Shown piece after piece: positions 1 to 64,000 of a stretch of 64,000 bases of DNA; position 1 is the first letter of the stretch, and each line of letters begins with the position of its first letter. The translations under genes were made by a program, and so were the position numbers. The DNA is from an uncultured delta proteobacterium (GTDB taxonomy: Bacteria > Desulfobacterota > Binatia > UBA9968): contig CAWDPO010000040.1 in NCBI GenBank assembly GCA_963804165.1, positions 166,143 through 230,142 of the forward strand, read 5' to 3'. Below the pieces are notes generated by a model that was not told the DNA's origin, did not search any database, and saw only the letters and a list, made by a program, of their open reading frames with translations.

Positions 1-1
1 T

Positions 2-1660
2 TCATGCCGAGCGATAATTTATCGGCAGCAGGATGCGAAAGATCGTCCCCTGGTTGAGCTGGCTCTCCACCTCGATCCTGCCGCCGTGATTTTTGATAAT
101 GCGATCGCTGATGGAAAGTCCCAAGCCGAGTCCGGCTTTCTTGCGCGCGGTAAAGAAGGGCTGAAAGATCTTTTGCAAGTCGTTGGGCTCGATGCCCATG
201 CCGGTGTCGGCGATGGTCATCATGATCATCGGTTCCGGATTGCCCGCCTTCAGCGCCGCCGCCACCATGAGATTGCCGCCGCCGAGCATGGCGTCGAGAG
301 CGTTTAAATAGAGATTGACCAGCACTTGCTCCAGTTGTTGAGAATCGACGTGAATCTGCGGCAAGTCCGGCGCGATCGCTTTCGTCACCGCGACCTTCTG
401 CTTATACAAACGGGTGTCGATCATTTGCAGGGTTTTGGCGATAAGACTGCCGATGTCGGTCAAGCGCGGGCTGGTATTGACGGGCCGGGCGAACTCCATC
501 AGATCTTGGATAATCTTCTGGCAACGTTTGGATTCCTCGTCGATGATCTGCAGCGATTGATACTCCGGGTTCGCCGGATCCGCGTTGCTCAGCATGTCTT
601 CGACAAAGCCCATGATAATGCCCAGGGGATTATTGAACTCGTGCGCCATGGAAGCAGTGATTTCGCCGAGCGAGACCAAGCGTCCCGAGGCGATCAGCTG
701 CTGCTCCAGCTGCTGCGCTTGGTCGCGTAGTCTTTGTTCATTGGCGCGCAGCGTCTCTTCGGCCTCTTTGAGCTTGCTGATGTCGCTGAAGACAAAAACG
801 CACCCCAACACGCCGCCCTGAAAATCATGCAGCGAGCTGGCGCTCATGAGGAAGTCGCACGCTTTGCCGTTCTGCCGGCGCAAGCGGACTTCGATCCCGT
901 GGACCTTTTTGCCGCCGAGGCAAGTGCTCAGGTGCGATGATCCATCGGCACTCTCATCCCGGGAACAACTCGCGCTCGTACCATTGGCTCGAATGATCGG
1001 AAAGGCTTCATCCACCTGCTCGCGCAGCACGTTTCGGCCTAGGAACTCATGGGTCGCTCGGCTCGCTTCGATGATAGTCCCGGAGTCGTCGCAGACGACG
1101 ATGATTTCGCCCGCCTGCTCGAGAATCGAATGAGCCAACGTGCCCGAGGCCAGGATTTCTTCATTGCGCTTCTGTTCGGTCAAGTCCGTAACCACGACGC
1201 ACAGACATGGGGTTTGCTCGATATGGAGCGGATTTACCGAGTAGTAGGTCGGCACCAGGGTACCGTCGGCCGCGGAGAGGCTGATCTCACCTTTGGCGCC
1301 GCCCTCCTGCGCCTGGCGGAGCAGGGCTTGAAACGCCTCCTGATTTCCCGGCGTGACAAATTTATCGAATGGCATGCCGATGATTTGTTCATGCGGCAAT
1401 TTCACCAATGCGGCAAAGCGTTTATTGCAATAAAGAATCGGTCCGTCGGGCAGAAGCGTGAGCGCGCCTTCGTTCATCTCCTGGAGCAGCACGCGGGACG
1501 GATAATCGGCCCCCTGCAGAGTATAAATCTGCTCGGTGTCGGATTCGGTGATCACCAGCGCGTCGACTTCGCCGCGGCGAATGGCATCTAGTGTTGCCTC
1601 CGCCTCGCTTAGCCGGGCGCGCAGCTCGGCCACTTCCGATTGCCGTTCGAGTTTACTCAT
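2..1660 (-). CDS. PAS/PAS sensor histidine kinase downstream of kaiB
   Basis: Two PAS-like segments; H-box MAHEFNNPL; N-box QVLVNLYLNALDA; G1 DTGMGI; F/G2 FQPFFT...GLGLGL. Confidence 0.92.
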   Translation of the reverse strand: MSKLERQSEVAELRARLSEAEATLDAIRRGEVDALVITESDTEQIYTLQGADYPSRVLLQEMNEGALTLLPDGPILYCNKRFAALVKLPHEQIIGMPFDKFVTPGNQEAFQALLRQAQEGGAKGEISLSAADGTLVPTYYSVNPLHIEQTPCLCVVVTDLTEQKRNEEILASGTLAHSILEQAGEIIVVCDDSGTIIEASRATHEFLGRNVLREQVDEAFPIIRANGTSASCSRDESADGSSHLSTCLGGKKVHGIEVRLRRQNGKACDFLMSASSLHDFQGGVLGCVFVFSDISKLKEAEETLRANEQRLRDQAQQLEQQLIASGRLVSLGEITASMAHEFNNPLGIIMGFVEDMLSNADPANPEYQSLQIIDEESKRCQKIIQDLMEFARPVNTSPRLTDIGSLIAKTLQMIDTRLYKQKVAVTKAIAPDLPQIHVDSQQLEQVLVNLYLNALDAMLGGGNLMVAAALKAGNPEPMIMMTIADTGMGIEPNDLQKIFQPFFTARKKAGLGLGLSISDRIIKNHGGRIEVESQLNQGTIFRILLPINYRSA

Positions 1661-1670
1661 CGCGCGTTCT

Positions 1671-2021
1671 CTAGGCCGCCGGCTCGCTGGGAGCGATCTC
1701 CATGCCGACGATCACCCGCTCGGTGTCCGATAAATCGCCGATGAATCGGCGCAAAGGCAGCGGCAACTTTTTGACCAGCGTCGGCGCCGCGACAATCTGC
1801 TCGCCCTTGGCGAGCGCCGGGTTCTGGTAGATATCGATGACCTCCAGATCATAGCGGCCGTTCAAGTTATGCTCGCAAATCTGTTTGATATTGGCGACGG
1901 CGCGGCTCGAACGTGGCGTCATTCCGGCGATATACAAGCGCAGAACGAATTTTTCCTTCGACTGGTTTTCCAGACGCGACTCGAGTCTCACTACCGTCGA
2001 GCCTTTCATTTGTTTGGTCAT
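1671..2021 (-). CDS. kaiB: KaiB-family protein (second copy)
   Basis: FVLRLYIAGMTPRSSRAV...LEVIDIYQNPALAKGEQIVAAPTLVKKLPLPLRRFIGDLS matches KaiB consensus. Confidence 0.93.
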   Translation of the reverse strand: MTKQMKGSTVVRLESRLENQSKEKFVLRLYIAGMTPRSSRAVANIKQICEHNLNGRYDLEVIDIYQNPALAKGEQIVAAPTLVKKLPLPLRRFIGDLSDTERVIVGMEIAPSEPAA

Positions 2022-2042
2022 TGGCTTTCCTTGTGGTATTTC

Positions 2043-2360
2043 CTAGGTTCGGCCGCGTAAATCCAGGCCGACCAAAACTTTTTCGGTGTTGGACAGATCG
2101 CCGATAATCTTGCGCATGGGCGCGGGCAGATTTCTCACCAGCGTCGGCACCGCGAGAATCTGGTCGCCGCGGGCGAGCTGGGGATTTTCCAGCAAATCAA
2201 TGACGTCGATGCGATATTTATTGCGCAAATGTTCGGCACAGATCTTCTTGAGATTCGAGAATGCGGTGAGCGACTTGGGCGTCTGGCCGGCCACATACAA
2301 GCGCAATACCCATTGATCATCTTGAGCTTCGGAAGGCTTAACGGTCTTTGCCAGAACCAT
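2043..2360 (-). CDS. kaiB: KaiB-family protein
   Basis: [18 protein letters not shown]...[37 protein letters not shown]; start overlaps the kaiC 3' end. Confidence 0.95.
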
Positions 2361-4131
2361 GACTGCTTCCTTTCATGTCGCGGCTGCCTGCCCGTTGTGA
2401 GCTCGCGCCGTTGCTGCCGCGCAGCTTCGCCATTTGGGCACGATTGTTCTCTAGCAGCTGCTCACGTTGTTTCTGCCGGGTGATTTCTTTCTCGATTTCC
2501 CGGGTCTCGGAGTCAAATTGCGCCCGGAGCGCGGAGATTTGCGCTTCCAGCGCTTTGCGCTTGCGCTCGAGCTCACGCTGCGCCCGTTCGGTATCTTGTT
2601 GCCGGCTCCGAGCCTCAGCCTTTTCTTTCGCTTCCTGCGTCATCCGCGCGCTGCCCGTTACCACGCCTTCCGGTCCGAGGTAAACGTTCACTAGGTCGAT
2701 GCCGTGGTCGGTCAGGACAAACTCGCGAACCTGATTGGAGTGCGCGATGCCGCGAGCCTTGAGCACGTACAGCACCCGGTTGCGCTCGCCGTTGGTTTCG
2801 ATATTGCGCAGCAGGATCCAGGTGTCCATCAGAGAAGAGACGCCCATTTCAGTCTGTTCTTGATCGACTCCGGCTTCGGTCAGGCTGTTGAAGATCGCCG
2901 TGATGTGACGAGTTTTTAGAAAATCGATCAGACGGGTCAACATCGATCGGGTCTCCAACTTGTCCCCGAGCGACAGAAACGTCGTCAGCGGGTCGAAGAC
3001 CACCACTTTCGGTTTCAGCTCTTCAATCAGTTTATGGACTTTCACAAGATGCATTTCCAATCCATGCAACGAAGGGCGCGCCGCTTCGAAGTGCAGCAAA
3101 CCGTTTTTGCTCCACGCGCCGAGGTCGAGGCCGACGGAGCGCATGTTGCGAACAATTTGCCCCGGACTTTCTTCGCTGGCAAAAAAGACGCAGCGCTCGC
3201 CGCGCCCGCAAGCGGCGTGGACAAAGTGCGCCGCCAGGCTGGTTTTGCCCGTGCCCGCGGTGCCGGACACCAGGATGCTCGAGCCGCGATAATAGCCCTT
3301 GCCGCCTAGCATCTGATCGAGGCTGGGGATACCGCTCGAAATCCGCTCCGCCGCGACCGTATGGTCGAGTCCGAGCGAAGTGATCGGCAGCACCGAGATC
3401 CCATTCTCATCGATCAAAAACGGATACTCGTTGGTGCCGTGAGTCGAGCCGCGATATTTGACGACGCGCAGGCGACGAGTGGAGGTTTGCTCTTTGACTC
3501 GATGGTCGAGCAGGATCACGCAATCGGAAACATATTCTTCGAGGCCGTGGCGGGTGAGGCTGCCGTCGCCGCGCTCAGCGGTAATGATCGCGGTTACGCC
3601 TTTGTCTTTCAGCCAGCGGAAGAGCCGGCGTAATTCGGCGCGCAAGATATTGCTGTCGGACAGACCCGCAAAAATCGCTTCAATGGTGTCGAGCACGACG
3701 CGCTTGGCGCCGATGGAGTCGATGGCGTGCGCCAGGCGAATGAACAGACCTTCGAGATTGTACTCGCCGGTTTCCTCGATCTCGCTGCGTTCGATGCGCA
3801 CGTAGTCGATGAACAGTTTCTTGCGCCGGATGAGATCTGTCAGGTCGTAGCCGAGGGAAGCGACGTTTTTGGTCAGATCCTCCTCGGTCTCTTCAAAGGC
3901 CATAAAGACTCCGGGCTCGTCATACTGCATCACGCCGCGAACCAAGAACTCTATGGCGAACAACGTTTTGCCGCAACCGGCCTGGCCGCAAACCAGCGTC
4001 GGGCGGCCGCGCGGCAACCCGCCGAGTGTGATCTCATCGAGTCCGCTTATACCGGTGGGCGCCTTGGCCAATGCTGGGCGCTCATGATTATTCAGTGCGC
4101 GATTCGTCGCGGCGGTTGTTTTTGGCTTCAT
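2338..4131 (-). CDS. kaiC: Circadian-clock-like ATPase KaiC (double RecA domain, long coiled-coil C-tail, KaiC2-like)
   Basis: P-loops GQAGCGKT and GTAGTGKT; EE pairs AFEE/ASEE; phosphosite region [12 protein letters not shown]; VLKARG; E/R/Q-rich tail. Confidence 0.96.
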
Positions 4132-4387
4132 AGGGTTTTCTTTGGCGACAAAAATTTAAGATCGGCGCTGATTGAACGCAAGCCCCCGTCTAAAATGTTT
4201 CTCGTGAACTGCCTGCCGGACACAAAGTTCGATGCTGTCTATGCGACACTCGGGTACGACGGGCCGTCCTCGCGATATCACAAGCGCTCACTGATCACCC
4301 GCGCACCTCCTCCACGACTACCAACCTTCAACCGGAAAATTCTAAAATCTGATGGGACTCAAGACGCAAAAGACGTCTGTCCCACTT

Positions 4388-4747
4388 TCAACTCGTCAGC
4401 TCGCGCACGATGCCCTTTAATTTTTGAATGTCCAGGGGTTTGGTCAGATACTCTTTCGCCCCTTTGCGAAAACACTCTTCGCGAGTGTCCGCCGTGGGGT
4501 AGGCGGTGATCATGACGACTTGCGTCGACGGCGCGCGCTGCTTGATTTCCGCGAGCAGCGCGACGCCGTCGACGGGAAACATTTTGATGTCGAGAATAGC
4601 GGCGCAATACTCGTTGTTTTGAATGAAATTCAGGGCTTGATGGCTGCCATGCGCGACGCTGACCGCGTAACCTTCCTTGCTGAAGATGCGCTCTAGAAGG
4701 ATCAGCAGATTCTCTTCATCATCGACAATTAAAATAGAACTTGCCAT
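4388..4747 (-). CDS. Single-domain response regulator
   Basis: ILIVDDE, LDIKM (phospho-Asp), ITAY, YLTKP; start chosen at MASS, upstream ATGs possible. Confidence 0.9.
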   Translation of the reverse strand: MASSILIVDDEENLLILLERIFSKEGYAVSVAHGSHQALNFIQNNEYCAAILDIKMFPVDGVALLAEIKQRAPSTQVVMITAYPTADTREECFRKGAKEYLTKPLDIQKLKGIVRELTS

Positions 4748-4994
4748 CGTTGCTTCCAGCATACTCCCTGTCATGGACTGCATTCCCCATCCCCCGCTCT
4801 CGTCACATTGCCGCGCGCTAAGTTATACCCAGCCGCTTCAAATGAAGAGTCCTCACCGTTTTTGCCGCGATCCATCCGCAGAACAGCAAATGGCCGTGGT
4901 TTGATGAGACTCGGTCTACGACCTCAAAGCTTCTATCACTACTCGTTTTGGCACCGCAACGGTTATGTCGTCGCGCTGATAACCGCCTGGAACC

Positions 4995-5043
4995 AAAAAA
5001 CACTGCGGCGGCACTCGGGCAGAATGGCTTCCCGAGTGCCGCC
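4995..5043 (-). terminator. Intrinsic terminator after BON gene
   Basis: 13-bp stem GGCGGCACTCGGG/CCCGAGTGCCGCC followed by a T-run on the minus strand. Confidence 0.65.
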
Positions 5044-5091
5044 CCGCTCGGGATCCTTGATCCCTGGTAGCCAACAACAACGAGCCGGGTG

Positions 5092-5427
5092 CTATTTTTT
5101 ACTTTGCACCTGAAGATTGTTCTGCACGCGTTTGACGCCTTTGACTTGCATCGCCAATTGCTCGGCGCGCTGCTTTTGATCGGGCGACTCGACGATGCCG
5201 GTGAGCGAAACCACTTGTTTGGCGGTGTCGACATCGACCCGGGTCAAATTCGAGGCCTTTTCAGCGACGAGCTTAGATTTTACGGTCGCCGTAATCGTCG
5301 AGTCATCGACGTATTCACCGGCGGTTTCGCCGGTCATCGATGTGCATCCGCTGGTCGATAGAAAAATCGCCAGTAACCCGGACGCGACCGGCAGCCAAAA
5401 AGAAGAATAGGTTTTTCGTAACGACAT
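5092..5427 (-). CDS. BON-domain (OsmY-like) lipoprotein
   Basis: Lipobox-like STSGC; VDDSTITATVKSKL...VSLTGIVES...VKGVKRVQNNL; GGAGG RBS. Confidence 0.9.
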   Translation of the reverse strand: MSLRKTYSSFWLPVASGLLAIFLSTSGCTSMTGETAGEYVDDSTITATVKSKLVAEKASNLTRVDVDTAKQVVSLTGIVESPDQKQRAEQLAMQVKGVKRVQNNLQVQSKK

Positions 5428-5477
5428 GGAACCTCCAAAATTTTAAACTTCCGAAAAGTCAGTCCGCTCCTTGCTGC

Positions 5478-5630
5478 TTAGATCCCTCCCGTGAGCAATA
5501 GGATGATGATAATCAGCAGCACCAAACCCAGACCGCCGCTCGGGTAGTATCCCCAGCCGGAACTGTAAGGCCAGGTCGGCAGAGCGCCGATTAACAGCAG
5601 AATGAGGATAATCAGCAAAATGGTTCCCAT
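5478..5630 (-). CDS. DUF3309-family small membrane protein
   Basis: MGTILLIILILLLIGALPTWPYSSGWGYYPSGGLGLVLLI; GAGGGG RBS before the ATG at 5630. Confidence 0.9.
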   Translation of the reverse strand: MGTILLIILILLLIGALPTWPYSSGWGYYPSGGLGLVLLIIIILLLTGGI

Positions 5631-5696
5631 TTGGATTCCCCCTCTCAGTGTTAGATGCCTGATCCTGACTGCCAAAAAGAGCGCACGCTATTTTCG

Positions 5697-6851
5697 TCAA
5701 GTCGGCAGACGCGATTCATTGCAAGGGACACTCCGAAACGCCATTGTCTCTGCGTCTTGCTTCGCCGCCCGACCTTTTCGCGCTTGGGTGAGCACGGGTC
5801 GGGACTCGAACGCAGCGAGCTCGAGGCCGACTACGCGCGGCCGCTTCGGCGCCTTGGTCAGACCATTGAGGCGCGACTCATAACCGGTCTTTCTTAAAAC
5901 CTCCATGACCCGACTCTCCGAGCCCCAGTCGCTCCAGAAAACATTGCGGACGGGCAGCGTGACGAGCCTCGACGCGTGATCGCGCGCCAGTCGCTCCAAA
6001 ATTTCTTTGGAAAAATTGATCGGCGACAAATCCTGATAGATTTCCTCCACCACGCCCTCCTCATCGGCCGTGCCGATGGCGTCATAAACGGCCCGATACA
6101 TGCAGGACAATGCCGGGGAGAGATCGATCATCAGCTCCATCAGCGTGCTGGTTTTGAAGACCATCATCATGGTGTTCCACAACGCGCCGTCGCGTGTCAG
6201 CTTTTGCGCGCTTTCGTAGTCTGGTTTCTCGACAAACGACGAGATCCGGAATAGCGGGTTAGGGCCTCGTTTGAGTCTGCAGCCAGGCAGGATATAGCCG
6301 TACTCGGACTCTTCCCGGTCGGGCTCGATGCCCATCAGGACGACGCGCGATGGATCGCGCTTGACCAAAAGTTGAGCGAATTTCAGGTGGCGCGCCAGCT
6401 CGTCTGCTTCAAGGATGAAATGGTCCGACGGCATGACGGTGACAACGGAGTTCGGATAACGCTTGGCGATGTGGAGAAGGGAAAGAAAGATCCCCGGCGC
6501 CGTCTCCTTGTTTTCGGGCTGCACGATCACCGTATTGGGGCTTCGATTCACCAGCTGGCACCGCACGTCCGGAAAGGCAAGGTGGCTCTTGTTGATGACC
6601 GTAAACACGCGGTTTGCCGCAGCTAACTTACCCGCCCGCTCGAAGGTGTGTTCGAGCATGGAGCGGCGACCGATAAAACTAACGTACTGCTTGGGCAGCA
6701 AGTCGCCGCGTAAAAGGTGGACGAACGGGCGCAGCCGTTTCCCTTCCCCGCCGGCGAGTACGAGCGCGCAGGGCAGCGAATCTTTCTGAGCGAGCTCGAT
6801 TGGATTCTCTATACGAGCTTGGTGATTACTGCTGGCGTGAGATTGTCCCAT
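5697..6851 (-). CDS. Mannose-1-phosphate guanylyltransferase-like nucleotidyltransferase (copy 1)
   Basis: LAGGEGKRL...LPKQY, QPENKETAPG, PSDHFI, YGYI, FVEKP, WSDWGS; no isomerase/cupin domain. Confidence 0.85.
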   Translation of the reverse strand: MGQSHASSNHQARIENPIELAQKDSLPCALVLAGGEGKRLRPFVHLLRGDLLPKQYVSFIGRRSMLEHTFERAGKLAAANRVFTVINKSHLAFPDVRCQLVNRSPNTVIVQPENKETAPGIFLSLLHIAKRYPNSVVTVMPSDHFILEADELARHLKFAQLLVKRDPSRVVLMGIEPDREESEYGYILPGCRLKRGPNPLFRISSFVEKPDYESAQKLTRDGALWNTMMMVFKTSTLMELMIDLSPALSCMYRAVYDAIGTADEEGVVEEIYQDLSPINFSKEILERLARDHASRLVTLPVRNVFWSDWGSESRVMEVLRKTGYESRLNGLTKAPKRPRVVGLELAAFESRPVLTQARKGRAAKQDAETMAFRSVPCNESRLPT

Positions 6852-6929
6852 TGGTTCTCCTTGTCTATCGGTGAATATCTCCCTACAAATCCGCCAATCT
6901 ATCCGGCCGGTCTAAGCGCGATCCGATTA

Positions 6930-7232
6930 TTAATAACCAGCGCCGAGTGCACGGACTTTGGCAAGCTCGACTGCCTTGTCGCGGAAAGCTTTTGAAGCGA
7001 CTGCGCCGGACAAAGTGACTTCGTTTTTAGCCGCTTCGGCGGTCACGTCGATGACAGCCTTTAGTTGCTCGTCGGTTTCCAGTTTCGCGCGGATGAGTCT
7101 TTCCAGTTCCAAGTCGTACATCATGAATGCCCGGGAGTCCCACGCGGTCCACCGTTCATCGGGGCTCTCACCGGGCATAAAAAGTAGCGCGCAAATCAAA
7201 ATGACAGGGATGATCCAACCTAGTTGCGTCAT
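6930..7232 (-). CDS. BON-like exported protein (possibly C-terminally truncated)
   Basis: Hydrophobic N-terminus; DLELERLIRAKL...IDVTAEAAKNEVTLSGAV. Confidence 0.6.
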   Translation of the reverse strand: MTQLGWIIPVILICALLFMPGESPDERWTAWDSRAFMMYDLELERLIRAKLETDEQLKAVIDVTAEAAKNEVTLSGAVASKAFRDKAVELAKVRALGAGY

Positions 7233-7272
7233 GCGAACACTCGCCTACGATTCCGACTCGTTGGGGCATCGA

Positions 7273-7288
7273 CACAAAGAATGTGCCA
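7273..7288 (-). promoter_or_regulatory. sigma54-like promoter (variant -12)
   Basis: TGGCAC-ATTCT-TTGTG about 40 nt upstream of the 7232 ATG. Confidence 0.5.
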
Positions 7289-8207
7289 AACAGTTAGATC
7301 ACTTATTGTGTGATAATTAACCGAATTTTCTCACATGGTCCGCCGTCTGTAAGTTTTTAAAGACAAGTTGAGCTGAAATTGCTTACAGCAAATTATTTGA
7401 CTATTGGGCTGTGCGAGTTGATCGGCCAGTGGCGCGCCGCTGAAAAATACGCTCCGTGAGAGCCATAGCAACTGCGCAGGCCGCGGGAACTGCAAGGCTC
7501 TAAAGGTCAAATCTTTAACCGCAGGACGAATTGAACTTGCAAGTCCGAGCTAGCGATGAGAATTGACTTTCGAGGACGGCACCTTTGAATGTCTGGATCA
7601 GAGGATCACTCCAGACTCGCTCAGATTTACACCATCTGGGCCGCCGATCGTCTCGTCATGTCGTGGAAGATCGACATGGAAGCCATGACATCCAGGGGAC
7701 GTGCCGAGGAAACTGATCCGGCGGCTAGTGGATTGGCGCGACAGCATCGCGCGGTGGAACAAGGAAAAGTGCAACTGGGCTGAGAGACAGTAAGACCGCC
7801 TAGGTAGATTTAACACGCCATTTTATTTTATTCTTCTAGCTTCAATGACTTTCATGTAGATTGCGCTCATCGTGTGGCATCGCTCGGACCAAATAATTTC
7901 AAAGATTTGCGCTGCGGCGCCATAAAATTCTCTCAAGTACGGGCCAATCCGACAATCTTGGTGAGGATATTGCAGTTGATGCAATAAAAGCTTACTAAGG
8001 CGGTAAAAGAGCCTCAACTGTGTGGATCTTTTCCGACAAATAGTAGGAAATAACGTACGCGCAACTGCTGACAATCAACACGCTGCACATCAATAAGACT
8101 TTTGGCGCGACGCGAAATGAGTAAATCTTACCGCCGAATAAAGTGCACATAAGAAAATGCACATAAGTTCGGCGAGCTTTAAAGTTAAGTTACTGGGGTG
8201 ACAGAAC

Positions 8208-9632
8208 ATGTCCGCGGGCAATCTCTTGATCGTCGACGACGATCAAAACCTAATGGAGCTGGTCCAATCGAAATTGCGGGCCGCCGGTTATGAAGCCACG
8301 TCGGCACCAACCGGACGGGACGCCTTGCAATTGGTCAAAGAGGGGATTTTCGATCTGTGCATCGTTGATCTGAGACTCGCCGATCTGGACGGCATATCGC
8401 TGATGCGTGAGTTGCACCAGGTCAACCCGGGCATGCGCGTGATCATTCTCACCGGCTACGGTAGCGTTGAGAGCGCCGTGGCGGCAATGCAAGAAGGCGC
8501 TTATAGCTACCTGACTAAACCGTTCAACACCCAGGAACTGCTGCTGCAAATCTCCAGGGCGTTGGAGAATCGCAGGCTTAATTCCGAGATCGAGCGGTTG
8601 AGGGGCCTTCTGGAAGAAACCTACGACTTTCCCAACATCGTCGCCAAGAGCGCGAAGATGCGCAGCGTGCTGGATTTCGTTTCGCGGATTGCCGGCACCG
8701 AGTCGACCGTTTATCTGCACGGCGAGAGCGGCACCGGAAAGGAAATCATCGCCAAGGCGATTTATTTAGCCAGCGGCCGAAAAGATAAGCCGTTTGTCGC
8801 CATCAACTGCGCAGCTTTGCCCGAGCCCTTGCTCGAGAGCGAGCTGTTCGGTCATGAGAGGGGATCGTTTACCGGTGCGGAAAAAACCACCCGAGGCTTG
8901 CTGAGCCAAGCCCACACCGGCACTTTCTTCCTGGACGAAATCGGCGACATGCCGTTGTCGATTCAAGCTAAATTGCTGCGCGCCCTGCAGGACCGCCAGT
9001 TTTATCCGGTTGGCAGCGAAAAGCCGGTGCAGGTGAACGTCAGAATCATCGTCGCGACCAATAAGAACTTAGAAGAGGAAGTGGCAAAGGGAAATTTCCG
9101 CATGGATCTTTTCTATCGGTTGCATGTGATTCCGATTCATTTGCCAACGCTGAGAGAGAGGAAAGAAGATATACCGCTGCTGGCCGACCGGTTCCTGAAG
9201 CAGATTTCCCAGCAGATGAAGAAAAAAATTAAGGGCATCACGCCGGAAGCCATGCGTAAGCTAATGCTCTACGACTGGCCAGGCAACGTCCGCGAACTGG
9301 AAAACACGCTGGAATACGCCGTGGCGATGACCCGCCATGACATGATCACCGAGGACGCCATTCTGCACACGAAAAACATCGCCATGAGGGGGGCGCGCTC
9401 TGACGATATAGGTCAATTCGTGAACGGCGGGACTTCGCCGATCAAGTCCTACAAAAATGCCAAGTATGAATTTGAAAAAAGCTATCTGACTTACTTGCTC
9501 AAGCTTTGCGGCGGCAGAGCCAGCGAGGCGGCGAAACTGGCGGCAAAATCCCGCACCGATTTTTATGAATTGCTGAGAAAACACGAAATCAGGATAGACG
9601 ACTTCAAGCGCCCCGAAATGAGCCAAAGCTAG
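8208..9632 (+). CDS. sigma54-dependent response regulator, GlrR/QseF-like
   Basis: Receiver; AAA+ GESGTGKE, ESELFGHERGSFTGA, FLDEIGDM, WPGNVRELEN; HTH FEKSYL...SRTDFYELLRKHEI...DDFK resembles the GlrR C-terminus. Confidence 0.92.
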   Translation: MSAGNLLIVDDDQNLMELVQSKLRAAGYEATSAPTGRDALQLVKEGIFDLCIVDLRLADLDGISLMRELHQVNPGMRVIILTGYGSVESAVAAMQEGAYSYLTKPFNTQELLLQISRALENRRLNSEIERLRGLLEETYDFPNIVAKSAKMRSVLDFVSRIAGTESTVYLHGESGTGKEIIAKAIYLASGRKDKPFVAINCAALPEPLLESELFGHERGSFTGAEKTTRGLLSQAHTGTFFLDEIGDMPLSIQAKLLRALQDRQFYPVGSEKPVQVNVRIIVATNKNLEEEVAKGNFRMDLFYRLHVIPIHLPTLRERKEDIPLLADRFLKQISQQMKKKIKGITPEAMRKLMLYDWPGNVRELENTLEYAVAMTRHDMITEDAILHTKNIAMRGARSDDIGQFVNGGTSPIKSYKNAKYEFEKSYLTYLLKLCGGRASEAAKLAAKSRTDFYELLRKHEIRIDDFKRPEMSQS

Positions 9633-9788
9633 TTTCGCCATGCGCAGTGGCTGAAAGTTTTTCCCGTCCTAATCACACCGGAAAAAGACATACGGATCTG
9701 TAGGTGAATCTCCGCGCGTCAGACGGCGCGCGTTCGCCACGCCGTCATAAACATACGACAACTGAATAGTTAGCGCGATTCATCGCAG

Positions 9789-9804
9789 TGGCACAGCCGT
9801 TGCT
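9789..9804 (+). promoter_or_regulatory. sigma54 -24/-12 promoter
   Basis: TGGCAC-AGCCG-TTGCT upstream of the 49-aa zinc-finger ORF. Confidence 0.8.
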
Positions 9805-9869
9805 CGTTAGCCTTCTGTGACCGCAGCCGAAGATTACTGCGCCGTCGTTCGTAATAGAAAAGAGGGAAC

Positions 9870-10019
9870 ATGGAGAAAGATGGGTCAGATATCAAAAGCC
9901 TCGTGAAGCCGTCCTCGGCGTTCGAATGCGACGGGTGCGGCGAGTGTTTCGGGTCCTGGGAGCGTCTCCGGCAGCATCAGGTCGATTGCAAAAGCGATGA
10001 ATCAGAGGAGTGGTTGTAA
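9870..10019 (+). CDS. 49-aa classical zinc-finger (CCHC-type) microprotein, absent from ORF track
   Basis: Manual translation MEKDGSDIKSLVKPSSAFECDGCGECFGSWERLRQHQVDCKSDESEEWL; F-x-C-x2-C-x3-F-x5-L-x2-H-x3-C; AGAGGG RBS; own sigma54 promoter. Confidence 0.75.
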   Translation: MEKDGSDIKSLVKPSSAFECDGCGECFGSWERLRQHQVDCKSDESEEWL

Positions 10020-10300
10020 CGGGATACCGCTTCGCTCTCCGATTATGAACTCGCTCAGTCGCGCCAATCTGGAAAGCGCGGATTTCGCCTGCTAAGTACG
10101 GCGGAGCTTTTTATCTGGCGCGGGCTGTCTGAGCCTTCCAGCTGATCACAAGCGGGCAATTCGACAGTTTCGGGTCACGCGGATTTCGCTCGGCGCCTCA
10201 GAACCGCCGATCGAGCGGTATCTCTGTAGCCGTTCGCTCGTGATGGCAACCCGTCACGCCGATGTGTGGTCGGTAGACAGCCGCAATCAGCAACAAAGCC

Positions 10301-11839
10301 GTGAAACGGAATAATATCAATATGACGATTAAGGCGCGGCGATGCTTATGCGCCCTCATCATTCTCATTGGATTGTTTTTCGGTCCTCTGCCCGCGTCGG
10401 CTGCAGCCGCCGGCCCGTTTGGTTTTGACGACGTCAGCGAGCTCGCCAAGAAAGCCTCCGGCGAAGCGTTTCGCGCGCCGCCGTCCATCCCTGATTTTTT
10501 GACGACATTGTCCTATGACCAATATCGCGACATTCGCTTCGACGTTAAGCGCTCGTTATGGCGTGACCGCGGCAATTTTCAATTGCAGTTGATTCACCCC
10601 GGCTTTCTTTACGGCTACCCCGTACGGCTGAACACCATCGAGGCGGGTGCGGTGAAGCGGGTCAACTTTGATCCGACTCTGTTCACCTATGGCAGGAACA
10701 AATTCGCCGACAAGATCCCGGCCGATCTCGGCTTCGCCGGCTTTCGCGTCGCATATCCCCTAAATCAACAGGATGAATTCAATCACGTGGCGGTATTTGC
10801 CGGCGCCAGCTATTTCAGAGCGGTGGCGAAGGGTGAGGTGTTCGGCCTGTCCGCGCGCGGCTTGGCGATCGATACGGGCTTGCCGAGCGGTGAAGAGTTT
10901 CCGATGTTTACTGAGTTCTGGCTGGTGCGTCCGGCCCCCGACGCTCGTCAAATGACATTATACGCGCTGCTCGACAGCCCGAGCCTGACCGGTGCCTATG
11001 CCTTTGAGGTGCAGCCGGGCCAGCGTACGGTTATGCAGGTACGGGCGCGATTGTTCATGCGCAAAGCGGTGAGGGAGCTAGGCATCGCGCCGCTCACCAG
11101 CATGTACCTCTACGGCGAAGATAAGCCCCGGCCGCCCGACGATTGGCGCCCCGAAGTGCACGATTCCGACGGATTGCTGATGCGGTCGAGCGGTGGCGAG
11201 TGGATGTGGCGTCCGCTTGGCAATCCGGAAAAATTGCGGGTGAGCTATTTTGAATTTGATAACCCCCGCGGTTTTGGACTTTTGCAACGGGACCGCCGCT
11301 TTCAAAACTACGAGGATTTGGAAACGCGCCATGAGTTGCGGCCCAATGCCTGGATCACCCCGATTGGCCAGTGGGGTAGGGGATACATCAAGCTGGTGGA
11401 AATTCCGAGTCAAAAGGAAACCAACGACAACATGGTCGCCTACTGGCTGCCACGCAGCCTGCCGGCGCCCGGCCAACCGCTCGAGATCGCCTATCAGATT
11501 GGCTTTGAATCGAATGATCCGATGGGTTCGGCATTGGCGCGAGTGGTGGCGACGCGCTTCGGCAACGGCGATAAAGAGGACTGGCAGAGAATTGTGATCG
11601 ACTTCGAAGGCGAAAAAATAAAGTCGCTGCCGGTTTCGGCCGGGGTCAAGGCCTACATCGCGGTGGGTCAAGAAGCGCAGCTCGTGCAACAGAGTCTGGT
11701 GCGTAATGCCGTGACCGGCGGCTGGCGCCTGGCATTTCAGATCAAGCGCGCGCGCGGAAAACCCTTAGAGCTGCGCGCCTATTTGCAAGACGGCAAGGCT
11801 GTGCTCACGGAAACGTGGAGCTATCAATTAGAATCATGA
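10301..11839 (+). CDS. opgG: Periplasmic glucan biosynthesis protein G
   Basis: Signal peptide; LSYDQYRDIRF, GASYFRA, GLSARGLAIDT, RPEVHDSDGL, ETNDN, ETWSYQ. Confidence 0.95.
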   Translation: MKRNNINMTIKARRCLCALIILIGLFFGPLPASAAAAGPFGFDDVSELAKKASGEAFRAPPSIPDFLTTLSYDQYRDIRFDVKRSLWRDRGNFQLQLIHPGFLYGYPVRLNTIEAGAVKRVNFDPTLFTYGRNKFADKIPADLGFAGFRVAYPLNQQDEFNHVAVFAGASYFRAVAKGEVFGLSARGLAIDTGLPSGEEFPMFTEFWLVRPAPDARQMTLYALLDSPSLTGAYAFEVQPGQRTVMQVRARLFMRKAVRELGIAPLTSMYLYGEDKPRPPDDWRPEVHDSDGLLMRSSGGEWMWRPLGNPEKLRVSYFEFDNPRGFGLLQRDRRFQNYEDLETRHELRPNAWITPIGQWGRGYIKLVEIPSQKETNDNMVAYWLPRSLPAPGQPLEIAYQIGFESNDPMGSALARVVATRFGNGDKEDWQRIVIDFEGEKIKSLPVSAGVKAYIAVGQEAQLVQQSLVRNAVTGGWRLAFQIKRARGKPLELRAYLQDGKAVLTETWSYQLES

Positions 11840-14031
11840 ACGACACCGATAATAATCCGACCCCGATGACCACCACGGGAGCCAGTCACGCCTGGAACGG
11901 CATGCGCGACCGGGCGAAGCTCACCGGCAAAAATACGCGACGACCGGCGCATCCGGATCACGTGGGGTCGACGCGAACATCCCTCGCTACCCTCGACGCG
12001 TTTCAGTCTTTGAGTCCTGGTGAAATTCGCGACGCGCGGGTACTCTCGATGCCGCAGATCCGGCGTACCTCCATCGCGCCTAGTGAGATCGATCGTCGTC
12101 CCCTGCGCCGCTCTGTGGCGCAACTTTGCAACGACGAAGCGCGGCGCAGCCGAGCTTGAGACGCAAACCGACAGTTACGACGGCAGCACAGCTGAAACCG
12201 CCTGGCGCAAAGTGGCGAAGCGCCGCCGGATTTTCTTGGCGCTGCTGGTCGTGGCGCAGACCGGACTTGCCAGCTGGTCACTGGCGCGCACCTTTTCCAC
12301 GGCGCAGCTGAGCTACCTCGAAGCCGCCGTGGTGGCGATCTTTGCTGTGTTGTTTTCGTGGATCTCGTTTTCGTTTTTGACCAATGTCGCCGGCTTTTGG
12401 ACGCTTTGGCGCAAGCAGAAGATCTACTCGCTGCCGGCGATTAGCGACGAAGCCGCGCGGCAGCCGCTGGGCTCTCGCACTGCGGTGTTGATGCCGATCT
12501 GTAATGAAGAAGTGTCGCGTTGTTTTGCCGGGATTGCAGCGATCTATCAATCGCTGGCGGACACCGGCCAGCTGGAGAAATTCGACTTCTACGTCCTCAG
12601 CGATACTGCCGATGCCGCCCGCCAATTCGAAGAGCAGATTTCATGGGAAAGAACCTGCCGCGCGCTAAACGGCTTTGAGCGGATTTTTTACCGCCACCGG
12701 CGCAACAACATCAAGCGCAAGAGCGGTAATATCGCCGACTTTTTACGGCGCTGGTCACGCAACTACGACTTCATGATCGTATTGGACGCGGACAGTCTGA
12801 TGTCCGGCGAAGTCATGGTGCGTCTGGCGCGGACAATGGAGCTTTCGCCTCAAGCAGGAATCATTCAGACCGCACCCATCATCGTCAACCGCGAATCGCT
12901 ATTCGCGCGGGTGCAGCAGTTCGCCAGCCGGGTCTATGGACCGTTGTTCAGCGCCAGCCTGGCTTTTTGGCAGCTTGGCGAGAGTTATTATTGGGGCCAC
13001 AACGCGATCATTCGCATCGCGCCCTTTGTCAAGCACTGCGGTCTGGCGCGGTTGCCGGGGGAGCCGCCTTTAGGCGGAGAAGTTCTCAGCCATGATTTTG
13101 TCGAAGCCGCGCTGATGGGGCGCACCGGACTGGAAGTGTGGCTGGTGCACGATCTCACGGGCAGCTACGAGGAGTCACCGCCGAATATATTGGACGAGCT
13201 CAAGCGCGACCGGCGCTGGTGTCAGGGCAATCTGCAGCATCTGCGCTTGCTTTTCGGCGACGGCATCCGTTTCGGCCATCGGGCGATCATGGCCATGGGT
13301 GTGATGGCCTACGCGCCGCGTTCCTGTGGGCGATATTCCTGGTTCTCAGCAGCGCGGAGGTCGTCATGCAGACTTTGACGCCACCGGCTTATTTTCCTTC
13401 AGGGCCAAGCTTGTTTCCGCGCTGGCCGATCTGGCGTCCGGAGCTGACGATCGCGCTCTTGACGACCACGGGTGTGCTTTTGGTTCTGCCTAAATTTCTC
13501 AGCTTTGCTCTTATCCTCAGGAATCGCCAGGCGGCCGGTTTCGGTGGCGCATTGCGATTGGCCGCCGGCATCGTCCTGGAAATCATTTTTTCGACGCTCG
13601 TGGCGCCGTTGCGCATGTGGTTTCACAGCAAATTTGTTTTGCTGACGTTGTTGGGCCGACAAATAAAGTGGAGCTCGCAGCGACGCAACGACAGCGAGAC
13701 GGACTGGGGCGAGGCCGTTCGCCAGCATGGTATCTCATCACTCATCGCGCTGATCTGGATGGCCGGCGCGCTTTATTGGAATACCACATTGGCGTGGTGG
13801 CTGTTACCGATATCCATTTCCCTGCTGCTGGCGGTACCGCTCTCGGTGTATTCGAGTCGCGTCGGGCTCGGCCGCGCCATTAAACGCTGGCACCTGTTCG
13901 GTATCCCCGAAGAAAGGTGTCCACCACCGGTGGTTCAGGGTTTGGAGAAAATGCTGGCGAAAGACAACCTGGAGACACAACGTCGGCTGCAGAGGCCCGC
14001 TGAGCTTGGGCTAACGATGGTCGAACGATAA
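11836..14031 (+). CDS. opgH: Glucans biosynthesis glucosyltransferase H, split by two frameshifts (~12150, ~13316)
   Basis: ATGA overlap with opgG; MPICNEE, KRKSGNIADF, LDADSLM, YWGHNAIIR, LSHDFVEAAL, RDRRWCQGNLQH; TM C-terminus in the next frame. Confidence 0.9.
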
Positions 14032-14182
14032 ATCAAACGGAACGCTGATGATTTTGGTCGTGAGTTTTGGCCAAATCGACAGGTATTAGTTAACTAACTT
14101 GCTTCCGCCACGAACAATGAATATCCGATTCAATCGGCTGCGGAAATGATGAAGAATCCAAGTCGAACAGAAAGATCAGGAC

Positions 14183-14198
14183 GGGCACGTAACTTGCG
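14183..14198 (+). promoter_or_regulatory. sigma54 -24/-12 promoter
   Basis: GGGCAC-GTAAC-TTGCG upstream of DUF883 gene. Confidence 0.7.
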
Positions 14199-14250
14199 TT
14201 TAAGTAAGGATACGAGCAAAAACAGAAAATCTTGAACAAGGGGAAAATCT

Positions 14251-14580
14251 ATGAGCAGGGCAGAAATCGCGCGTGAAAGACTGTTTGGCAATCTGACGGC
14301 GCTGATGGAAGACGTCGAAGAGCTGGTGAAAGCGACGGCGGAACAAACCGACGACGGTGTGTCATCGTTGCGCGAGCGTGTTTTCCGCACATTGGAGTCG
14401 GCTAAAGGCACACTGTCGCAAGGTAAGAACATGTTAAATACCTCGAGGCAGGGTGCCGAGGCGGCGATTTCCTACGCCCGAGACAATCCTTGGGCTATGG
14501 CGGGCGTGGCGGTGGGTGCCACCATGGCGCTCGCGTGTCTAATTTGGAGTACGTGCACGCGACAGGACGGAGATCGCTAA
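14251..14580 (+). CDS. DUF883 / ElaB-YqjD family membrane-anchored protein
   Basis: LMEDVEELVKATA...YARDNPWAMAGVAVG. Confidence 0.85.
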   Translation: MSRAEIARERLFGNLTALMEDVEELVKATAEQTDDGVSSLRERVFRTLESAKGTLSQGKNMLNTSRQGAEAAISYARDNPWAMAGVAVGATMALACLIWSTCTRQDGDR

Positions 14581-14622
14581 CTTCGGTGAAATCGTAGTTC
14601 CGTTAAAAAGGAGGATACACTC

Positions 14623-14934
14623 GTGTTTTTATCACGACTGACGTTTCATACATTGCCGGGCAAGACGGACGCCGTGGAAAACAAACTCATGACGTTGGCG
14701 CGTTGGGTGGATCAAGCGGGCGGCGCGAATCCAAGAGTTATGCGAACTCATTACAGTTCCCTCGGGGCTCCGGATTTGCTCTTCGAGCAGGAAGTGCAGG
14801 ATCCCGGCGCGCTCGAGCAGCAGATCAAAACCGTCACGGCGAATAAAGAATTTCACGAATGGGCGCAGCAGGTTGCGCCGCTCTTGGAACGTTCGTCCAA
14901 GCGCGAGCTTTTTAAGATCATCGACTCGCATTGA
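14623..14934 (+). CDS. Hypothetical protein, possibly dimeric alpha/beta-barrel fold
   Basis: Strong AAGGAGG RBS, GTG start; pattern TLPGK...EFHEWAQQVAPLL...RELF. Confidence 0.65.
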   Translation: MFLSRLTFHTLPGKTDAVENKLMTLARWVDQAGGANPRVMRTHYSSLGAPDLLFEQEVQDPGALEQQIKTVTANKEFHEWAQQVAPLLERSSKRELFKIIDSH

Positions 14935-15063
14935 TCCGGGCGCAGACGATTATCGTAGCGGGCCGGCAGGAAATTCGGGGACCGATTCGCTTGCGGGCGT
15001 AATCGGAAACAAGCGACGAACCCCGCTCCGCTCCGCAAAAACGACTTATCTTTGGAGGAGATC

Positions 15064-15264
15064 ATGCCAAGCGATGAAACACGCCGGCTGCTGAAACTTT
15101 TCGGTGTCGCCGTGACGGCTTTCGAAGATGCGGTCGAACAGGGCGCGTCGGCGGAAGAAGTCGCCCGAGCGGAGGCCGAAGTTGATATTCGTCTTCAAGA
15201 GATCGCTGGATTGATCGATCGATGGCGAGCGACTATGCCTCGGCGCGACGTGGCTTCTCATTAG
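15064..15264 (+). CDS. Small hypothetical helical protein
   Basis: GGAGGAG RBS; MPSDETRRLLKLFGVAVTAFEDA. Confidence 0.65.
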   Translation: MPSDETRRLLKLFGVAVTAFEDAVEQGASAEEVARAEAEVDIRLQEIAGLIDRWRATMPRRDVASH

Positions 15265-15409
15265 CGCTGGCGGCATGATCCGGCGGAGGCCGCTATCGAC
15301 CCGTCTCCGAGAGTTTCGAGCGCATATGCGCCATTCTAATACCTAACGCAATGTACCGCTCGGGCATTTGGAAAATCCTTCCGGGCGTCGATGCAACTCA
15401 CCCGATTTG

Positions 15410-15898
15410 CTAAGTCTTGGCACTGCGATTCTTCCGCGGCTCGATTTCTTCGGCGGCGGAATTTGGATCGCTTGGCCTGATGTAGTGTAGGGAAATGACT
15501 AACGCCACGATCAGCACCGTGAGCAGCGCCAGCTCCAGCATGGCGTTGTGAAAAACTGTTTGGTTTTCTTTCACCATCTTGGGCAATTCCGCCGTTATCA
15601 CGAGAATGCGTCTGGTTACGGCGATGAGCCCGACAACCAGGAACGGCCCGGGTTGTAGAATATGTTGGCGAAACGAGACTTGGACGGTATACAAAACTTC
15701 GACGAAAATAATGATCACGAGAATGCGATCGAGCAGCTGTACGATGTTGTCCGATAAAACTCCCGCCAAAAGATACTGAAAGAAGTAGACGATCTCCGAG
15801 ATCAGCAGAGCGGCGGCAACGCCGGCTAGAAGCACGCCGAGGCCGACATAAATGGTATCCTCGATTCCGGTGAAACTTTGCGATAACCAGCGGCGCAT
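15410..15898 (-). CDS. PsiE-like membrane protein
   Basis: Four TM segments; LLDRILVIIIFVEVLYTV, PFLVVGLIAVTRRILVI. Confidence 0.85.
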   Translation of the reverse strand: MRRWLSQSFTGIEDTIYVGLGVLLAGVAAALLISEIVYFFQYLLAGVLSDNIVQLLDRILVIIIFVEVLYTVQVSFRQHILQPGPFLVVGLIAVTRRILVITAELPKMVKENQTVFHNAMLELALLTVLIVALVISLHYIRPSDPNSAAEEIEPRKNRSAKT

Positions 15899-15976
15899 GT
15901 CGAGTTTGTGTGCGATGGTGTTTAGCCTTTTGCTTCGAAATTGTCAGACGACAAATTTGGCTGCAGGCAGAAACGA

Positions 15977-15992
15977 CGCAAGGTATGTGCCA
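15977..15992 (-). promoter_or_regulatory. sigma54 -24/-12 promoter
   Basis: TGGCAC-ATACC-TTGCG upstream of psiE-like gene. Confidence 0.8.
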
Positions 15993-16107
15993 AGTCGTGT
16001 GTCGATTACGATTGACTATCTGCAGTGAGTTTGGAAACTTCTCAATTCTGGAGCAGGCCGCGCCTCGAGTTGTTCCATTTTTGAAACACCCTCCAGGAGT
16101 TGGCCGC

Positions 16108-16123
16108 TGGTATCATCCTTGCA
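16108..16123 (+). promoter_or_regulatory. sigma54-like promoter for sod
   Basis: TGGTAT-CATCC-TTGCA; predicted start site lies upstream of the AAGGAG RBS. Confidence 0.65.
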
Positions 16124-16158
16124 CTAACTAATAAACATCAATCATCGAAAGGAGCGTG

Positions 16159-16782
16159 ATGATGGCGCAATCACCTTACAAAGCGAAACAGTTTAAACTT
16201 GCAGGTTTGCAAGGAATCTCAGACGAGACCCTCCAGATGCATTTTGGTCTCTACGAGGGCTACGTAAAGAATACCAATTTGCTGATGGAGCAAATATTGG
16301 CGATCACTCGAAAGAAACAAGCATCCGGGCAGGATCCAGCTTACGCGGAATTGACTCGGCGCTTGGGTTTCGAGTTTGGTGGAATGGTATTGCACGAATA
16401 CTACTTCGAAAATTTAGCGGCGAAAGGAAAGGGCAGTCCGTCGGCCGACTTCAAGCGCGCTCTCGAGCACAGCTTTGATGGTTTTGAAAATTGGCAGCGC
16501 GCCTTTGCCGCCGTCGGTGAAATGCGCGGCGTCGGTTGGGCAATATTATATCAAGACCCGGTCACCGAGCGGCTTTCTAATCACTGGATCGCTTTACATC
16601 AGGACGGAGTTCCATCCGGATTTAAACCGATCTTAGTCATGGATGTATGGGAACACGCTTTTCTTCTCGACTATAAACCCGCAGAGCGGGGAAAGTATAT
16701 CGAAGCGTTTTTCCAAAACGTCGATTGGGAAGCGGTGCAACGTCGATTGGCGACTCCGGCGGCCGTCCGCGCGGTTGCATAG
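16159..16782 (+). CDS. Fe/Mn superoxide dismutase
   Basis: Metal ligands HFGLYEGYV, VLHEYYF, DVWEHAF. Confidence 0.92.
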   Translation: MMAQSPYKAKQFKLAGLQGISDETLQMHFGLYEGYVKNTNLLMEQILAITRKKQASGQDPAYAELTRRLGFEFGGMVLHEYYFENLAAKGKGSPSADFKRALEHSFDGFENWQRAFAAVGEMRGVGWAILYQDPVTERLSNHWIALHQDGVPSGFKPILVMDVWEHAFLLDYKPAERGKYIEAFFQNVDWEAVQRRLATPAAVRAVA

Positions 16783-17110
16783 TTGCTGAAAACCCGCCAC
16801 CGGTCGTGACATCGGTTATGGCCGGTGGCGTTTCTCGCGTTGTATCACGCGCGGTCGGACCCGCTGAAAAAAGCGTGGCAACGGGGTTCATCTTACTTAA
16901 CGGATGGTTCGCTTCACTCGCAAGCAAGTCTGAGCTCCGGTTAGCTGCACCAGCGCAAAGACGCTTTTCCTGCTTCTCTAATTCTAGTAAATGGTTAGCT
17001 CGCGCCGATTCTGGCCCGACGCAAGGGCTGAGTCATCGGTCCTCCCTTACCCAAATTCATTTTGACTGCATAGTCCTCAGATCGATTGTCGTCTAGAGGA
17101 CTGTCTTCGA

Positions 17111-17139
17111 TATCATAGGTGACTATCATAGGTGACTAT
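17111..17139. repeat. 13-bp tandem duplication
   Basis: TATCATAGGTGAC x2 plus TAT. Confidence 0.8.
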
Positions 17140-17336
17140 ATCGTCTGACCGTAAGGATATTCCCTTCTTATGCCAAAGAGCGATGATTTCGACAGCTTCT
17201 GCAAACCCACCTTGATTTGGGCTCGGTGGTGTACCAAGATTGAGACTAGGGGAATAGTTAATTTCTTGAGACTCGTAGCGGTCTCGACTTAAGGGCACAA
17301 TCTTCTTTCGAAATCTTCACTTGGAGCCGTGCTGCT

Positions 17337-18977
17337 GTGGAACGAGAAGTATCATCGATTCCGACCCCGAAAACGGTCACTCCGCCGCCGCTCGATGAGC
17401 GTTTCCTGGGCGTTCTTTATAAGGGACTCATCGAAGCTGTAGTGGTCGTCGAGGCTAGTTCGCGCTCCGTGGTGTATTGGAACGAGGTTTCCGAAGCGCT
17501 GTTTAAGTTTCCCCAAAAAGAAATCCTTCATCAGTCAATGGAGCGATTATTTTCAGATTCCGCGACGGCCAAGCGAAGCTTCACTGCCGCGTTAGCGGAA
17601 ATCGAGGAAAAAGGCTTTTGGCGCGGCGAATGCGAATACCGCCGCCGGGATGGTTCGACATTCATCGCGGCGACGACTCAATCGCTGCTCAACGCGGATG
17701 GCGGTGTTTATGTCGTGGTGACCGTGCGCGACATCAGCGAAGGCAAGGAACGCGATCAAATCATTCATTGGTTGAATCAACAATTGGCCCGGCGCTTTAA
17801 TGAACGTGCCTCTGAATTGATTGCCAAAGGGAATGAACTCGCAAAGGCTGAAAGCCAGCGCCGGCATACGGAGCGGTTGCTGGAAATATTGATGCGCAAT
17901 TTGACCAATAACGCGATACTTTTTCTCAGCACGGCGGGTTGCATTAACCACTCCAATAGCGGAACGGAGCAGCTGTTGGGTTATGCCGCAGAGGAGCTTG
18001 AGGGAATGCACCTGTCAAAGCTCTTCAAGACCACTTCGGCTAATAATGATGGGGACAAGTGGGTGACAATATTTGCCCAGGCAGCGCGACAAAACGGTGT
18101 GAGAAATTATGACCGGTTGCTGCGGAAAGATGGCTCGCATTTTTACGTGCGATTGGAAGTTCTGCCGTTGCGCGGGGAGGCCGATCTCGTCGACGGCTAT
18201 TTAGTGCTCCTGCGCGATGATACCGAGCAAAGGAAAATACGCGAACAACTGAGAGAAAAGGAGCACCTGGCGACCATCGGAACGGCCACCGCCATGCTGG
18301 CTCATGAGATTAGGAACCCTCTCAACGGAATGTCGACGTCGGTGCAATACCTCGAACGGTCGTTGCACAATAGCTTCGAACCCACCAAAGAGATCGTTTT
18401 CGGCACGGTTCAAGACCTCAAAAATGAAATCGCCAGGCTGCAAACGCTGCTCGGTGACTTTCACGTCATCTCACATCCACAACAGGTTATCACTCGCTCG
18501 GTAGATCTAGCCGAAGTTATCCGCGGTCTGATATCTCTGGTTATGCCGGAGTCTCTCAAAGAGAAAATAACAATCATCGAACAGCTCGACTCTGACCTGC
18601 CCTCGATCCGGGGCGACCCCGACAAACTCAAGCAAGTATTTCTCAATCTGATCAAGAATGCCTTTGAAGCCATGACCCATGGCGGAACGTTGACGGCGAA
18701 GGTGTATGCGCGGGGCGACGGTGTCTGTGTCGAAATAACGGATACCGGGGTGGGAATTCCGGATGGTCTCGACGTATTTGATTTGTTTCGTTCGACCAAG
18801 GCGCACGGAACCGGTTTAGGTCTTCCGATCGCTCGGCAGATCGTTTTGGCGCACAATGGTTTCATCGATTACACGAGCCAGTTGGGGGTGGCGACCACAT
18901 TCCGCGTGTTCCTGCCGATCAGCGCGGCGACCGCAATGACTTCGGAAGGCGCGGCCTCTCGATTTGAAGAACGCTAA
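17337..18977 (+). CDS. PAS/PAS cytoplasmic histidine kinase
   Basis: RRDGS and RKDGS PAC motifs; LAHEIRNPL; NLIKNAFEAM; DTGVGI; GTGLGL. Confidence 0.92.
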   Translation: MEREVSSIPTPKTVTPPPLDERFLGVLYKGLIEAVVVVEASSRSVVYWNEVSEALFKFPQKEILHQSMERLFSDSATAKRSFTAALAEIEEKGFWRGECEYRRRDGSTFIAATTQSLLNADGGVYVVVTVRDISEGKERDQIIHWLNQQLARRFNERASELIAKGNELAKAESQRRHTERLLEILMRNLTNNAILFLSTAGCINHSNSGTEQLLGYAAEELEGMHLSKLFKTTSANNDGDKWVTIFAQAARQNGVRNYDRLLRKDGSHFYVRLEVLPLRGEADLVDGYLVLLRDDTEQRKIREQLREKEHLATIGTATAMLAHEIRNPLNGMSTSVQYLERSLHNSFEPTKEIVFGTVQDLKNEIARLQTLLGDFHVISHPQQVITRSVDLAEVIRGLISLVMPESLKEKITIIEQLDSDLPSIRGDPDKLKQVFLNLIKNAFEAMTHGGTLTAKVYARGDGVCVEITDTGVGIPDGLDVFDLFRSTKAHGTGLGLPIARQIVLAHNGFIDYTSQLGVATTFRVFLPISAATAMTSEGAASRFEER

Positions 18978-19302
18978 GCTGCGTGATTCTCCCTCCGGCC
19001 ACGCAGGGAAGATTTTCGTACGACATCCTCCTCGAGGTGGCCTTGTAGTGCAAATCGGCTTTCGCCGCAAGACGAAAACGCCATTTTCAATCTCGTGCCA
19101 GCAGGAAATGGCATCTCGCTCGATTTTGTAACGGTAATAGAACGAATTCTTCAGCGCGTGTCGCAATAAGGGGACAATTCACGAACAAAAATGCAAGAAA
19201 TTTTACGTTGGTATGAGCATTGCTGAATTATTTTACTATTATTCAACCAACGTTTCGCAGAAACAGGCAATCGAATCGAGAAACCGAGGGGAGAAGACGA
19301 AA

Positions 19303-19866
19303 ATGGTACAGGTGGGGCATAAGATCAGTGATTTCGAGTGCGATGCGTGTCAAGGCGACGAGATCAAGAAACTACGCCTGTCATTCTATGAAGGCAAATG
19401 GGTGGTTCTTTTGTTCTATCCAGCGGATTTTACTTTCATCTGTCCAACCGAATTGGAAGACGCCGCAGAGCACTACGAAGAGTTCAAAAAGCTCGGCGCG
19501 GAAATACTCAGCGTCAGCACGGACACCGCGTTTGTCCACAAAGCATGGCACGATCAATCGCCATCGATCAAGAAAATTCAGTATCCCATGATTGCGGACC
19601 CGACGGGAAAGTTGTGTCGCTATTTTGGCACATACATCGAGGAGTCCGGCCTATCTCTGCGGGCAAGTTTTATCATTGACCCCGATGGTGTTCTCAGGGC
19701 TTGCGAATTTCATGACAACAGCATCGGACGCAGCGCCGACGAGATTCTGCGCAAACTTCAGGCCGCGATCTTCGTACGCGGACACGAAGGAGAAGTGTGC
19801 CCGGCAAATTGGCGTCCAGGAAAAAAGACCTTGCGGACGGGAATCGACCTGGTGGGGAAAATTTAG
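19303..19866 (+). CDS. ahpC: 2-Cys peroxiredoxin AhpC
   Basis: FYPADFTFICPTEL and GEVCPANW; GAGGGGAG RBS before the ATG at 19303. Confidence 0.95.
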   Translation: MVQVGHKISDFECDACQGDEIKKLRLSFYEGKWVVLLFYPADFTFICPTELEDAAEHYEEFKKLGAEILSVSTDTAFVHKAWHDQSPSIKKIQYPMIADPTGKLCRYFGTYIEESGLSLRASFIIDPDGVLRACEFHDNSIGRSADEILRKLQAAIFVRGHEGEVCPANWRPGKKTLRTGIDLVGKI

Positions 19867-19929
19867 AGTGCGCTGGCTTGCGACGGGAGCCAGCGACGGA
19901 ATTGAACAAAATGGCCCGGAAGGAAAGCG

Positions 19930-20655
19930 GTGAAACAAATGTTTGAAGAAAAAGTAGAGCGCGGAGACTTGGAAAAGATGCCGTCCGAATATCGGGATCT
20001 CTTGGAGCGGGTTCTTACGATCCAGGCCGATTGCGAGATCGGCGGGCCGCATCTTTACGTAAAGGACATACTGCTGACAGCGCCGAGCAAAGTAAATCAG
20101 TTGATCGTTGCGCGGACCGCCGCCGAAGAAATGGATCATTACCGGAAATTTGCCCGGCTCGCCGGCGAAATGGGCACGGACACTTCGTTTCTGTTGAGTG
20201 TTCCGAACCAGCAACGCTACCTGGAAGCGTTTCGCGGCGTGATCAAGACGTGGGAAGATTTTTCGGTGTTTGGTTTTCTAATCGATCGGGTCGGCCGCTA
20301 CCAGCTCGAAGAGTTCCTAGACTGCAGCTATTTGCCGCTACAGCGAATTTTGCCGGAGATCTTGAAGGAAGAGATGGGACATATCGGTTTCGGTACGAAT
20401 CAGACCGGTGAAATCGCTGCTAAAGGCGACGAGTCGCGACAGCGAGTGCAGCAGAGTGTCGATTTCTGGTACACAAAAGCCTTGGATATGTTTGGACGGA
20501 CCGACTCGGAACGATCCAATCGGTTTTGTCATTGGGGCCTGAAGCGGCGCAGCAATAGCCAAGCACGATGGGAATTCATTCGGGAAGTGGATCCACTAAT
20601 ACTTGGCATGGGTCTAACGGTTCCTGACCCGGTCAGCGGGCGAAAATTTCTCTAG
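19930..20655 (+). CDS. Stand-alone PaaA/PaaC-family ferritin-like diiron protein
   Basis: QADCE, EEMDH, FLID, EEMGH; ALDMFG, WGLKRRSN resemble PaaA. Confidence 0.8.
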   Translation: MKQMFEEKVERGDLEKMPSEYRDLLERVLTIQADCEIGGPHLYVKDILLTAPSKVNQLIVARTAAEEMDHYRKFARLAGEMGTDTSFLLSVPNQQRYLEAFRGVIKTWEDFSVFGFLIDRVGRYQLEEFLDCSYLPLQRILPEILKEEMGHIGFGTNQTGEIAAKGDESRQRVQQSVDFWYTKALDMFGRTDSERSNRFCHWGLKRRSNSQARWEFIREVDPLILGMGLTVPDPVSGRKFL

Positions 20656-20687
20656 ATCGGCGTGCTTCGCGTCTGTCCATTCGAAAC

Positions 20688-20745
20688 CCCTTCGACGCGT
20701 ACTAAGGAAAGACCGTTCGTGGCGAAGCTTGCGAACCATGAACGG
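20688..20745. repeat. Degenerate REP-like palindrome between convergent genes
   Basis: CCCTTCGAC followed by inverted repeat CCGTTCGTGG/CCATGAACGG. Confidence 0.55.
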
Positions 20746-20773
20746 TCCACTAGCCTATTTGATTCCAGACTTC

Positions 20774-21217
20774 TTATGGCTTGAGATCGATTAGTGCCAG
20801 GCCGGTTTCTTCATCCGTCTTGCGACATAAATGGCGTGGCGATTCGGACAAGACGACCTCGAGCGTCGGCCAAACATGCGCCGCGAGGATGTGGCCGCCG
20901 TGGGCCGTTCCGTCCGACCTACCGACGACGACGTGGGCATGAACATTCGGCGTGCCGTCTTTGAGCGCGATATCGCCGACAAGGGAGAGCACCTCCACTT
21001 GCTCCTCGATGGGGATTTTCTTGTAGTCTTTTTTCTGCCGATCAAAATAGCCGAGGGTCACGTCGCGAAATGCGCCGATGGCGGTAAAATGACTGCCGGC
21101 AAGTTTGCTATTCTTCGCGAAGTTGGTGAGCTCGCTCATAAACTCATCACCCTTTTCAAATACCAAAACGAACGTGTTCTCTTTGTTTGAGCCTAGCTTT
21201 TCAGATTTCATAAACAC
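20774..21217 (-). CDS. PPC-domain (DUF296) protein
   Basis: FTAIGA, EVLSLVGDI, VHAHVVVG, HGGH, PTLEV. Confidence 0.92.
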   Translation of the reverse strand: MFMKSEKLGSNKENTFVLVFEKGDEFMSELTNFAKNSKLAGSHFTAIGAFRDVTLGYFDRQKKDYKKIPIEEQVEVLSLVGDIALKDGTPNVHAHVVVGRSDGTAHGGHILAAHVWPTLEVVLSESPRHLCRKTDEETGLALIDLKP

Positions 21218-21298
21218 CTTCCATTATTGCGCCCCGGTGTCTGCCTTAGCTTTCAACCTTTGTGAATGTGAAAAAAGTTACCGTCGTTTAGTAAATCG

Positions 21299-21314
21299 AG
21301 CAATCGACGTGCCA
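21299..21314 (-). promoter_or_regulatory. sigma54 -24/-12 promoter
   Basis: TGGCAC-GTCGA-TTGCT upstream of DUF296 gene. Confidence 0.8.
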
Positions 21315-21760
21315 CTGTCCTTGCCGGCGAAGTTTCCAACGAACTAGCGAGCGCGATATCGACGCCCGCGCGCCGGGGAAATTAATCTGACTCTACCAAG
21401 GAGCGGCACGTAGAGATTGCTGTTCTGGATTGATTCAGTTCAGCCATTTCGCTTTCGACCTCGCCCGCTCGTAGTCTCGTGTCTTCCGCGGTCGGAGCTT
21501 GCCGGGCTCATGGGGTCGCAGCCAACGGTCAGAGTTGCGGTGAAAAGTGCCGACGGCAGTGACCACAGACGACGGAAAGTGTTGTCGAAAGATAAACGCT
21601 TCGAAGCCTGTGCGAAAAATCAATACATCGTCCAGGTAAAAGCCGACACTCGTTAGCTCAAGTCGCGACAGGCTCGCACTGTATTTCGTCTGAATACAAA
21701 TACTTATTGGCGCGCCAATCGGTGGCGTGATGTTTGCTCCATGGCCACTTGCAAATCAAT

Positions 21761-21832
21761 AATTTAACGACAGTCAAAGTAAAGCCCGGCGACACTGTAG
21801 AGGGTGGCTCGGTGCTCGTTATCGTCGAGTAA
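21761..21832 (+). pseudogene. Biotin/lipoyl-attachment domain C-terminal remnant
   Basis: NLTTVKVKPGDTVEGGSVLVIVE*; no convincing start. Confidence 0.55.
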
Positions 21833-22124
21833 TGAGTTTTTAACCAATTTTTGTTGGTCACTTAGATTCATTCGTGTTATAGCAGCCAAAAATGATTCCC
21901 GCTGTCGGTGACAGAGGATGTTCTTTGTATCACATCTGGAATGGGACATCGCATTTTTGCAAACGCTTAGCTCTGCGCGATGGCGAAAAAATAATTTCCA
22001 GAGGAGGGGGATGCACATGAGTTCGGACGAATCCTCATGATCGGGGGAAGCAATCGGTTAAGGCCGCAGATTCAACCAAAACGCGCAAGATTTATAACTC
22101 TAACTGAAATCGAGAGGTTCCTAC

Positions 22125-22688
22125 ATGAAAAGTAAATTCGGGTTTTACTTCATTATTGCTGCCTGCGCCATTTCTCTTGTGGTATTCGGCGTCAATCCGG
22201 TTTCTGCCCTGCCGCTTGACGGTGACAGCGAGATCCAAATATCTGGCGGCTTTTCTCACGCCCAAGGCAGTGATACCGGCAATTTCAATGGGGAATTTAA
22301 TTACGGATACTATTTAAGCCCCGGGTGGGAGCTCGGCTTCCGTCAAGGTGTTGATTATAATTTCGTTGATGACGGGTCCGATGCTTGGCATGCGACAACT
22401 ACTCCTTTCATTCACTACAATTTCAGAGTTACGGACGTTCTCGTACCCTATCTCGGGATATTCGGTGGAGTGGTTTGGAACGACCGAGACGTTACTGGAA
22501 CCACCGGACCCGCTGCAGGGTTAAAGCTTTTTGTCGCGGAGCAAACGTTTCTCAATATCGGATACCGCTATGAGTGGTTTTTCAAATCCTTCGAAGCCGC
22601 GAGGGACAATCGGACTCATGGCAATCATGTGGCGAATATTGGTTTAGGATATGTCTGGGGAGGCTCTGGAGACAGGAAGACCAGGTGA
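22125..22688 (+). CDS. Outer-membrane beta-barrel protein
   Basis: Signal peptide; alternating strands; LVPYLG; ANIGLGYVW. Confidence 0.75.
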   Translation: MKSKFGFYFIIAACAISLVVFGVNPVSALPLDGDSEIQISGGFSHAQGSDTGNFNGEFNYGYYLSPGWELGFRQGVDYNFVDDGSDAWHATTTPFIHYNFRVTDVLVPYLGIFGGVVWNDRDVTGTTGPAAGLKLFVAEQTFLNIGYRYEWFFKSFEAARDNRTHGNHVANIGLGYVWGGSGDRKTR

Positions 22689-22931
22689 AGCGACGAGTGT
22701 GCGTTCTTGCTTGAGTTCCGTCATGGCGGGTCATGCTACCTTGCGACTCTGAATTGACGACTTCGGCGCGACTGACGCAAACCGAGCTGCGACAGGGTAA
22801 CCTGCGACTAAGAGGGCAACCGAGTCGGTTGCCCTCTATATTTGTTTCTCGATCCGAGGGTGCTGACTTATGGCCTAGCTGCGGGACACATCGAAAGTCG
22901 AAATTGACTAAATTGTGGATAGGGAAAGCCG

Positions 22932-23063
22932 ATGTATTTACCCATACGGTGTGTCACTTGCAGCGGTAAGGGATACAAAAGAAAGTGGGTGTTTAGAAAA
23001 ATACGATGCACAAAGTGCAAAGGACGAGGTCAATGCATGATCTTGGCTGTCAGACATCACTAG
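22932..23063 (+). CDS. 43-aa DnaJ-type zinc-finger microprotein, absent from ORF track
   Basis: MYLPIRCVTCSGKGYKRKWVFRKIRCTKCKGRGQCMILAVRHH: two CxxCxGxG motifs; AGGGA RBS. Confidence 0.65.
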   Translation: MYLPIRCVTCSGKGYKRKWVFRKIRCTKCKGRGQCMILAVRHH

Positions 23064-23189
23064 CCTGCGAGATCGCCAAACAGTCACTCACGCCGCGGCC
23101 AATTATTTTGATCTCATTGATCTAAGGCGAAAACGATAACGACCAAGCGATATGAAGTTGCTGCTTCCATCTCTTCAGGAGACGGGTAG

Positions 23190-23619
23190 ATGATGAACAC
23201 AGATTATCAGAGCAGCGAGGGGAAATGACCGGGGCGAATCGATTAGGGAATTAATGCGCGGCATTTTACATGACGCCCGCACGCTTTCGAGCAAGGAATT
23301 CACCGCCGCCAAGCTCGAGATTCGCGAGGAAGTCCGCAATGCGGTGCGTTCAAGTATTTTCCTGGGTGTCGGCCTATTTAGCTTGGCCACCGGCATTGTC
23401 TTTCTTTCCGTTGTACTCGCGTTAGTTCTCGCCCTCTATTTGGCCCTGCCGATATGGGCAAGTCTTGGCATCGTCGGTGCCGTGTACACGATTTTGGGAT
23501 CGATCATAACTCTTGTCGGCCAGCGGAAGATGCGAAGAGCCACAGCGATTCCACACGACACTTTACACAGCACCAAAGAAGACGCGCAGTACATCCGTGA
23601 AAAGGCAATGGGCCACTGA
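23190..23619 (+). CDS. Holin-X (DUF1469)-family membrane protein; probable frameshift in G-run ~23219-23222
   Basis: AGGAG RBS before ATG 23190; removing one G gives ...GESIRELMRGILHD...; two TMs; PHDTLHSTKED. Confidence 0.8.
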
Positions 23620-23634
23620 AGCGGAGGATCTTCG

Positions 23635-23967
23635 ATGAACGAGACCCTGGAGGACGTTCGGCGCGATATCAAAAATACGCGCGTGGCGCTCGGCGAGAAA
23701 CTCAGCCGGCTTGAAAACAAAATCGAAACCACGGCAACGACCACGTTGAATCCCGCCTACTATGTGAGAACTCGCCCATGGCCGACACTTGGAATCGTTA
23801 CCGTGATGGGCTGGATCGTCGGTCGTTCATTACAGCCGAGGCAAAAAGGGTCTACGACTAAGTCGAACATCCTGGTTGGGAGCTTCGCTTCCGCCGCCGC
23901 CAGCATGACGGGCGCAATCGCGGCGGAACTGTTCCGCGACTTTCTCAGAAGGCGCAAAACAGAATGA
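23635..23967 (+). CDS. DUF3618-like protein
   Basis: VRRDIKNTRVALGEKLSRLE...YVRTRPW; usual partner of holin-X. Confidence 0.75.
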   Translation: MNETLEDVRRDIKNTRVALGEKLSRLENKIETTATTTLNPAYYVRTRPWPTLGIVTVMGWIVGRSLQPRQKGSTTKSNILVGSFASAAASMTGAIAAELFRDFLRRRKTE

Positions 23968-23983
23968 TCCTGAATCCCGTCTC

Positions 23984-24037
23984 CTAAACAATTTGAGCGT
24001 CTTGAACGATTCGAACCTTTTGAACGGTTTTAATTCC
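23984..24037. repeat. 9-nt-period TTGAAC-type repeat
   Basis: TTGAGCGTC TTGAACGAT TCGAACCTT TTGAACGGT. Confidence 0.65.
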
Positions 24038-24046
24038 AGGTGGAAC

Positions 24047-26566
24047 TCAAAGCCGTTTCATCATCTTCTCCGTGATTGCCCTTCGGGCTGCTTCAAAGTC
24101 GTCCCACGGATCTTTCTTCAATCGCTCCAGCCGCTTTGGCACTGTGTGCAGGGTAAATTGTGTACGCACGTCGTCTTTCAGTTCCTGCCATCTTAGCGGC
24201 AGCGAAACCGGCGCGCCCGCTCGCGCCCGCGTGGAATAAGCGCATACCGCAGTGGCCGTTTTGGCGTTGCGCAGGTAATCGATAAAAACCTTATCCTTTC
24301 GCTTTGCTTTGGACATGGTCGCTGTGTACCGGTCGGGTCTCTCATGAACGATGCTTTGAGCGACGGCTTTGGCAAATTCCTTGACAAACGTCCAATCTTT
24401 TGTCGGCTTGACAGGAACGACGACGTGCAGCCCTTTGCCTCCGGTGCTCTTGAGAAAGGCGCTTAGACCGAGATCGGATATGCGCTTTTTGAGCGTCATC
24501 GCGGCGTCTTTTAGCGCGGTCCATGATAGAGTCACGTCCGGATCGAGATCGAAAACCAACTGATCGGGCTGCTCGATATGTTCCGCGCGCGCTCCCCAGG
24601 TGTGGATTTCCAAGACGCCCATTTGTACGAGTGCGATCAGGCCGGAGAGGGAATCGATCGAAACGTAGGAAGCGATAGATTTGTTGTCTTTAACGCGGAT
24701 GGCGCCAATCGCCGGGTCGAGCGATTCGTTGGTGTGGCGCTGGTAGAAGCACTGCTTGGCGTATCCTCCGGGGCAACGCACTAACGTGAGCGGACGGCCC
24801 GCGACGTGTGGCAGCATCCAGTCGGCGACGCTAGCGTAGTAGTGCGCGAGATCGAGCTTGGTAATTCCCTGTTCGGGATAGAGCACGCGGTCGGGATGGG
24901 TCAGTTGGATTCCAGCGATCTCGCGAGCTGCGCCGTTACCCTTGTTTGACGTAACGACTTTGGCGGTGGAAGCCGCTTCTTCACGCTGAATTTCATCCAC
25001 CGGTTTGTCTTCTCTCAGATCTTTAAAGGAAGGGTGGCGGAGCAGTTTGTCATTGGTCCATGCGGTAAATGCCACTTCAGCGACGAGCTTGGGTTTTATC
25101 CAGTGGACGCCTTTCGCTTGTCGGCGCGGTGGAGGATTGGCAAAGGGAGATGACTTGATCGCGAGCTTGTTCATACGAGCGCGGAGATCGCGCAAAGTCG
25201 TTTCGGTAAACCCGGTGCCGACCCGTCCCGCATAGCGCAGGGAGTGGTTATCATCATAAAATCCGAGCAATAGCGCGCCGAATGCGGTGCGCGAACCGGC
25301 AGGATCGGTGAATCCGCCGATGACAAACTCTTGGCTATGCACACATTTGATCTTCAGCCAATCACGGCTGCGGGTGGGACGATAAGGCTGATCCGCTCTT
25401 TTCGAGACAATCCCTTCGAGCCCTGCTTTGCACGCCTTTTCGAAAAGTTCATCGCCCTGCGCGATCCAATGGTCGCTGTAACGTATCAACTCAGGGGTGG
25501 CGGCTTTCGTCTTTGGTTTGAGGAAGCTTTCCAGGGTTTCTTTGCGCGCCGAGAGAGGCGCGGCAGTAAAATCCCGCCCGTTCAAATAAAGCAGGTCGAA
25601 GACAAAATAACTTAGATTGACCGGCGCGTGTTCCCTCAGGGAGTTTTGTAAAAGCTGAAAATCGCTAGTGCCGTCTTCCTTGAGGGCGACGATCTCACCA
25701 TCGAGAAACGCCTGGCGCGCGGGGAAATTCTTCAGCGCATCCGCGATCACGCTAAAGCGCTTGGTCCAATCATGCGCTTCGCGGGTCAGTAATGTGACTC
25801 GCCCTTTATCGATCCGAGAGAGAATGCGATAACCGTCGAACTTTAGTTCGTGCAGCCATTGATCTCCCTGCGGCACTCGATCGACCAAAGTTGCGAGCTG
25901 AGGTTGATAGAACGCAGGCAGCTTTGCCTTTTTGCTATCTTTGACGTGCGCGGGGGTTTTTGTTTTCGTGCGCCTCCGCTTTCCATGACCTTCGTGGCCG
26001 CCGTCGTTCTTCTTAATCTCTTCGATTAATCGTCCCGATTTTACGCTTGCCGGTTGCTTCGCTTCGATGTCATCCCGCCCCGCGTTCTCGTCTCGTTCTT
26101 TGATCAATAGCCAACTTCTGTCTTTCGCGTGGTTTTTTCCTTTCATGCGTACCAAGGTCCAAGCGCCTTTAAGTTTTTTGCCGTGGAGACGGAACTTGAG
26201 AATGCCGCGGCGCCGGCCCTCGAGCGGATTTCCTGAGGGCTCCCATGTGCCGCGGTCCCAGACGATGACCGAACCCGCTCCATATTGGCCGGTTGGGATG
26301 GTTCCTTCGAAATTTCCATAATCGATGGGATGGTCCTCGACCTGGACAGCCAAACGGCGGTCTTTCGGATTTTTACTGGGGCCCTTGGGCACGGCCCAAC
26401 TCGCCAAGGCGCCGCCCATTTCGAGGCGAAAATCGTAATGAAGTCGGCGTGCCGCGTGCTTTTGCACGACGAAAGATGATGTCTTGTCGGCGCGTGAGAT
26501 TTTTTTTCCGGCCGGCTCGGGAGTTTTACGGAAGTTGCGCTTGCGGCGATAGGTTTCCAGATCCAT
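24047..26566 (-). CDS. ligD: NHEJ DNA ligase D (PE-ligase-polymerase)
   Basis: QKHAARRLHYDFRLE; ELKFDGYR; LEGIVSK; FDLDPD, STGGKGLHV, FIDYLRN. Confidence 0.97.
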   Translation of the reverse strand: MDLETYRRKRNFRKTPEPAGKKISRADKTSSFVVQKHAARRLHYDFRLEMGGALASWAVPKGPSKNPKDRRLAVQVEDHPIDYGNFEGTIPTGQYGAGSVIVWDRGTWEPSGNPLEGRRRGILKFRLHGKKLKGAWTLVRMKGKNHAKDRSWLLIKERDENAGRDDIEAKQPASVKSGRLIEEIKKNDGGHEGHGKRRRTKTKTPAHVKDSKKAKLPAFYQPQLATLVDRVPQGDQWLHELKFDGYRILSRIDKGRVTLLTREAHDWTKRFSVIADALKNFPARQAFLDGEIVALKEDGTSDFQLLQNSLREHAPVNLSYFVFDLLYLNGRDFTAAPLSARKETLESFLKPKTKAATPELIRYSDHWIAQGDELFEKACKAGLEGIVSKRADQPYRPTRSRDWLKIKCVHSQEFVIGGFTDPAGSRTAFGALLLGFYDDNHSLRYAGRVGTGFTETTLRDLRARMNKLAIKSSPFANPPPRRQAKGVHWIKPKLVAEVAFTAWTNDKLLRHPSFKDLREDKPVDEIQREEAASTAKVVTSNKGNGAAREIAGIQLTHPDRVLYPEQGITKLDLAHYYASVADWMLPHVAGRPLTLVRCPGGYAKQCFYQRHTNESLDPAIGAIRVKDNKSIASYVSIDSLSGLIALVQMGVLEIHTWGARAEHIEQPDQLVFDLDPDVTLSWTALKDAAMTLKKRISDLGLSAFLKSTGGKGLHVVVPVKPTKDWTFVKEFAKAVAQSIVHERPDRYTATMSKAKRKDKVFIDYLRNAKTATAVCAYSTRARAGAPVSLPLRWQELKDDVRTQFTLHTVPKRLERLKKDPWDDFEAARRAITEKMMKRL

Positions 26567-26593
26567 GGCGCGGTGCGCGTTTTCCGGCGATGA

Positions 26594-27484
26594 CTAACCC
26601 GCCTTGCGCTGTCGCGTTGGTTCGACTTTCTTGTCTGATCGCTTCATGCTCTGGCGTAGTAGATGCATGATGTCGATGACTTTACCGCGCTCTGGCGCTT
26701 TTGCCGCTGGCTTCGCGGATTCGATAACTTTGGTTTTGCCCGCTTTGATTTTCTTTCGAATGATTTTCATCAGGTCGTCGCGATATTCATCTTGATATTT
26801 CTCCGGAATCCATTTGCTTTCCATGGTTTCCACCAGCCGTTCCGCCATTTCCATTTCCTGAGTCGAAACCGCTGCACGCTTAACGCCGACTTTGGGTAAA
26901 TCGAGTCCCGCGGTATCGCGTAGCTCGTGGGCAAAGCGCAACAGATTCAAAACCAATCTTGGTCCGTCGGCGAACAACATCGCTAAGTGTTGGCGAGTTC
27001 GGATGACCACCTTGGCGATGCCCGCCTTTTTGGTCTTATTGAGAACTTCGCGAAGCAGCGCGTACGCCCGGTGGCCATTTTTCAGCGGTTCTAAATAGTA
27101 GGGCTTGTCGTAATAAACCGGGCTAACTTCCGCGGCGTCGACGAAGTCGGTGATCGCGATGGTCTGCGTGGTTTCGACGTTAGCCTGGACAAAATCGTCG
27201 TCGGAGAGCGCCACGTATTCGTCCTTTTCGTATTCGTAGCCTTTGATGATCTCGTCCCACGGCACTTCGCGGCCGGTTTGCTCATTCACCCGTCGATAGC
27301 GGACCCGAGAGAAGTCTCGCTTGTCGAGCAAATCGAAATTCGTCCCTCCGGAAGACTCTGCAGAATACAGCCTCACGGGAATATTGACCAAGCCAAAGTC
27401 AATGCTGCCTTTCCAGATCGCTCGCGAGCGCGCAGGCCGTTTTCGCCTTGCTTTGGCTTTTTTTGCTTTCGATCTACGCGCCAT
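26594..27484 (-). CDS. ku: NHEJ protein Ku with basic N-terminal extension
   Basis: RAIWKGSIDFGLVNIPVRLY, YYDKPYYL, YQDEYRDDL. Confidence 0.96.
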   Translation of the reverse strand: MARRSKAKKAKARRKRPARSRAIWKGSIDFGLVNIPVRLYSAESSGGTNFDLLDKRDFSRVRYRRVNEQTGREVPWDEIIKGYEYEKDEYVALSDDDFVQANVETTQTIAITDFVDAAEVSPVYYDKPYYLEPLKNGHRAYALLREVLNKTKKAGIAKVVIRTRQHLAMLFADGPRLVLNLLRFAHELRDTAGLDLPKVGVKRAAVSTQEMEMAERLVETMESKWIPEKYQDEYRDDLMKIIRKKIKAGKTKVIESAKPAAKAPERGKVIDIMHLLRQSMKRSDKKVEPTRQRKAG

Positions 27485-27745
27485 ACATGCCCTTGCGGAT
27501 TTCTCAGATTATGAAAGGGGTTTCTTGTTTCTCGTCGTACATGGCTCGCCGCTACGATGTCGCACTTTGGTCGTGCGGCCAAGCGATTCGGGATCCGGCG
27601 AGGCGCCACGAGATTTTCGCTTTCGCCTATTTCGCGGTCTTCGAGCCATTTACTGAGCCACCATTCCCGTTCCAGCTCCCGTTACTGGGAAGAAAAATCA
27701 CAAGTAAGCCGGTGATCGGCAAATCTTTCGTGCTGGGCTTCTTGC

Positions 27746-28177
27746 CTAACGTTTGGGTTCCGCGGGCGCCGAAATTTCTTCCAAGGTCTCACCCGACAGA
27801 TCTCGGTCGCCGACATGGACGGCGATGTCGCCTAGACTAACTATGCCGACCAGACGCTTATCCTGATTGACCACCGGTAAGCGGCGGATTTGCCGCGCTT
27901 CCATGACACTCACGGCTTCTTCGATTTCTTGATCTTCGAGACCATAGGCGAGGTCGGTCGACATGACCTCGCTGACCTTGGTTTTGGCGGGGTCGCGGCC
28001 GTCGGCCGTAGCTCGAATCGTGATGTCACGATCGGTCAAGACGCCCTTTAGCCGATCGCCATCACAAACCGGAATAAGACCGACGTCAAGCTCTTTCATC
28101 TTTCTTGCCGCATCCTTCAACGACGCACCGGATTTAACGACTTCCACGTTACGGGTCATAATTTCTCTTAGATCCAT
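27746..28177 (-). CDS. Tandem CBS-domain protein
   Basis: GVLTDRDITIR, QIRRLPVV, GIVSLGDI. Confidence 0.93.
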   Translation of the reverse strand: MDLREIMTRNVEVVKSGASLKDAARKMKELDVGLIPVCDGDRLKGVLTDRDITIRATADGRDPAKTKVSEVMSTDLAYGLEDQEIEEAVSVMEARQIRRLPVVNQDKRLVGIVSLGDIAVHVGDRDLSGETLEEISAPAEPKR

Positions 28178-28199
28178 GGATGGGGTTCTCCTTTTTTTA

Positions 28200-29006
28200 T
28201 CAAATAAAAATTTTCTGTTTGAGACAGCGATTCAGCCCGGCGACGGCTAGCGACGCGCATGGGTTTGCTTCAGCGCGTTTTTCGTCTCCTCGGACGCATA
28301 CGTTGGCGGTCGCATCGATCTTAGTCGCCTTCTGAGTGTTTTTGTCGAAATCAATCTGAACTTCGAAAGTACTGTCCCCTTTGACGATTTCATACTCGGC
28401 GTAATCGGGTTTATCATAGTTCACGGACGTGATTTTCCAGCCCATTTTGTCGAGCTGTCGGCGATAAAAGGACTTGTCTTCGCCTGTTTTTAAGCTCTGC
28501 TCCAGTTTGTTCTCGTTGTTTTTCGCTGCCTTTATCCGGTCACGATCGCTATAACGGCTCGGGTTGCTGGTCGTGCGATTCGAAGCCTGATTCGGTTTGC
28601 CTTCCAACGCCGCTTCGGTCGCATCTGTTTTCCAGGCGTTGTAGGCCACATCCACTTTAGTGGCCTTGTGAGTATTCTTATCGAGGTCGATTTGCACTTC
28701 GTAAGTCGACTTGCCTTTGACGATTTCGTACTCCACGTAATCCGGTTTGTCGTGGTTCACCGAAGCGACGGTCCAGCCGGCTTTCTCCAGCTGTTGACGA
28801 TAGAATGATTTCTCTTCGCCGGTCTTTAATGATTGTTGCAGTTTTTCTTTCTCATCTTTCGACGCAGTCATTCGATCACGATCGCTATAGGCACTCGGGT
28901 TTGAGGTGCTCGGTGTATCATTCGATGCCGCCGCCAACGAAATTTTGGGAACCGCGATTAGCGCGCCTCCCACCGCTAGGGTTAAACACAAATTGTGCAC
29001 CTGCAT
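28200..29006 (-). CDS. Secreted protein with two PepSY-like repeats (true stop probably ~28248 after a frameshift)
   Basis: Signal peptide; duplicated SNPS.YSDRDR...SLKTGE.KSFYR.QL...VN.DKPDY.EYEIVKG.ST.EVQID. Confidence 0.75.
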   Translation of the reverse strand: MQVHNLCLTLAVGGALIAVPKISLAAASNDTPSTSNPSAYSDRDRMTASKDEKEKLQQSLKTGEEKSFYRQQLEKAGWTVASVNHDKPDYVEYEIVKGKSTYEVQIDLDKNTHKATKVDVAYNAWKTDATEAALEGKPNQASNRTTSNPSRYSDRDRIKAAKNNENKLEQSLKTGEDKSFYRRQLDKMGWKITSVNYDKPDYAEYEIVKGDSTFEVQIDFDKNTQKATKIDATANVCVRGDEKRAEANPCASLAVAGLNRCLKQKIFI

Positions 29007-29160
29007 ACGCTTTACCTCAATTTTTATACCTGTTTGTATTGTAAAGTTTAAAAATGGAACAACCTACGGAATCTCCGTTTCCGCGTATTTCTGTGCATCA
29101 ATAGAGCAGTCAGAGAGCAGTCACGCCGGATTTGCATCGTGGCTCTACTTGCCATTGCGT

Positions 29161-29176
29161 CGCAACGGGTATGCCA
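29161..29176 (-). promoter_or_regulatory. sigma54 -24/-12 promoter
   Basis: TGGCAT-ACCCG-TTGCG heading the PepSY-like/CBS/Ku/LigD run. Confidence 0.8.
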
Positions 29177-29425
29177 GCAATCGGATTTGCCAAGAGAGCC
29201 GCGTAACATGGAGAGATTAGAGAGAAACAAACAGTATCGCGATTGATTGCATCGCCACGGTGTCTTCGCTTTACGCGCCTATGTTGGATTTTCACCGACA
29301 GATCGGCAGTGCATTTCGTCCAGCTCTTTAAGACAATACTCGCCAATGAAACAAAAAATGTCCTAAAACCATGGATTTCGTCCCGTTTGTGCGAATTCTC
29401 ACGACGATTATCAGTCGGTGCGTAA

Positions 29426-29441
29426 TGGCACCCCGCTTGCG
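29426..29441 (+). promoter_or_regulatory. sigma54 -24/-12 promoter
   Basis: TGGCAC-CCCGC-TTGCG upstream of the GGGAGG RBS and ATG 29476. Confidence 0.8.
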
Positions 29442-29475
29442 AAAACTAGTTGGCATCACGGCGGGAGGTACTTTT

Positions 29476-29910
29476 ATGAAGTCAAAGATTAGCGTGATCG
29501 GTGTCATAGTTTTCGGTCTCGTCGGTGTAGCCGGCTGCGAAAGTGTTGCCCTGATGCCTAGGCCCGACATCGACGAAACAGGCGTGAGTCGAAGTCGCGC
29601 CGATCGCCAGTCCGACGTTGGCAGATTTGAACGCGAGAGTGATCGTGCGCGTGGTGAAGTGACCGGCACCGTGCAACGTATCGACGAAGCGCGTAGAGAA
29701 ATTCACCTACGAACCGGAGAAAGAAATGTCGTCGTGTTCAGATACGATCCGAAAACTTTGGTCTACGATCGGGACCGTGACTTTCCCGTGCAGGATCTGC
29801 GCAGCGGTGATGAAGTTGTGGTGCGGCCTAGCGGTGGCTCCGGTTATGAGCAGTACGCCGATGTTATTCGCATCATAGATCGAAGATCCGGTGCGAGCTC
29901 CCGCCGATAG
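29476..29910 (+). CDS. Lipoprotein with OB-fold-like C-terminal domain
   Basis: Lipobox VAGC; EVTGTVQRID...DLRSGDEVVV. Confidence 0.75.
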   Translation: MKSKISVIGVIVFGLVGVAGCESVALMPRPDIDETGVSRSRADRQSDVGRFERESDRARGEVTGTVQRIDEARREIHLRTGERNVVVFRYDPKTLVYDRDRDFPVQDLRSGDEVVVRPSGGSGYEQYADVIRIIDRRSGASSRR

Positions 29911-29998
29911 CTAATGGATAGCTTAGGACCCGCCGGCCGACCGCGACATTCACCGGATCATTATCGCTTGTTGCGTGCGCCGGCGGGGTAACCGGATT

Positions 29999-31366
29999 TT
30001 ATATCCCCAGCAGAATCCGCCCGGGCTCTTCGATCATGTTTTTAATGTGTTTCAGAAACGTCACGGCTTCGCGGCCGTCGATGATGCGATGGTCGTACGT
30101 CAGAGCGACGTACATCATTGGCCGAGCGACGACTGCGCCCTGGCGGACGACCGGACGATCCTGGATCGCGTGCAAACCGAGGATCGCGCTCTGCGGTGGG
30201 TTGACGATCGGAGTGGAAAGTAGCGAACCGTAAATTCCGCCATTACTGATTGTAAAGGTTCCGCCGCGCAGCTCGCCGGGCGTCAGCTTATCCTGTTCCG
30301 CGCGCCGCGCGAAGTCGGCGATGGCGCCTTCGATTTCGCCAAAGCTCAAGCGCTCCGCCTGCCGCAGAACGGGAACCACAAGTCCTTTTCCTCCGCCCAC
30401 CGCGATGCCGATGTCGAAAAAGTTATGATAGACGATATTTTCGCCGCGGATCTCAGCATTGACTTCAGGCACGAGTCTGAGCGCTTCCACCGCTGCCTTG
30501 ACGAAGAAGGACATGAATCCAAGCTTAGCCTCGTACTTCTGTGCAAAGGCGTCACGATGTTTGTTCCGTAGGTCAATGACCGCCGACATGTCGATTTCAT
30601 TGAACGTCGTGAGCAACGCGGCGTTTTGTTGGGCCTGGACCAGTCGCTCGGCAATCTTGCGGCGCAACTGACTCATCGGCACGGTCTCGTCCTGACCCTC
30701 GGTCGTTTGCTGACGGTCCTGTGCCGGTTTCCTCTGTCGGTTCGGTTGTATCCCGTCTTTTCTTTCATGCGCTTTGTCGGCTTCGCTGGCGTGTCCCGCC
30801 GTTAGTCGAGGCGGCAGGTTCTGCGCCGGCTCATCGAACGCTTGCCGATTTTGAGCTTGCAGTGAGTCGAGGGTGCCGGCTTCTTCGACCTTTTCTCGCA
30901 AATCACTTTCCGCTTCTTGGTTCGAAGCTGCCACCGGCTGCACACTTGCGCCCTCGCCGTTTGTTTTCGGCGGTCCCGCCGGCGAATCTGCCATTTCATC
31001 GGCATCCCGTTGAGCACTCCCGGATTTTGCCAAATCGTCGGAAACAGCGGAGGGTTTTTTCGGCGTCTCGTCGCGCTGGTCGATGCCGTTGTTCGATTTT
31101 GCACTCTCCTTTGTCCCGTCATTCACGGCGTCATTATCGATGTAGGCAATGACCTCGTTCACCGACGCGCTATCGCCGGCTTTTTTCAGAATTTTCGTCA
31201 CTCGACCGGATTCCGGCGCGGGTATTTCGACGGTGGCTTTATCGGTTTCGATGACGACGACCTCTTCATCGCGTTCGACAAAGTCGCCTTCGTGTTTGAG
31301 CCATTCGCCGATGGCTACTTCTGAAATCGATTCGCCCACTTCGGGTATTTTAACTGCGACGGACAA
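29999..31366 (-). CDS. sucB: Dihydrolipoamide succinyltransferase (E2)
   Basis: Lipoyl ETDKA; TTFNEIDM; TISNGG; TYDHRIIDG; TTG start after GAGGAGG. Confidence 0.95.
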
Positions 31367-31377
31367 GGTCAACCTCC

Positions 31378-34233
31378 TCAAGCCGTTGACGTGGCCGTTT
31401 GTGCCTCTTGTTTTAGTGATTGGTCATCGTTCGGGCTAGCGCCAAAGGCTTTGTCGAGCAATTGTTTCTGCTGCTCTTTGTGCCGGGTGGCAGAACCGGT
31501 CGCAGGGCTGGCGGATGGCGGGCGCGCAACCACGGAAACCGGCCTCTTGTTGAGCGCGCGATTGTTGAACTTCAAACTCAAATACCACCAGGCGCCCATA
31601 TTTTCCGGTTCTTCCTGAACCCAGATTAGCGGCGTGTTCGCCGGATATCGGGCCAATAAAGATCGCAAAACTTTGTCCGGAAACGGATAGAGTTGCTCGA
31701 GCCTAATCAAAGCGACATCGTCGCGGCGCTGCTCTTGCCGTCTATGATCAAGATCGAAATAGATTTTGCCGCTACAGAGAAGGATGCGACTCACGGAACG
31801 TGGCGATCCATCAGTCAGATCGCTGATAACCGGCTGAAACTGCCGATCGGAAAAATCATCGAGAGATGAAACCGATTTTGGATGGCGCAATAGGCTCTTC
31901 GGGGTCATCACGATCAGCGGTTTGCGCCATTTCCGTAAAGCTTGACGGCGCAAGCAATGGAAGTATTGCGCGGGGGTCGTCGGATAAACGACTTGGATGT
32001 TGTCCCTGGCGCCTAGCTGTAAAAAGCGCTCCAGGCGCGCGCTGGAATGCTCCGGTCCCATACCTTCAAAGCCGTGCGGCAGTAGCATCACCAGCCCGCT
32101 CAACCTGCGCCATTTTTCTTCGGCCGTGGTGATAAACTGATCGATGATGACCTGTGCGGCATTGGAAAAATCACCGAACTGCGCTTCCCAAAGCGTCAAA
32201 CCATCGGGGCAATCGAGACTGTAGCCGTATTCAAAGCCCAGCACGCCGGCCTCGGACAATGGACTATCGTAGATCTCAAAGGACGCTTGGTCGCCGCCGA
32301 GATGTTGTAACGGGACATACGTCTGGCCGTTTTGGTAGTCGTGCAGCACGGCATGACGGTGACTGAATGTGCCTCGGGCGCTGTCCTGACCGCTCAAACG
32401 AACGTGTATCCCTTCGTCTGCCAAGCTTGCAAAAGCCAGCGACTCGGCCGCGGACCAATCGAGGGCAAGCTCTCCGGCCGCCATTTTTCGCCGTGCTTCC
32501 ACCGCACGCGCGATTTTCGGATGGGGGTGAAAATCGTCCGGGAGTTGCGTCTGTGCTTCGAGCAAATGGGTAAGCCGGGAGATTTCGATGTCTGTCTTTA
32601 ATTCATCGGCGCTCGGTTCAAGGCCGCCTTGGTAGCCCGCCCAAATGCCTTGCAGCTCTTCGCGCACCGGTGCATGATTTTCATCACGCGCCGCCGTCAA
32701 TTCCTGATCGAAGCGCTGCACTCGCGCCGCTTCCATATGGGCCGCTTCCTCGACAGTCACCCGCTGGAGCGAAAGCAAACGTTCGAGATAAATCTCGCGG
32801 ATATTTTTTTTCTTGCCGATCGCCTGGTACATACGTGGCTGGGTGAAGCTCGGCTCGTCGCCTTCGTTATGACCTAGGCGCCGGTAACAGTACATGTCGA
32901 TGACCACGTCCTGGCTAAATCGCGCGCGAAACTCCAGAGCGAGTCGGACGGCATAAGCGACGGCTTCCGGTTCATCGCCGTTGACGTGGAAAATCGGTAT
33001 CTGCAGCATTTTCATCACGTCGGTGGCGTAAGCCGTCGACCGCGCCGCGCTCGATGGCGTGGTGAAGCCGATTTGATTGTTGACGACGACGTGAACCACG
33101 CCACCGACTCTATAAGCATCGAGTCTCGCCAGGTTCATGCCTTCTTGAATGATGCCTTCGCCGGCGAGAGCCGCGTCGCCATGAATCAACAGCGCCATGG
33201 TGCGCGTGCGTTCGCGATCTTGCCGCCGGTCTTGCTTGGCGCGCACCCGTCCGAGCGCGACGGGATTGACGAATTCCAGATGACTCGGGTTAAAGCAAAG
33301 CGAGAGATGCACCTCACGCCCGCCGTGCGTGCGGTAATCATGGCTGTGGCCCAAATGATATTTGACGTCGCCGCTGCCGTCGGCGTGGGCGACCGACGGA
33401 TCGATGAACTCGCGAAATATTTCCCGAGGCGGTTTGCCAAGAATATTGGCGAGCACATTGAGCCGGCCGCGATGCGCCATCGCTAAAACGATTTCCTCGA
33501 CGCCTTGATCGGCGGCTTTTTCGATGGCGAATTCGAGGAGCGGAATCAGGCTCTCCGCCCCTTCCAGCGAAAAACTCTTCGCACCCAAAAACTTTTTGCG
33601 AATAAACTGTTCGAAGCACTGAGCGTCGATCAGCCGGCTGAGAATACGCATTTGGTCGGCGCGATCGAGCTTCGAGCGGTCTTCGATTCGCTCGATGCGC
33701 TCTTCGAGCCAACGCTTTTGTGTGAGATCGGCAATATGCATGAACTCAAAGCCGATCGGTCCGCAGTAAACGTTTTCCAGCCATTGGACGCATTCACGCA
33801 GAGTCAACGGCGCACTGAGACGGAGCGATTCCGAGGCAAACAGCTTGTCCCTGTGCGATTCGGTGAAGCCGAATCCTTCGGGATCGAGATCGACGACCGC
33901 GAGATTGCGCAAGTTCAATGGATCGATGTGCGCTTTCAAATGGCCGAAGGTGCGATAGGCCTGGATCATTTCGTCGAGTTGGGTAGATGGCATCAAATGA
34001 GACGCCGTCGCTGGGATGGGTTCTCTGCCGTCTAGTGGTGTCGAGCTTTCGACAGCCCGAGTCGATGCAGCATCACGGGGGGATTTTAGTTGTGGGGTGT
34101 CCTGTTTGCCGTTCTCGGTCGTTTGCGCGAAGTAATGCCGCCATTCGGCCGGGATCGAGGACGGATCTTTTAAGTATTGCTTCCAAAGCGTTTCTACGTA
34201 TCCCAGACTTTCAATGTTAATCTGTTCGCTCAT
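31378..34233 (-). CDS. sucA: 2-oxoglutarate dehydrogenase E1
   Basis: [50 protein letters not shown]; start set at MSEQ because a promoter lies within the longer ORF. Confidence 0.96.
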
Positions 34234-34320
34234 TTTCAATAGTATTGATTTATTCTGATTTTTCGATCGCGGTGAATTCGTTACTCGAAGTCGTCGCCAA
34301 CAGCACGAGTGTAATAATCG

Positions 34321-34336
34321 AGCAAGCGCTATGCCA
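34321..34336 (-). promoter_or_regulatory. sigma54 -24/-12 promoter for sucAB
   Basis: TGGCAT-AGCGC-TTGCT. Confidence 0.8.
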
Positions 34337-34414
34337 TGCTCCGTTTGCGCGGCCTCATCCATGGCAGCTACCAACACGAAAGAGAAAAGAGCCGAATTCA
34401 ATATGGATGTGGGA

Positions 34415-34463
34415 TGTCCTGAAAACAGGACACGAAGGATTTCTCTGTCCTAATTTTGCGACA
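34415..34463. promoter_or_regulatory. Pair of TGTC-N10-GACA putative enhancer boxes
   Basis: TGTCCTGAAAACAGGACA (34415-34432) and TGTCCTAATTTTGCGACA (34446-34463) between divergent sigma54 promoters. Confidence 0.7.
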
Positions 34464-34523
34464 ACCGACAAGCTAGAATCGGTTCAGACGTTAAATAATC
34501 TCTGTATTCACGTCGCTATAGTT

Positions 34524-34539
34524 TGGCATGGGCTTTGCC
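34524..34539 (+). promoter_or_regulatory. sigma54 -24/-12 promoter
   Basis: TGGCAT-GGGCT-TTGCC upstream of the second activator. Confidence 0.7.
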
Positions 34540-34624
34540 GTTACAAACAGTCATGCTCGAAATGCTTCGCTGTCAATTTTACGCGTCTACGCGCGAGTAT
34601 GACTAGCGATTGTTTGGCTTGATC

Positions 34625-35980
34625 ATGAGTTCAAATATTCTCGTTATCGACGATGAAGCATTACCGCGAAAGAATATCGCGCGGGTGCTCGCGGAAGAGG
34701 AATATCATGTCTACGAAGCCGAGAACGGCGAGGAGGCGATTAATGCAATCAACGATCTCGACTTCGATCTCGTACTGAGCGATCTCAAAATCCCCGGAAC
34801 AGATGGGCTTGGCGTTCTGCGCCATGTGCGCAGTGTTTCGCCGCAAACCATGTTTATCTTGATGACGGGTTATGCGTCTCTGGACTCGGCGATCGAAGCA
34901 TTCCGCGGCGGTGTCCAGGATTATATCCTAAAGCCGGTGGTGCTCGAGGATGTTCTGCAAAAGGTCAAGCGTCTTATGGAATCGAAGAGCTTGGCGTGGG
35001 AAGTCGAGCTGTTGCGTCGCCAGGTCAACTACAATTCAGAGTCCACCGGTCTGATCGGAGAAAGCCGCATCATCCACGATATTCTCGCGATGATTTCGAA
35101 GGTCGCGCCGACGAGCTCGAACGTCTTGATTACCGGCGAGAGCGGGGTCGGCAAGGAAGTGGTTGCGCGCACATTACATCTTCAAAGCCCGCGGAAGGAT
35201 AAGGTCTTTTTACCGGTCAATTGCAGCGCGATCCCGGAAACGTTGCTCGAAAGCCAGCTGTTCGGCTACGTCAAAGGGGCTTTTACCGGCGCGGCGAACT
35301 CTCAGGAAGGACTTTTCCAGCGCGCTCAAGGCGGTACGATTTTTCTCGACGAAATCGGTGAGATGCCGCTGAGCCTGCAACCGAAAATCCTCCGTGTCAT
35401 CGAGGATAAGGAAGTCTTGCCTATCGGTTCCACGCATCCGTCGAAGTTGAATGTTCGAATCATCGCCGCAACCAACCGCGAGTTGCAAATGGAAGTCGCC
35501 GATGGGCGGTTCCGTGAAGACTTGTTTTATCGCTTTAACGTCATCAACATTCGTGTGCCGCCATTGCGCGAGCGCCGCGAAGACATTCCCTTGTTGGTCG
35601 AACATTTGATTAACCGTCACAACGCTGAAATGAAAAAGACTTATAAAGGCATGGCCAACTCGGCGCTAAGATTGCTTATGTCCCTTCCCTGGAAAGGAAA
35701 CGTGAGGGAATTGGACAACGTCCTCGAACTCGCAATGATATTGGGCAACGGCGAATGGATCACCCCAGCAGAACTGCGCCAGTGCACGCTACCGGCGGAG
35801 GAAAGCAACATCGAGTCGCCGAACAATCTTCGTACCGCAGTTCAATCGTACGAAAAAAGCCATATCGAAAACGTGCTTAAGGAAAGTGCCGGCGACAAAA
35901 CGCGGGCCGCCCAGTTGTTGGGGGTAAGCCGCTCGTCTCTTTATCGCAAGTTAGAGAGTCTCGATATCCACGACGATTGA
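34625..35980 (+). CDS. sigma54-dependent response regulator (NtrC/AtoC family)
   Basis: Receiver; GESGVGKE; GAFTGA; FLDEIGEM; Fis-type HTH SRSSLYRKL. Confidence 0.94.
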   Translation: MSSNILVIDDEALPRKNIARVLAEEEYHVYEAENGEEAINAINDLDFDLVLSDLKIPGTDGLGVLRHVRSVSPQTMFILMTGYASLDSAIEAFRGGVQDYILKPVVLEDVLQKVKRLMESKSLAWEVELLRRQVNYNSESTGLIGESRIIHDILAMISKVAPTSSNVLITGESGVGKEVVARTLHLQSPRKDKVFLPVNCSAIPETLLESQLFGYVKGAFTGAANSQEGLFQRAQGGTIFLDEIGEMPLSLQPKILRVIEDKEVLPIGSTHPSKLNVRIIAATNRELQMEVADGRFREDLFYRFNVINIRVPPLRERREDIPLLVEHLINRHNAEMKKTYKGMANSALRLLMSLPWKGNVRELDNVLELAMILGNGEWITPAELRQCTLPAEESNIESPNNLRTAVQSYEKSHIENVLKESAGDKTRAAQLLGVSRSSLYRKLESLDIHDD

Positions 35981-36358
35981 TAATGCTCTTGTCTACATCC
36001 TTTCCTCTATCGAGCAAATTCTGCATGCTGCGCAAATAGGGTATCAAGCGTCGGTTAGCCCCACGCTTCGGACACTCGGGTTGTCTGGAGTGAATATCCA
36101 CGAATTAGAATGCGCTGAGATGACTCGAGTCGTGTCGTCGAGTTCCCGGCGTTTTCCGTCGTTGCCCGATGTAGTCGATCGGGTTTCCCCGCTTCCACCG
36201 ATGGGATTGCGAGTTCACATACGGCGGCGATGGCGGGAATAAACCACCACCAGCCGAACTTTGTCGAGATGATCAGATCATAGCCCGTATGATTCGGGGA
36301 TGTTGGCCGTCAGCCATAAACAGTTACCGGGCGGCTGGTCAAGAATAATTTCGAACAT

Positions 36359-36388
36359 TGCCTGCAATGTCACCGCGCGTTGCAGGCA
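36359..36388. terminator. Hairpin just downstream of the extended antiporter-rhodanese CDS
   Basis: TGCCTGCAA...TTGCAGGCA, ending 7 nt past the second TGA. Confidence 0.5.
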
Positions 36389-36395
36389 TACACGA

Positions 36396-38021
36396 TCAGA
36401 CATCTAGACTTGGCTTTTCCTCGATCTCTAGTCCGGCGGCTTGCCAAGCGTCCCACCCGCCGATCAGCGCCCGCACGCGCTGCCATCCGGCTCGTTTGAG
36501 TTCCTGCGCCGCACGGGCGCTGGTGGCTTCGTCCGGTCAGGCGCAAAACGTAATGATCCAGGTTTGGCGCGGCACGTTGAGTTCGGCGATTCGGCGGACG
36601 ATCTGATCGGTGGGTATTCGCAGCGCGCCTTGAGCTTGGGATGCGCTGGAGTTGAAACTGGTCTCGGCGCGGACGTCGACGATCAACAAGGGAGCACCGG
36701 AGGACTGCAGCGCGCGGAGTTCTTCGATCGATATACGATCGCTGTCGTTCTCAGCCGCGATTGGACGCGGCGGGTTATCATCGGATTTTGGCATTGCCGT
36801 GTCGATTGGATCGAGGTTTACGGGAGCGGGCGAAGGGGGCGTTCGGCCCAGCAACATCAGCGAGCCACCGTGCAGCGCCACCGACAGCAACACGACGAGG
36901 CAGCAAACGACAAACAACGGCTCGCTGCCCGGCACGCCGGCGAATACCGGCACGAGGATCAATAGTAAGGAGCTCAAACCACGCGGTCCAAACCACGCGA
37001 TCAAGACACAGCTACGGCGCTCTAGGTTAGTCCGCGACAACGACAAGAGGAATGCGATCGGCCGGATCACCACCACGGTTACGGCGAAGAGTACAGTCAT
37101 TGGGTCGAGAACAAGCAGCCCTTGCCATATCAGCGAGCTGCCGAACAGGATGAAGGTAAAGAGCAACGTCATCTCGGCGGTGGTCTGTCCGTATTCGAGA
37201 AAGCAATCGCATAGTTCCACGTCGAGGGCGGCAATCGTCAAGCCGGCGCAGAAAGCGGCCAAGAAGCCGCTGCCATGCACGGCTTCGGCCGCCGCATAGG
37301 CGGCAAACGCCACACCCAGCGAGTATAAGGATTCGTAGTCGCGGCGCACTCCGGTTTTGCGGCGCACCAATTCGAGCGCGCCAATCGCCAGCAAACCCAC
37401 CGTGACGCCGGCTCCGGGCCCGAGGAGAAACAGCTCGAGTGCGAGGCGCGCCGATTCGACGCCCAAGAAATTGCTCTGGCTCATGAAAGCCATGGCGACG
37501 AGAATGATCGGCAGCAAGACGATATCGTTCAAGCCGCTTTCCAGACGCAGCGCCAAGCGCACCGTTTCCGGAAGACCCGGACGTTTCAATAAACCGCGCA
37601 GCATCACCGGATCGGTCGATGCCAGAGCAGCGCCGATCATCAGCGCCGACGCCGGCGAGAAATCCAAAAGCATCCACGCCGCAAGCGCGATGAGGGCCGC
37701 CGAAAGCAAAGTACCGGGCCCAACTACGAGAAATGCCAAAAGGCGATAACGTCGGATCTCGGCGATGCTTAGACTGACCGCATCGGTAAAAAGCACCAGC
37801 ACGAGGCTGAGGGTCGCGACCACCCGCAGAATCGGCGAATCCAGAGAAACATCCAGCAATTGCAACCCCGCGGGGCCGAGCATCGCGCCGAGCGCGAGGA
37901 AAACGCCGACTTGAGGAACGTCGCTGCGATCGATGAGGCCGGATAGAAGCGCGGCGATGATAATCACCACGCCCACCAGGGCCAAGGTCAATACAAAGAA
38001 TTGCGGACTAAACGACTCCAT
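36396..38021 (-). CDS. NhaP-type cation/H+ antiporter fused to rhodanese domain with probable selenocysteine (TGA 36537-36539)
   Basis: ASTDPV, ESGLND, WFGPRG antiporter motifs; IVDVR; past the TGA the frame continues PDEATSARAAQELKRAGWQRVRALIGGWDAWQAAGLEIE, completing the rhodanese fold. Confidence 0.85.
36503..36523 (-). promoter_or_regulatory. Putative bacterial SECIS hairpin
   Basis: CC-A-GCGCC-CGUGC-GGCGC-A-GG starting 14 nt after the UGA; GU in the apical loop. Confidence 0.6.
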
Positions 38022-38483
38022 GGCAGAGGCAATCTTGGCGACTATATCAGTGGGTAAGAGTTAGTCCAGATGTTTTGCATATTGACGAACGAAACAGCCA
38101 TAAAGGGCCCCAAGCGTTGAGCGAAATGCGGTGAAAGTTTTTTCACATTCGCGTCTTTAAGGCCAAGAACTGTCCAACCGATTCGCGAAAGCTCACACCA
38201 AATTTTCTAAAAACAGTGAGTTTCTTTTCTTAATGAGAACTAATAGCGACAAGCGGCAGGAACGAATACGAGATTCGGATCTTTTCCTTCGATGATGTGT
38301 GCGAGCTTCTTGGCCTCCATCCCGAGTACGTGTGGCGCGGACTGCGCAAAACGAAAGGCAAGCACGCGGAATAGGAAAAGCCGGTGCACCGTGATGGAAT
38401 GCGCAGGCGGGCGGCATAATCACCGCATCGTGAGCGGGATGAAAGCTGAACAACACGTTCGCGAATTTATTCGCGAGTGTGTT

Positions 38484-39295
38484 TCAGCGGTGCGGCCAGT
38501 AGAGGAGCAGCGGCACGCCGGCGCGACGCACGCAGGCGCCGGCGACACTGCCGAGCACGACCCGTTCGATGGCGGCGCCCGCGTGGGTTGTCATTGCCAG
38601 CATCGTTTCAGACGCGCCGCTGAGATAGCGGCAGATCGCGTCGGCGGGATTGCCGTGTAGCCACTTCCCATTGCGTTTCGATGCCATGCGCAGCTTTGAT
38701 ATCCGCCGCCTTGCGATGGAGATAGGATGATTCGAGGATGTCGGATTTTTCATGCTCCGCGAGCAGCGCCAAGTTCGGGTCAATCGGCAATGCTTGAATC
38801 AACGTTAGCCGCGCCGATAAAGATTGCGCCGCCTTCGCTGCATAAGAAACCATTTTCTCCGAGAAACGAGTGCCTTCTAAGGCCAGCGCAATGGTGCCGA
38901 TCTTTTTCGGCGCCTCGCGCGCGTTGTCCAAGGCGCGAAAGACGATCACGGGACGTTTGGCTTCGCGCATGACGCGCAAGCCACACTGCCCATAATCCCT
39001 CCCACCCAGGCGTTGCGCCCGTGGGTCGTCAGTGCCGCAATGGCGTGCGGGTCTCGCTCTAGCTCCGCGACGATGGCGCCGGCTGGATCCGACGATACGC
39101 GAAATCGCAGCTCGGCGCTGTACTGTCTCGCACAATCGCGCAGATATTCCTCGTCGGCCGCAGTTCGTCGGTATGCTGCATGATTTTTAGCAGTGTCAGC
39201 CGTCCTCGCTTCGCCGCCGTTACGCCGCGCGCCAAGGGAAGGATTTTTTCCGCCAACGATGAGCCGGCGAGGCAGGCGATGACTTCTTCGAACAT
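38484..39295 (-). CDS. Tandem universal stress protein, several frameshifts
   Basis: VIACLAGSSLAEKILP; ALTTHGR...MGSVA; LAMTTH...LGSVAGACVRRAGVPLLL in different frames. Confidence 0.75.
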
Positions 39296-39309
39296 GGAAG
39301 GACTTTCTT

Positions 39310-39933
39310 CTACTGGCCGGCCACTCGTACCGTGCTCGCCTGGGGCCCCTTTTCACCGAGCTCCTCCGCATAATAAACCTCGGTGCCAACCTCTAATCGA
39401 TCGAAACCGGATTGCAGTACGCTATTTTTATGAAAGTAAATTTCACGGCCATCGGGTGTTTGGAGAAAACCGTAGTCCTCGATGGGAAAAATCTTGGCAA
39501 CACGAGCCAGCGGCGTTGACTCATGGGTCTTGGTTTTGCCGCGCCGCCGCCGCGCGTAGTCCTGTAATTTACGCGCCGCGGCATTGAAGGCATCGCGAAT
39601 GGCGACATAGGCATCTTCGTGCGCCGCGTGCTTGCTCGGCCCATGGTTCTCGGCCAATGTTTTTTCCAATTCTTCGATATGTGCTGCCCGGGCGGCCATC
39701 AGACGCTTGGGCTCACGATTGACCACCAGTTCGCCGCCCGGAACCGTCATGTCGATGCGCACAACATACGCTTTGCCCTTATGGTGGTGGCGGTGCGGCG
39801 CCTCGACGATGACCCGACAACTCATGATGTCGTCGCAGAGGGAATCCAGCTTGTTCGCTTTCTCGCGGATATTGCCCTCGATCGCTTTCGATGGCGGCAT
39901 GTCGCGAAAGGTGATCTGCAAGGGAGTTTTCAT
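39310..39933 (-). CDS. HPF/RaiA ribosome-hibernation domain fused to cold-shock domain
   Basis: PLQITFRDM...HEDAYVAIRDAF; YGFLQTPDGREIYFHKNSV...KGPQAS; AAGGAGG RBS. Confidence 0.9.
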   Translation of the reverse strand: MKTPLQITFRDMPPSKAIEGNIREKANKLDSLCDDIMSCRVIVEAPHRHHHKGKAYVVRIDMTVPGGELVVNREPKRLMAARAAHIEELEKTLAENHGPSKHAAHEDAYVAIRDAFNAAARKLQDYARRRRGKTKTHESTPLARVAKIFPIEDYGFLQTPDGREIYFHKNSVLQSGFDRLEVGTEVYYAEELGEKGPQASTVRVAGQ

Positions 39934-39984
39934 ATGTCTTCCTCCTTGGTTGATGGTTGTGTGTCCGCGCCATTCCACAAAGAC

Positions 39985-40000
39985 GGCAAGAGGTGTGCCA
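39985..40000 (-). promoter_or_regulatory. sigma54 -24/-12 promoter
   Basis: TGGCAC-ACCTC-TTGCC upstream of HPF-CSD. Confidence 0.8.
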
Positions 40001-40297
40001 TGACAGTACCATTGTCGCGCAAAAAAGCTCGCGAATAAACTGAAATTTTATCTAACTCGTTTGGCCGCCGAATCGTGGTATCGCGAGCGTGGGAAAATCG
40101 CGCGGAAAAATGACCAACAATGGCAAGTAAAGATACACTCTGTTGCGCTTGCACCTGTGTAGAGCCTCACAAGCTGTTGGAATCAGAAAACTATTTTGCT
40201 CGCATTCGGTGGCACGGATCGTCCCCCCAAAATAATCAAGGGAGAATTCGACCTCATTTTATTGACAGGAAAATAGCAAAAATAGTAGCCGGGGGTT

Positions 40298-40781
40298 ATG
40301 CCAATCTTGACCAAGCGAGAAAAAAGCTTGCTGAAGCGAAAGTGCCGTACGAATTTTTCAATTATCCGCTCGCCTACACCTCGCAGGAAATCGCCGCCAG
40401 GCAGCACGTGCCCGGAAACGAAATCGCCAAGGTCGTGGTGGTGGATGTCGACGGCACGCTGGTCATGGGGTGATCGCGGGCAACCATAAGATAAGCTTGG
40501 ACATGGCGCGGTCGAGCTTGGGCGCCAGCCGGGTGCGATTGGCAACAGAAGATGAATTTATCACGCGCTTTCCCGGCTGTGAGATCGGCGCCATGCCGCC
40601 GTTCGGGAATCTCTTCGGCATGAAGGTGATCGTCGATCCGGAGCTGGAAAAAGACAAATACATTTACTTCAACGCCGGCAACCACGTGCAACTGGTGCGG
40701 CTCTACTACAAAAATTTCATGGCGCTGGTAAAGCCGCAAATCGCCTGCCTCGTCGAGGGGCGCAAGAAAAAGGCAGCGTGA
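40298..40781 (+). CDS. YbaK/EbsC aminoacyl-tRNA deacylase family, two frameshifts
   Basis: AYTSQEIAA...AKVVVV; FPGCEIGAMPPFGNLFG; FNAGNH; breaks at A-run ~40320 and G-run ~40467. Confidence 0.8.
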
Positions 40782-40824
40782 TACGCCACGCCCCAAAGTT
40801 AAAGATGCGGCGATTTGGCTGGAA

Positions 40825-41274
40825 TTACTTGACCTGGGAGATGATCTCGGCGAAGCCCGCGATGGCAACCGTGGTTTCAAAGTGACCATTCGACGACTTG
40901 GTCAATGGCGTCGATGGTTTAAAGTTAAATGGCAGGCGCCCGCCCGGCGGAATCTCCCTGGCCAACGTGTAATACGCCGATGTGCCGGGGTCGTCTTTGC
41001 CGGGTTTCGTTTCATTGTCCCAGAGCCAGGTATAGCGGATGAACAGCTGGACGTCGCGCACAGTGTTGGCGGAGTGATTAAGCACCTCGCCCGATACTGC
41101 GCCGTCAGCGACGATCAGCTTTTCAATGCTTAGTATTCGCCCGATTTCTTCGCGAGTTCGCACGCCCTGCGGCCATGCCGAGAGCGGTCCGCCCAGAAAA
41201 ATCGTTGCGCATGTGAGCGCCGTCACTACGTTAAGCCGAAGTCGGCACGCGGCAGGCGATAATGTCAACGTCAC
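40825..41274 (-). CDS. Exported hypothetical protein (beta-rich)
   Basis: Signal-like N-terminus; VSGEVLNHSANTVRDVQL; GGAGG RBS. Confidence 0.65.
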   Translation of the reverse strand: MTLTLSPAACRLRLNVVTALTCATIFLGGPLSAWPQGVRTREEIGRILSIEKLIVADGAVSGEVLNHSANTVRDVQLFIRYTWLWDNETKPGKDDPGTSAYYTLAREIPPGGRLPFNFKPSTPLTKSSNGHFETTVAIAGFAEIISQVK

Positions 41275-41311
41275 TGACGCAACCCTCCTCTCGAGAACAA
41301 TGAACTATTGG

Positions 41312-42352
41312 CTATGCGAATTGGGGCTGTTGCGCAAGGGGCTGTTCAGTATTTGATATGTGTCGACTCGGTGAGATGGCGGAATTGCGCTGGTTCTCTT
41401 CGCCTCGGCGGGCGAAGAGAACCTCGCGTACTTGCAACAGCCGCTCCGGCGAACCCCAATCGCTCCAGAAAACCTGCAGCACCGGCAAGATTGAGATTAT
41501 CTCAGGGTTCGTGGCGGCGACCAATTCGAGAAATCCCTTGGAGAAGTTTAGCGGTTCCAACGTTCGATACACATCGTCGATAGTATTTTTTTCGGCCGGA
41601 GTTCCGATGGCATCGTAGATACGGCTGAAGCGCTCATGCGTCACTGGGTAAAGCCTGTGCAGGATCGTCAACAGAGTCCGAACTTTGAAGACCATGATCA
41701 TGGTATTCCACAGACCGCCGGCATCGACTAGATGCCCCGCCGTCTTTCGATCCGGCTTCTCGATGAACTTCGCGGTGTTGCGGATGCCCCAGAGGTTCAG
41801 GCGTCCATGATTTTCGCGCGGCACCACGTAGCCGTATTCAACCTCGGGATATTGCGCTTCCATAGCGAGCAGCACGATACGGCTGGGGTCGTGGTCAACC
41901 GCTTGGGCTGCAAGCGCGACATGATCCATGAAGCGGTCTTCCTCCAAGATAAAATGGTCAGATGGAAAGACCGCCACGGTAGCATCGGGACAACGTTTGT
42001 ACAGGTGCATCAGGGGCAGGAAGATTCCGGGTCCAGTTTCCTTATTCTCCGGTTGCACAATCACGTTTTCCGGAGCCCGGCGGGCGAGCTGAAAGCGTAC
42101 TGCCTGATGGCGCAGATGCTGATTGCTCACGATCGTCACAATTTGCCGGGCTGGAATCAATTTTTCCGCGCGCGAAAAGGTATGCTCGAGCATCGAGCGA
42201 CGGCCGACAAAGTTGACATATTGTTTCGGTAGATCCTCGCCGCAGGTGTCTCTAATATAGCGTTGCAACCGTTTACCATCGCCACCGGCCAGCACCAGTC
42301 CCCAAAGCACTGAGTTACAATTTTTATTGTGATCAAGAGCAAGCATCATCAT
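41312..42352 (-). CDS. Mannose-1-phosphate guanylyltransferase-like nucleotidyltransferase (copy 2)
   Basis: LAGGDGKRL...LPKQY, QPENKETGPG, PSDHFI, FIEKP, WSDWGS. Confidence 0.85.
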   Translation of the reverse strand: MMMLALDHNKNCNSVLWGLVLAGGDGKRLQRYIRDTCGEDLPKQYVNFVGRRSMLEHTFSRAEKLIPARQIVTIVSNQHLRHQAVRFQLARRAPENVIVQPENKETGPGIFLPLMHLYKRCPDATVAVFPSDHFILEEDRFMDHVALAAQAVDHDPSRIVLLAMEAQYPEVEYGYVVPRENHGRLNLWGIRNTAKFIEKPDRKTAGHLVDAGGLWNTMIMVFKVRTLLTILHRLYPVTHERFSRIYDAIGTPAEKNTIDDVYRTLEPLNFSKGFLELVAATNPEIISILPVLQVFWSDWGSPERLLQVREVLFARRGEENQRNSAISPSRHISNTEQPLAQQPQFA

Positions 42353-42447
42353 CCGCTCCTCGTGATAGAGATCGCGCTACTACGTAAGCTAACGGCCTTG
42401 GTTCCCACGGATTATTGGGTTGCAATGCGCAGGCGTAACGTTTTTAG

Positions 42448-42463
42448 CGCAATTGTCGTGCCG
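42448..42463 (-). promoter_or_regulatory. sigma54 -24/-12 promoter
   Basis: CGGCAC-GACAA-TTGCG. Confidence 0.7.
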
Positions 42464-42739
42464 GTTGAAAATTCTTGGAAGGATATGTTTGCGGAGTCGA
42501 AGCAAAGATTTTTCCGCATCGTTGGTAGGACAAATTCTGACAAATTTCCGATGCTAAGAAGTTTTCTTGCGTTGTGGCTGGCTGGCAGCGAACATAGCGA
42601 ATGTACTGGCTGAATCGTTCCGATTCACGCCGCTTTTTTGGGCACGGTCGTGCCTATTTCTTAAGAAGTGCCGGGTCGATTACACCGTACGTGCTGCCCT
42701 CCGAGGCGACCTTTAATAAGCTTTATGGATGGAGATTCG

Positions 42740-42896
42740 GAGGTGTCCAGGCAACAAGGTTGAGAGACCGCCGAGCAGACCGATCAAGCAACGTTCGAAT
42801 GCCGGCCAACCGGCGGCCTTCCGCGGCCTCGCGCTCCTGCCAGCCTCGCTCGACGCCGACGAGCACGCCGAGGGCGAGTGCCAAACCGAGATTCAA
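42740..42896 (-). pseudogene. MgtC/SapB (DUF4010-type) N-terminal remnant
   Basis: LGLALALGVLVGVERGWQEREAAEGRRLAGIRT, then frameshift to LIGLLGGL. Confidence 0.7.
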
Positions 42897-42926
42897 CTAT
42901 GGATAGAATGGGGCGGGACGATTGTT

Positions 42927-44054
42927 TCAGTGGATAAATTCCAAAGCGATGGAAAAAGCGATCAAGAGGATGATCACCCACTCCAACATTTCCATGCGCC
43001 GATTGGATGCTTGAGTCGAGATTTTATCGTAAATGCTCTCGAGCGTCTGCAGCTTGCGCAAAATGCTCGAGTCCCAGTCGTCGAGGTGAAAGCGCCGGTT
43101 GACCATGCGATAGAGCCGCGCCAGGTACTGATCGCCGATCAGTTTCAGTGTGTTATTGACCCCCTCGAACAGAGCGGCGTTGTCCACTTGCAATTCAGCT
43201 AGGCTGCGCAGATCCGCGGCATCCGAGGTAAAAAATCGCGGCAGGCCCCAGGAGCGTCGTGAGAGCGTCTCATAGGCTTGATCCAAGGCGCGGTCGAGTT
43301 TCTGATCGACGTAACGCATCTCGAGCAGTTCGACGTTGGCAAATTCGAGGACAGCGCGGACATCGTCGCCTTCCCGGTCGACCAACAACGCGGCATTCCA
43401 ATCAACGATCGCGACATCATCGGGTCCGTAGGAGACGCGCACGGCGAGTGCGTCCTCGACTTCCTGCTCGGAAAGAGGTTGCCGCTCGGCGCGAAGAATT
43501 TGAGCGATACGCCGTTCTTGGCTCGCACAGAATAAATCGAGATCCAACGGTTCCGTGAAGCTTTCCACATGGAAGATCACGTAATCCTCCACGAACGGAG
43601 AAGGATGGGACTGGGTGGCGGCATCGCCGATGACTTTCAAGAGCTGATCGACCCGCAGCCGAGAGTTGGTGAGCAGCGCCTCGTTGTCGTAAAGCTCTTC
43701 GCCGAGGCCGAGCATATCGTCGAGAGATCCGGCAATCGGCAGAGCGTAGATCACGGCGACCGCGCCGAAGTCAAAGATCATGAGATCCACACTCGACCGC
43801 GTCGTAAACTTGCCGACCGCGAGCGGTTCGGCATCCTGGCTCAAACGCACAGGCGGCGGCTGATATTCGAAGTAGCTTGGCGTGCGGCGCTTGTGGGCGA
43901 TGGTCGGGCGCTCGGTGGCCTCGTGCACGCGCCGTTCGGCATCGGCAAGATTGATCGCTCGCGCTGCGTCGTAGGCAAAGATCGCGTAACAGGTACCGCT
44001 TTGAATCGTCGGCGGGCTGCTTGGCTCGTGCGCTGTATCTTGGTTCATCATCAT
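42927..44054 (-). CDS. RMD1/DUF155-like protein with C-terminal TM
   Basis: IFDFGAV...YLARLY...RKLQTL...RMEMLEWVIILLIAF. Confidence 0.7.
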   Translation of the reverse strand: MMMNQDTAHEPSSPPTIQSGTCYAIFAYDAARAINLADAERRVHEATERPTIAHKRRTPSYFEYQPPPVRLSQDAEPLAVGKFTTRSSVDLMIFDFGAVAVIYALPIAGSLDDMLGLGEELYDNEALLTNSRLRVDQLLKVIGDAATQSHPSPFVEDYVIFHVESFTEPLDLDLFCASQERRIAQILRAERQPLSEQEVEDALAVRVSYGPDDVAIVDWNAALLVDREGDDVRAVLEFANVELLEMRYVDQKLDRALDQAYETLSRRSWGLPRFFTSDAADLRSLAELQVDNAALFEGVNNTLKLIGDQYLARLYRMVNRRFHLDDWDSSILRKLQTLESIYDKISTQASNRRMEMLEWVIILLIAFSIALEFIH

Positions 44055-44268
44055 TTTAATCTAGCACTAGATCCGACTGAACGGCACACTCCCGGCAGTC
44101 CGCCGGAGATTCTTCACCCAGCGGCGACGAAGTTGCTCCGGCCGGCCAATTCGCCATTCATGAAATTAAAGTTGACCAACCTTTGCGAATTTGCCAATGA
44201 GCTAAGGTACACAAGCCTTTGCTTTAACGTTGCTTCGGTGGATTATGTTCTTTGGCGCGGAGGTCGAT

Positions 44269-44763
44269 ATGGCAGAGAACAAGAGATGGTCGGATTGGTG
44301 GCGGCAGTTTCTCGGTTTTTCGTCCGATGGTTACCAGCGAGCGCTCGAAATATTAACCAAGCGCTACATCGAAGAGAGCCAGCACGTCGAGCGCTTTACA
44401 CAACATGCGCAGCGCATGCATTACCCGCAGTTTCGCGACAAACTATTGGCGATCGCGGCGGACGAAGCCAAACATGTCGAATGGCTGGCGGAAAAGATCA
44501 AGCTCTTTGGCGGCAGGCTGCCTGAAGTGCCGCCGATTTCGGCGCCGGTTAAGAACAGCTGGCAATATTTGCTCGAAGATCTAAACGAAGGACAGGTCTG
44601 TGCGGCGGAGTTGATGGAAGAGGCGCGAAGTTTGCGCCAAGAATTACCTGCCGTTGCCGACGTCTTGGAGCGGATTTACCAGGACGGTGTTCGACACCGC
44701 GATGAGATCCGCAAGATGCTCATGAAGAGCGATCCGCAGTCGTTTTCGGCTTGGCTGGCGTAA
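44269..44763 (+). CDS. Ferritin-like four-helix protein
   Basis: EESQH, DEAKH, DGVRH; GGAGG RBS. Confidence 0.8.
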   Translation: MAENKRWSDWWRQFLGFSSDGYQRALEILTKRYIEESQHVERFTQHAQRMHYPQFRDKLLAIAADEAKHVEWLAEKIKLFGGRLPEVPPISAPVKNSWQYLLEDLNEGQVCAAELMEEARSLRQELPAVADVLERIYQDGVRHRDEIRKMLMKSDPQSFSAWLA

Positions 44764-45006
44764 ACCACCAAGCGATCACGGCCGAGGCGCTGGCGAAATC
44801 CGCCCGGCGTGACGTTTTCTAACTTTCTCTTTTGCGTCCGAGATAGCGTCTAAACCATTGGCCAGCCAGACTCGCCATCGAACTCGCGTCGGTCGAATTG
44901 CGCAGCGTCGTGCACTTATCGCTACAGTTGCCGCAACACGATTCTGCGCCATTACTACCCCATTGCCCGACGTTGAATCCTGCCGGTGTCACTTGACGGA
45001 GCGCGC

Positions 45007-45200
45007 TTGATCGAGCCGCTCGTGCGCCTCATCCGGCGCCATAACCTGGAGATGAGAACGAATTACAAGGGGTCGATAGCGCCACCATGAGGATCCTCAT
45101 GGCGCTGCCCTGGAAAGGCAATATTCGCGAGCTGGATAATGTGCTGGAGCGCGCGATGATGTCGACTTTGTACCGGAAAATAGAAAACTGGGGCTGGAAG
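45007..45200 (+). pseudogene. Remnant of a sigma54 activator paralogous to 34625-35980
   Basis: IRRHNLEM...LMALPWKGNIRELDNVLERAMM joined directly to STLYRKIE (internal deletion). Confidence 0.75.
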
Positions 45201-45267
45201 GATGATCCCGCCAGGGGACGCCGTATTGCGCCTGCCTGGCGGGTGGTTTTGTTATCTACGAGAATGG

Positions 45268-46809
45268 TTAATTGAGAGTAGGATCGCCTGCTATTTCTTT
45301 CGCTGCGGAAATCAGCGGTTTGCGCCGATTGGGATTGCGCAGGATCTGTAAAGATTTCTGTTCGATCTGGCGAATCCGTTCGCGCGTGACCGCAAACATA
45401 TCGCCTAGCTCTTCGAGCGTGTAATCACGCTTTTCCTCGATGCCGAATCGTTTACGCAGCACGGTCTCCTGACGCGGGGTCAGAACTGACAGTGCTTTTC
45501 TGACTTCAGATTGCAGCAATCCTTCTAGAGCCTGACTCTCCGGCTGCGGCCGGACGCGATCCTCGACAAAGTCGCCGAGCTCATCACCGTCCTCCCAGAT
45601 CGGCGTTTGCAAGGAAACCGGCTCCCCCTGGGTTTGCACCAGCTTGAGAAGTTCAGCAACCGATACGCGCAGTTCTTTGGCGAGCTCCTCGGGGCGAGGA
45701 TCACGACCAAGCTTGCGCTGCATCTCGCGGGCCGTCTGGATGACTTTGTTTCTCGACTCCACGCGATGGACGGGAACACGGATCGTATGACCGGTGTCGA
45801 TCAGCCCACGGGTGATGCCTTGACGAATCCACCAAGTGGCATAAGTGGAAAAGCGAAAGCCCAACCGGTAGTCAAATTTTTCCACCGCCCGCATCAGTCC
45901 TAAATTGCCTTCCTGAACGAGATCCAAGAAACTTAAGCCGCGGTTCACGTATTTCTTGGCGATGCTGACGACTAGGCGCAAGTTGGCCTCGGTGAATTCC
46001 TTCCTGGCCGCCTTGACGCGGGATTCGCCTTCTCGAATACGCCGAATCTGTTCTTTTACCTGATCCGCAGGCAGTCCCACGGTCTGTTCGATCATCCGGA
46101 TCTCAGACAAACCGGCGGGTTTCTTTGCCCGTGAACGGCTGCGCGTTTGTTGTTCCAAGCTGGTCACGCGCTGCGCCAAACCTGTTAACTGGCCGATCCA
46201 TTTTTCCACCTGATCTGAAGACAGCCGGAGGCCATCGATCACGCTGAGAATTTTTTCGTCGTAGGCTTGTCCATTTTGGCTCAAACGAGCGCGCCGATGC
46301 GCGGAAACTCGAACCCGGCTCAGCTCACGGCGAAGTCGGTTCCGTTCTTCCATCAAACGAGAAAGTTTGCCGAGCTGCTTGAGAAAGGGCTTCGGATCGA
46401 CGTTACTTTGACCCTCATCATCGGCGTCATCGGGTTTGTCGATCACCTCACGCAACTCAAGCTCGCCGGAGCTAACCAAGTTGCCCAACTCGACAACACG
46501 GCGTAATACCAACGGCGTCGAGAATAATGCAGCAGAAATCTGCTGAGTGGCGTTTTCTACTTCTTTTGCCAGCTCAATCTCGCGCTCCCGGCTCAAGAGC
46601 CGTACTGAACCGATGTCCTGGAGATATTGTTGAACCGAACCTAACGCGGTATCGGGCTTTTCCTGCTCCACCTCTTCTTCTTCGGCAGCTTCCTCCGAGG
46701 ATTCGAGGTTGGCGTCGAAGTCTTGATCCTGGTCCGGTAGAACGGCGCCGACATCCTGGTCGCCCAACCCTTCATTTATGATTCTGTCATTGTCGAACGG
46801 CGGTGACAT
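45268..46809 (-). CDS. Alternative RpoD-family sigma70 factor
   Basis: Region 1.2 VQQYLQDIG; [12 protein letters not shown]; [11 protein letters not shown]; TLEELG...[10 protein letters not shown]; no recognisable region 1.1; divergent [11 protein letters not shown]. Confidence 0.9.
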
Positions 46810-46872
46810 ATAAGTCTCCTTAACTCATCCAGTGCCTTAATCGGATGACCAAAGCGTTTCCCACATTCAATA

Positions 46873-46900
46873 TTAGACGTTCAAGGGACAATTAAAGTTC
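46873..46900 (-). promoter_or_regulatory. ECF sigmaE/AlgU-type promoter
   Basis: GAACTT-N16-GTCTAA upstream of the sigma70 gene. Confidence 0.65.
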
Positions 46901-47500
46901 ACAATTTATCGCGAATTCCCCGCTTCAATCACTCAGCCAAGTCTTGATGCTAGCGACCGTCCCACTGTTTGATCGATAGTTTAATCAGATCAAGTACTTG
47001 CGGGAAGTTGGCGAGACTCTACAACTTAGGGATAAGGTAAGAACGGCCAAGTAGCGTGTCAAGGCTAAAGGGCCGATAAACGCCTTTTAAGATTTTGCAT
47101 TGATTCGTGGACATGCCAGCACGAGATCCGAAAATTTTCTGCTTGCGCGAAAATCATAATGTAATCGCGGGACTTTGGGCGTCTGCATGACGACATTAGC
47201 TCGACGGAAATGGCACCTCAATGGCCTTAATGTCGTTGGGATGCTTTCCGTAGCGGATTTGCTGAGAGTTTTTGTCGAGCAAAACTAGGAGATTGCGGCA
47301 TGAAGTCTTGTTTGATTGGCTCGATGTGCAAGGATCCTTAGGTAGACGGACTGGAAATTTCTATGACGGTTTCAGAAGCGACGCGTCGCTTCGGCGTCGG
47401 TTTGATCAGTCGGTTCGCAAATCGACCACGCCCAGACGATCTCGGCATCGGTGCGGCGTCGGAACTAAAGAGTTTGTTTGTGAGCGGCGGGAGGTGACCT

Positions 47501-48148
47501 ATGCTATTTAAACACCGAGAACACGCGGCACATTTGCTGGCGGATCGATTGAACGAGTTTTCTAAGGACAAAAATCCCTTGGTGCTTGGCGTTCCCCGCG
47601 GCGCCGTACCGATAGCAAAAATCATCGCCGAAGCTCTGGGCGGTGAGCTCGATGTGGTTCTGGTGCATAAGCTTGGTCATCCGGATCAACCCGAGCTGGC
47701 GATCGGTGCCATCGATGAACGCGGCAATAGCTTCCTGTCAGAATGGGCCACCGAAGTCGATCCCGAATACATTGAAGCGGAAAAACAACGGCAGCTTTCC
47801 GTCCTGCGCGAGCGGCGCGCCCAATATACGCCTCGACGCCAGCCTATCGACCCGCATGGGCGAATCGTCATCGTTGTCGATGATGGAATCGCCACAGGAT
47901 CGACCATGATGGCTGCGCTCCGCGCGGTGCGTGCAAAAAATCCCAAGAAACTTATTAGCGCCGTCGCCGTGGCGTCGACGCAGGCAGCGCAAGCGGTGCT
48001 GCGCGAGTGCGACGCGGTGGTGTGTCTGAATGTGCCTGCGGACTTTTCCGCCGTAGGTCAGTTCTTCGAGGACTTCGATCAGGTATCGGATGAGGATGTG
48101 ATTGTAGCGCTGCGTGAAAGTGCCGCGAAAATTTCGGCGGTAGGGTAA
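47501..48148 (+). CDS. Phosphoribosyltransferase-family protein
   Basis: LGVPRGAV, PELAIGAI, VVDDGIATGST, AVGQFF.DFDQVSD. Confidence 0.9.
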   Translation: MLFKHREHAAHLLADRLNEFSKDKNPLVLGVPRGAVPIAKIIAEALGGELDVVLVHKLGHPDQPELAIGAIDERGNSFLSEWATEVDPEYIEAEKQRQLSVLRERRAQYTPRRQPIDPHGRIVIVVDDGIATGSTMMAALRAVRAKNPKKLISAVAVASTQAAQAVLRECDAVVCLNVPADFSAVGQFFEDFDQVSDEDVIVALRESAAKISAVG

Positions 48149-48333
48149 AAACGGCGACGGGCGCTACGCGGCTTGGCGCGCTAACTGAACCTGGCTCTTG
48201 CGTGGCGGTGACAAATTCCTGGTTGTTCCCCGTTTTTGCGAGTGCGCTGCAGCATTTTTCGCATCTATACTTGCGCTTCCGGCGATGCGGGCAAAACGCG
48301 ATCGCCGGTTTATAAATCATGGCCTAGTGGGCT

Positions 48334-48639
48334 TTACACCACAACGACTGAGTCGTCGCTGCCGTGACTATTGCGCACGTACTTGTCGGCGTTCCAGTCG
48401 TTTTCCCAACGCTGGCCGTCGACAAAATAGCGAAAGTGATATTCTTTGCTCGGTTCCAACGTGATCGTCGCCGTGAATGTTCCGTTTTTCAGTCGCTTCA
48501 TCGGGACGGCTTCTTTGCTCCATTCATTAAAGTCGCCCACAAGACTGACATTGGTCGCCGAACCAGCGGCTTCCTTCGGGAGAGTGAAAGTAACCTTCCA
48601 GACGCGAGGTTTTTTCAAATACTGTTTTTTTAGACTCAT
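48334..48639 (-). CDS. CBM48 / isoamylase early-set domain protein
   Basis: LVGDFNEW...YHFRYFVDGQRWENDWNAD. Confidence 0.9.
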   Translation of the reverse strand: MSLKKQYLKKPRVWKVTFTLPKEAAGSATNVSLVGDFNEWSKEAVPMKRLKNGTFTATITLEPSKEYHFRYFVDGQRWENDWNADKYVRNSHGSDDSVVVV

Positions 48640-49236
48640 AACGTTTTTCCGTTCCTCCAATCGACTAATTCAAATGTTGGGACAAGTGCCCCACACGTCA
48701 TCTATCGCTTTGCAATAATGATAGAAAAATGACGGGCGATTCGCAAAGGTGACGGGAAAAATTCATCTCGATGCCACTTTCACCGGAGAAATCGAGGCAT
48801 GAGCCCTTGCTTTGTCGAGTGCAAAAGAGGGGGCCGATGACAGCCAAAATAAACGTGAGAAGACTCCACACCACGGTGCGCGAGTGAGTGTAGCTATCAT
48901 AGAGAGTCGAAGAGTTACCGATAGCTTCGCTTCGAACCGGATGCTGCAGCCGTTACCTGTAGCTGCGACTCGCCGCGCGACAAATATTCCGAGGAAAGCT
49001 CGCTTCCGTTACTGACTCATGGGCTTGTGTCGCGCCTTTGGCGCGAGCTTCGTAATAAGGTTCTTCTGGGGAAGCCAGGGCGGGCGAGGGTCGTCGTAAT
49101 AAGCGCCGAAGTGCTCAGCCAACGCTTCGATGGATATGCCGCAGCCGATGCACTTGTCGCGGACAATCGCGCTGAATCAGACGGACTTGCGTCGATGAGG
49201 GTCGTAGACCTCGTCGGCGACAAATCTTCGAGCAGA

Positions 49237-50007
49237 TCATTCTTTGAGCTTGCTTAGCACCAGATTCACGACATCGACTGGAATCGGCACTACGATGGTG
49301 TGGTTTTTTTCTGCGGATACTTCGACAAGACTTTGTAAGAAACGCAGGTGCATGGCATTGGGCTGCTTGGCGATGATCGCCGCGGCGTCGGCCAGTTTTT
49401 GCGAGGCTTGAAACTCACCGTCGGCATGAATGACTTTGGCGCGCCGTTCCCTCTCCGCCTCCGCCTGTTTGGCCATTGCCCGCTGCATCTCTTGGGGCAG
49501 ATCGATATGCTTAAGCTCGACCAACACGACTTTGACGCCCCATGGCTCGGTCTGGGCATCTAGGATCGCTTGGATTCTCGCATTGATTTTGTCTCTTTCG
49601 GCAAGCAGCTCATCGAGCTCGCCCTGCCCGCACACGCTGCGCAACGTGACTTGGGAGAGTTGAGAGGTAGCAAACAGATAATTTTCCACTTCCCGGATTG
49701 CACGATTGGGATCCAGGACTCTGAAATACAGGACCGCGCTCACTTTGACGGAGACGTTATCCCGCGTAATGACGTCCTGCGGCGGAACGTCCATGGTCAC
49801 GGTGCGTAGGTCGACGCGAAGCATTTTTTCGACAAAGGGGATGACGTAGGTGATCCCCGGGCCGCGCGACGCGACTATGCGTCCCAGACGAAAGATGACG
49901 GCACGCTCATATTCTCGGAGAATTTTAAGACCGCTGACAAGAACGACTACGGCGATGATGAACACAGTGCCGAGCGGTCCGAGAAATTGTCCGATGAGTT
50001 CTATCAT
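49237..50007 (-). CDS. SPFH/stomatin-like (slipin) protein
   Basis: [35 protein letters not shown]. Confidence 0.93.
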
Positions 50008-50026
50008 GTCTGCCTCCGCACTAATT

Positions 50027-50071
50027 GTTTAAGCGGTTCAAGGTGTTCAAACCGTTCAAATAGTTCAAGTC
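50027..50071. repeat. 9-nt-period GTTCAA repeat
   Basis: GTTTAAGCG GTTCAAGGT GTTCAAACC GTTCAAATA GTTCAAGTC. Confidence 0.7.
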
Positions 50072-50109
50072 GTCTCAGGCTCACACCCCCGTGTTGCAAA
50101 CCGATTCCG

Positions 50110-50415
50110 TCACCCCTTAACGCAAATCACCGGCTCCAGTCGGGCGACAGGTGATGCAAGCCCGGCTCGGTCGACGACCTCGGTCACATCTTTATACGCT
50201 CCCAGCGCTTCTTCCGCCACACTGCGCATGGAACGGCTGCGAATAAGCACGCCTGGCCGGAGCGGCGAGGCTGTCGATGACCTCTTGACGCTCCGCCGCC
50301 GGCTCATGCTCTGCTAGACTCCGTGGCAAGCCCAACCGAGGTCTAAATCCATTTCTTTCGTGTTCCCGACTGGAATATTCGAAGTCGTGCCCTATGGTGG
50401 CGGCGATGAGCACCG
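50110..50415 (-). pseudogene. rtcB: RtcB RNA ligase C-terminal remnant
   Basis: ACHG..MSR; VAEEALGAYKDVTEVV...AGLA..VARLEPVICVKG. Confidence 0.75.
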
Positions 50416-50571
50416 GCTGGGGCTGCGCAGCGTGATTCGGAAATCGGCGGATGGCTGGGATCGAAGCGAACGCTCGTTGCGACTGTTGCAGCTTTGGGAG
50501 AGCTGTCGCCGAAAATTTTCAACAATGCGGAAAACATCGCCCATTAGTGGCGATAAATCGCACCTGTTTGC

Positions 50572-50587
50572 TGGTATAGTGATTGCG
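50572..50587 (+). promoter_or_regulatory. sigma54-like promoter
   Basis: TGGTAT-AGTGA-TTGCG upstream of Hsp20 remnant and USP. Confidence 0.6.
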
Positions 50588-50678
50588 GCTTCATAGATTG
50601 GGGAAGAACCCGACATAACCCATTAGGCATCCGGATTTCCAGCACGCCGTTCTTAAATGTCGCTTTCACTTTGTCCCC

Positions 50679-50790
50679 AGAAAAGGAAAAAGAGGAAGAG
50701 GTCAAGGAAGAGAACTACTATCGCTCCGGAAAGGAGCTATGGATTGTTCTTCAGAACGCTCGAACTGCCCAAGGACGTTCATGGAGACGA
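50679..50790 (+). pseudogene. Hsp20 remnant
   Basis: EKEEEVKEENYYRS/ERSYGLFFRTLELPKDV. Confidence 0.7.
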
Positions 50791-50800
50791 GGAGGCAAAT

Positions 50801-51705
50801 ATGTATAACAAAATACTGATCCCGTTGGACGGGTCCAAGACGGCGGAAAAGGTCCTGCCCTACGCTCGTTACTTGGCAGGCAAATTCGACATACCGGTTG
50901 AGCTTCTGGCCGTCATCGACATCGCCGAAATGACGACCCACATGGCCGCAGAAAAAGCGCGTTTTCTCGATACCATGATCGAAGACGGCGTGCGTAACAG
51001 CACGTCTTATCTGCGACTGATCGCCAATACATTTCCCGGCATAGACGTCACGTGCACGGTGGAGAAAGCGCGTGCCGAAGACACGATTATCGAGAAAGCC
51101 GCGGCGGACAAGGGTCTACTGATTACGATGGCGACTCACGGCCGCTCAGGGCTCAACCGGTTCCTGTTGGGCAGCGTTGCCGAGAAGGTTCTGCGCGGCA
51201 GCGTGAATCCATTGCTGTTGGTGCGTGCGGCGGACGAAGCGTCACCAGCAGTTGCGGTGGCGTTCAAGAAGGTCATCGTACCGCTGGACGGTTCGCCGTT
51301 GGCCGAGAACGTGCTGCCGATGGTCGCCGGTGTGGCAAAAAGCTCGATCTCGAAGTGCTGTTGTTCCGCGCCTATCATATTCCCTACAACGCCTATACGG
51401 GCGACGAGGGTTACGATGCGGTCAACTACGACGACTTGATCGCCAGCGTACGCGACGAAGCCAATGAGTACCTCGAAAAAAAGGTCGCCGAAGTCAGAAA
51501 GCTCGGCGTGGAAAAGGTCTCCTTCGCGACACAAGAAGGCTTTGCCGGCGACGAGATCATTGCGATGGGGCGTAAGACGCCGGATGGCTTGATCGCCATG
51601 TGTTCGCACGGGCGATCGGGCGTGCGACGATGGGTGCTCGGCAGTGTCACCGAAACCGTGGTGCGCTACAGCAGCGATCCGGTATTGGTGTTACGGGCCG
51701 GCTGA
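50801..51705 (+). CDS. Tandem universal stress protein (frameshift in A-run ~51338)
   Basis: ILIPLDGS, MATHGRSG...LGSVAEKVL, MCSHGRSG...LGSVTE. Confidence 0.88.
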
Positions 51706-51739
51706 TCTTGATCCGAATGGCGATAATGGCGATGTACAA

Positions 51740-51960
51740 AAAGTCGCGGGACTTCGGGCCGAGGGATTCGACCGCGTTGTGGCCACTGCGATCCAAGGGG
51801 ATGCCACCGACGAAATCATTGACTCGCCATAAGAACGCCGAACAATCCGATGGGATGTCGAGCAGGCGGGTCGGGAAACGGACGCTGGGTGCTTGGTAGC
51901 GTCGCGAAAAAGTCATCCAACCCTCGCGAGATCCCGTGCTACTGATCGCACCACTTGAAA
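51740..51960 (+). pseudogene. USP remnant
   Basis: GDATDEII...GSVAKKVI...PVLLI, interrupted. Confidence 0.55.
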
Positions 51961-52056
51961 CATCACCGCCGCGGGTCTAATTGATTGCGTGTGGTGACAA
52001 ATTTTCCGCCGATTCTGCGTTGGCAATCGGGCGGCATGTTCGGGAGGAGCGAAGCT

Positions 52057-52542
52057 ATGCAACTCACGACGGTAAAAATCGACAAGCCCGACGACATTAA
52101 TTTTATCCTGGGCCAAAGCCACTTCATCAAGACCGTCGAGGATATTCACGAAGCGCTGGTGCAAAGCGTTCCCGGCATCAAATTCGGTCTCGCGTTCTGC
52201 GAAGCGTCCGGCGCGATGCTGGTTCGCTGGACGGGCACGGACGAATCGATGACTGCATTGGCCAAGCGCAACGCGCTTGCGCTCTCCGCCGGCCACAGCT
52301 TCATTTTGTTCCTCGGCCCCGGCTTCTTTCCCGTCAACGTGCTCAATGCGATTAAAATGGTTCCCGAGGTCTGCCGCATCTTCTGCGCCACGGCGAATCC
52401 CGTCGAGGCCGTGATCGCGGAAACCGATCAAGGCCGCGGCATCCTGGGCGTCATCGACGGCGGCAAGAGCCTGGGCATTGAAGATGATGCGGGCATCGCC
52501 TGGCGCAAAGACCTACTGCGCAAGATCGGCTATAAACTGTAA
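52057..52542 (+). CDS. Adenosine-specific kinase family (DUF355) protein
   Basis: ILGQSHFIKTVEDI, FGLAFCEASG, FCATANP, GRGILGVIDG. Confidence 0.9.
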   Translation: MQLTTVKIDKPDDINFILGQSHFIKTVEDIHEALVQSVPGIKFGLAFCEASGAMLVRWTGTDESMTALAKRNALALSAGHSFILFLGPGFFPVNVLNAIKMVPEVCRIFCATANPVEAVIAETDQGRGILGVIDGGKSLGIEDDAGIAWRKDLLRKIGYKL

Positions 52543-52580
52543 AATTCCGTCCAGGCTCCCCGAACGCCAGCTCGGCAACG

Positions 52581-52660
52581 TCGAATGTTGAACCTTTGAA
52601 CGGATGTCAGTCTGAAAACGTTTTGAACGGAGCGTAGCGATTGAACGTTTGGAACTGGCC
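52581..52660. repeat. TTGAAC-type degenerate repeat
   Basis: TTGAACCT TTGAACGG ... TTGAACGG AGCGTAGCGA TTGAACGTT TGGAAC. Confidence 0.6.
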
Positions 52661-52816
52661 CAGCACTCATATCACGAGCACGAACACGGTTTTTTTTGAT
52701 TCGTCTTCGTGGAATTCGCGGCACCAGAGGCTTTTAGCATACGCACCGGCGAACCTTGAATGAAAAAGTAGCCGTCCTCTTTTCATCACCTATCATAGTC
52801 TCTGTCATTTTGATTC

Positions 52817-53041
52817 ATGAACACTCTTATGCTGAAGACGTTGCAACAGGCAAAGAGACTCATCGTAGTCGTGGCCGGTTCTACAGTTCTGTTGATAGGG
52901 ATCGCAATGATCGTGCTGCCGGGTCCTGCCGTTCTTGTAATACCCGTCGGCTTGGGTGTCCTTGCAACTGAATTCGTCTGGGCAAGAAAATTGTTGACCA
53001 AAATCAAAAGTACATTTCAAAAAGGCAAGGAAGTGTCGTAA
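52817..53041 (+). CDS. PGPGW-domain small membrane protein
   Basis: LPGPAVLVIPVGLGVLATEFVWARKLL. Confidence 0.88.
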   Translation: MNTLMLKTLQQAKRLIVVVAGSTVLLIGIAMIVLPGPAVLVIPVGLGVLATEFVWARKLLTKIKSTFQKGKEVS

Positions 53042-53099
53042 GTGCGTTATAGAACTGAGCGAACCTATATAGGAATCATTACCAGCCTCGCTCGAACAG

Positions 53100-53220
53100 G
53101 GCATGTACGAGCACAATATTATCTCGACGAAACCCTTGAGCTTTTCCAAAAATAGTTCGCGGTCAAAATCATCTCCGCAGATTGATCGCCGGTCATTTCC
53201 GGTCACGACCACGCGTGTCG
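53100..53220 (-). pseudogene. REP-associated/Y1 transposase N-terminal remnant
   Basis: VVVTGNDRRSICGDDFDRELFLEKL. Confidence 0.55.
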
Positions 53221-53317
53221 CTATCAGGAACTGGAGTCGCTGGAGTCGAGTCAAAGGTAAAGATTTCCTGCTTCCTCCTGCTTCCATTCAAATCTTCAGC
53301 CGGGCCAGCCGCCCACG

Positions 53318-54545
53318 TTATGAACCGAGGAGCGCCGCGCTGACATGTTCCGGGCGGATGCCGAGACCGACGATACGAGCCGGGATGCGCCGGAGGAAGG
53401 GCACTCTAGCGAGTAAACGCACCGCCAGCGGCGGCTTGAGCGGGCCGGTTTCGACCAGTACCCGCGCAATGATCCGGCGCTGCACGGCGACCTGCAATCC
53501 TTGCGTCATGCGCGTGGGCAACTCGCGGCGCTTCTGGATGCGGCGCAGGTGATCTATGGCGAGCTGTCCGTCGCGCAGCGGTTTGAAAAGAACATTGGCT
53601 GCCGCCACGGCATCCTGTATCGCGAGATTGATACCGACACCGCCGACCGGAGACATCGCATGGGCGCAGTCGCCGATGCATAAGAGACCCGGCCGAAACC
53701 AATCGAGCAAACGGTCCACACGGACCGTCAATAGCTTTACATCCTCCCAGCCGCGGAGCTCCTGCACGCTGTCTTTCACATAGGGCGCGAGCTTCACGAT
53801 CGCCGCGCGAAAAGTTTCGAACGGCTGCCGGCGCATCTCTTCGAACTGTCCCTTGGCAATGACGTAGCCGCACTGCCAATAGTCGCCGCGATTGAGCGCG
53901 ATAAAAATCCTCCCGGCATCGAACCGGCCCATGGTCGCTGACGGGATCTTCCGCTGTTCGTCTGAGCCGAAACCACAGAACGTCCATCGGCGCGCCGAAT
54001 TCCTGCACCGCCAAACCCGCCTTTTCGCGCACGATCGAGCTCCGGCCGTCCGCGCCGACGACGAGATCGGCGCGCACTTCAATCTCGCCGTTGGGAGTCT
54101 TCGCACGCACGCCGACCACGCGGCCCGATTCCTCGATGAGGCCGGTGACCTCGGCTTCCATCATCAAAGCGAAATTGGCATACGCCGCTTTCCTTTCGGC
54201 GAGGAAATTGAGAAAATCCCACTGCGGCATGAACGCGACAAAGCCGCAGCGGGTCGGCAGGTGGCGGAAGTCCGCGATGGTCAGCCGCATCTCGCCGAAT
54301 TGCGCGTTGAGCTCGTAGACCTTCTGATGCGGCAGCTCGAGAAACTCGTCGAGCAATCCCAGCTCGTGCATCACCTCGAGGGTCGAGGGATGAATGGTAT
54401 CGCCGCGAAAATCGCGCAGGAAATCGCCGTGCTTTTCCAGCACCAAGACTTTGACCCCGGCGCGCGCCAGCAGATAGCCCAGCATCATGCCGGCCGGCCC
54501 GCCGCCGGCGATGCAGCAGCGCACGGAAATTTTCTCAGGTGCCAT
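53318..54545 (-). CDS. FAD-dependent oxidoreductase (aromatic hydroxylase-like), frameshift ~53960
   Basis: GGGPAG, DFRGDTIHP, GADG, GDCAHAMSPVGGVGINLAIQDA. Confidence 0.88.
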
Positions 54546-54929
54546 GGTTTAAGTTTAACGAGCGCTCCGGCTTATCAAAAAAGATGGGGTAAGAGAATTG
54601 GCCTGGGATCGGGTCTCGTGGTCTCTATGAGCACGGCCAAGGGGATTGCAAGAACCTTTGCGAGGACAATGTCAAGGTGGCGATCAAGCTGACAGCTGCA
54701 TTAAACTGCGGCGGCGATGCGCCAGTTTCGGTTTGAGAGCCTGAGCGTGTCGATTTGATATATTAAAAGTATAAAGACTTGATCCTCAAGCTGCTCCCCC
54801 GACGCCTGTTCATCCACCCCAGGTAGAAACGCAAGTAGGTGCAACAACTGACGCTTCACTTCGAGGCCGTTTGTTGGCATCATCCCGCAAATGGAATCGC
54901 CACCTGAATCTGCCCGCATTGCAGCGGTA

Positions 54930-56896
54930 ATGTCCCGAGCCTGGTATAGCGCGTCCGTTTCTGAATTCCTGCAAGCCCGACCGGATACCACTGTCGGACG
55001 ACTGGCAACGAACAGCGACTTCTCTCTGCTTACGACGCAGACGGATGCTTGGTTGGCACAGATTACGGTTTCTCCAAGCCCGTCTAGTCGGTCTGACAGG
55101 CGGGTTGTTTTTGGAGTTCAACATCCCGCGCATGGGCAGACGGATTGATGCGGTGTTACTCATCGGCCCTGTTGTGTTTGTGATCGAGTTCAAAGTCGGC
55201 GAAAGCACGTTTGATCGCGCAGCAGTAGATCAAGTGTGGGATTACGCTTTGGACCTAAGAATTTTCACGAAGCCAGCCATTCTGTTTCAATTGTTCCCAT
55301 TCTCATCGCCACTGAAACTAAGGCAGCGGCGCCGTTGAAACTACATGCCGATGACGACAAGGTCTATCGCCCGATTCTGGTGCATCCCGAGGGTTTTCGC
55401 GAAGCGATCGATCTGAATCTGCAAACCCTCCCCGGTGAAGTGCTCGATGATCAACAATGGTCGCGCGCTTCGTATCATCCGACACCCACCATCGTGGAAG
55501 CCGCGCGAGCTCTTTATGCTCAACATTCGGTCGAAGCTATCGCTCGCTACGATGCGGGCGCGCAGAACCTGCGCGTCACTTCGTGCCGTATTGAAGAACT
55601 GGTGGATGAGGCGAGAGTGCAAAGACGCAAACTCATTTGCTTCGTCACAGGTGTGCCGGGAGCCGGCAAAACACTGGTCGGACTGAACGTTGCCACTCGA
55701 CGGCGAGACCTGGAACAACCGACACATGCAGTATTTCTTTCAGGAAACGGCCCGCTTGTCGCTGTGCTCCATGAAGCACTCACCCGTGACGAGGTTGCGC
55801 GTCAGAAAAAAATGGATCAAAATGCGGAAAGGGAAAATTGCAGAGAGCGTCAAAGCTTTCATCCAGAACGTCCATCACTTTCGCGACGATCTGTTATTCG
55901 ACTCCGGGCCACCGACAGAACACGTTGCCATATTCGATGAGGCGCAACGCGCGTGGAACTTGCGGCAAACCGCGAACTTCATGCGTCGAAAAAAGAATCA
56001 GCCCGGGTTCTCCCAATCAGAGCCAGAGTTCCTGATTTCGTGTATGGATCGCCACACCGATTGGGCTGTCATTATTTGCCTTGTCGGTGGCGGACAGGAG
56101 ATCCACACGGGCGAAGCCGGAATCGATGCTTGGCTTGATGCCGTAACTCGAAATTCCTGCATTGGCACATGTACATCTCATCAAGACTCACCGACAGCGA
56201 GTATGCGGCTGGCAAGGCTTTGGAAACCGTCGCAGCGGCAGAACACTCACTTCAACGATTGCCTCCACCTCGCCGTTTCGATGAGATCGTTTCGGGCTGA
56301 GAACGTTTCGGCCTTCGTCAAGGCACTCCTCGATTGCGAAAAACAACACGCGCGTGAAGCTTTCGCAGAACTGGCCGACCGCTATCCTATCGCCGTCACC
56401 CGCGATTTGAGTCGGGCCAAACAGTGGATTCGCGCGCGTGCCCGGGGAACAGAGCGGTTTGGATTGGTCGCCTCGTCGAAAGCTCTACGTCTGAAGCCTC
56501 ACGCGATCGATATTCGCGTAGACGTTAATCCCGTGCATTGGTTTCTCAACGATAAGGACGACACACGGTCGAGCTACTATCTCGAAGACGCTGCCACGGA
56601 GTTTCAGGTCCAGGGCTTGGAATAGACTGGACATGTGTGACTTGGGATGGTGACCTGCGTTTCACCGGTTCCGGATGGAGTTTCCATGACTTCCGCGGCG
56701 ACCGGTGGTGCAATGTCGCGAATCCGGATAACCGGCGCTACCTCCGCAACGCGTACCGAGTCCTACTCACTCGCGCCCAGCAAGGAATGGTAATTTTGTC
56801 CCGCCCGGTGACCCAAGTGATCCGACTCGGTCGCCTGAGTTTTACGATTCGACTTTCAACTATCTTACCGAGCTTGGCGTTCCTGAACTGCGATAA
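54930..56896 (+). CDS. DUF2075 (Schlafen-group-3-like) nuclease-helicase, multiple frameshifts
   Basis: RIDAVL...IEFK; GVPGAGKT; FDEAQRAW; TEFQVQGLE; [10 protein letters not shown]. Confidence 0.82.
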
Positions 56897-57454
56897 ACGC
56901 TTCGGCCGCGCGTACGGCGGTCGCTGAGTTAAAAACCTGAGGCTCCGTCTTCCTCGCCAAGTGCGACAGCAATCGCTAGCGCATTGCGCGGTATAAATGC
57001 ACCGTAGTCGTCGACAAGCCTCTAGATCTCACGTGCAGCGGATATGCTCCAATCTGCCGAAACCACAAGTTCTTTGAGAATTTCTGACTCGTCGTATCCG
57101 CTGTTAGTATTCTTTAGCGATCTCTAAGCCAGAATCGTCTGATATTCGCCAATCAAAAATCTACGTACTCACCGTCTCTCATAAATTGCAATCTCCTCTC
57201 GTTCGTAGTTGGCGTATTTATGCTACTATTCGACCGCAGAAGCCGGCGAGAATAAGTTTGCAGGTTTTGGGATCGCGCCTGGATATTTAACAATTGAAAT
57301 AGGTGGAACAGTGGGCAGCGAATGTGACTTGTCTTAGTCTGCAACGGGCGCTGTTCTAGCAAAGTGATTTTATGTCACGGTGAGGACGAAAACTCGCAGT
57401 CGTGGAGCATGTGCGTGGGGACGTATCGTCCAGATCGCCAAGACAGATGAAGGC

Positions 57455-58084
57455 TTAGGGCTTTTCTGCTGCCATCAAGCTCAGGTCGGCAGCGGGGCAG
57501 ATCTCTCTCGCCTCGATAAAACCAACTTCCTTGAAGGTCGATAGGTGCTCTTCGACCGTCATGAAGTGGGCTGCCCGATGATCGGAGGGCGAAGAAGAAT
57601 TGACGTGATCGCAGATCAAAATAGTTCCTCCGGGAACGAGCAGGCTGTAAAGCTGAGCATAAAGCTTTGGGATACGGCTCGCGTGACGGAGCTCGTGCAC
57701 GGCCTGCAGCGACACGACTAGATCGAAGCCGGCCGGAACCGCCGCTGTCCAGTTGTTCTTTTTAAAATCCAACTGAATAAAAACCGTCCGGTCTTTGAAC
57801 TTCGCCAAGCGACTGCGGCTGAGATCCAGCATCTGCGGCGAGAAGTCGACGAGCGTGTAGCGCGCGATCTGGCAGTTTTGCAGCAAGGCTTCAGCCAGAA
57901 ATCCCGGTCCGCATCCCAACTCGAAGACCGACAATGCGGCTTTCTTGATCCGCGCGGCTTCAGCGGCAAAGACCTTGAACAATTGCTGCCGTTCCGGCCG
58001 GTATCTGAGAATGCTGTCGGTCCATTGCTTTACATAAGCCGGATCGAAGAAATCGTGGTCGCTCGGCACTTCTTTCAGACTCAT
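57455..58084 (-). CDS. Class I SAM-dependent methyltransferase
   Basis: FELGCGPG, VDFSPQML, FDLVVS..AVHE, LVPGG. Confidence 0.88.
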   Translation of the reverse strand: MSLKEVPSDHDFFDPAYVKQWTDSILRYRPERQQLFKVFAAEAARIKKAALSVFELGCGPGFLAEALLQNCQIARYTLVDFSPQMLDLSRSRLAKFKDRTVFIQLDFKKNNWTAAVPAGFDLVVSLQAVHELRHASRIPKLYAQLYSLLVPGGTILICDHVNSSSPSDHRAAHFMTVEEHLSTFKEVGFIEAREICPAADLSLMAAEKP

Positions 58085-58199
58085 CGATGCCACATTAGTT
58101 CTCGACTCCCGTGGATGCAACTAACGGACACAAAACACCATTGATCTGTGAGGCGAAGGGAAAGATGTGGTGCTCGCTCGGGAATCGTCGGGCGTGCAA

Positions 58200-58379
58200 C
58201 GGCAAAGAAACGATGGCGTTTGGATTCGGGCGAAAGCGACGAAAAAACTCCTTCAGCGCATCCTTGTCGCTCGTTTGGGCAATGCGGATGGTGGCGGTCG
58301 TGCCGTCACCCAGGATTAAGCTCCTGATTGTGCCGCATCTTGAAAGGGCAGGGAGATACCGAGGACGAACCGTGGTCAC
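58200..58379 (-). pseudogene. N-terminal remnant of a GNAT/acyl-CoA-ligase fusion
   Basis: LILGDGTTATIRIAQTSDKDALKEFF, then frame lost. Confidence 0.55.
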
Positions 58380-58658
58380 ATTTTAGTAGGCTCTCCCCGG
58401 CAAATTTTCAAGATCCAGAATGGCAATTCATACAGCGGGCTGATTAGCCCGCTGTACGATTTTTCGCCAAAGCTTGCCGGGTTGTGGAATTATCCTTCCT
58501 TTGAACAGCCTGCGATTGCCCTTTTGTGTCAATCTGTCATGCCGTGATCTGACAACGGCGACGTCATTGATCGTCGTTACCCCGCAGGATACCTACGAAT
58601 TCCAATCACTCAAAGACTTCAAGCGCTTGGCACAACCTCTGCGTAACAAGGGGATTCT

Positions 58659-59051
58659 ATGGCCTACAAAGTCTTAGTGATTGAAGACAACACCGATTGC
58701 CGCGAACTCTTTGCCATGATTATCCGCCATTTAGGTTTTCAGGTTGTTGAGGCGGACGATGGTGAAATTGGCGTGCAGAAGGCGTTGAATGAAAAACCCG
58801 ATCTGATTTTTATGGACCTCGGCATGCCGAGCATGGGCGGGATCGAAGCGACCGCCTGTCTACGCGAAAGCAGGGTCACAAAAAACGTCCCGATTATTAT
58901 TTGCACCGCCTGGATGGCCGACAAACACCGCGAAGCCGCGATCAAAAACGGCGCGCACGAAGTGATCATGAAACCGGTTTCCATCCAGGAGTTGCAGACC
59001 GTTTTACTGCGCTATCTTCCCGCTCCGACAGAGGACCGACAGATACATTGA
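58659..59051 (+). CDS. Single-domain response regulator (DivK-like)
   Basis: VLVIEDN, PDLIFMDLGMP, CTA, MKP. Confidence 0.9.
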   Translation: MAYKVLVIEDNTDCRELFAMIIRHLGFQVVEADDGEIGVQKALNEKPDLIFMDLGMPSMGGIEATACLRESRVTKNVPIIICTAWMADKHREAAIKNGAHEVIMKPVSIQELQTVLLRYLPAPTEDRQIH

Positions 59052-59423
59052 TCATCGCCGTGCCCCTCTGTCCCGGAGAAAGTTTCTCGCGCCCCATCGA
59101 GCGCTGTTTCATCGCATAATTTTTGGTCCGTAGCGGGTCAATGTCACGACTCGCTCCCTGGCCAGCTCATGACTGTTTCCTGCTCAAGCGTCAGCATCTG
59201 TACAAACTCTTGATTCCACGTTAATCGGATCGCTCCGATCCAGTGCATGCCGGTGAAACGCCGGCGCTGCTTGACATTGCTTTTTCGGATCGGCTAGTGC
59301 TAAAAATCTAAAGTGATTGCAAAGTCCATGATGGTTTTCTCGTGCGACGGTCGCACTCTCTTTTGGCCGCGCAAGAGTCGAGTGTCATTGAATAAGTAAG
59401 AGTGAAGCCGAGGAGGAATTTTC

Positions 59424-60131
59424 ATGAAACCACAAGAGTGGCGGCAAAAGCTGGGTGATCGCGTGCGGGATCTATTTCTCTCGCCGGAGATGCAGCATTT
59501 TTATTCAATTCCCATGACAACCGTGCGAGCGAGGATTTATTTGCTGCAATTGAGTCTCTACGTGCGCCAGCGCCGAAACTTCTGGCCACAGGTGGCGGCC
59601 AATTGTCCTGAATTCGAAGTCAAGCAACGCATCATGGAGCATGAACATGAGGAGTTGGTCGAGGACGAGCACTCTAAAGCAGGTCATTTGGATCTCATCT
59701 TCCGCCAGGGAAAAGAGTTAGGGTTAAGCGTCGGCGACGTGATCGAGGCCGAGCCGCTGCCGACGACCAAGGCGGCGATCTACGGCTGGTTTTGGATCGC
59801 GCGCAATCGACCATGGCAGGAAGCGATCGCGGCTTCGACCATCGCGGAATGGACGAATGACGATCGATTGCTCGGTGACATCGGCGGCGGCAACTGCACT
59901 CGGTTGTATAAGATTTGGAAGCACGATTTAAATTTCGCCGACGCGCAGATGCCGAACTTTACGGCCCACAGTAAAGCCGATGTGAAGCATTCCGACATGT
60001 TCATCGACGTGCTCGAAAAATATGTCACGCCCGGCCGGGAACAGGACGTACTCGACACCGCCAAGGAATCTATGGACCTGCATCGCGCTTATTTTGGCGG
60101 CATGGCCCACGCGATGTCCCAGGCGTCCTAG
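59424..60131 (+). CDS. Heme-oxygenase-like diiron oxidase (CADD/PqqC/TenA superfamily)
   Basis: HEHEE...GHLDL, IAEW, HSKADVKH; AGGAGG RBS. Confidence 0.75.
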   Translation: MKPQEWRQKLGDRVRDLFLSPEMQHFYSIPMTTVRARIYLLQLSLYVRQRRNFWPQVAANCPEFEVKQRIMEHEHEELVEDEHSKAGHLDLIFRQGKELGLSVGDVIEAEPLPTTKAAIYGWFWIARNRPWQEAIAASTIAEWTNDDRLLGDIGGGNCTRLYKIWKHDLNFADAQMPNFTAHSKADVKHSDMFIDVLEKYVTPGREQDVLDTAKESMDLHRAYFGGMAHAMSQAS

Positions 60132-60150
60132 GTTTCGAAAGGTCACGCCG

Positions 60151-61149
60151 ATGAAGCTCGAGGATCTCGATAGCCAGTTAGAGAAAAATCACCTGTCCGG
60201 ATTCTGGCGCACACGGGTGCCGTCGCATTTATCCGAGGCGCCGTATTTGTGGAAGTGGGAGGCGCTGCTTGACGGCCTACTCAAAGCCAGCGAGACCATC
60301 GGCATCGAGCAGGCCGAGCGGCGCGCCATTCGGGTGGTGAACCCCCATCTGCCGACCAAATCGACATCGCACACCTTGCAGGTGACTTTTTCCATCGTAA
60401 ATCCCGGCGAGGTGGCGCGGGCGCACCGGCACAATATGGCGGCAATCCGCTTTGTAGTGCAGGGGAAGGGCGCGTACACCGTGGTCGATGGCGAAAAGTT
60501 CTACATGGATGAGGGGGATCTAATTCTCACACCCAACTGGACGTGGCACGATCATCATAACGAATCTCACGACCCGATTATCTGGCTTGACGGTTTGGAC
60601 GGCCCGCTGATTCAATCGTTCAACATCCTTTTTTTCGAAGAATCCAAAGTCACGGAGCAGCCGATTACACACCAAACCGGCGAATCCTTAAGTCGCTTGG
60701 GCTTTGTGCGCGCGCCAAGAAACAACGAAAGCCATGAGCGCGGCGTACCGTTTCGTTACGCTTGGAAAGACACTCACGCCTCGCTTCGGGCGATGGGGGA
60801 TCATGACCGCGATGACTACGACGCCAGATTGCTGCGCTATATCAATCCTGTCACGGGCGGATATACGTATCCGACGATGTCCTGCGAGATTCAGCTTTTC
60901 AAAGGCAAGGAATCGACGCGGACACATCGCCACACCAGCACGGCGATCTACCACGTCGTCCGCGGTCAAGGCCGAACCCGCGTCGCCGAAGGGTATCTCG
61001 ATTGGAAACAGGGCGACACTTTCGTTGTGCCGATCTGGCAGTGGCATGCCCATGAGAACATTTCGAACGACGAGGCAGTGCTTTTTTCCATTAACGATCG
61101 CCCGGTAATGGATTCTTTGCAACTCTATCGAGAAGAATCGGCAAATTAG
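60151..61149 (+). CDS. Gentisate 1,2-dioxygenase-like bicupin
   Basis: AERR, PGEVARAHRH...AIRF, TPNWTWHDH, WLDGLD, HRHT. Confidence 0.88.
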   Translation: MKLEDLDSQLEKNHLSGFWRTRVPSHLSEAPYLWKWEALLDGLLKASETIGIEQAERRAIRVVNPHLPTKSTSHTLQVTFSIVNPGEVARAHRHNMAAIRFVVQGKGAYTVVDGEKFYMDEGDLILTPNWTWHDHHNESHDPIIWLDGLDGPLIQSFNILFFEESKVTEQPITHQTGESLSRLGFVRAPRNNESHERGVPFRYAWKDTHASLRAMGDHDRDDYDARLLRYINPVTGGYTYPTMSCEIQLFKGKESTRTHRHTSTAIYHVVRGQGRTRVAEGYLDWKQGDTFVVPIWQWHAHENISNDEAVLFSINDRPVMDSLQLYREESAN

Positions 61150-61192
61150 TTATCCCGGCTTCCGTGTCATTGCTCGCATCCAAAACCTGACC

Positions 61193-62196
61193 ATGGCTTC
61201 GCCGATCAAAGTTAAGCTTGCCAGCCGCGCTTATGACGGCACGCTGCCGATCCTGCGCGGCCAGATGGGAATTCCCGGATTCGAGTTTGATATCACCGAG
61301 ACTGAGGACGTGCCGGGGATGTTCGCCGGCATGTTCAAGGGGCAATTTGATGTCTCCGAAATGTCGCTCGGCGAACTGATTTACTACACTTCGAGAAACA
61401 AAGCCGACTTTGTTGCGGTGCCGGTTTTCCCTTCGCGCATGTTTCGCCAGGGTTTCATTTTCGTCCGCAAAAATTCCGGGATTACCCAACCCTCGGATCT
61501 AAACGGCAAAAAACTCGGCTTTCTTCGCTGGGTGCAGACCGCGGCGATCTGGATGCGCGGTATGCTGATCGAAGAGTATGGCTTGTCTGCGAAGGACAGC
61601 GAGTGGTATGTCGCTTCGATGCATCATTGGGACGATCATGATCCCGGCGCGACGGTCGAGCCGCGGGACGGTTCGGTCGTTCGTGTGATTGAAAACAGTG
61701 GCAAAGATACGTCGGATCGGGCCTGCCGAGCGCTTTTCGAGGGTCAAATCGACGCGCTCGGAATCACCGAATCGCAGCTGGTGGCTTTAATGGCCAACGA
61801 TTCGGTCGAGCGGCTATTTAAAAATCCCCGCGAGGTCGAGGCGAATTATTTTCGCAAAACAAAGATCTTGCCGATCATGCATGTGTTGGCGCTGCAAAAA
61901 AGTCTCGCCGACCGTTATCCGGAGCTGCCGGAAAAATTGTTTCGGCTTTACTGTGACGCAAAGCGCTGGGCGCAACGTTGGCGCCGGGCGATTCCCAGTT
62001 TGGTCGAAGCCTGGCCGAATCATTACCTCGCGGACGAACAGAAATTATTTGCCGTCGATCCCTGGGCGTACGGGTTGGAAGCGAATCGGCATGTGCTCGA
62101 TACATTCCTCGCTTATGCGACGCCCAAGGCATCACGGCGCGGCGGATCGCGCCCGAAGAGATTTTTCATCCAAATACGTTGAAGCTCGTCGAATAG
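61193..62196 (+). CDS. 4,5-dihydroxyphthalate decarboxylase-like (Pht5) protein, frameshift ~62117
   Basis: YDGT.P, FDVSEMS, PVFPSRMFR, QTAAIWMRG, PIMH, DPWAYGLEAN. Confidence 0.82.
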
Positions 62197-62225
62197 TCTA
62201 CACCATCGACCGAAGGGAGTATTTT

Positions 62226-63718
62226 ATGGCGACTGCAACTGCAGCTAAACCGGCGCCGACAAATTCTTGCGATCTGCGCGACTGGTTGAAAGACGTCAAG
62301 AAACTCGAACAGCTCGAACAAATCTCCGGTGCCCATTGGGACTTGGAGATCGGTGCGCTCACCGAAATCATTCTCGAAAGAATCTCCACGCCACCCGCGG
62401 TTATATTTGACAACGTCCCGGGCTTCGATCCCAACCGCCGCGTGCTCGTAAACATGCTCGAAACGCTGGAGCGGACCGCGCTGACGTTGAATCTGCCGCT
62501 GGATTTAAAAACGATTCCGTTGATTGACGCGTTGCGCGGGCGTTTGCGGTCGATGCAACCGATTAAAGCGAACGTGCTCTCCAGCGGTCCTGTATTCGAG
62601 AATATCGAACGCGGCGATCAGATTGATCTCATGAAATTTCCGGTGCCGCGCTGGCACGCGGGCGACGGCGGGCGCTACCTCGGTACGGCTCATCTGGTGG
62701 TGACGCGCGACCCGGAAACCGGTATCGAAAACGTCGGCTGCTACCGGGTCATGCTGCAGGACAAGGATAAAGTGGGCTTATACATCTCGCCCGGTAAACA
62801 TGGCAAGATTCACTACGAAAAAGCGATGAAGGCCGGTAAGCCGTTTCCGGTGGCGATGGCCTTTGGCCAGCATCCGCTGCTCTATATCGCGGCGTCGCAA
62901 GCCGTTCCTTTCGGCGTCAACGAATACGATTGGGCCGGCGGGCTCATCGGCCAGCCGATCGAAGTGATCGAGGGACCGCTGACCGGATTGCATTTTCCAG
63001 CCAGCGCCGAGTTCGTGATCGAAGGGGAGATCGTTCCCGGCGAGTCGATGCAGGAAGGACCGTTCGGCGAGTGGCCGGGTTATTACGCCAGCGCCCAGCG
63101 CGCTGAGCCGTTCGTGCGGGTCAAGGCGCTTTATCATCGCAACGATCCGATTATCTGCAGCGCGGCGCCGTTCAAACCGACGATTCACGGCATGTATCGC
63201 TCCTGCTTGCGCGCCGCGACCGTGTGGAATGGCATGGAACAGGCGGGCGTTCCCGATATCAAGGGCGTCTATCTGCCGCCGCCAGCGCAGCGCTTCATGA
63301 TCGTTGTCGCGATAAAACAGCGATACCCGGGCCATGCAAAGCAAGCTGCGCTAGTGGCTTGCCAATGTCACGCCGGCGCCTATTTGGGACGCTATGTTGT
63401 TGTTGTGGACGACGACATCGATATCACCGATCTAAATGAAGTGGTTTGGGCGATGGCGACGCGCTCTGATCCTGCGACTTCGGTCGACATATTGCGGCGC
63501 ACTTGGAGCGGACCACTCGATCCGATCATCCCGCCAGGACAGAAGGGCCATAACTCGCGGATGATTATCGAAGCGGTGCGGCCGTGGGAATGGCGCGAAA
63601 GTTTCCCGCGACGAGCGCGATCAGTGCCGATACGCGCAATGAATATTCTAATAAATGGCAAAAGCAATTGGCCCAGGTTCAAGCGCGCCATTCACATGGC
63701 CGGCTTGAACCGAACTAA
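62226..63718 (+). CDS. UbiD-family (prFMN) decarboxylase, frameshift ~63609
   Basis: DGGRYLGT, NVGCYR, EGPFGEWPGYY, VVVVDDDIDI...VWAMATR; alternative frame ends at TAA 63718. Confidence 0.9.
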
Positions 63719-64000
63719 TTCTTGCCGCGCGCTCGTCATAATTTGTCAAAATTGTCCGTCCACCCTGTCGATGGAACCACCGATCGACGTCGCATCTCTA
63801 TGCCACAAGATCAGCTAAGAAGAGCCTTTTAACACCGGAAAAAGCCCGGGCGGGTACGAAAAGCTGCACTAGTTGGCCAATTTTGTCCGCGGCAGGTTAA
63901 GCACCGCGCTTTTGCGCCGTTAGCTACATTTTTCCGCCTCTCGTGGGAAATCTTTGGTAAAATAGAGCCTTAACTAGGGTTGTCGGTGTGTTGAAATAGT

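Follow-up and report, generated by a model that had tools for sequence, protein, structure and literature searches.

In a 64,000-nucleotide stretch of DNA (hereafter the window) we describe part of a stress-gene island that is probably served by two sister NtrC-type activators, each with its own sigma-54 regulon and its own paired enhancer. A preliminary description of this DNA had proposed one sigma-54-controlled general stress regulon under the local activators. The promoters, the enhancers, their conservation and their co-variation with activator clade are all directly observed, and they point to at least two regulons in place of one.

Sigma-54 promoters in the window and their conservation

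All 13 GG-N10-GC motifs reported earlier are present, intergenic and correctly oriented, each facing a gene on its own strand that starts 35-214 nt further on, and the three divergent promoter pairs are likewise as claimed (Table 1). The minus-strand sites are real, although the coordinates given for them were those of the 3' end of the motif; counted from the T of TGGC, they stand at 7288, 15992, 21314, 29176, 34336, 40000 and 42463. Ten of the 13 match TGG[CT]A[CT]-N5-TTGC exactly, the weaker ones being 7288 (a GT variant, 12.4 bits), 14183 (10.8 bits) and 42463 (11.8 bits). A further strict site at 19209(+), ahead of a peroxiredoxin gene and missing from the preliminary description, brings the window total to 14 promoters. 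The site at 9789 also stands, but its first gene is a 49-aa ORF at 9870 rather than mdoG; an sRNA was considered behind this promoter and rejected, with no Rfam match in the window and the ORF in that position. With their fixed spacing, these GG/GC elements are -24/-12 promoters of the sigma-54 (RpoN) type.

A scoring matrix trained on 141 strict sites outside the window's contig (C40) finds 11 sites of at least 15 bits in the window, against 0.6 +/- 0.55 expected (maximum 2; 30 third-order Markov simulations), and by the genome-wide scan the window is about seven times as dense in sites as the genome on average (11 per 64 kb, against 1.5). Changing the spacer to 3, 4, 6 or 7 nt leaves 0, 0, 1 and 0 matches in the window and 32, 37, 43 and 33 genome-wide, compared with 175 at the correct spacing, 34 of which fall on contig C40. 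Sites of at least 19 bits are almost all intergenic (99/103), and the genome as a whole holds 166 strong and 110 weak sigma-54 promoters. The window does contain broken genes (an activator relic and split YbaK-like and helicase genes), as might be expected if its sites were chance matches or functionless relics; an 18-fold excess over simulation, together with spacer specificity, intergenic location, orientation and conservation across the genus, makes that explanation extremely improbable.

Conservation upstream of orthologues is clearest for HPF-CSD, with a sigma-54 site in 23 of 28 loci. CsbD has a site in 12/30 loci, including all 11 of the best-scoring, with 0/30 on the opposite strand, and the window-type Ku has one within 1.5 kb in 10/13 cases compared with 1/15 for the other Ku clade. 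The control gene, GroES, has none within 300 nt (0/30) and 5/30 within 1.5 kb. DUF296 orthologues (2/2) and one SOD homologue are without a site within 330 nt. KatE loci of relatives, which end short of the promoter, stand outside these counts. Among relatives, 65 strong sites in 400 kb lie around stress markers, against 9 in a 400 kb control; the relatives are non-independent kin, and divergent promoters share sites.

Table 1. Promoters, enhancers and genes located in the window.
Feature	Position	Strand	Remarks
Sigma-54 promoter, GT variant	7272..7288	-	Precedes BON protein (6930-7232); no enhancer assigned
GlrR-like REC-AAA-HTH activator (GSFTGA)	8208..9632	+	Separate clade; unlinked to E1, E2
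Sigma-54 promoter	9789..9805	+	Precedes 49-aa Cys/His ORF (9870-10019) and opgG/opgH-like genes; one weak E1 at 9743
Weak sigma-54 promoter	14183..14199	+	Precedes DUF883 (14251-14580); no enhancer assigned
Sigma-54 promoter	15976..15992	-	Precedes PsiE (15410-15898); arm A
Paired E1 enhancer	16038..16088	.	Sites 16038 and 16071 (33 bp), between PsiE and SOD promoters
Sigma-54 promoter	16108..16124	+	Precedes Fe/Mn SOD (16159-16782); probably arm A
PAS-PAS histidine kinase	17337..18977	+	Candidate partner of activator A; E1-like site at 17230
E1 pair (19127 weak, 19159 strong) and promoter 19209	19127..19225	+	Precedes peroxiredoxin (19303-19866)
Sigma-54 promoter	21298..21314	-	Precedes DUF296/PCC protein; no enhancer assigned
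268-aa secreted protein, CBS, Ku, LigD run	24047..29006	-	
Sigma-54 promoter of CBS/Ku/LigD run	29160..29176	-	No enhancer within 200 nt
Single E1 site (29379) and promoter 29426	29379..29442	+	Precedes lipoprotein-like ORF
sucA-sucB	29999..34233	-	sucA start at 34233; behind promoter 34336; arm A
Tandem E1 enhancer	34415..34463	.	Sites 34415 and 34446 (31 bp), common to promoters 34336(-) and 34524(+)
Activator A	34625..35980	+	REC (Asp kept)-AAA (GAFTGA)-HTH (helix SRSSLYRK); predicted autoregulation
HPF-CSD, promoter 40000, paired E2 (40079, 40110)	39310..40127	-	Arm B
Nucleotidyltransferase, weak promoter 42463, weak E2 pair (42512, 42544)	41312..42561	-	
58-aa activator B relic	45099..45275	+	AAA end fused to HTH end; internal deletion
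Group-2 RpoD-like sigma factor	45268..46809	-	Conserved sigma-70-like and ECF-like promoters, without sigma-54 site
Paired E2 (50484, 50515), promoter 50572, USP (50801-51439)	50484..51439	+	Arm B

Genome background and the reach of sigma-54

The host is an uncultured soil-type bacterium of the Candidatus Binatia, with a genome 81% complete. It carries rpoN, whose absence would count against a sigma-54 reading, along with 28-29 enhancer-binding ATPases (sigma-54 activators). A dedicated stress factor of the sigma-70 family was not found in this incomplete genome: SigB is missing from its 15 sigma-70 matches, a PhyR domain search for the EcfG/PhyR system matched only an ECF sigma, and a proteobacterial RpoS model matched 0/56 family genomes at E<=1e-90. 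Stress and dormancy genes behind conserved sigma-54 promoters, rpoN with its activators, and the failure to find RpoS, SigB or EcfG partly support the regulon proposed earlier.

Two RpoD paralogues of ~514 aa, one inside the window, are kept in most of the genus, and such a group-2 factor, with a Crp-type regulator, could in principle be the real stress switch, sigma-54 being an added input. Although sigma-54 sites are absent ahead of many stress genes and the contig C43 island (see below) contains a Crp-family gene, the paralogue scores under RpoS cut-offs, its own upstream DNA carries sigma-70-like and ECF-like promoters in 12/12 aligned sequences, no link to the stress genes emerged, and the stress promoters are canonical -24/-12 elements with phased enhancers; we consider this reading very unlikely. 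The group-2 gene, with its different promoters, shares the same island. A cascade from sigma-54 to this sigma-70 was rejected, as sites of at least 11 bits occur in only 4/28 loci, at scattered positions, with none in the window, and no sigma-70 gene of the host genome has a sigma-54 site ahead of it.

Stress-type genes are enriched among sigma-54 first genes (19-20/137 compared with 4-6/137 for random leaders, p 0.0008-0.003, by a family list drawn up after the data had been seen), and CsbD, BON, USP and CBS genes have a direct site in 12/77 cases against 185/6165. KatE, OsmC, DUF1328 and glnA also occur in sigma-54-led operons. At the same time, 60 of the 80 annotated first genes are non-stress, most first genes belong to transport, signalling, envelope or unknown functions, and 57/137 are without a Pfam match; sites of at least 11 bits are missing from the gene or operon head of 20/28 USP, 26/29 CBS, 10/14 BON and 4/6 CsbD genes. 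With about three quarters of annotated first genes non-stress and so many USP, CBS, BON and CsbD genes siteless, sigma-54 is not in charge of the entire stress response: the typical protective gene set is enriched behind it, but many members are siteless and most sites have no common enhancer.

Two paired enhancers that follow two activators

Searches for a single enhancer common to all promoters came to nothing. K-mer and exact dyad tests returned mainly AT-rich words, EM saturated on an AT-rich core, and mismatch dyads across 164 promoters, set against an AT-matched background, gave none that was shared (best p 9e-5 of 3840 tests, not significant). Footprinting instead yields two enhancers, each paired with its sites 31 bp apart: E1, TGTCYCA-N4-TGRGACA, and E2, TTTCKCA-N4-TGMGAAA, related motifs that cross-score weakly.

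E1 tracks the window activator at 34625 (activator A) and general-stress genes, namely Prx, PsiE/SOD and sucAB here and CsbD, Ku and Dps in relatives. Tandem E1 sites 31-32 bp apart stand in the promoters of 7/7 of the closest activator A orthologues with upstream DNA; in relatives' islands E1 precedes 22/62 non-training promoters, against 0/65 downstream positions and 0/9 controls, and paired E1 occurs at 10/166 strong host-genome promoters and in 0/1000 AT-matched sequences. By its domains, activator A is an NtrC-family protein (REC with the Asp, AAA with GAFTGA, HTH), and the paired dyad upstream of its putative targets is conserved with it. Its gene is an orphan; our best guess for a partner is the kinase at 17337, a PAS-PAS protein with no close solved PAS relative that, of all paralogues, comes nearest to kinase B (31% over 504 aa).

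E2, derived from relatives' HPF promoters, tracks sister activator B on contig C43 and dormancy genes (HPF-CSD, USP, HSP20, CBS). It adjoins activator B genes in 17/17 loci and 0/11 activator A promoters, the clades being taken from a quick tree; in relatives it marks 7/8 non-training promoters in arm-B regions, 1/63 in arm-A regions and 0/8 controls. Paired E2 occurs at 13/166 strong and 9/110 weak host-genome promoters, against 1/1000. The activator B gene stands behind a FixL-like haem-PAS kinase, kinase B, with two matches to FixL haem-PAS and the His aligned. Activator B's own E2 sites lie downstream of its promoter, and the aligned DNA upstream is kinase coding sequence with no enhancer. 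Contrary to the earlier proposal, the USP/HPF arm would not be under a local activator: its putative activator, B, is on contig C43, and the window keeps only a relic. Both activators are without a match in two near-complete relatives, where CsbD, Ku and the HPF promoter are also missing.

Of the two local activators, only 34625 is tied to a motif. The GlrR-like 8208 has no enhancer of either type to itself, and its probable target is the neighbouring promoter 9789. One general-stress regulon under both would accord with all 14 window promoters being of sigma-54 type, with both activators situated among them, and with the common core of E1 and E2, which one protein could read. Yet E1 and E2 divide according to activator clade and gene set, four window promoters, including that of Ku/LigD (where no terminator was seen between CBS and Ku), have neither enhancer, no motif is tied to 8208 and no dyad is shared genome-wide, leaving this reading little probability. 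A broad deltaproteobacterial-type sigmulon, with many activators of few operons each and a stress flavour that merely reflects island gene content, is also unlikely, if less strikingly so. It accommodates the 28-29 activators, the predominance of transport, signalling, envelope and unknown targets, the ~144/166 strong promoters with neither paired enhancer, and the precedent of D. vulgaris, with five stress operons in the portion of that report available (PMC4641369); it does not accommodate a 4-6-fold enrichment of stress families, or E1 and E2 each standing before 10-25 promoters with coherent gene sets in several genomes.

A model of the two arms

On the favoured reading of two sister activators, A and B would have arisen by duplication within the lineage; binding, signals, direction of control and expression under stress are predicted from the DNA. 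In arm A, phosphorylated 34625 would bind paired E1 ~50-130 bp upstream of -24/-12 promoters and open them by ATP hydrolysis, raising its own level and inducing protective genes of the RpoS/SigB type: peroxiredoxin, PsiE/SOD, ADH-SDR-hemerythrin and a second sucAB, with CsbD, Ku, BON, YqjE and Dps as candidate targets in relatives. In arm B, the FixL-like kinase would sense low oxygen and activate the sister protein, which would bind paired E2 and switch on DosR-type dormancy genes (USP, CBS, HSP20, HPF-CSD). The remaining promoters may be controlled by others of the 28-29 activators.

More tentatively, this may be a fourth general-stress wiring, in which a lineage without RpoS, SigB or EcfG duplicated an NtrC-type activator whose copies divide general-stress control from dormancy control fed by a FixL-like oxygen sensor, kept apart by one or two altered bases in the enhancer half-site. 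If so, dozens of small unknown ORFs behind sigma-54 promoters would be new stress proteins. Many unannotated small proteins, 57/137 first genes being without a Pfam match, are nominated as stress candidates. The work bears on how lineages lacking those three factors respond to general stress, and would offer a case in which enhancers diverged once an activator had been duplicated. The group is uncultured and widespread, and its wiring (two activators, two sites, target lists) is legible from DNA.

Comparison with known systems

The regulons of RpoS, SigB and EcfG/PhyR include CsbD, BON/OsmY, DUF883, YqjE, KatE, OsmC, Dps, YihY, DUF1328 and Ku/LigD. The target families here resemble them, but no such factor of the sigma-70 family was found, and control would lie with sigma-54 and an activator driven by ATP. 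Mycobacterial DosR and FixLJ couple a haem oxygen-sensing kinase to a set of USP, CBS, HSP20, hibernation factor and cation ATPase; arm B resembles them in sensor and gene set, but its predicted output is a sigma-54 activator and not a LuxR/FixJ-type regulator.

Literature searchable without subscription yielded no published report of a two-activator sigma-54 stress system. The role of Ralstonia rpoN2 has been termed enigmatic, in the text available (PMC4371752). USP enrichment is described in Planctomycetia, and the accessible text of that paper, with 11 text supplements, contains no 'Binat' and no Ku, CsbD or HPF COG (PMC12316311). In Desulfovibrio vulgaris, a deltaproteobacterial-type genome, the sigma-54 regulome is divided among numerous activators that recognise separate motifs; as far as the available part of the report goes, targets are mostly metabolism, transport and surface structures, beyond the stress operons mentioned above, with no RpoS-type set reported (PMC4641369).

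The nearest precedents are in Myxococcus xanthus, each described here from partial text. NmpRSTU, the closest match to arm B, likewise combines an NtrC-like regulator, sigma-54 promoters, paired dyads and a haem oxygen sensor, and shares with it autoregulation and CBS, USP, P-type ATPase and hemerythrin targets (PMC11841059); judged by sequence, arm B places those same targets behind sigma-54 and a haem sensor. The best matches of activator B in two Myxococcota genomes reach 43-44%. The NmpR site, however, is GCGCA-N5-TGCGC and its sensor the protoglobin kinase NmpU (PMC11841059), whereas the E2 spacer is 4 nt, CGCA-N5-TGCG is found in 0/166 host promoters, and protoglobin (PF11563) has 0 matches in the 81% complete host genome, a FixL-like PAS taking its place. 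PexR, an enhancer-binding protein, drives ahpC and catalase through sigma-54 and dyad repeats, with a GAF peroxide sensor, a CACCG-N6-CGGTG site and a two-gene peroxide response (PMC12754779); activator A, by contrast, is a response regulator that would use a different site and reach many targets. NmpR and PexR are narrower, single-stress precedents, which the system described here would extend to a broad protective gene set, and what is new is the split between two enhancers.

Sigma-54 promoters and their targets

All 13 -24/-12 elements of the preliminary description are present, ten as strict matches (TGG[CT]A[CT]-N5-TTGC) and three weaker, and a further strict site at 19209 lies upstream of a peroxiredoxin gene (window genes were called by a custom script and named by Pfam). 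They are in local excess: using a matrix trained on sites outside the window's contig, we count 11 strong window sites versus 0.6 +/- 0.55 in 30 simulations, while a wrong spacer gives 0-1 matches in the window and 32-43 genome-wide, versus 175 with the correct one. The source genome (7.5 Mb, 81% complete) carries the one rpoN that sigma-54 control presupposes, with 28 full activator domains and one split, and has the highest strict-site count among 121 genomes drawn from the class (175 versus 49 in a reversed control). All 7 other genomes of its family show an excess, and little or no excess is seen in the 6 genomes of another family of the same order.

Outside the window, strong sites lead 137 first genes, of which 80 have Pfam matches. 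Stress-type families (CsbD, USP, CBS, HSP20, HPF, BON, YihY, ATP-dependent ligases, glycine zippers, DegP, low-affinity iron permease) account for 19-20 of the 137, versus 4-6 of 137 (99 annotated) behind random leaders lacking a site; this enrichment (p 0.0008-0.003) uses a family list picked post hoc on data already seen. Second genes (61/86 scanned) include KatE, OsmC, DUF1328, hemerythrin, USPs and glnA, a classic sigma-54 target. Counted family-first, a direct site precedes 12 of 77 CsbD/BON/USP/CBS genes versus 185 of 6165 genes overall, the majority of these family members having none. Stress genes are therefore a large minority within a broad sigmulon. Sigma-54 promoters also precede genes for PaaA-like ferritin-fold proteins that are not accompanied by a paa operon; there is one such gene in the region of each arm (see below). 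A 49-aa ORF with no Pfam match directly follows a strong promoter.

Two putative enhancer arms

The earlier proposal of one sigma-54 general stress regulon stands as to its sites; its reading as a single regulon is borne out in part and is refined into two. We consider it fairly probable, from sequence, that sigma-54 stress control would be divided between two arms, each with its own activator; the mechanism is of the textbook NtrC/sigma-54 type. Activator A, the NtrC-type gene 34625, is preceded by two 18-bp palindromes (34415 and 34446) with a spacing of 31 bp. This paired enhancer, E1 (TGTCYCA-N4-TGRGACA), is kept in 7/7 closest orthologue promoters having upstream DNA and co-occurs with the recognition helix SRSSLYRK. 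An E1 matrix built from other genomes reaches at least 12 bits in 8 of 166 strong source-genome promoters versus 2 of 1844; refined on relatives only, it finds pairs in 10 of 166 promoters (8 of these on the window's contig) versus 0 of 1000 AT-matched leaders. Within relatives' islands, E1 occurs in 22 of 62 non-training promoters, with none downstream of promoters or in controls. It is also present at 10 of 30 CsbD loci; CsbD adjoins the activator gene in three relatives, and a single USP promoter with E1 was seen in G018, a relative that yielded a clade A activator only.

A second enhancer pair, E2 (TTTCKCA-N4-TGMGAAA), is common to relatives' HPF-CSD promoters at about -127/-96. With a matrix built from 17 such promoters, E2 (at least 9 bits) stands immediately before the start of activator B in 17/17 loci, and in 0/11 activator A promoters. 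Pairs of E2 sites mark 13 of 166 strong and 9 of 110 weak source-genome promoters, versus 1 of 1000, and lie mostly in an island on contig C43 with genes for USP, CBS, HSP20, HPF, cation ATPase and hemerythrin. In 78 kb from four relatives, E2 is present at 11 of the 12 strong promoters (7 of 8 non-training), versus 1 of 63 promoters of arm-A regions and none of 8 control promoters. The gene preceding activator B encodes a 754-aa multi-PAS kinase. Its final two PAS domains match FixL, and the haem-binding segment has its His aligned; we take this residue to have a role in haem binding.

The two activators fall into a single clade (SH-aLRT 100, quick tree); their best matches in five outside genomes reach at most 44%, and the named close relatives of activator A are mostly from Binatia or Deltaproteobacteria. 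Neither activator has a match in relatives G007 (98% complete) and G021 (95%); in both, CsbD, Ku and the HPF site are absent, and the site excess is lowest there. An intact activator B gene, convergent with the group-2 sigma gene, occurs at 6 of 26 related loci; the window has only a relic at this place.

Neither enhancer was found at window promoters 7288, 14183, 21314 and 29176, nor at about 144 of the 166 strong promoters. Because Ku promoters of several relatives carry E1, we infer that insertion of a 268-aa gene may have changed the control of the Ku run in this genome.

Features of the two arms and their surroundings (positions without a contig label are window coordinates; single numbers are sigma-54 promoters)
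Feature	Position	Strand	Remarks
Paired-E1 promoters	34524, 34336 (sucAB), 19209, 15992/16108
Single-E1 promoters	29426, 9789
E2 promoters	40000, 50572; 42463		42463 weakly
Activator B	C43:114490-115842		GSFTGA; helix SLSTLYRK; 59% identical to activator A
Activator B relic	45099-45275	+	58 aa; AAA end fused to HTH end
Group-2 RpoD-like sigma	45268-47070	-	Second copy C16:5800-7344
375-aa protein	42927-44054	-	Paralogues C43:143172, C16:4565
PaaA-like protein	19939-20655	+
PaaA-like protein	C43:38315-39031
49-aa ORF	9870-10019	+	CxxC...H...C zinc-finger-like pattern; adjoins GlrR-like activator
KaiC, two KaiB, PAS kinase, receiver, BON, DUF3309	2-5630	-	Island edge
YbaK-like gene	40342-40781		Broken, two frames
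RtcB-like tail	50110-50229		Broken; short; identified by eye
Schlafen-type helicase	55045-56927		In pieces
SpoIIE and STAS partner-switching genes	C6:69465-73389; C20:9184-13992
ECF sigma	C39:10167-11500

As to the Kai cluster, two further related kinases lie just beyond the window.

Conservation in relatives

Conservation of a site upstream of orthologues was seen for HPF-CSD at 23 of 28 loci. For CsbD it extends to all 11 best-scoring loci and to 12 of 30 overall (0/30 on the opposite strand), and it fails upstream of DUF296 orthologues and one SOD homologue, where no site was found. Ku genes of the window's clade have a site within 1.5 kb in 10 of 13 loci, those of the other clade in 1 of 15 having upstream DNA; GroES gives 0/30 within 300 nt and 5/30 within 1.5 kb. 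Six relatives yielded 65 strong sites in 400 kb picked around stress markers versus 9 in 400 kb of control, with targets (57 scanned) including YqjE, BON, CBS, Dps/bacterioferritin, DUF3309, hemerythrin, a TreZ-like enzyme, AhpC and sucA. The nearest Ku relatives bear the names Candidatus Binatia or uncultured deltaproteobacteria. Recurring sigma-54-type sites also lie near Ku genes outside Binatia, in Ralstonia/Cupriavidus (L021, L022, L026, L033, L064) and Acidobacteriota (L015, L017, L030, L050, L052), and at L012.

Other stress sigma factors

The sigma-70 family of the source genome comprises RpoD, two ~514-aa RpoD paralogues and 12 ECF-type matches. RpoS has no match in 56 family genomes at a cut-off that E. 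coli passes; SigB and PhyR were not found in the source genome, though it has STAS and SpoIIE genes. One ECF sigma, followed by a 267-aa putative anti-sigma, scores weakly with a PhyR/EcfG-type domain and has no sigma-54 site upstream. RpoH was likewise not found in this genome, and the group-2 sigma may therefore be a heat or envelope tier; the window copy is a possible parallel stress tier. Its sigma-70-like (TTGACA-type) and ECF-like (GAAC-N17/18-GTCTAA) promoters are kept in 12/12 aligned loci (12 of 28 aligned). Beside this sigma in relatives lies a 375-aa protein with no Pfam match, its three copies 78-87% alike.

Comparison with known systems

In our search of the open-access literature, nothing came up on such a system in Binatia or on sigma-54 control of CsbD/Ku/KatE sets. 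In its putative working, arm B resembles M. xanthus NmpR (PMC11841059), but it matches neither the NmpR site nor the NmpR sensor. The targets of PexR (PMC12754779) and arm A overlap, but their sensor and site differ.

What the first reader, a model, noticed from the sequence alone, without database searches (positions are those of the whole stretch)
36396..38021. Hidden selenoprotein candidate: NhaP antiporter fused to a CxU rhodanese, with SECIS-like hairpin
Seen: the ORF track stops at ...WIITFCA-TGA (36537), halfway through a rhodanese domain. The same frame continues for 46 codons (PDEATSARAAQELKRAGWQRVRALIGGWDAWQAAGLEIE) to a second TGA at 36396, followed by a hairpin. A stem-loop GCGCC-CGUGC-GGCGC lies just 3' of the first UGA, with GU 23-24 nt downstream. 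Known: related rhodanese domains carry YCxCPNEAxSA, so the TGA sits at a Cys position, and bacterial SECIS elements lie just 3' of the UGA. Inference: an ion antiporter with a Sec redox/sulfur-transfer domain. Readthrough could also yield two isoforms depending on selenium. I do not know of a characterised example.
Basis: partly seen in the sequence, partly recalled or inferred. Interest (0 to 1): 0.88.

Follow-up and report, generated by a model that had tools for sequence, protein, structure and literature searches.

The report
Selenocysteine-containing NhaP antiporter–rhodanese fusion
A cation/proton antiporter gene that databases cut short at an in-frame TGA really reads on through selenocysteine into a complete rhodanese-type domain, so many soil bacteria appear to make a selenium-containing ion transporter that has gone unannotated.

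Summary
The minus-strand gene 38021..36396 encodes a 541-residue protein. It has a 13-helix CPA1/NhaP antiporter, a disordered linker and a complete rhodanese domain. The domain is complete only if the TGA at 36539-36537 is translated.

- **Conservation:** The TGA sits at the same column in 76 of the 80 best relatives from many phyla. The other 4 have Cys.
- **Coding signal:** Codons after the TGA show a coding pattern of variation.
- **SECIS:** A 5-bp hairpin starts 16 nt after the UGA. It is paired in 360 of 360 cells, has three independent compensatory changes, and has frozen synonymous sites.
- **Machinery:** The genome has tRNA-Sec, selA, selB and selD.

The domain is not new. It is closest to NCBIfam NF041203 (rhodanese_LYCAU), which reviews list as the CxU rhodanese selenoprotein. 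It scores below that model's cut-off. The stand-alone members carry the same UGA-plus-hairpin module.

What looks undescribed is the fusion to an ion antiporter. Public protein sets hold it as a truncated ~494-aa "cation:proton antiporter". The same module is also fused to a DedA protein in this genome.

Function is inferred: a cytoplasmic Cys-x-Sec switch that regulates ion/proton exchange.

The parts
36396..38021 (-). Full recoded coding sequence: 541 residues plus the terminal TGA stop (36398-36396); ATG at 38021-38019
   Evidence: Orthologues match residues 1-541 with exactly one in-frame TGA.
36858..37958 (-). CPA1/NhaP cation:proton antiporter transmembrane domain (residues 22-388)
   Evidence: Pfam PF00999, E = 1.1e-37. 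It aligns to PaNhaP 4cz8/4cza over residues 11-375. The AF2 model shows 13 helices, with breaks at residues 134-137 and 344-348.
37611..37616 (-). Thr136-Asp137, in the unwound stretch of helix 5 (ion site)
   Evidence: Aligned to PaNhaP Thr129/Asp130 (residue roles from PMC4381880). Asp137 is invariant and Thr136 at least 90% conserved among 24 sequences.
37524..37529 (-). Asn165-Asp166, the CPA1 'ND' motif
   Evidence: Aligned to PaNhaP Asn158/Asp159. Invariant in 24 of 24 sequences.
36747..36833 (-). Low-confidence Pro-rich linker (residues 397-425)
   Evidence: pLDDT below 50 in the AF2 model. Length and sequence vary among orthologues.
36435..36728 (-). Rhodanese-like domain (residues 432-529), spanning the in-frame TGA
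   Evidence: Pfam PF00581 over profile positions 2-102 of 102. NCBIfam NF041203 scores 87.2 bits against a cut-off of 115. pLDDT is about 90.
36543..36545 (-). Cys493 codon (TGC), the first member of the C-x-U dyad
   Evidence: Cys in 77 of 77 distinct Sec-form sequences and in the 4 Cys forms.
36537..36539 (-). Sec495 codon (UGA)
   Evidence: TGA at this column in 76 of 80 loci, with TGC or TGT in the other 4. TGA is otherwise a normal stop here: it ends 11 of 24 long frames in the window.
36503..36523 (-). Bacterial SECIS element. The core helix is 36520-36516 paired with 36510-36506, with a 5-nt loop CGUGC at 36515-36511. Weaker outer pairs lie at 36523/36522 with 36504/36503.
   Evidence: Core pairs formed in 360 of 360 cells, with both-sided changes at three pairs. 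Third-position entropy is 0.24 bits in the hairpin codons against 1.48 in the flank. It meets all four constraints of the published bSECIS model.
36360..36387 (-). 8-bp inverted repeat after the true stop (possible terminator stem)
   Evidence: Read. The terminator scan did not list it. Not followed up.
38041..38068 (-). Promoter-like site (TGGACT, 16 nt, TATAGT, with TG) just upstream of the ATG
   Evidence: Consensus scan only.

Best explanation
This is one real gene for a 541-residue selenoprotein.

**Architecture.** The N-terminal part is a CPA1/NhaP-type cation/proton antiporter with 13 transmembrane helices. Its ion-site residues are kept. A flexible linker of about 35 residues follows. 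The C-terminal part is a rhodanese-fold domain of the 'LYCAU' type.

**Recoding.** The UGA at 36539-36537 is decoded as selenocysteine (Sec495) by SelB and tRNA-Sec. A small SECIS hairpin directs this. It has a 5-bp G+C stem and a 5-nt loop reading C-G-U/G-G-Y, and it starts 16 nt after the UGA inside the coding sequence. These points are shown by comparison, not by experiment.

**Function (inferred, about 45%).** By homology with PaNhaP, the domain lies on the cytoplasmic side. Its invariant Cys493-x-Sec495 pair sits in the loop between strand 488-492 and helix 499-510. I propose that the pair works as a redox or sulfane-sulfur (or soft-electrophile) switch, for example by forming a selenenylsulfide. 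The switch would tune ion/proton exchange. The logic resembles KefC, a cation/proton exchanger gated by a cytoplasmic thiol-chemistry sensor.

**Origin.** The Sec domain with its SECIS is a portable module. The same module occurs as small proteins that look exported. In this genome it is also fused to a DedA membrane protein.
For: **Sec decoding**
- tRNA-Sec scores 76 bits against a cut-off of 47, and ARAGORN reads anticodon tca.
- selA scores 610 bits and selB 357 bits. selD scores 385 bits and has its own in-frame TGA. All three lie on one contig.
- TGA is a normal stop in this organism: it ends 11 of 24 long frames in the window.

**Conservation of the TGA**
- All 5 orthologous matches among 41 relatives have exactly one TGA inside.
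- In a class-level draw of 401 genomes, 16 of 16 full-length matches have one TGA.
- 76 of the 80 best loci from the species-level genome collection have TGA, and 4 have Cys.
- Four full-length database proteins have Cys at exactly that column.

**Translation after the TGA**
- Over codons +11 to +40, entropy at codon positions 1, 2 and 3 is 0.62, 0.56 and 1.48 bits in 77 distinct sequences.

**SECIS**
- The 5 core pairs are formed in 360 of 360 cells of 72 distinct rows.
- Both-sided changes occur at three pairs: CG to UA in 2 rows, GC to AU in 1 row, and CG to UA in 1 row. There are also 10 wobble intermediates.
- 0 of 500 shuffles reach the observed covariation score. Slid controls pair in 23-55% of cells against 92.5% for the 7-pair structure.
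- The two rows with the synonymous CG to UA change are sisters in the tree, so these are three independent events.
- Third-position entropy falls to 0.24 bits in hairpin codons +6 to +10. Ala +7 is GCC in 73 of 77 sequences, whereas other Ala codons use all four synonyms.
- Three of the 4 Cys forms cannot form the stem: 2, 2 and 3 of 5 pairs, by my reading.
- The element meets the published bSECIS constraints on loop length, stem length, G in the first two loop positions, 16-37 nt spacing, and free energy of -7.5 kcal/mol or lower.

**Sec and Cys forms against the machinery**
- selA is found in 3 of 3 Sec-form genomes tested. It was not found in 2 of 2 Cys-form MAGs.

**The antiporter**
- Pfam PF00999 matches at 1e-37.
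- The PaNhaP residues Glu73, Thr129/Asp130, Glu154/Ser155, Asn158/Asp159 and Arg337 align to Asp80, Thr136/Asp137, Glu161/Ser162, Asn165/Asp166 and Arg347.
- The AF2 model has mean pLDDT 81.6, 13 helices, and breaks at exactly those two motifs.
- The C-terminus of H13 in PaNhaP is cytoplasmic.

**The portable module**
- The identical UGA-plus-hairpin pattern occurs in 27 of 301 genomes of the phylum, at 30 places. The reversed control pattern occurs 0 times.
- Of those 30 places, 27 are frames of 45-221 aa, 2 are NhaP fusions and 1 is a DedA fusion.
- Two stand-alone proteins pass the NF041203 cut-off, at 138 and 182 bits against 115.
Against: **Limits on the Sec claim**
- There is no experimental evidence of selenium incorporation, expression or transport. 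No RNA holder was available.
- On this sequence alone the hairpin is not more stable than shuffles (z = -0.11).
- The outer pair 18-36 is unpaired in 34 of 72 rows.
- One Cys form (L072) can still draw a weak 5-pair stem with two G-U pairs.
- The absence of selA in the two Cys-form MAGs may reflect incompleteness. One of them is only 1.7 Mb.

**Against or neutral for the regulatory role**
- No gene neighbour is conserved. The largest cluster of flanking ORFs is found in 17 of 79 loci.
- The stand-alone relatives have signal-peptide-like N-termini. The module's chemistry is therefore not tied to a transporter or to the cytoplasm.
- The loop after Sec is acidic (P-D/N-E-A-T-S), unlike the basic loops of sulfurtransferases.
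- It is unclear which of Cys493 and Sec495 sits at the canonical catalytic position. Profile alignments put Cys493 there with a loop two residues longer. One ungapped alignment puts Sec495 there.
- Ion specificity is unknown. All NCBIfam K+/H+ and Na+/H+ equivalog models score far below their cut-offs.
Confidence: 0.88

Rival explanations
1. The rhodanese(Sec) domain is a catalytic module rather than a sensor. It would be a membrane-tethered sulfur- or selenium-transferase, or a reductase using the Cys-x-Sec pair (for example acting on a chalcogen or metalloid species). The antiporter would supply local proton or ion coupling, or would simply anchor it.
For: - The fold and nearest families are sulfurtransferases. 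PDB hits include thiosulfate sulfurtransferases, YnjE and GlpE.
- Sec is normally used in catalytic redox sites, as the reviews state.
- The same module exists as a free, probably exported protein. That suits an enzyme.
- A paralogue in this genome has the pair in swapped order, LYUAC. That suggests a two-residue redox centre.
Against: - The loop is acidic and two residues longer than canonical sulfurtransferase loops.
- No partner genes are conserved nearby.
- Being fused to two unrelated proton-coupled membrane proteins, NhaP and DedA, is more easily read as regulation.
Confidence: 0.3
2. The Cys-x-Sec pair, together with the conserved acidic loop residues, binds a soft metal or metalloid cation (such as Cu(I), Hg(II), Cd(II) or As(III)). 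Binding would switch the antiporter, or the protein would handle that ion.
For: - Cys493, Sec495, Glu498, Thr500 and Ser501 are invariant (77 of 77) and residue +2 is Asp or Asn in 73 of 77 sequences.
- Review PMC13188914 says most transporter-linked selenoproteins are implicated in metal or metalloid resistance.
- There is a weak match to the chromate-resistance rhodanese ChrE, at 26 bits.
Against: - No metal-resistance genes are conserved next to it.
- The CPA1 ion site is the ordinary alkali-cation site.
- The ChrE match is far below its cut-off of 120 bits.
Confidence: 0.12
3. The TGA is a true stop. Either the gene is a pseudogene or a naturally truncated antiporter with a dead remnant downstream, or the TGA is a sequencing error.
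For: Gene callers stop there. About 105 of the best 120 database relatives are stored as proteins of about 490-500 aa that cover 91% of the query.
Against: - The same TGA is found in 76 distinct sequences across several phyla.
- The downstream 46 codons show a coding pattern of substitution.
- The Pfam domain is complete only across the TGA.
- Cys homologues are colinear.
- The one relative that lost the site did so by a clean in-frame deletion of the loop.
Confidence: 0.02
4. The UGA is read through, but by a near-cognate tRNA (Trp or Cys) or a suppressor rather than as selenocysteine.
For: No direct chemistry has been shown. The stem is short (5 bp).
Against: - The complete Sec machinery is present.
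- The hairpin fits the bSECIS model.
- It is shared with proteins that pass the curated selenoprotein model NF041203.
- The Cys/Sec alternation at the column is the classical signature.
Confidence: 0.03

Closest known systems
NCBIfam NF041203 'rhodanese_LYCAU, rhodanese-related (seleno)protein'. [quoted passage not shown]
   Same: - Same C-x-U motif in the same loop.
- Same loop sequence after Sec (P-N/D-E-A-T-S-A-R-V-A).
- Same UGA-plus-16-nt-plus-hairpin module at the nucleotide level.
   Different: - The window protein scores 87 bits, below the 115-bit cut-off.
- Stand-alone members are 118-221 aa with signal-peptide-like N-termini. Here the domain is the cytoplasmic C-terminus of a 13-helix antiporter.
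- The motif reads FCAU here, not LYCAU.
PaNhaP / MjNhaP1, archaeal CPA1 Na+/H+ antiporters (PDB 4cz8, 4cza; PMC4381880)
   Same: - The 13-helix fold.
- Unwound helices at the TD and PRG motifs.
- The ND motif and the Glu-Arg pair.
   Different: - Sequence similarity is weak (E = 1e-9).
- Glu73 is Asp here.
- PaNhaP has no C-terminal domain.
- The ion transported here is unknown.
KefC-type glutathione-gated K+/H+ exchange.
   Same: The concept: a cation/proton exchanger whose activity is set by a cytoplasmic C-terminal domain that reports thiol or electrophile chemistry.
   Different: - KefC belongs to CPA2 and has a KTN/RCK domain that binds glutathione adducts.
- There is no rhodanese domain, no Sec and no homology of the sensor domains.
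DedA(PF09335)-rhodanese fusions noted in PMC10127716 (passage read)
   Same: A rhodanese domain at the C-terminus of a proton-motive-force-driven membrane protein. This genome has one with the same Sec module.
   Different: - The membrane partner is different.
- The passage I read in that paper calls the connection unclear. It does not mention selenocysteine.
E. coli fdhF-type bacterial SECIS and the consensus bSECIS model (PMC13188914, Fig. 2A legend)
   Same: - It lies immediately downstream of the UGA, inside the coding sequence.
- It has a small apical loop with G followed by U or G in the first positions.
- There are 21 nt between the UGA and the loop.
   Different: - The conserved helix is only 5 bp, and there is no conserved lower stem.
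- It matches no Rfam family.

Membership tests
Bacterial selenoprotein gene (UGA decoded as Sec) | In-frame UGA conserved among orthologues, with coding conservation downstream | tested here: met
   76 of 80 loci have TGA at the column. Entropy at codon positions 1, 2 and 3 downstream is 0.62, 0.56 and 1.48 bits.
Bacterial selenoprotein gene (UGA decoded as Sec) | Homologues with Cys at the same column | tested here: met
   Cys in 4 of 80 loci and in 4 database proteins. The Cys forms make one group nested among Sec forms.
Bacterial selenoprotein gene (UGA decoded as Sec) | SECIS stem-loop just 3' of the UGA that fits the bSECIS model | tested here: met
   The core helix is paired in 360 of 360 cells, and three pairs have compensatory changes. 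The loop, stem, spacing and energy constraints are met. No bSECISearch program was available.
Bacterial selenoprotein gene (UGA decoded as Sec) | selA, selB, selD and tRNA-Sec in the genome | tested here: met
   All four score above their curated cut-offs.
Bacterial selenoprotein gene (UGA decoded as Sec) | Selenium shown in the protein | not testable with these tools
   This needs 75Se labelling or mass spectrometry.
NCBIfam NF041203 rhodanese_LYCAU (seleno)protein | Score at or above the curated cut-off (115 bits) | tested here: not met
   The window protein scores 87.2 bits. The T. hazakensis fusion scores 87.1 and the DedA fusion 82.4. Stand-alone L154 and L168 score 138.3 and 182.
NCBIfam NF041203 rhodanese_LYCAU (seleno)protein | C-x-U motif and a shared Sec-decoding element | tested here: met
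   The motif is FCAU here, against L/F/T-Y-C-x-U in the stand-alone frames. The same nucleotide pattern is found at 30 places in 27 of 301 genomes.
CPA1 / NhaP cation:proton antiporters | Pfam PF00999 above the gathering score | tested here: met
   130.2 bits against a cut-off of 26.2.
CPA1 / NhaP cation:proton antiporters | Ion-site residues: TD in unwound H5, ES and ND in H6, and Arg in unwound H12 | tested here: met
   Alignment to PaNhaP, with residue roles from PMC4381880. In the 24-sequence alignment Asp137, Glu161, Asn165, Asp166 and Arg347 are invariant and Thr136 and Ser162 at least 90% conserved. Glu73 is Asp80 here.
CPA1 / NhaP cation:proton antiporters | Named equivalog (K+/H+ or Na+/H+ antiporter models of NCBIfam) | tested here: not met
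   The best is NF003716, at 140.5 bits against a cut-off of 355. Ion specificity is therefore open.
CPA1 / NhaP cation:proton antiporters | Cation/proton exchange activity | not testable with these tools
   This needs vesicle or proteoliposome assays.
Rhodanese sulfurtransferases | Rhodanese fold | tested here: met
   PF00581 over the full profile. PDB profile hits reach E = 1e-24. The AF2 domain has pLDDT of about 90.
Rhodanese sulfurtransferases | Catalytic Cys at the start of a six-residue, mostly basic active-site loop | tested here: inconclusive
   The loop between strand 488-492 and helix 499-510 holds both Cys493 and Sec495. Alignments disagree on which one matches the catalytic Cys. 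The loop is acidic, P-D/N-E.

The most novel reading that the evidence does not exclude
The Cys-x-Sec rhodanese domain with its built-in SECIS is a portable 'selenium switch' that bacteria bolt onto proton-coupled membrane proteins. NhaP antiporters carry it in several phyla, and DedA proteins carry it in this genus.

On this reading, cation/proton exchange, and hence cytoplasmic pH and ion balance, is gated by the redox or persulfide state of a selenocysteine. Selenium supply also matters: without selenium the antiporter is made without its switch.

This would be the first selenoprotein among secondary ion antiporters. It would link selenium status to ion homeostasis in abundant soil lineages.
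Probability: 0.35. Interest if true: 0.8.

Novelty: new variant of a known kind. Interest (0 to 1): 0.6.

Why it matters
**Annotation.**
- Of the best 120 database relatives, about 105 are stored as proteins of about 490-500 aa cut at the Sec codon.
- They are named only 'cation:proton antiporter' or 'NhaP-type antiporter'.
- 340 relatives were found in species-level genomes.
- The true product and its regulatory or catalytic domain are therefore invisible to users of those records.

**Biology.**
- The transporter-linked selenoproteins listed in the 2026 review are the mercuric transport protein, a P-type ATPase, YeeE/YedE, the Sao proteins and the SO_0444 efflux transporter.
- That review's text has no occurrence of 'antiporter' or 'exchanger'.
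- A Sec-bearing CPA1 antiporter would add a new functional class.
- It would give a testable handle on what the catalogued but uncharacterised CxU rhodanese selenoproteins do.

**Tractability.** Two cultured carriers exist, Thermosporothrix hazakensis ATCC BAA-1881 and Acidobacteriaceae bacterium KBS 96. Natural Cys forms offer an easy route to expression.

**Method.** The near-invariant 34-nt UGA-to-hairpin module is a precise search key for more members.

Tried and rejected
**Rfam.** There is no match at E up to 10 in 36300-36700. Rfam has no model for this element.

**Single-sequence folding.** The hairpin does not stand out from shuffles. I rest only on comparative evidence.

**Reads.**
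- The look-up of sequencing runs listed only small shares, at most 0.17 of the sampled words. No RNA holder was listed.
- Read laying gave Logan contigs only.
- The three identical 151-nt contigs of X1 do not cover the TGA.
- A 777-nt contig of X19 spans 36395-36575 with 13 differences, but only 8 of them are shown. I therefore cannot state its codon at 36537-36539.
- The check 'TGA in raw reads of the source sample' was therefore not achieved. Independent assemblies replace it.

**Gene neighbourhood.**
- I clustered 1190 flanking ORFs from 79 loci.
- No neighbour was shared widely. The best cluster is found in 17 loci, and many clusters are overlapping antisense frames.
- I did not annotate the clusters further.

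**Catalytic position.** Three kinds of evidence did not settle whether Cys493 or Sec495 is the canonical position: sequence alignment, profile alignment and the model's secondary structure. I had no access to model coordinates.

**Literature.**
- A search for 'rhodanese' plus 'NhaP' gave 0 papers.
- A search for 'selenoprotein' plus 'proton antiporter' plus 'UGA' gave 2 papers, both unrelated by title and abstract.
- A five-term search gave nothing with both rhodanese and an antiporter term among the 20 papers listed.
- These searches cover only the open-access library.
- Supplementary tables of selenoproteome papers were closed and could list this fusion.
- Of the reviews PMC13188914 and PMC9312934, and the papers PMC4381880 and PMC10127716, I read only the passages returned by 'find'.

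**Considered and rejected.** I rejected an alternative genetic code because TGA ends 11 of 24 long frames in the window. I rejected the reading of two separate genes because the domain is continuous and the downstream codons vary as coding sequence.

Full report
**What is in the sequence.** On the minus strand, an ORF of 494 codons runs from the ATG at 38021 to a TGA at 36539-36537. It ends ...WIITFCA. The same frame stays open for 46 more codons, to a second TGA at 36398-36396. Reading the first TGA through gives a 541-residue protein. Pfam finds Na_H_Exchanger over residues 22-388 (E = 1.1e-37). It finds Rhodanese over residues 432-529, covering positions 2-102 of the 102-position profile. 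The first TGA (residue 495) therefore falls in the middle of a domain that is otherwise complete. TGA is an ordinary stop in this organism: it ends 11 of 24 open frames of 300 codons or more in the window. Any read-through must be site-specific.

**Can this genome make selenoproteins?** Yes.
- tRNA-Sec scores 76 bits against a gathering score of 47, and ARAGORN calls it tRNA-SeC with anticodon tca.
- selA (610 bits), selB (357 bits) and selD (385 bits) lie together on one contig, all above their curated cut-offs.
- selD itself has one in-frame TGA.

**Is the TGA conserved?**
- Among 41 related genomes, the five orthologous matches (68-100% identity) all contain exactly one TGA.
- In a draw of 401 genomes of the class, 19 had a match at E of 1e-60 or better, all in one family.
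  - The 16 full-length matches all have one TGA.
  - Two matches are N-terminal fragments at contig ends.
  - One (G393) has a clean in-frame deletion of the loop. It reads AFW-SAR and has neither Sec nor Cys.
- A scan of one genome per species (GTDB) found 340 relatives, of which the best 80 were kept. Of these, 76 have TGA at the column and 4 have TGC or TGT (the one locus my pattern missed is resolved).
- Carriers are labelled Binatia, Acidobacteriota (Pyrinomonadaceae, Blastocatellia, Bryobacteraceae), Chloroflexota, Planctomycetota, Armatimonadota and others.
- They include two isolates, Thermosporothrix hazakensis ATCC BAA-1881 and Acidobacteriaceae bacterium KBS 96.
- The query alignment was led by Cys forms, so Cys forms are if anything over-sampled.
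- In the protein database, the best 120 relatives are almost all proteins of about 490-500 aa that cover 91% of the query. They are cut at the TGA and named only as antiporters.
- Four full-length proteins (544-563 aa) have Cys exactly at the column, FC[AD]CPNEETSGR.
- In a quick maximum-likelihood tree of 81 sequences, the four Cys forms make one group (SH-aLRT 93). That group is nested in a starred clade of Sec forms, and the outgroup also has Sec. Cys therefore looks derived.

**Is the part after the TGA translated?** In 77 distinct Sec-form sequences, codons +11 to +40 after the TGA have mean entropy of 0.62, 0.56 and 1.48 bits at codon positions 1, 2 and 3. This matches the codons before the TGA, at 0.81, 0.54 and 1.33. 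Gly-Gly-Trp and other rhodanese signature residues are invariant.

**The SECIS.**
- A helix GCGCC/GGCGC with a 5-nt loop (CGUGC, CGUGU or CGGGU) starts 16 nt after the UGA, at window 36520-36506.
- On an alignment of 76 sequences (72 distinct rows), all five core pairs are formed in every row, 360 of 360 cells.
- Both-sided changes occur at three different pairs:
  - CG to UA in L104 and L128, through two synonymous changes.
  - GC to AU in L093.
  - CG to UA in L042.
- Ten wobble intermediates also occur.
- For the 7-pair structure, 0 of 500 shuffles reach the observed covariation score. Sliding the partner by 1-3 columns drops pairing from 92.5% to 23-55%.
- L104 and L128 are sisters, so there are three independent events.
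- The two outer pairs are weaker: 68 of 72 and 38 of 72 rows are paired.
- Synonymous sites are frozen in the hairpin codons. Third-position entropy is 0.24 bits, against 1.48 in the flank.
  - Ser +6 is AGC in 75 sequences and AGT in 2, and is never TCN.
  - Ala +7 is GCC in 73 of 77, while Ala at +4, +16, +21, +23 and +30 uses all four codons.
- The four Cys forms form 2, 2, 5 (with two G-U pairs) and 3 of the 5 pairs, by my reading.
- The element meets the four constraints of the published bSECIS model (PMC13188914, Fig. 2A legend). These are a 3-9 nt loop with a 4-16 bp stem, G in the first two loop positions followed by U or G, 16-37 nt between UGA and loop (21 nt here), and free energy of -7.5 kcal/mol or lower (-12.1 here).
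- Against this, the fold of this single G+C-rich sequence is no better than shuffles (z = -0.11), and Rfam has no match.
- selA was found in 3 of 3 Sec-form genomes tested and not in 2 of 2 Cys-form MAGs. One of those is only 1.7 Mb, so this is weak support.

**What the domain is.**
- NCBIfam's best rhodanese model for the protein is NF041203 'rhodanese_LYCAU, rhodanese-related (seleno)protein'. It scores 87 bits over residues 422-536, below the cut-off of 115.
- Two reviews list this family as a predicted selenoprotein with motif CxU (passages read).
- A degenerate nucleotide pattern for 'Cys-x-UGA plus 16 nt plus hairpin' hits 30 places in 27 of 301 genomes of the phylum. The reversed control hits none.
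- Of those 30 places:
  - 27 are frames of 45-221 aa.
  - 2 are NhaP fusions: the window gene, and a 42%-identical one with the same Pfam pair.
  - 1 is a DedA fusion.
- Two of the short proteins pass the NF041203 cut-off, at 138 and 182 bits.
- All ten short proteins I aligned begin with a signal-peptide-like hydrophobic stretch.
- In the window's own genome the module occurs exactly twice: in the window gene, and in a VTT/DedA-rhodanese protein on contig C17 reading VLYCSUPNEATSAR.
- The Sec domain and its SECIS are therefore one inherited, portable module. The window gene is a fusion variant of a known selenoprotein family, not an equivalog member of it.

**The antiporter half.**
- It aligns to PaNhaP (4cz8/4cza) over residues 11-375. 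The residues the PaNhaP paper names are kept:

| PaNhaP residue | Role named in the paper | Residue here |
|---|---|---|
| Glu73 | ion ligand | Asp80 |
| Thr129/Asp130 | ion ligands | Thr136/Asp137 |
| Ser155 | ion ligand | Ser162 |
| Asn158/Asp159 | ND motif | Asn165/Asp166 |
| Glu154-Arg337 | ion pair | Glu161-Arg347 |

- Most of them are invariant in a 24-sequence alignment; Thr136 and Ser162 are at least 90% conserved.
- An AlphaFold2 model built on that alignment has mean pLDDT 81.6 and pTM 0.72.
  - It shows 13 helices, broken at residues 134-137 and 344-348, as in the unwound H5 and H12 of PaNhaP.
  - Residues 397-425 form a linker with pLDDT below 50.
  - The C-terminal domain is confident. 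It has strand 488-492, loop 493-498 (C-A-U-P-D-E) and helix 499-510.
- In PaNhaP the C-terminus of H13 is cytoplasmic. By homology the rhodanese domain is cytoplasmic, which is an inference.
- Ion specificity is open. All named antiporter equivalogs score far below their cut-offs.

**How it most likely works.**
- Shown by comparison: UGA 495 is recoded to Sec by the hairpin 16 nt downstream. The product is an antiporter with a Sec-bearing rhodanese domain.
- Inferred: the invariant pair Cys493-x-Sec495 forms a two-residue redox or ligand centre in the active-site loop. Cys493 is Cys in 77 of 77 sequences.
- A paralogue in this genome has the pair in the reverse order, LYUAC. That fits a selenenylsulfide-type pair.
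- Which residue holds the canonical catalytic position is unresolved.
  - Profile alignments put Cys493 on the catalytic Cys, with a loop two residues longer.
  - One ungapped alignment puts Sec495 there.
- The loop is acidic, unlike sulfurtransferase loops.
- The module is fused to two unrelated proton-coupled membrane proteins, and no partner gene is conserved nearby.
- I therefore favour a regulatory switch on transport (about 45%). A tethered enzyme gets about 30% and a soft-metal sensor about 12%.

**Known or new?**
- The CxU rhodanese selenoprotein is catalogued. DedA-rhodanese fusions are mentioned, without selenocysteine, in PMC10127716.
- I found no paper that holds both 'rhodanese' and 'NhaP' (0 papers).
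- Neither review text mentions an antiporter or exchanger among selenoproteins.
- Supplementary tables were closed, and subscription literature is not covered, so prior listing cannot be excluded.
- I rate it a new variant of a known kind: real, widespread and systematically mis-annotated, with an untested but directly testable function.

Noticed in passing
G000 contig C17:6312-6629 (locus L138:1465-2583, minus strand): A second hidden selenoprotein in the same genome. It is a DedA/VTT-domain membrane protein (PF09335) with a C-terminal rhodanese domain reading VLYCSUPNEATSAR. It carries the same UGA-plus-hairpin module as the window gene. Frames of 335-386 aa with one TGA also matched the rhodanese part of the query in six genus relatives, at about 40% identity.
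   Followed up: partly
G000 contig C13:93840-94142 (locus L139): A third rhodanese frame with an in-frame TGA. Here the pair is reversed (VVLYUACPHH), and the sequence after the TGA is different, without the GCGCC hairpin. The N-terminus looks like a signal peptide.
   Followed up: no
Locus L054 (G393:C420): One orthologue in the same family has lost the whole Cys-x-Sec loop by an in-frame deletion (TWLVAFW-SARVAQ). The rest of the domain and the hairpin sequence are kept. This could be a natural 'switch-less' variant or an assembly artefact.
   Followed up: no
window 36506-36539: Short contigs from three unrelated metagenome runs (X2, X3, X19) match only this 34-nt stretch, from the UGA to the end of the hairpin, and diverge on both sides. 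This fits the module being shared by other genes.
   Followed up: no
G000 contig C16:139949-144339: selD, selB and selA lie next to one another on one strand. selD has an in-frame TGA, so it is itself a selenoprotein.
   Followed up: no
window 34610-35980 (+): The neighbouring gene looks like a sigma-54-dependent response regulator of the NtrC type, judged by eye from the translation (receiver domain, GESGVGKE Walker A, C-terminal HTH). No domain search was run on it, and it is not a conserved neighbour in other phyla.
   Followed up: no
Loci L144-L169 (stand-alone LYCAU proteins): All ten stand-alone members I aligned start with a signal-peptide-like hydrophobic segment. The free form of the module is therefore probably exported, while the fused form is predicted to be cytoplasmic.
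   Followed up: partly
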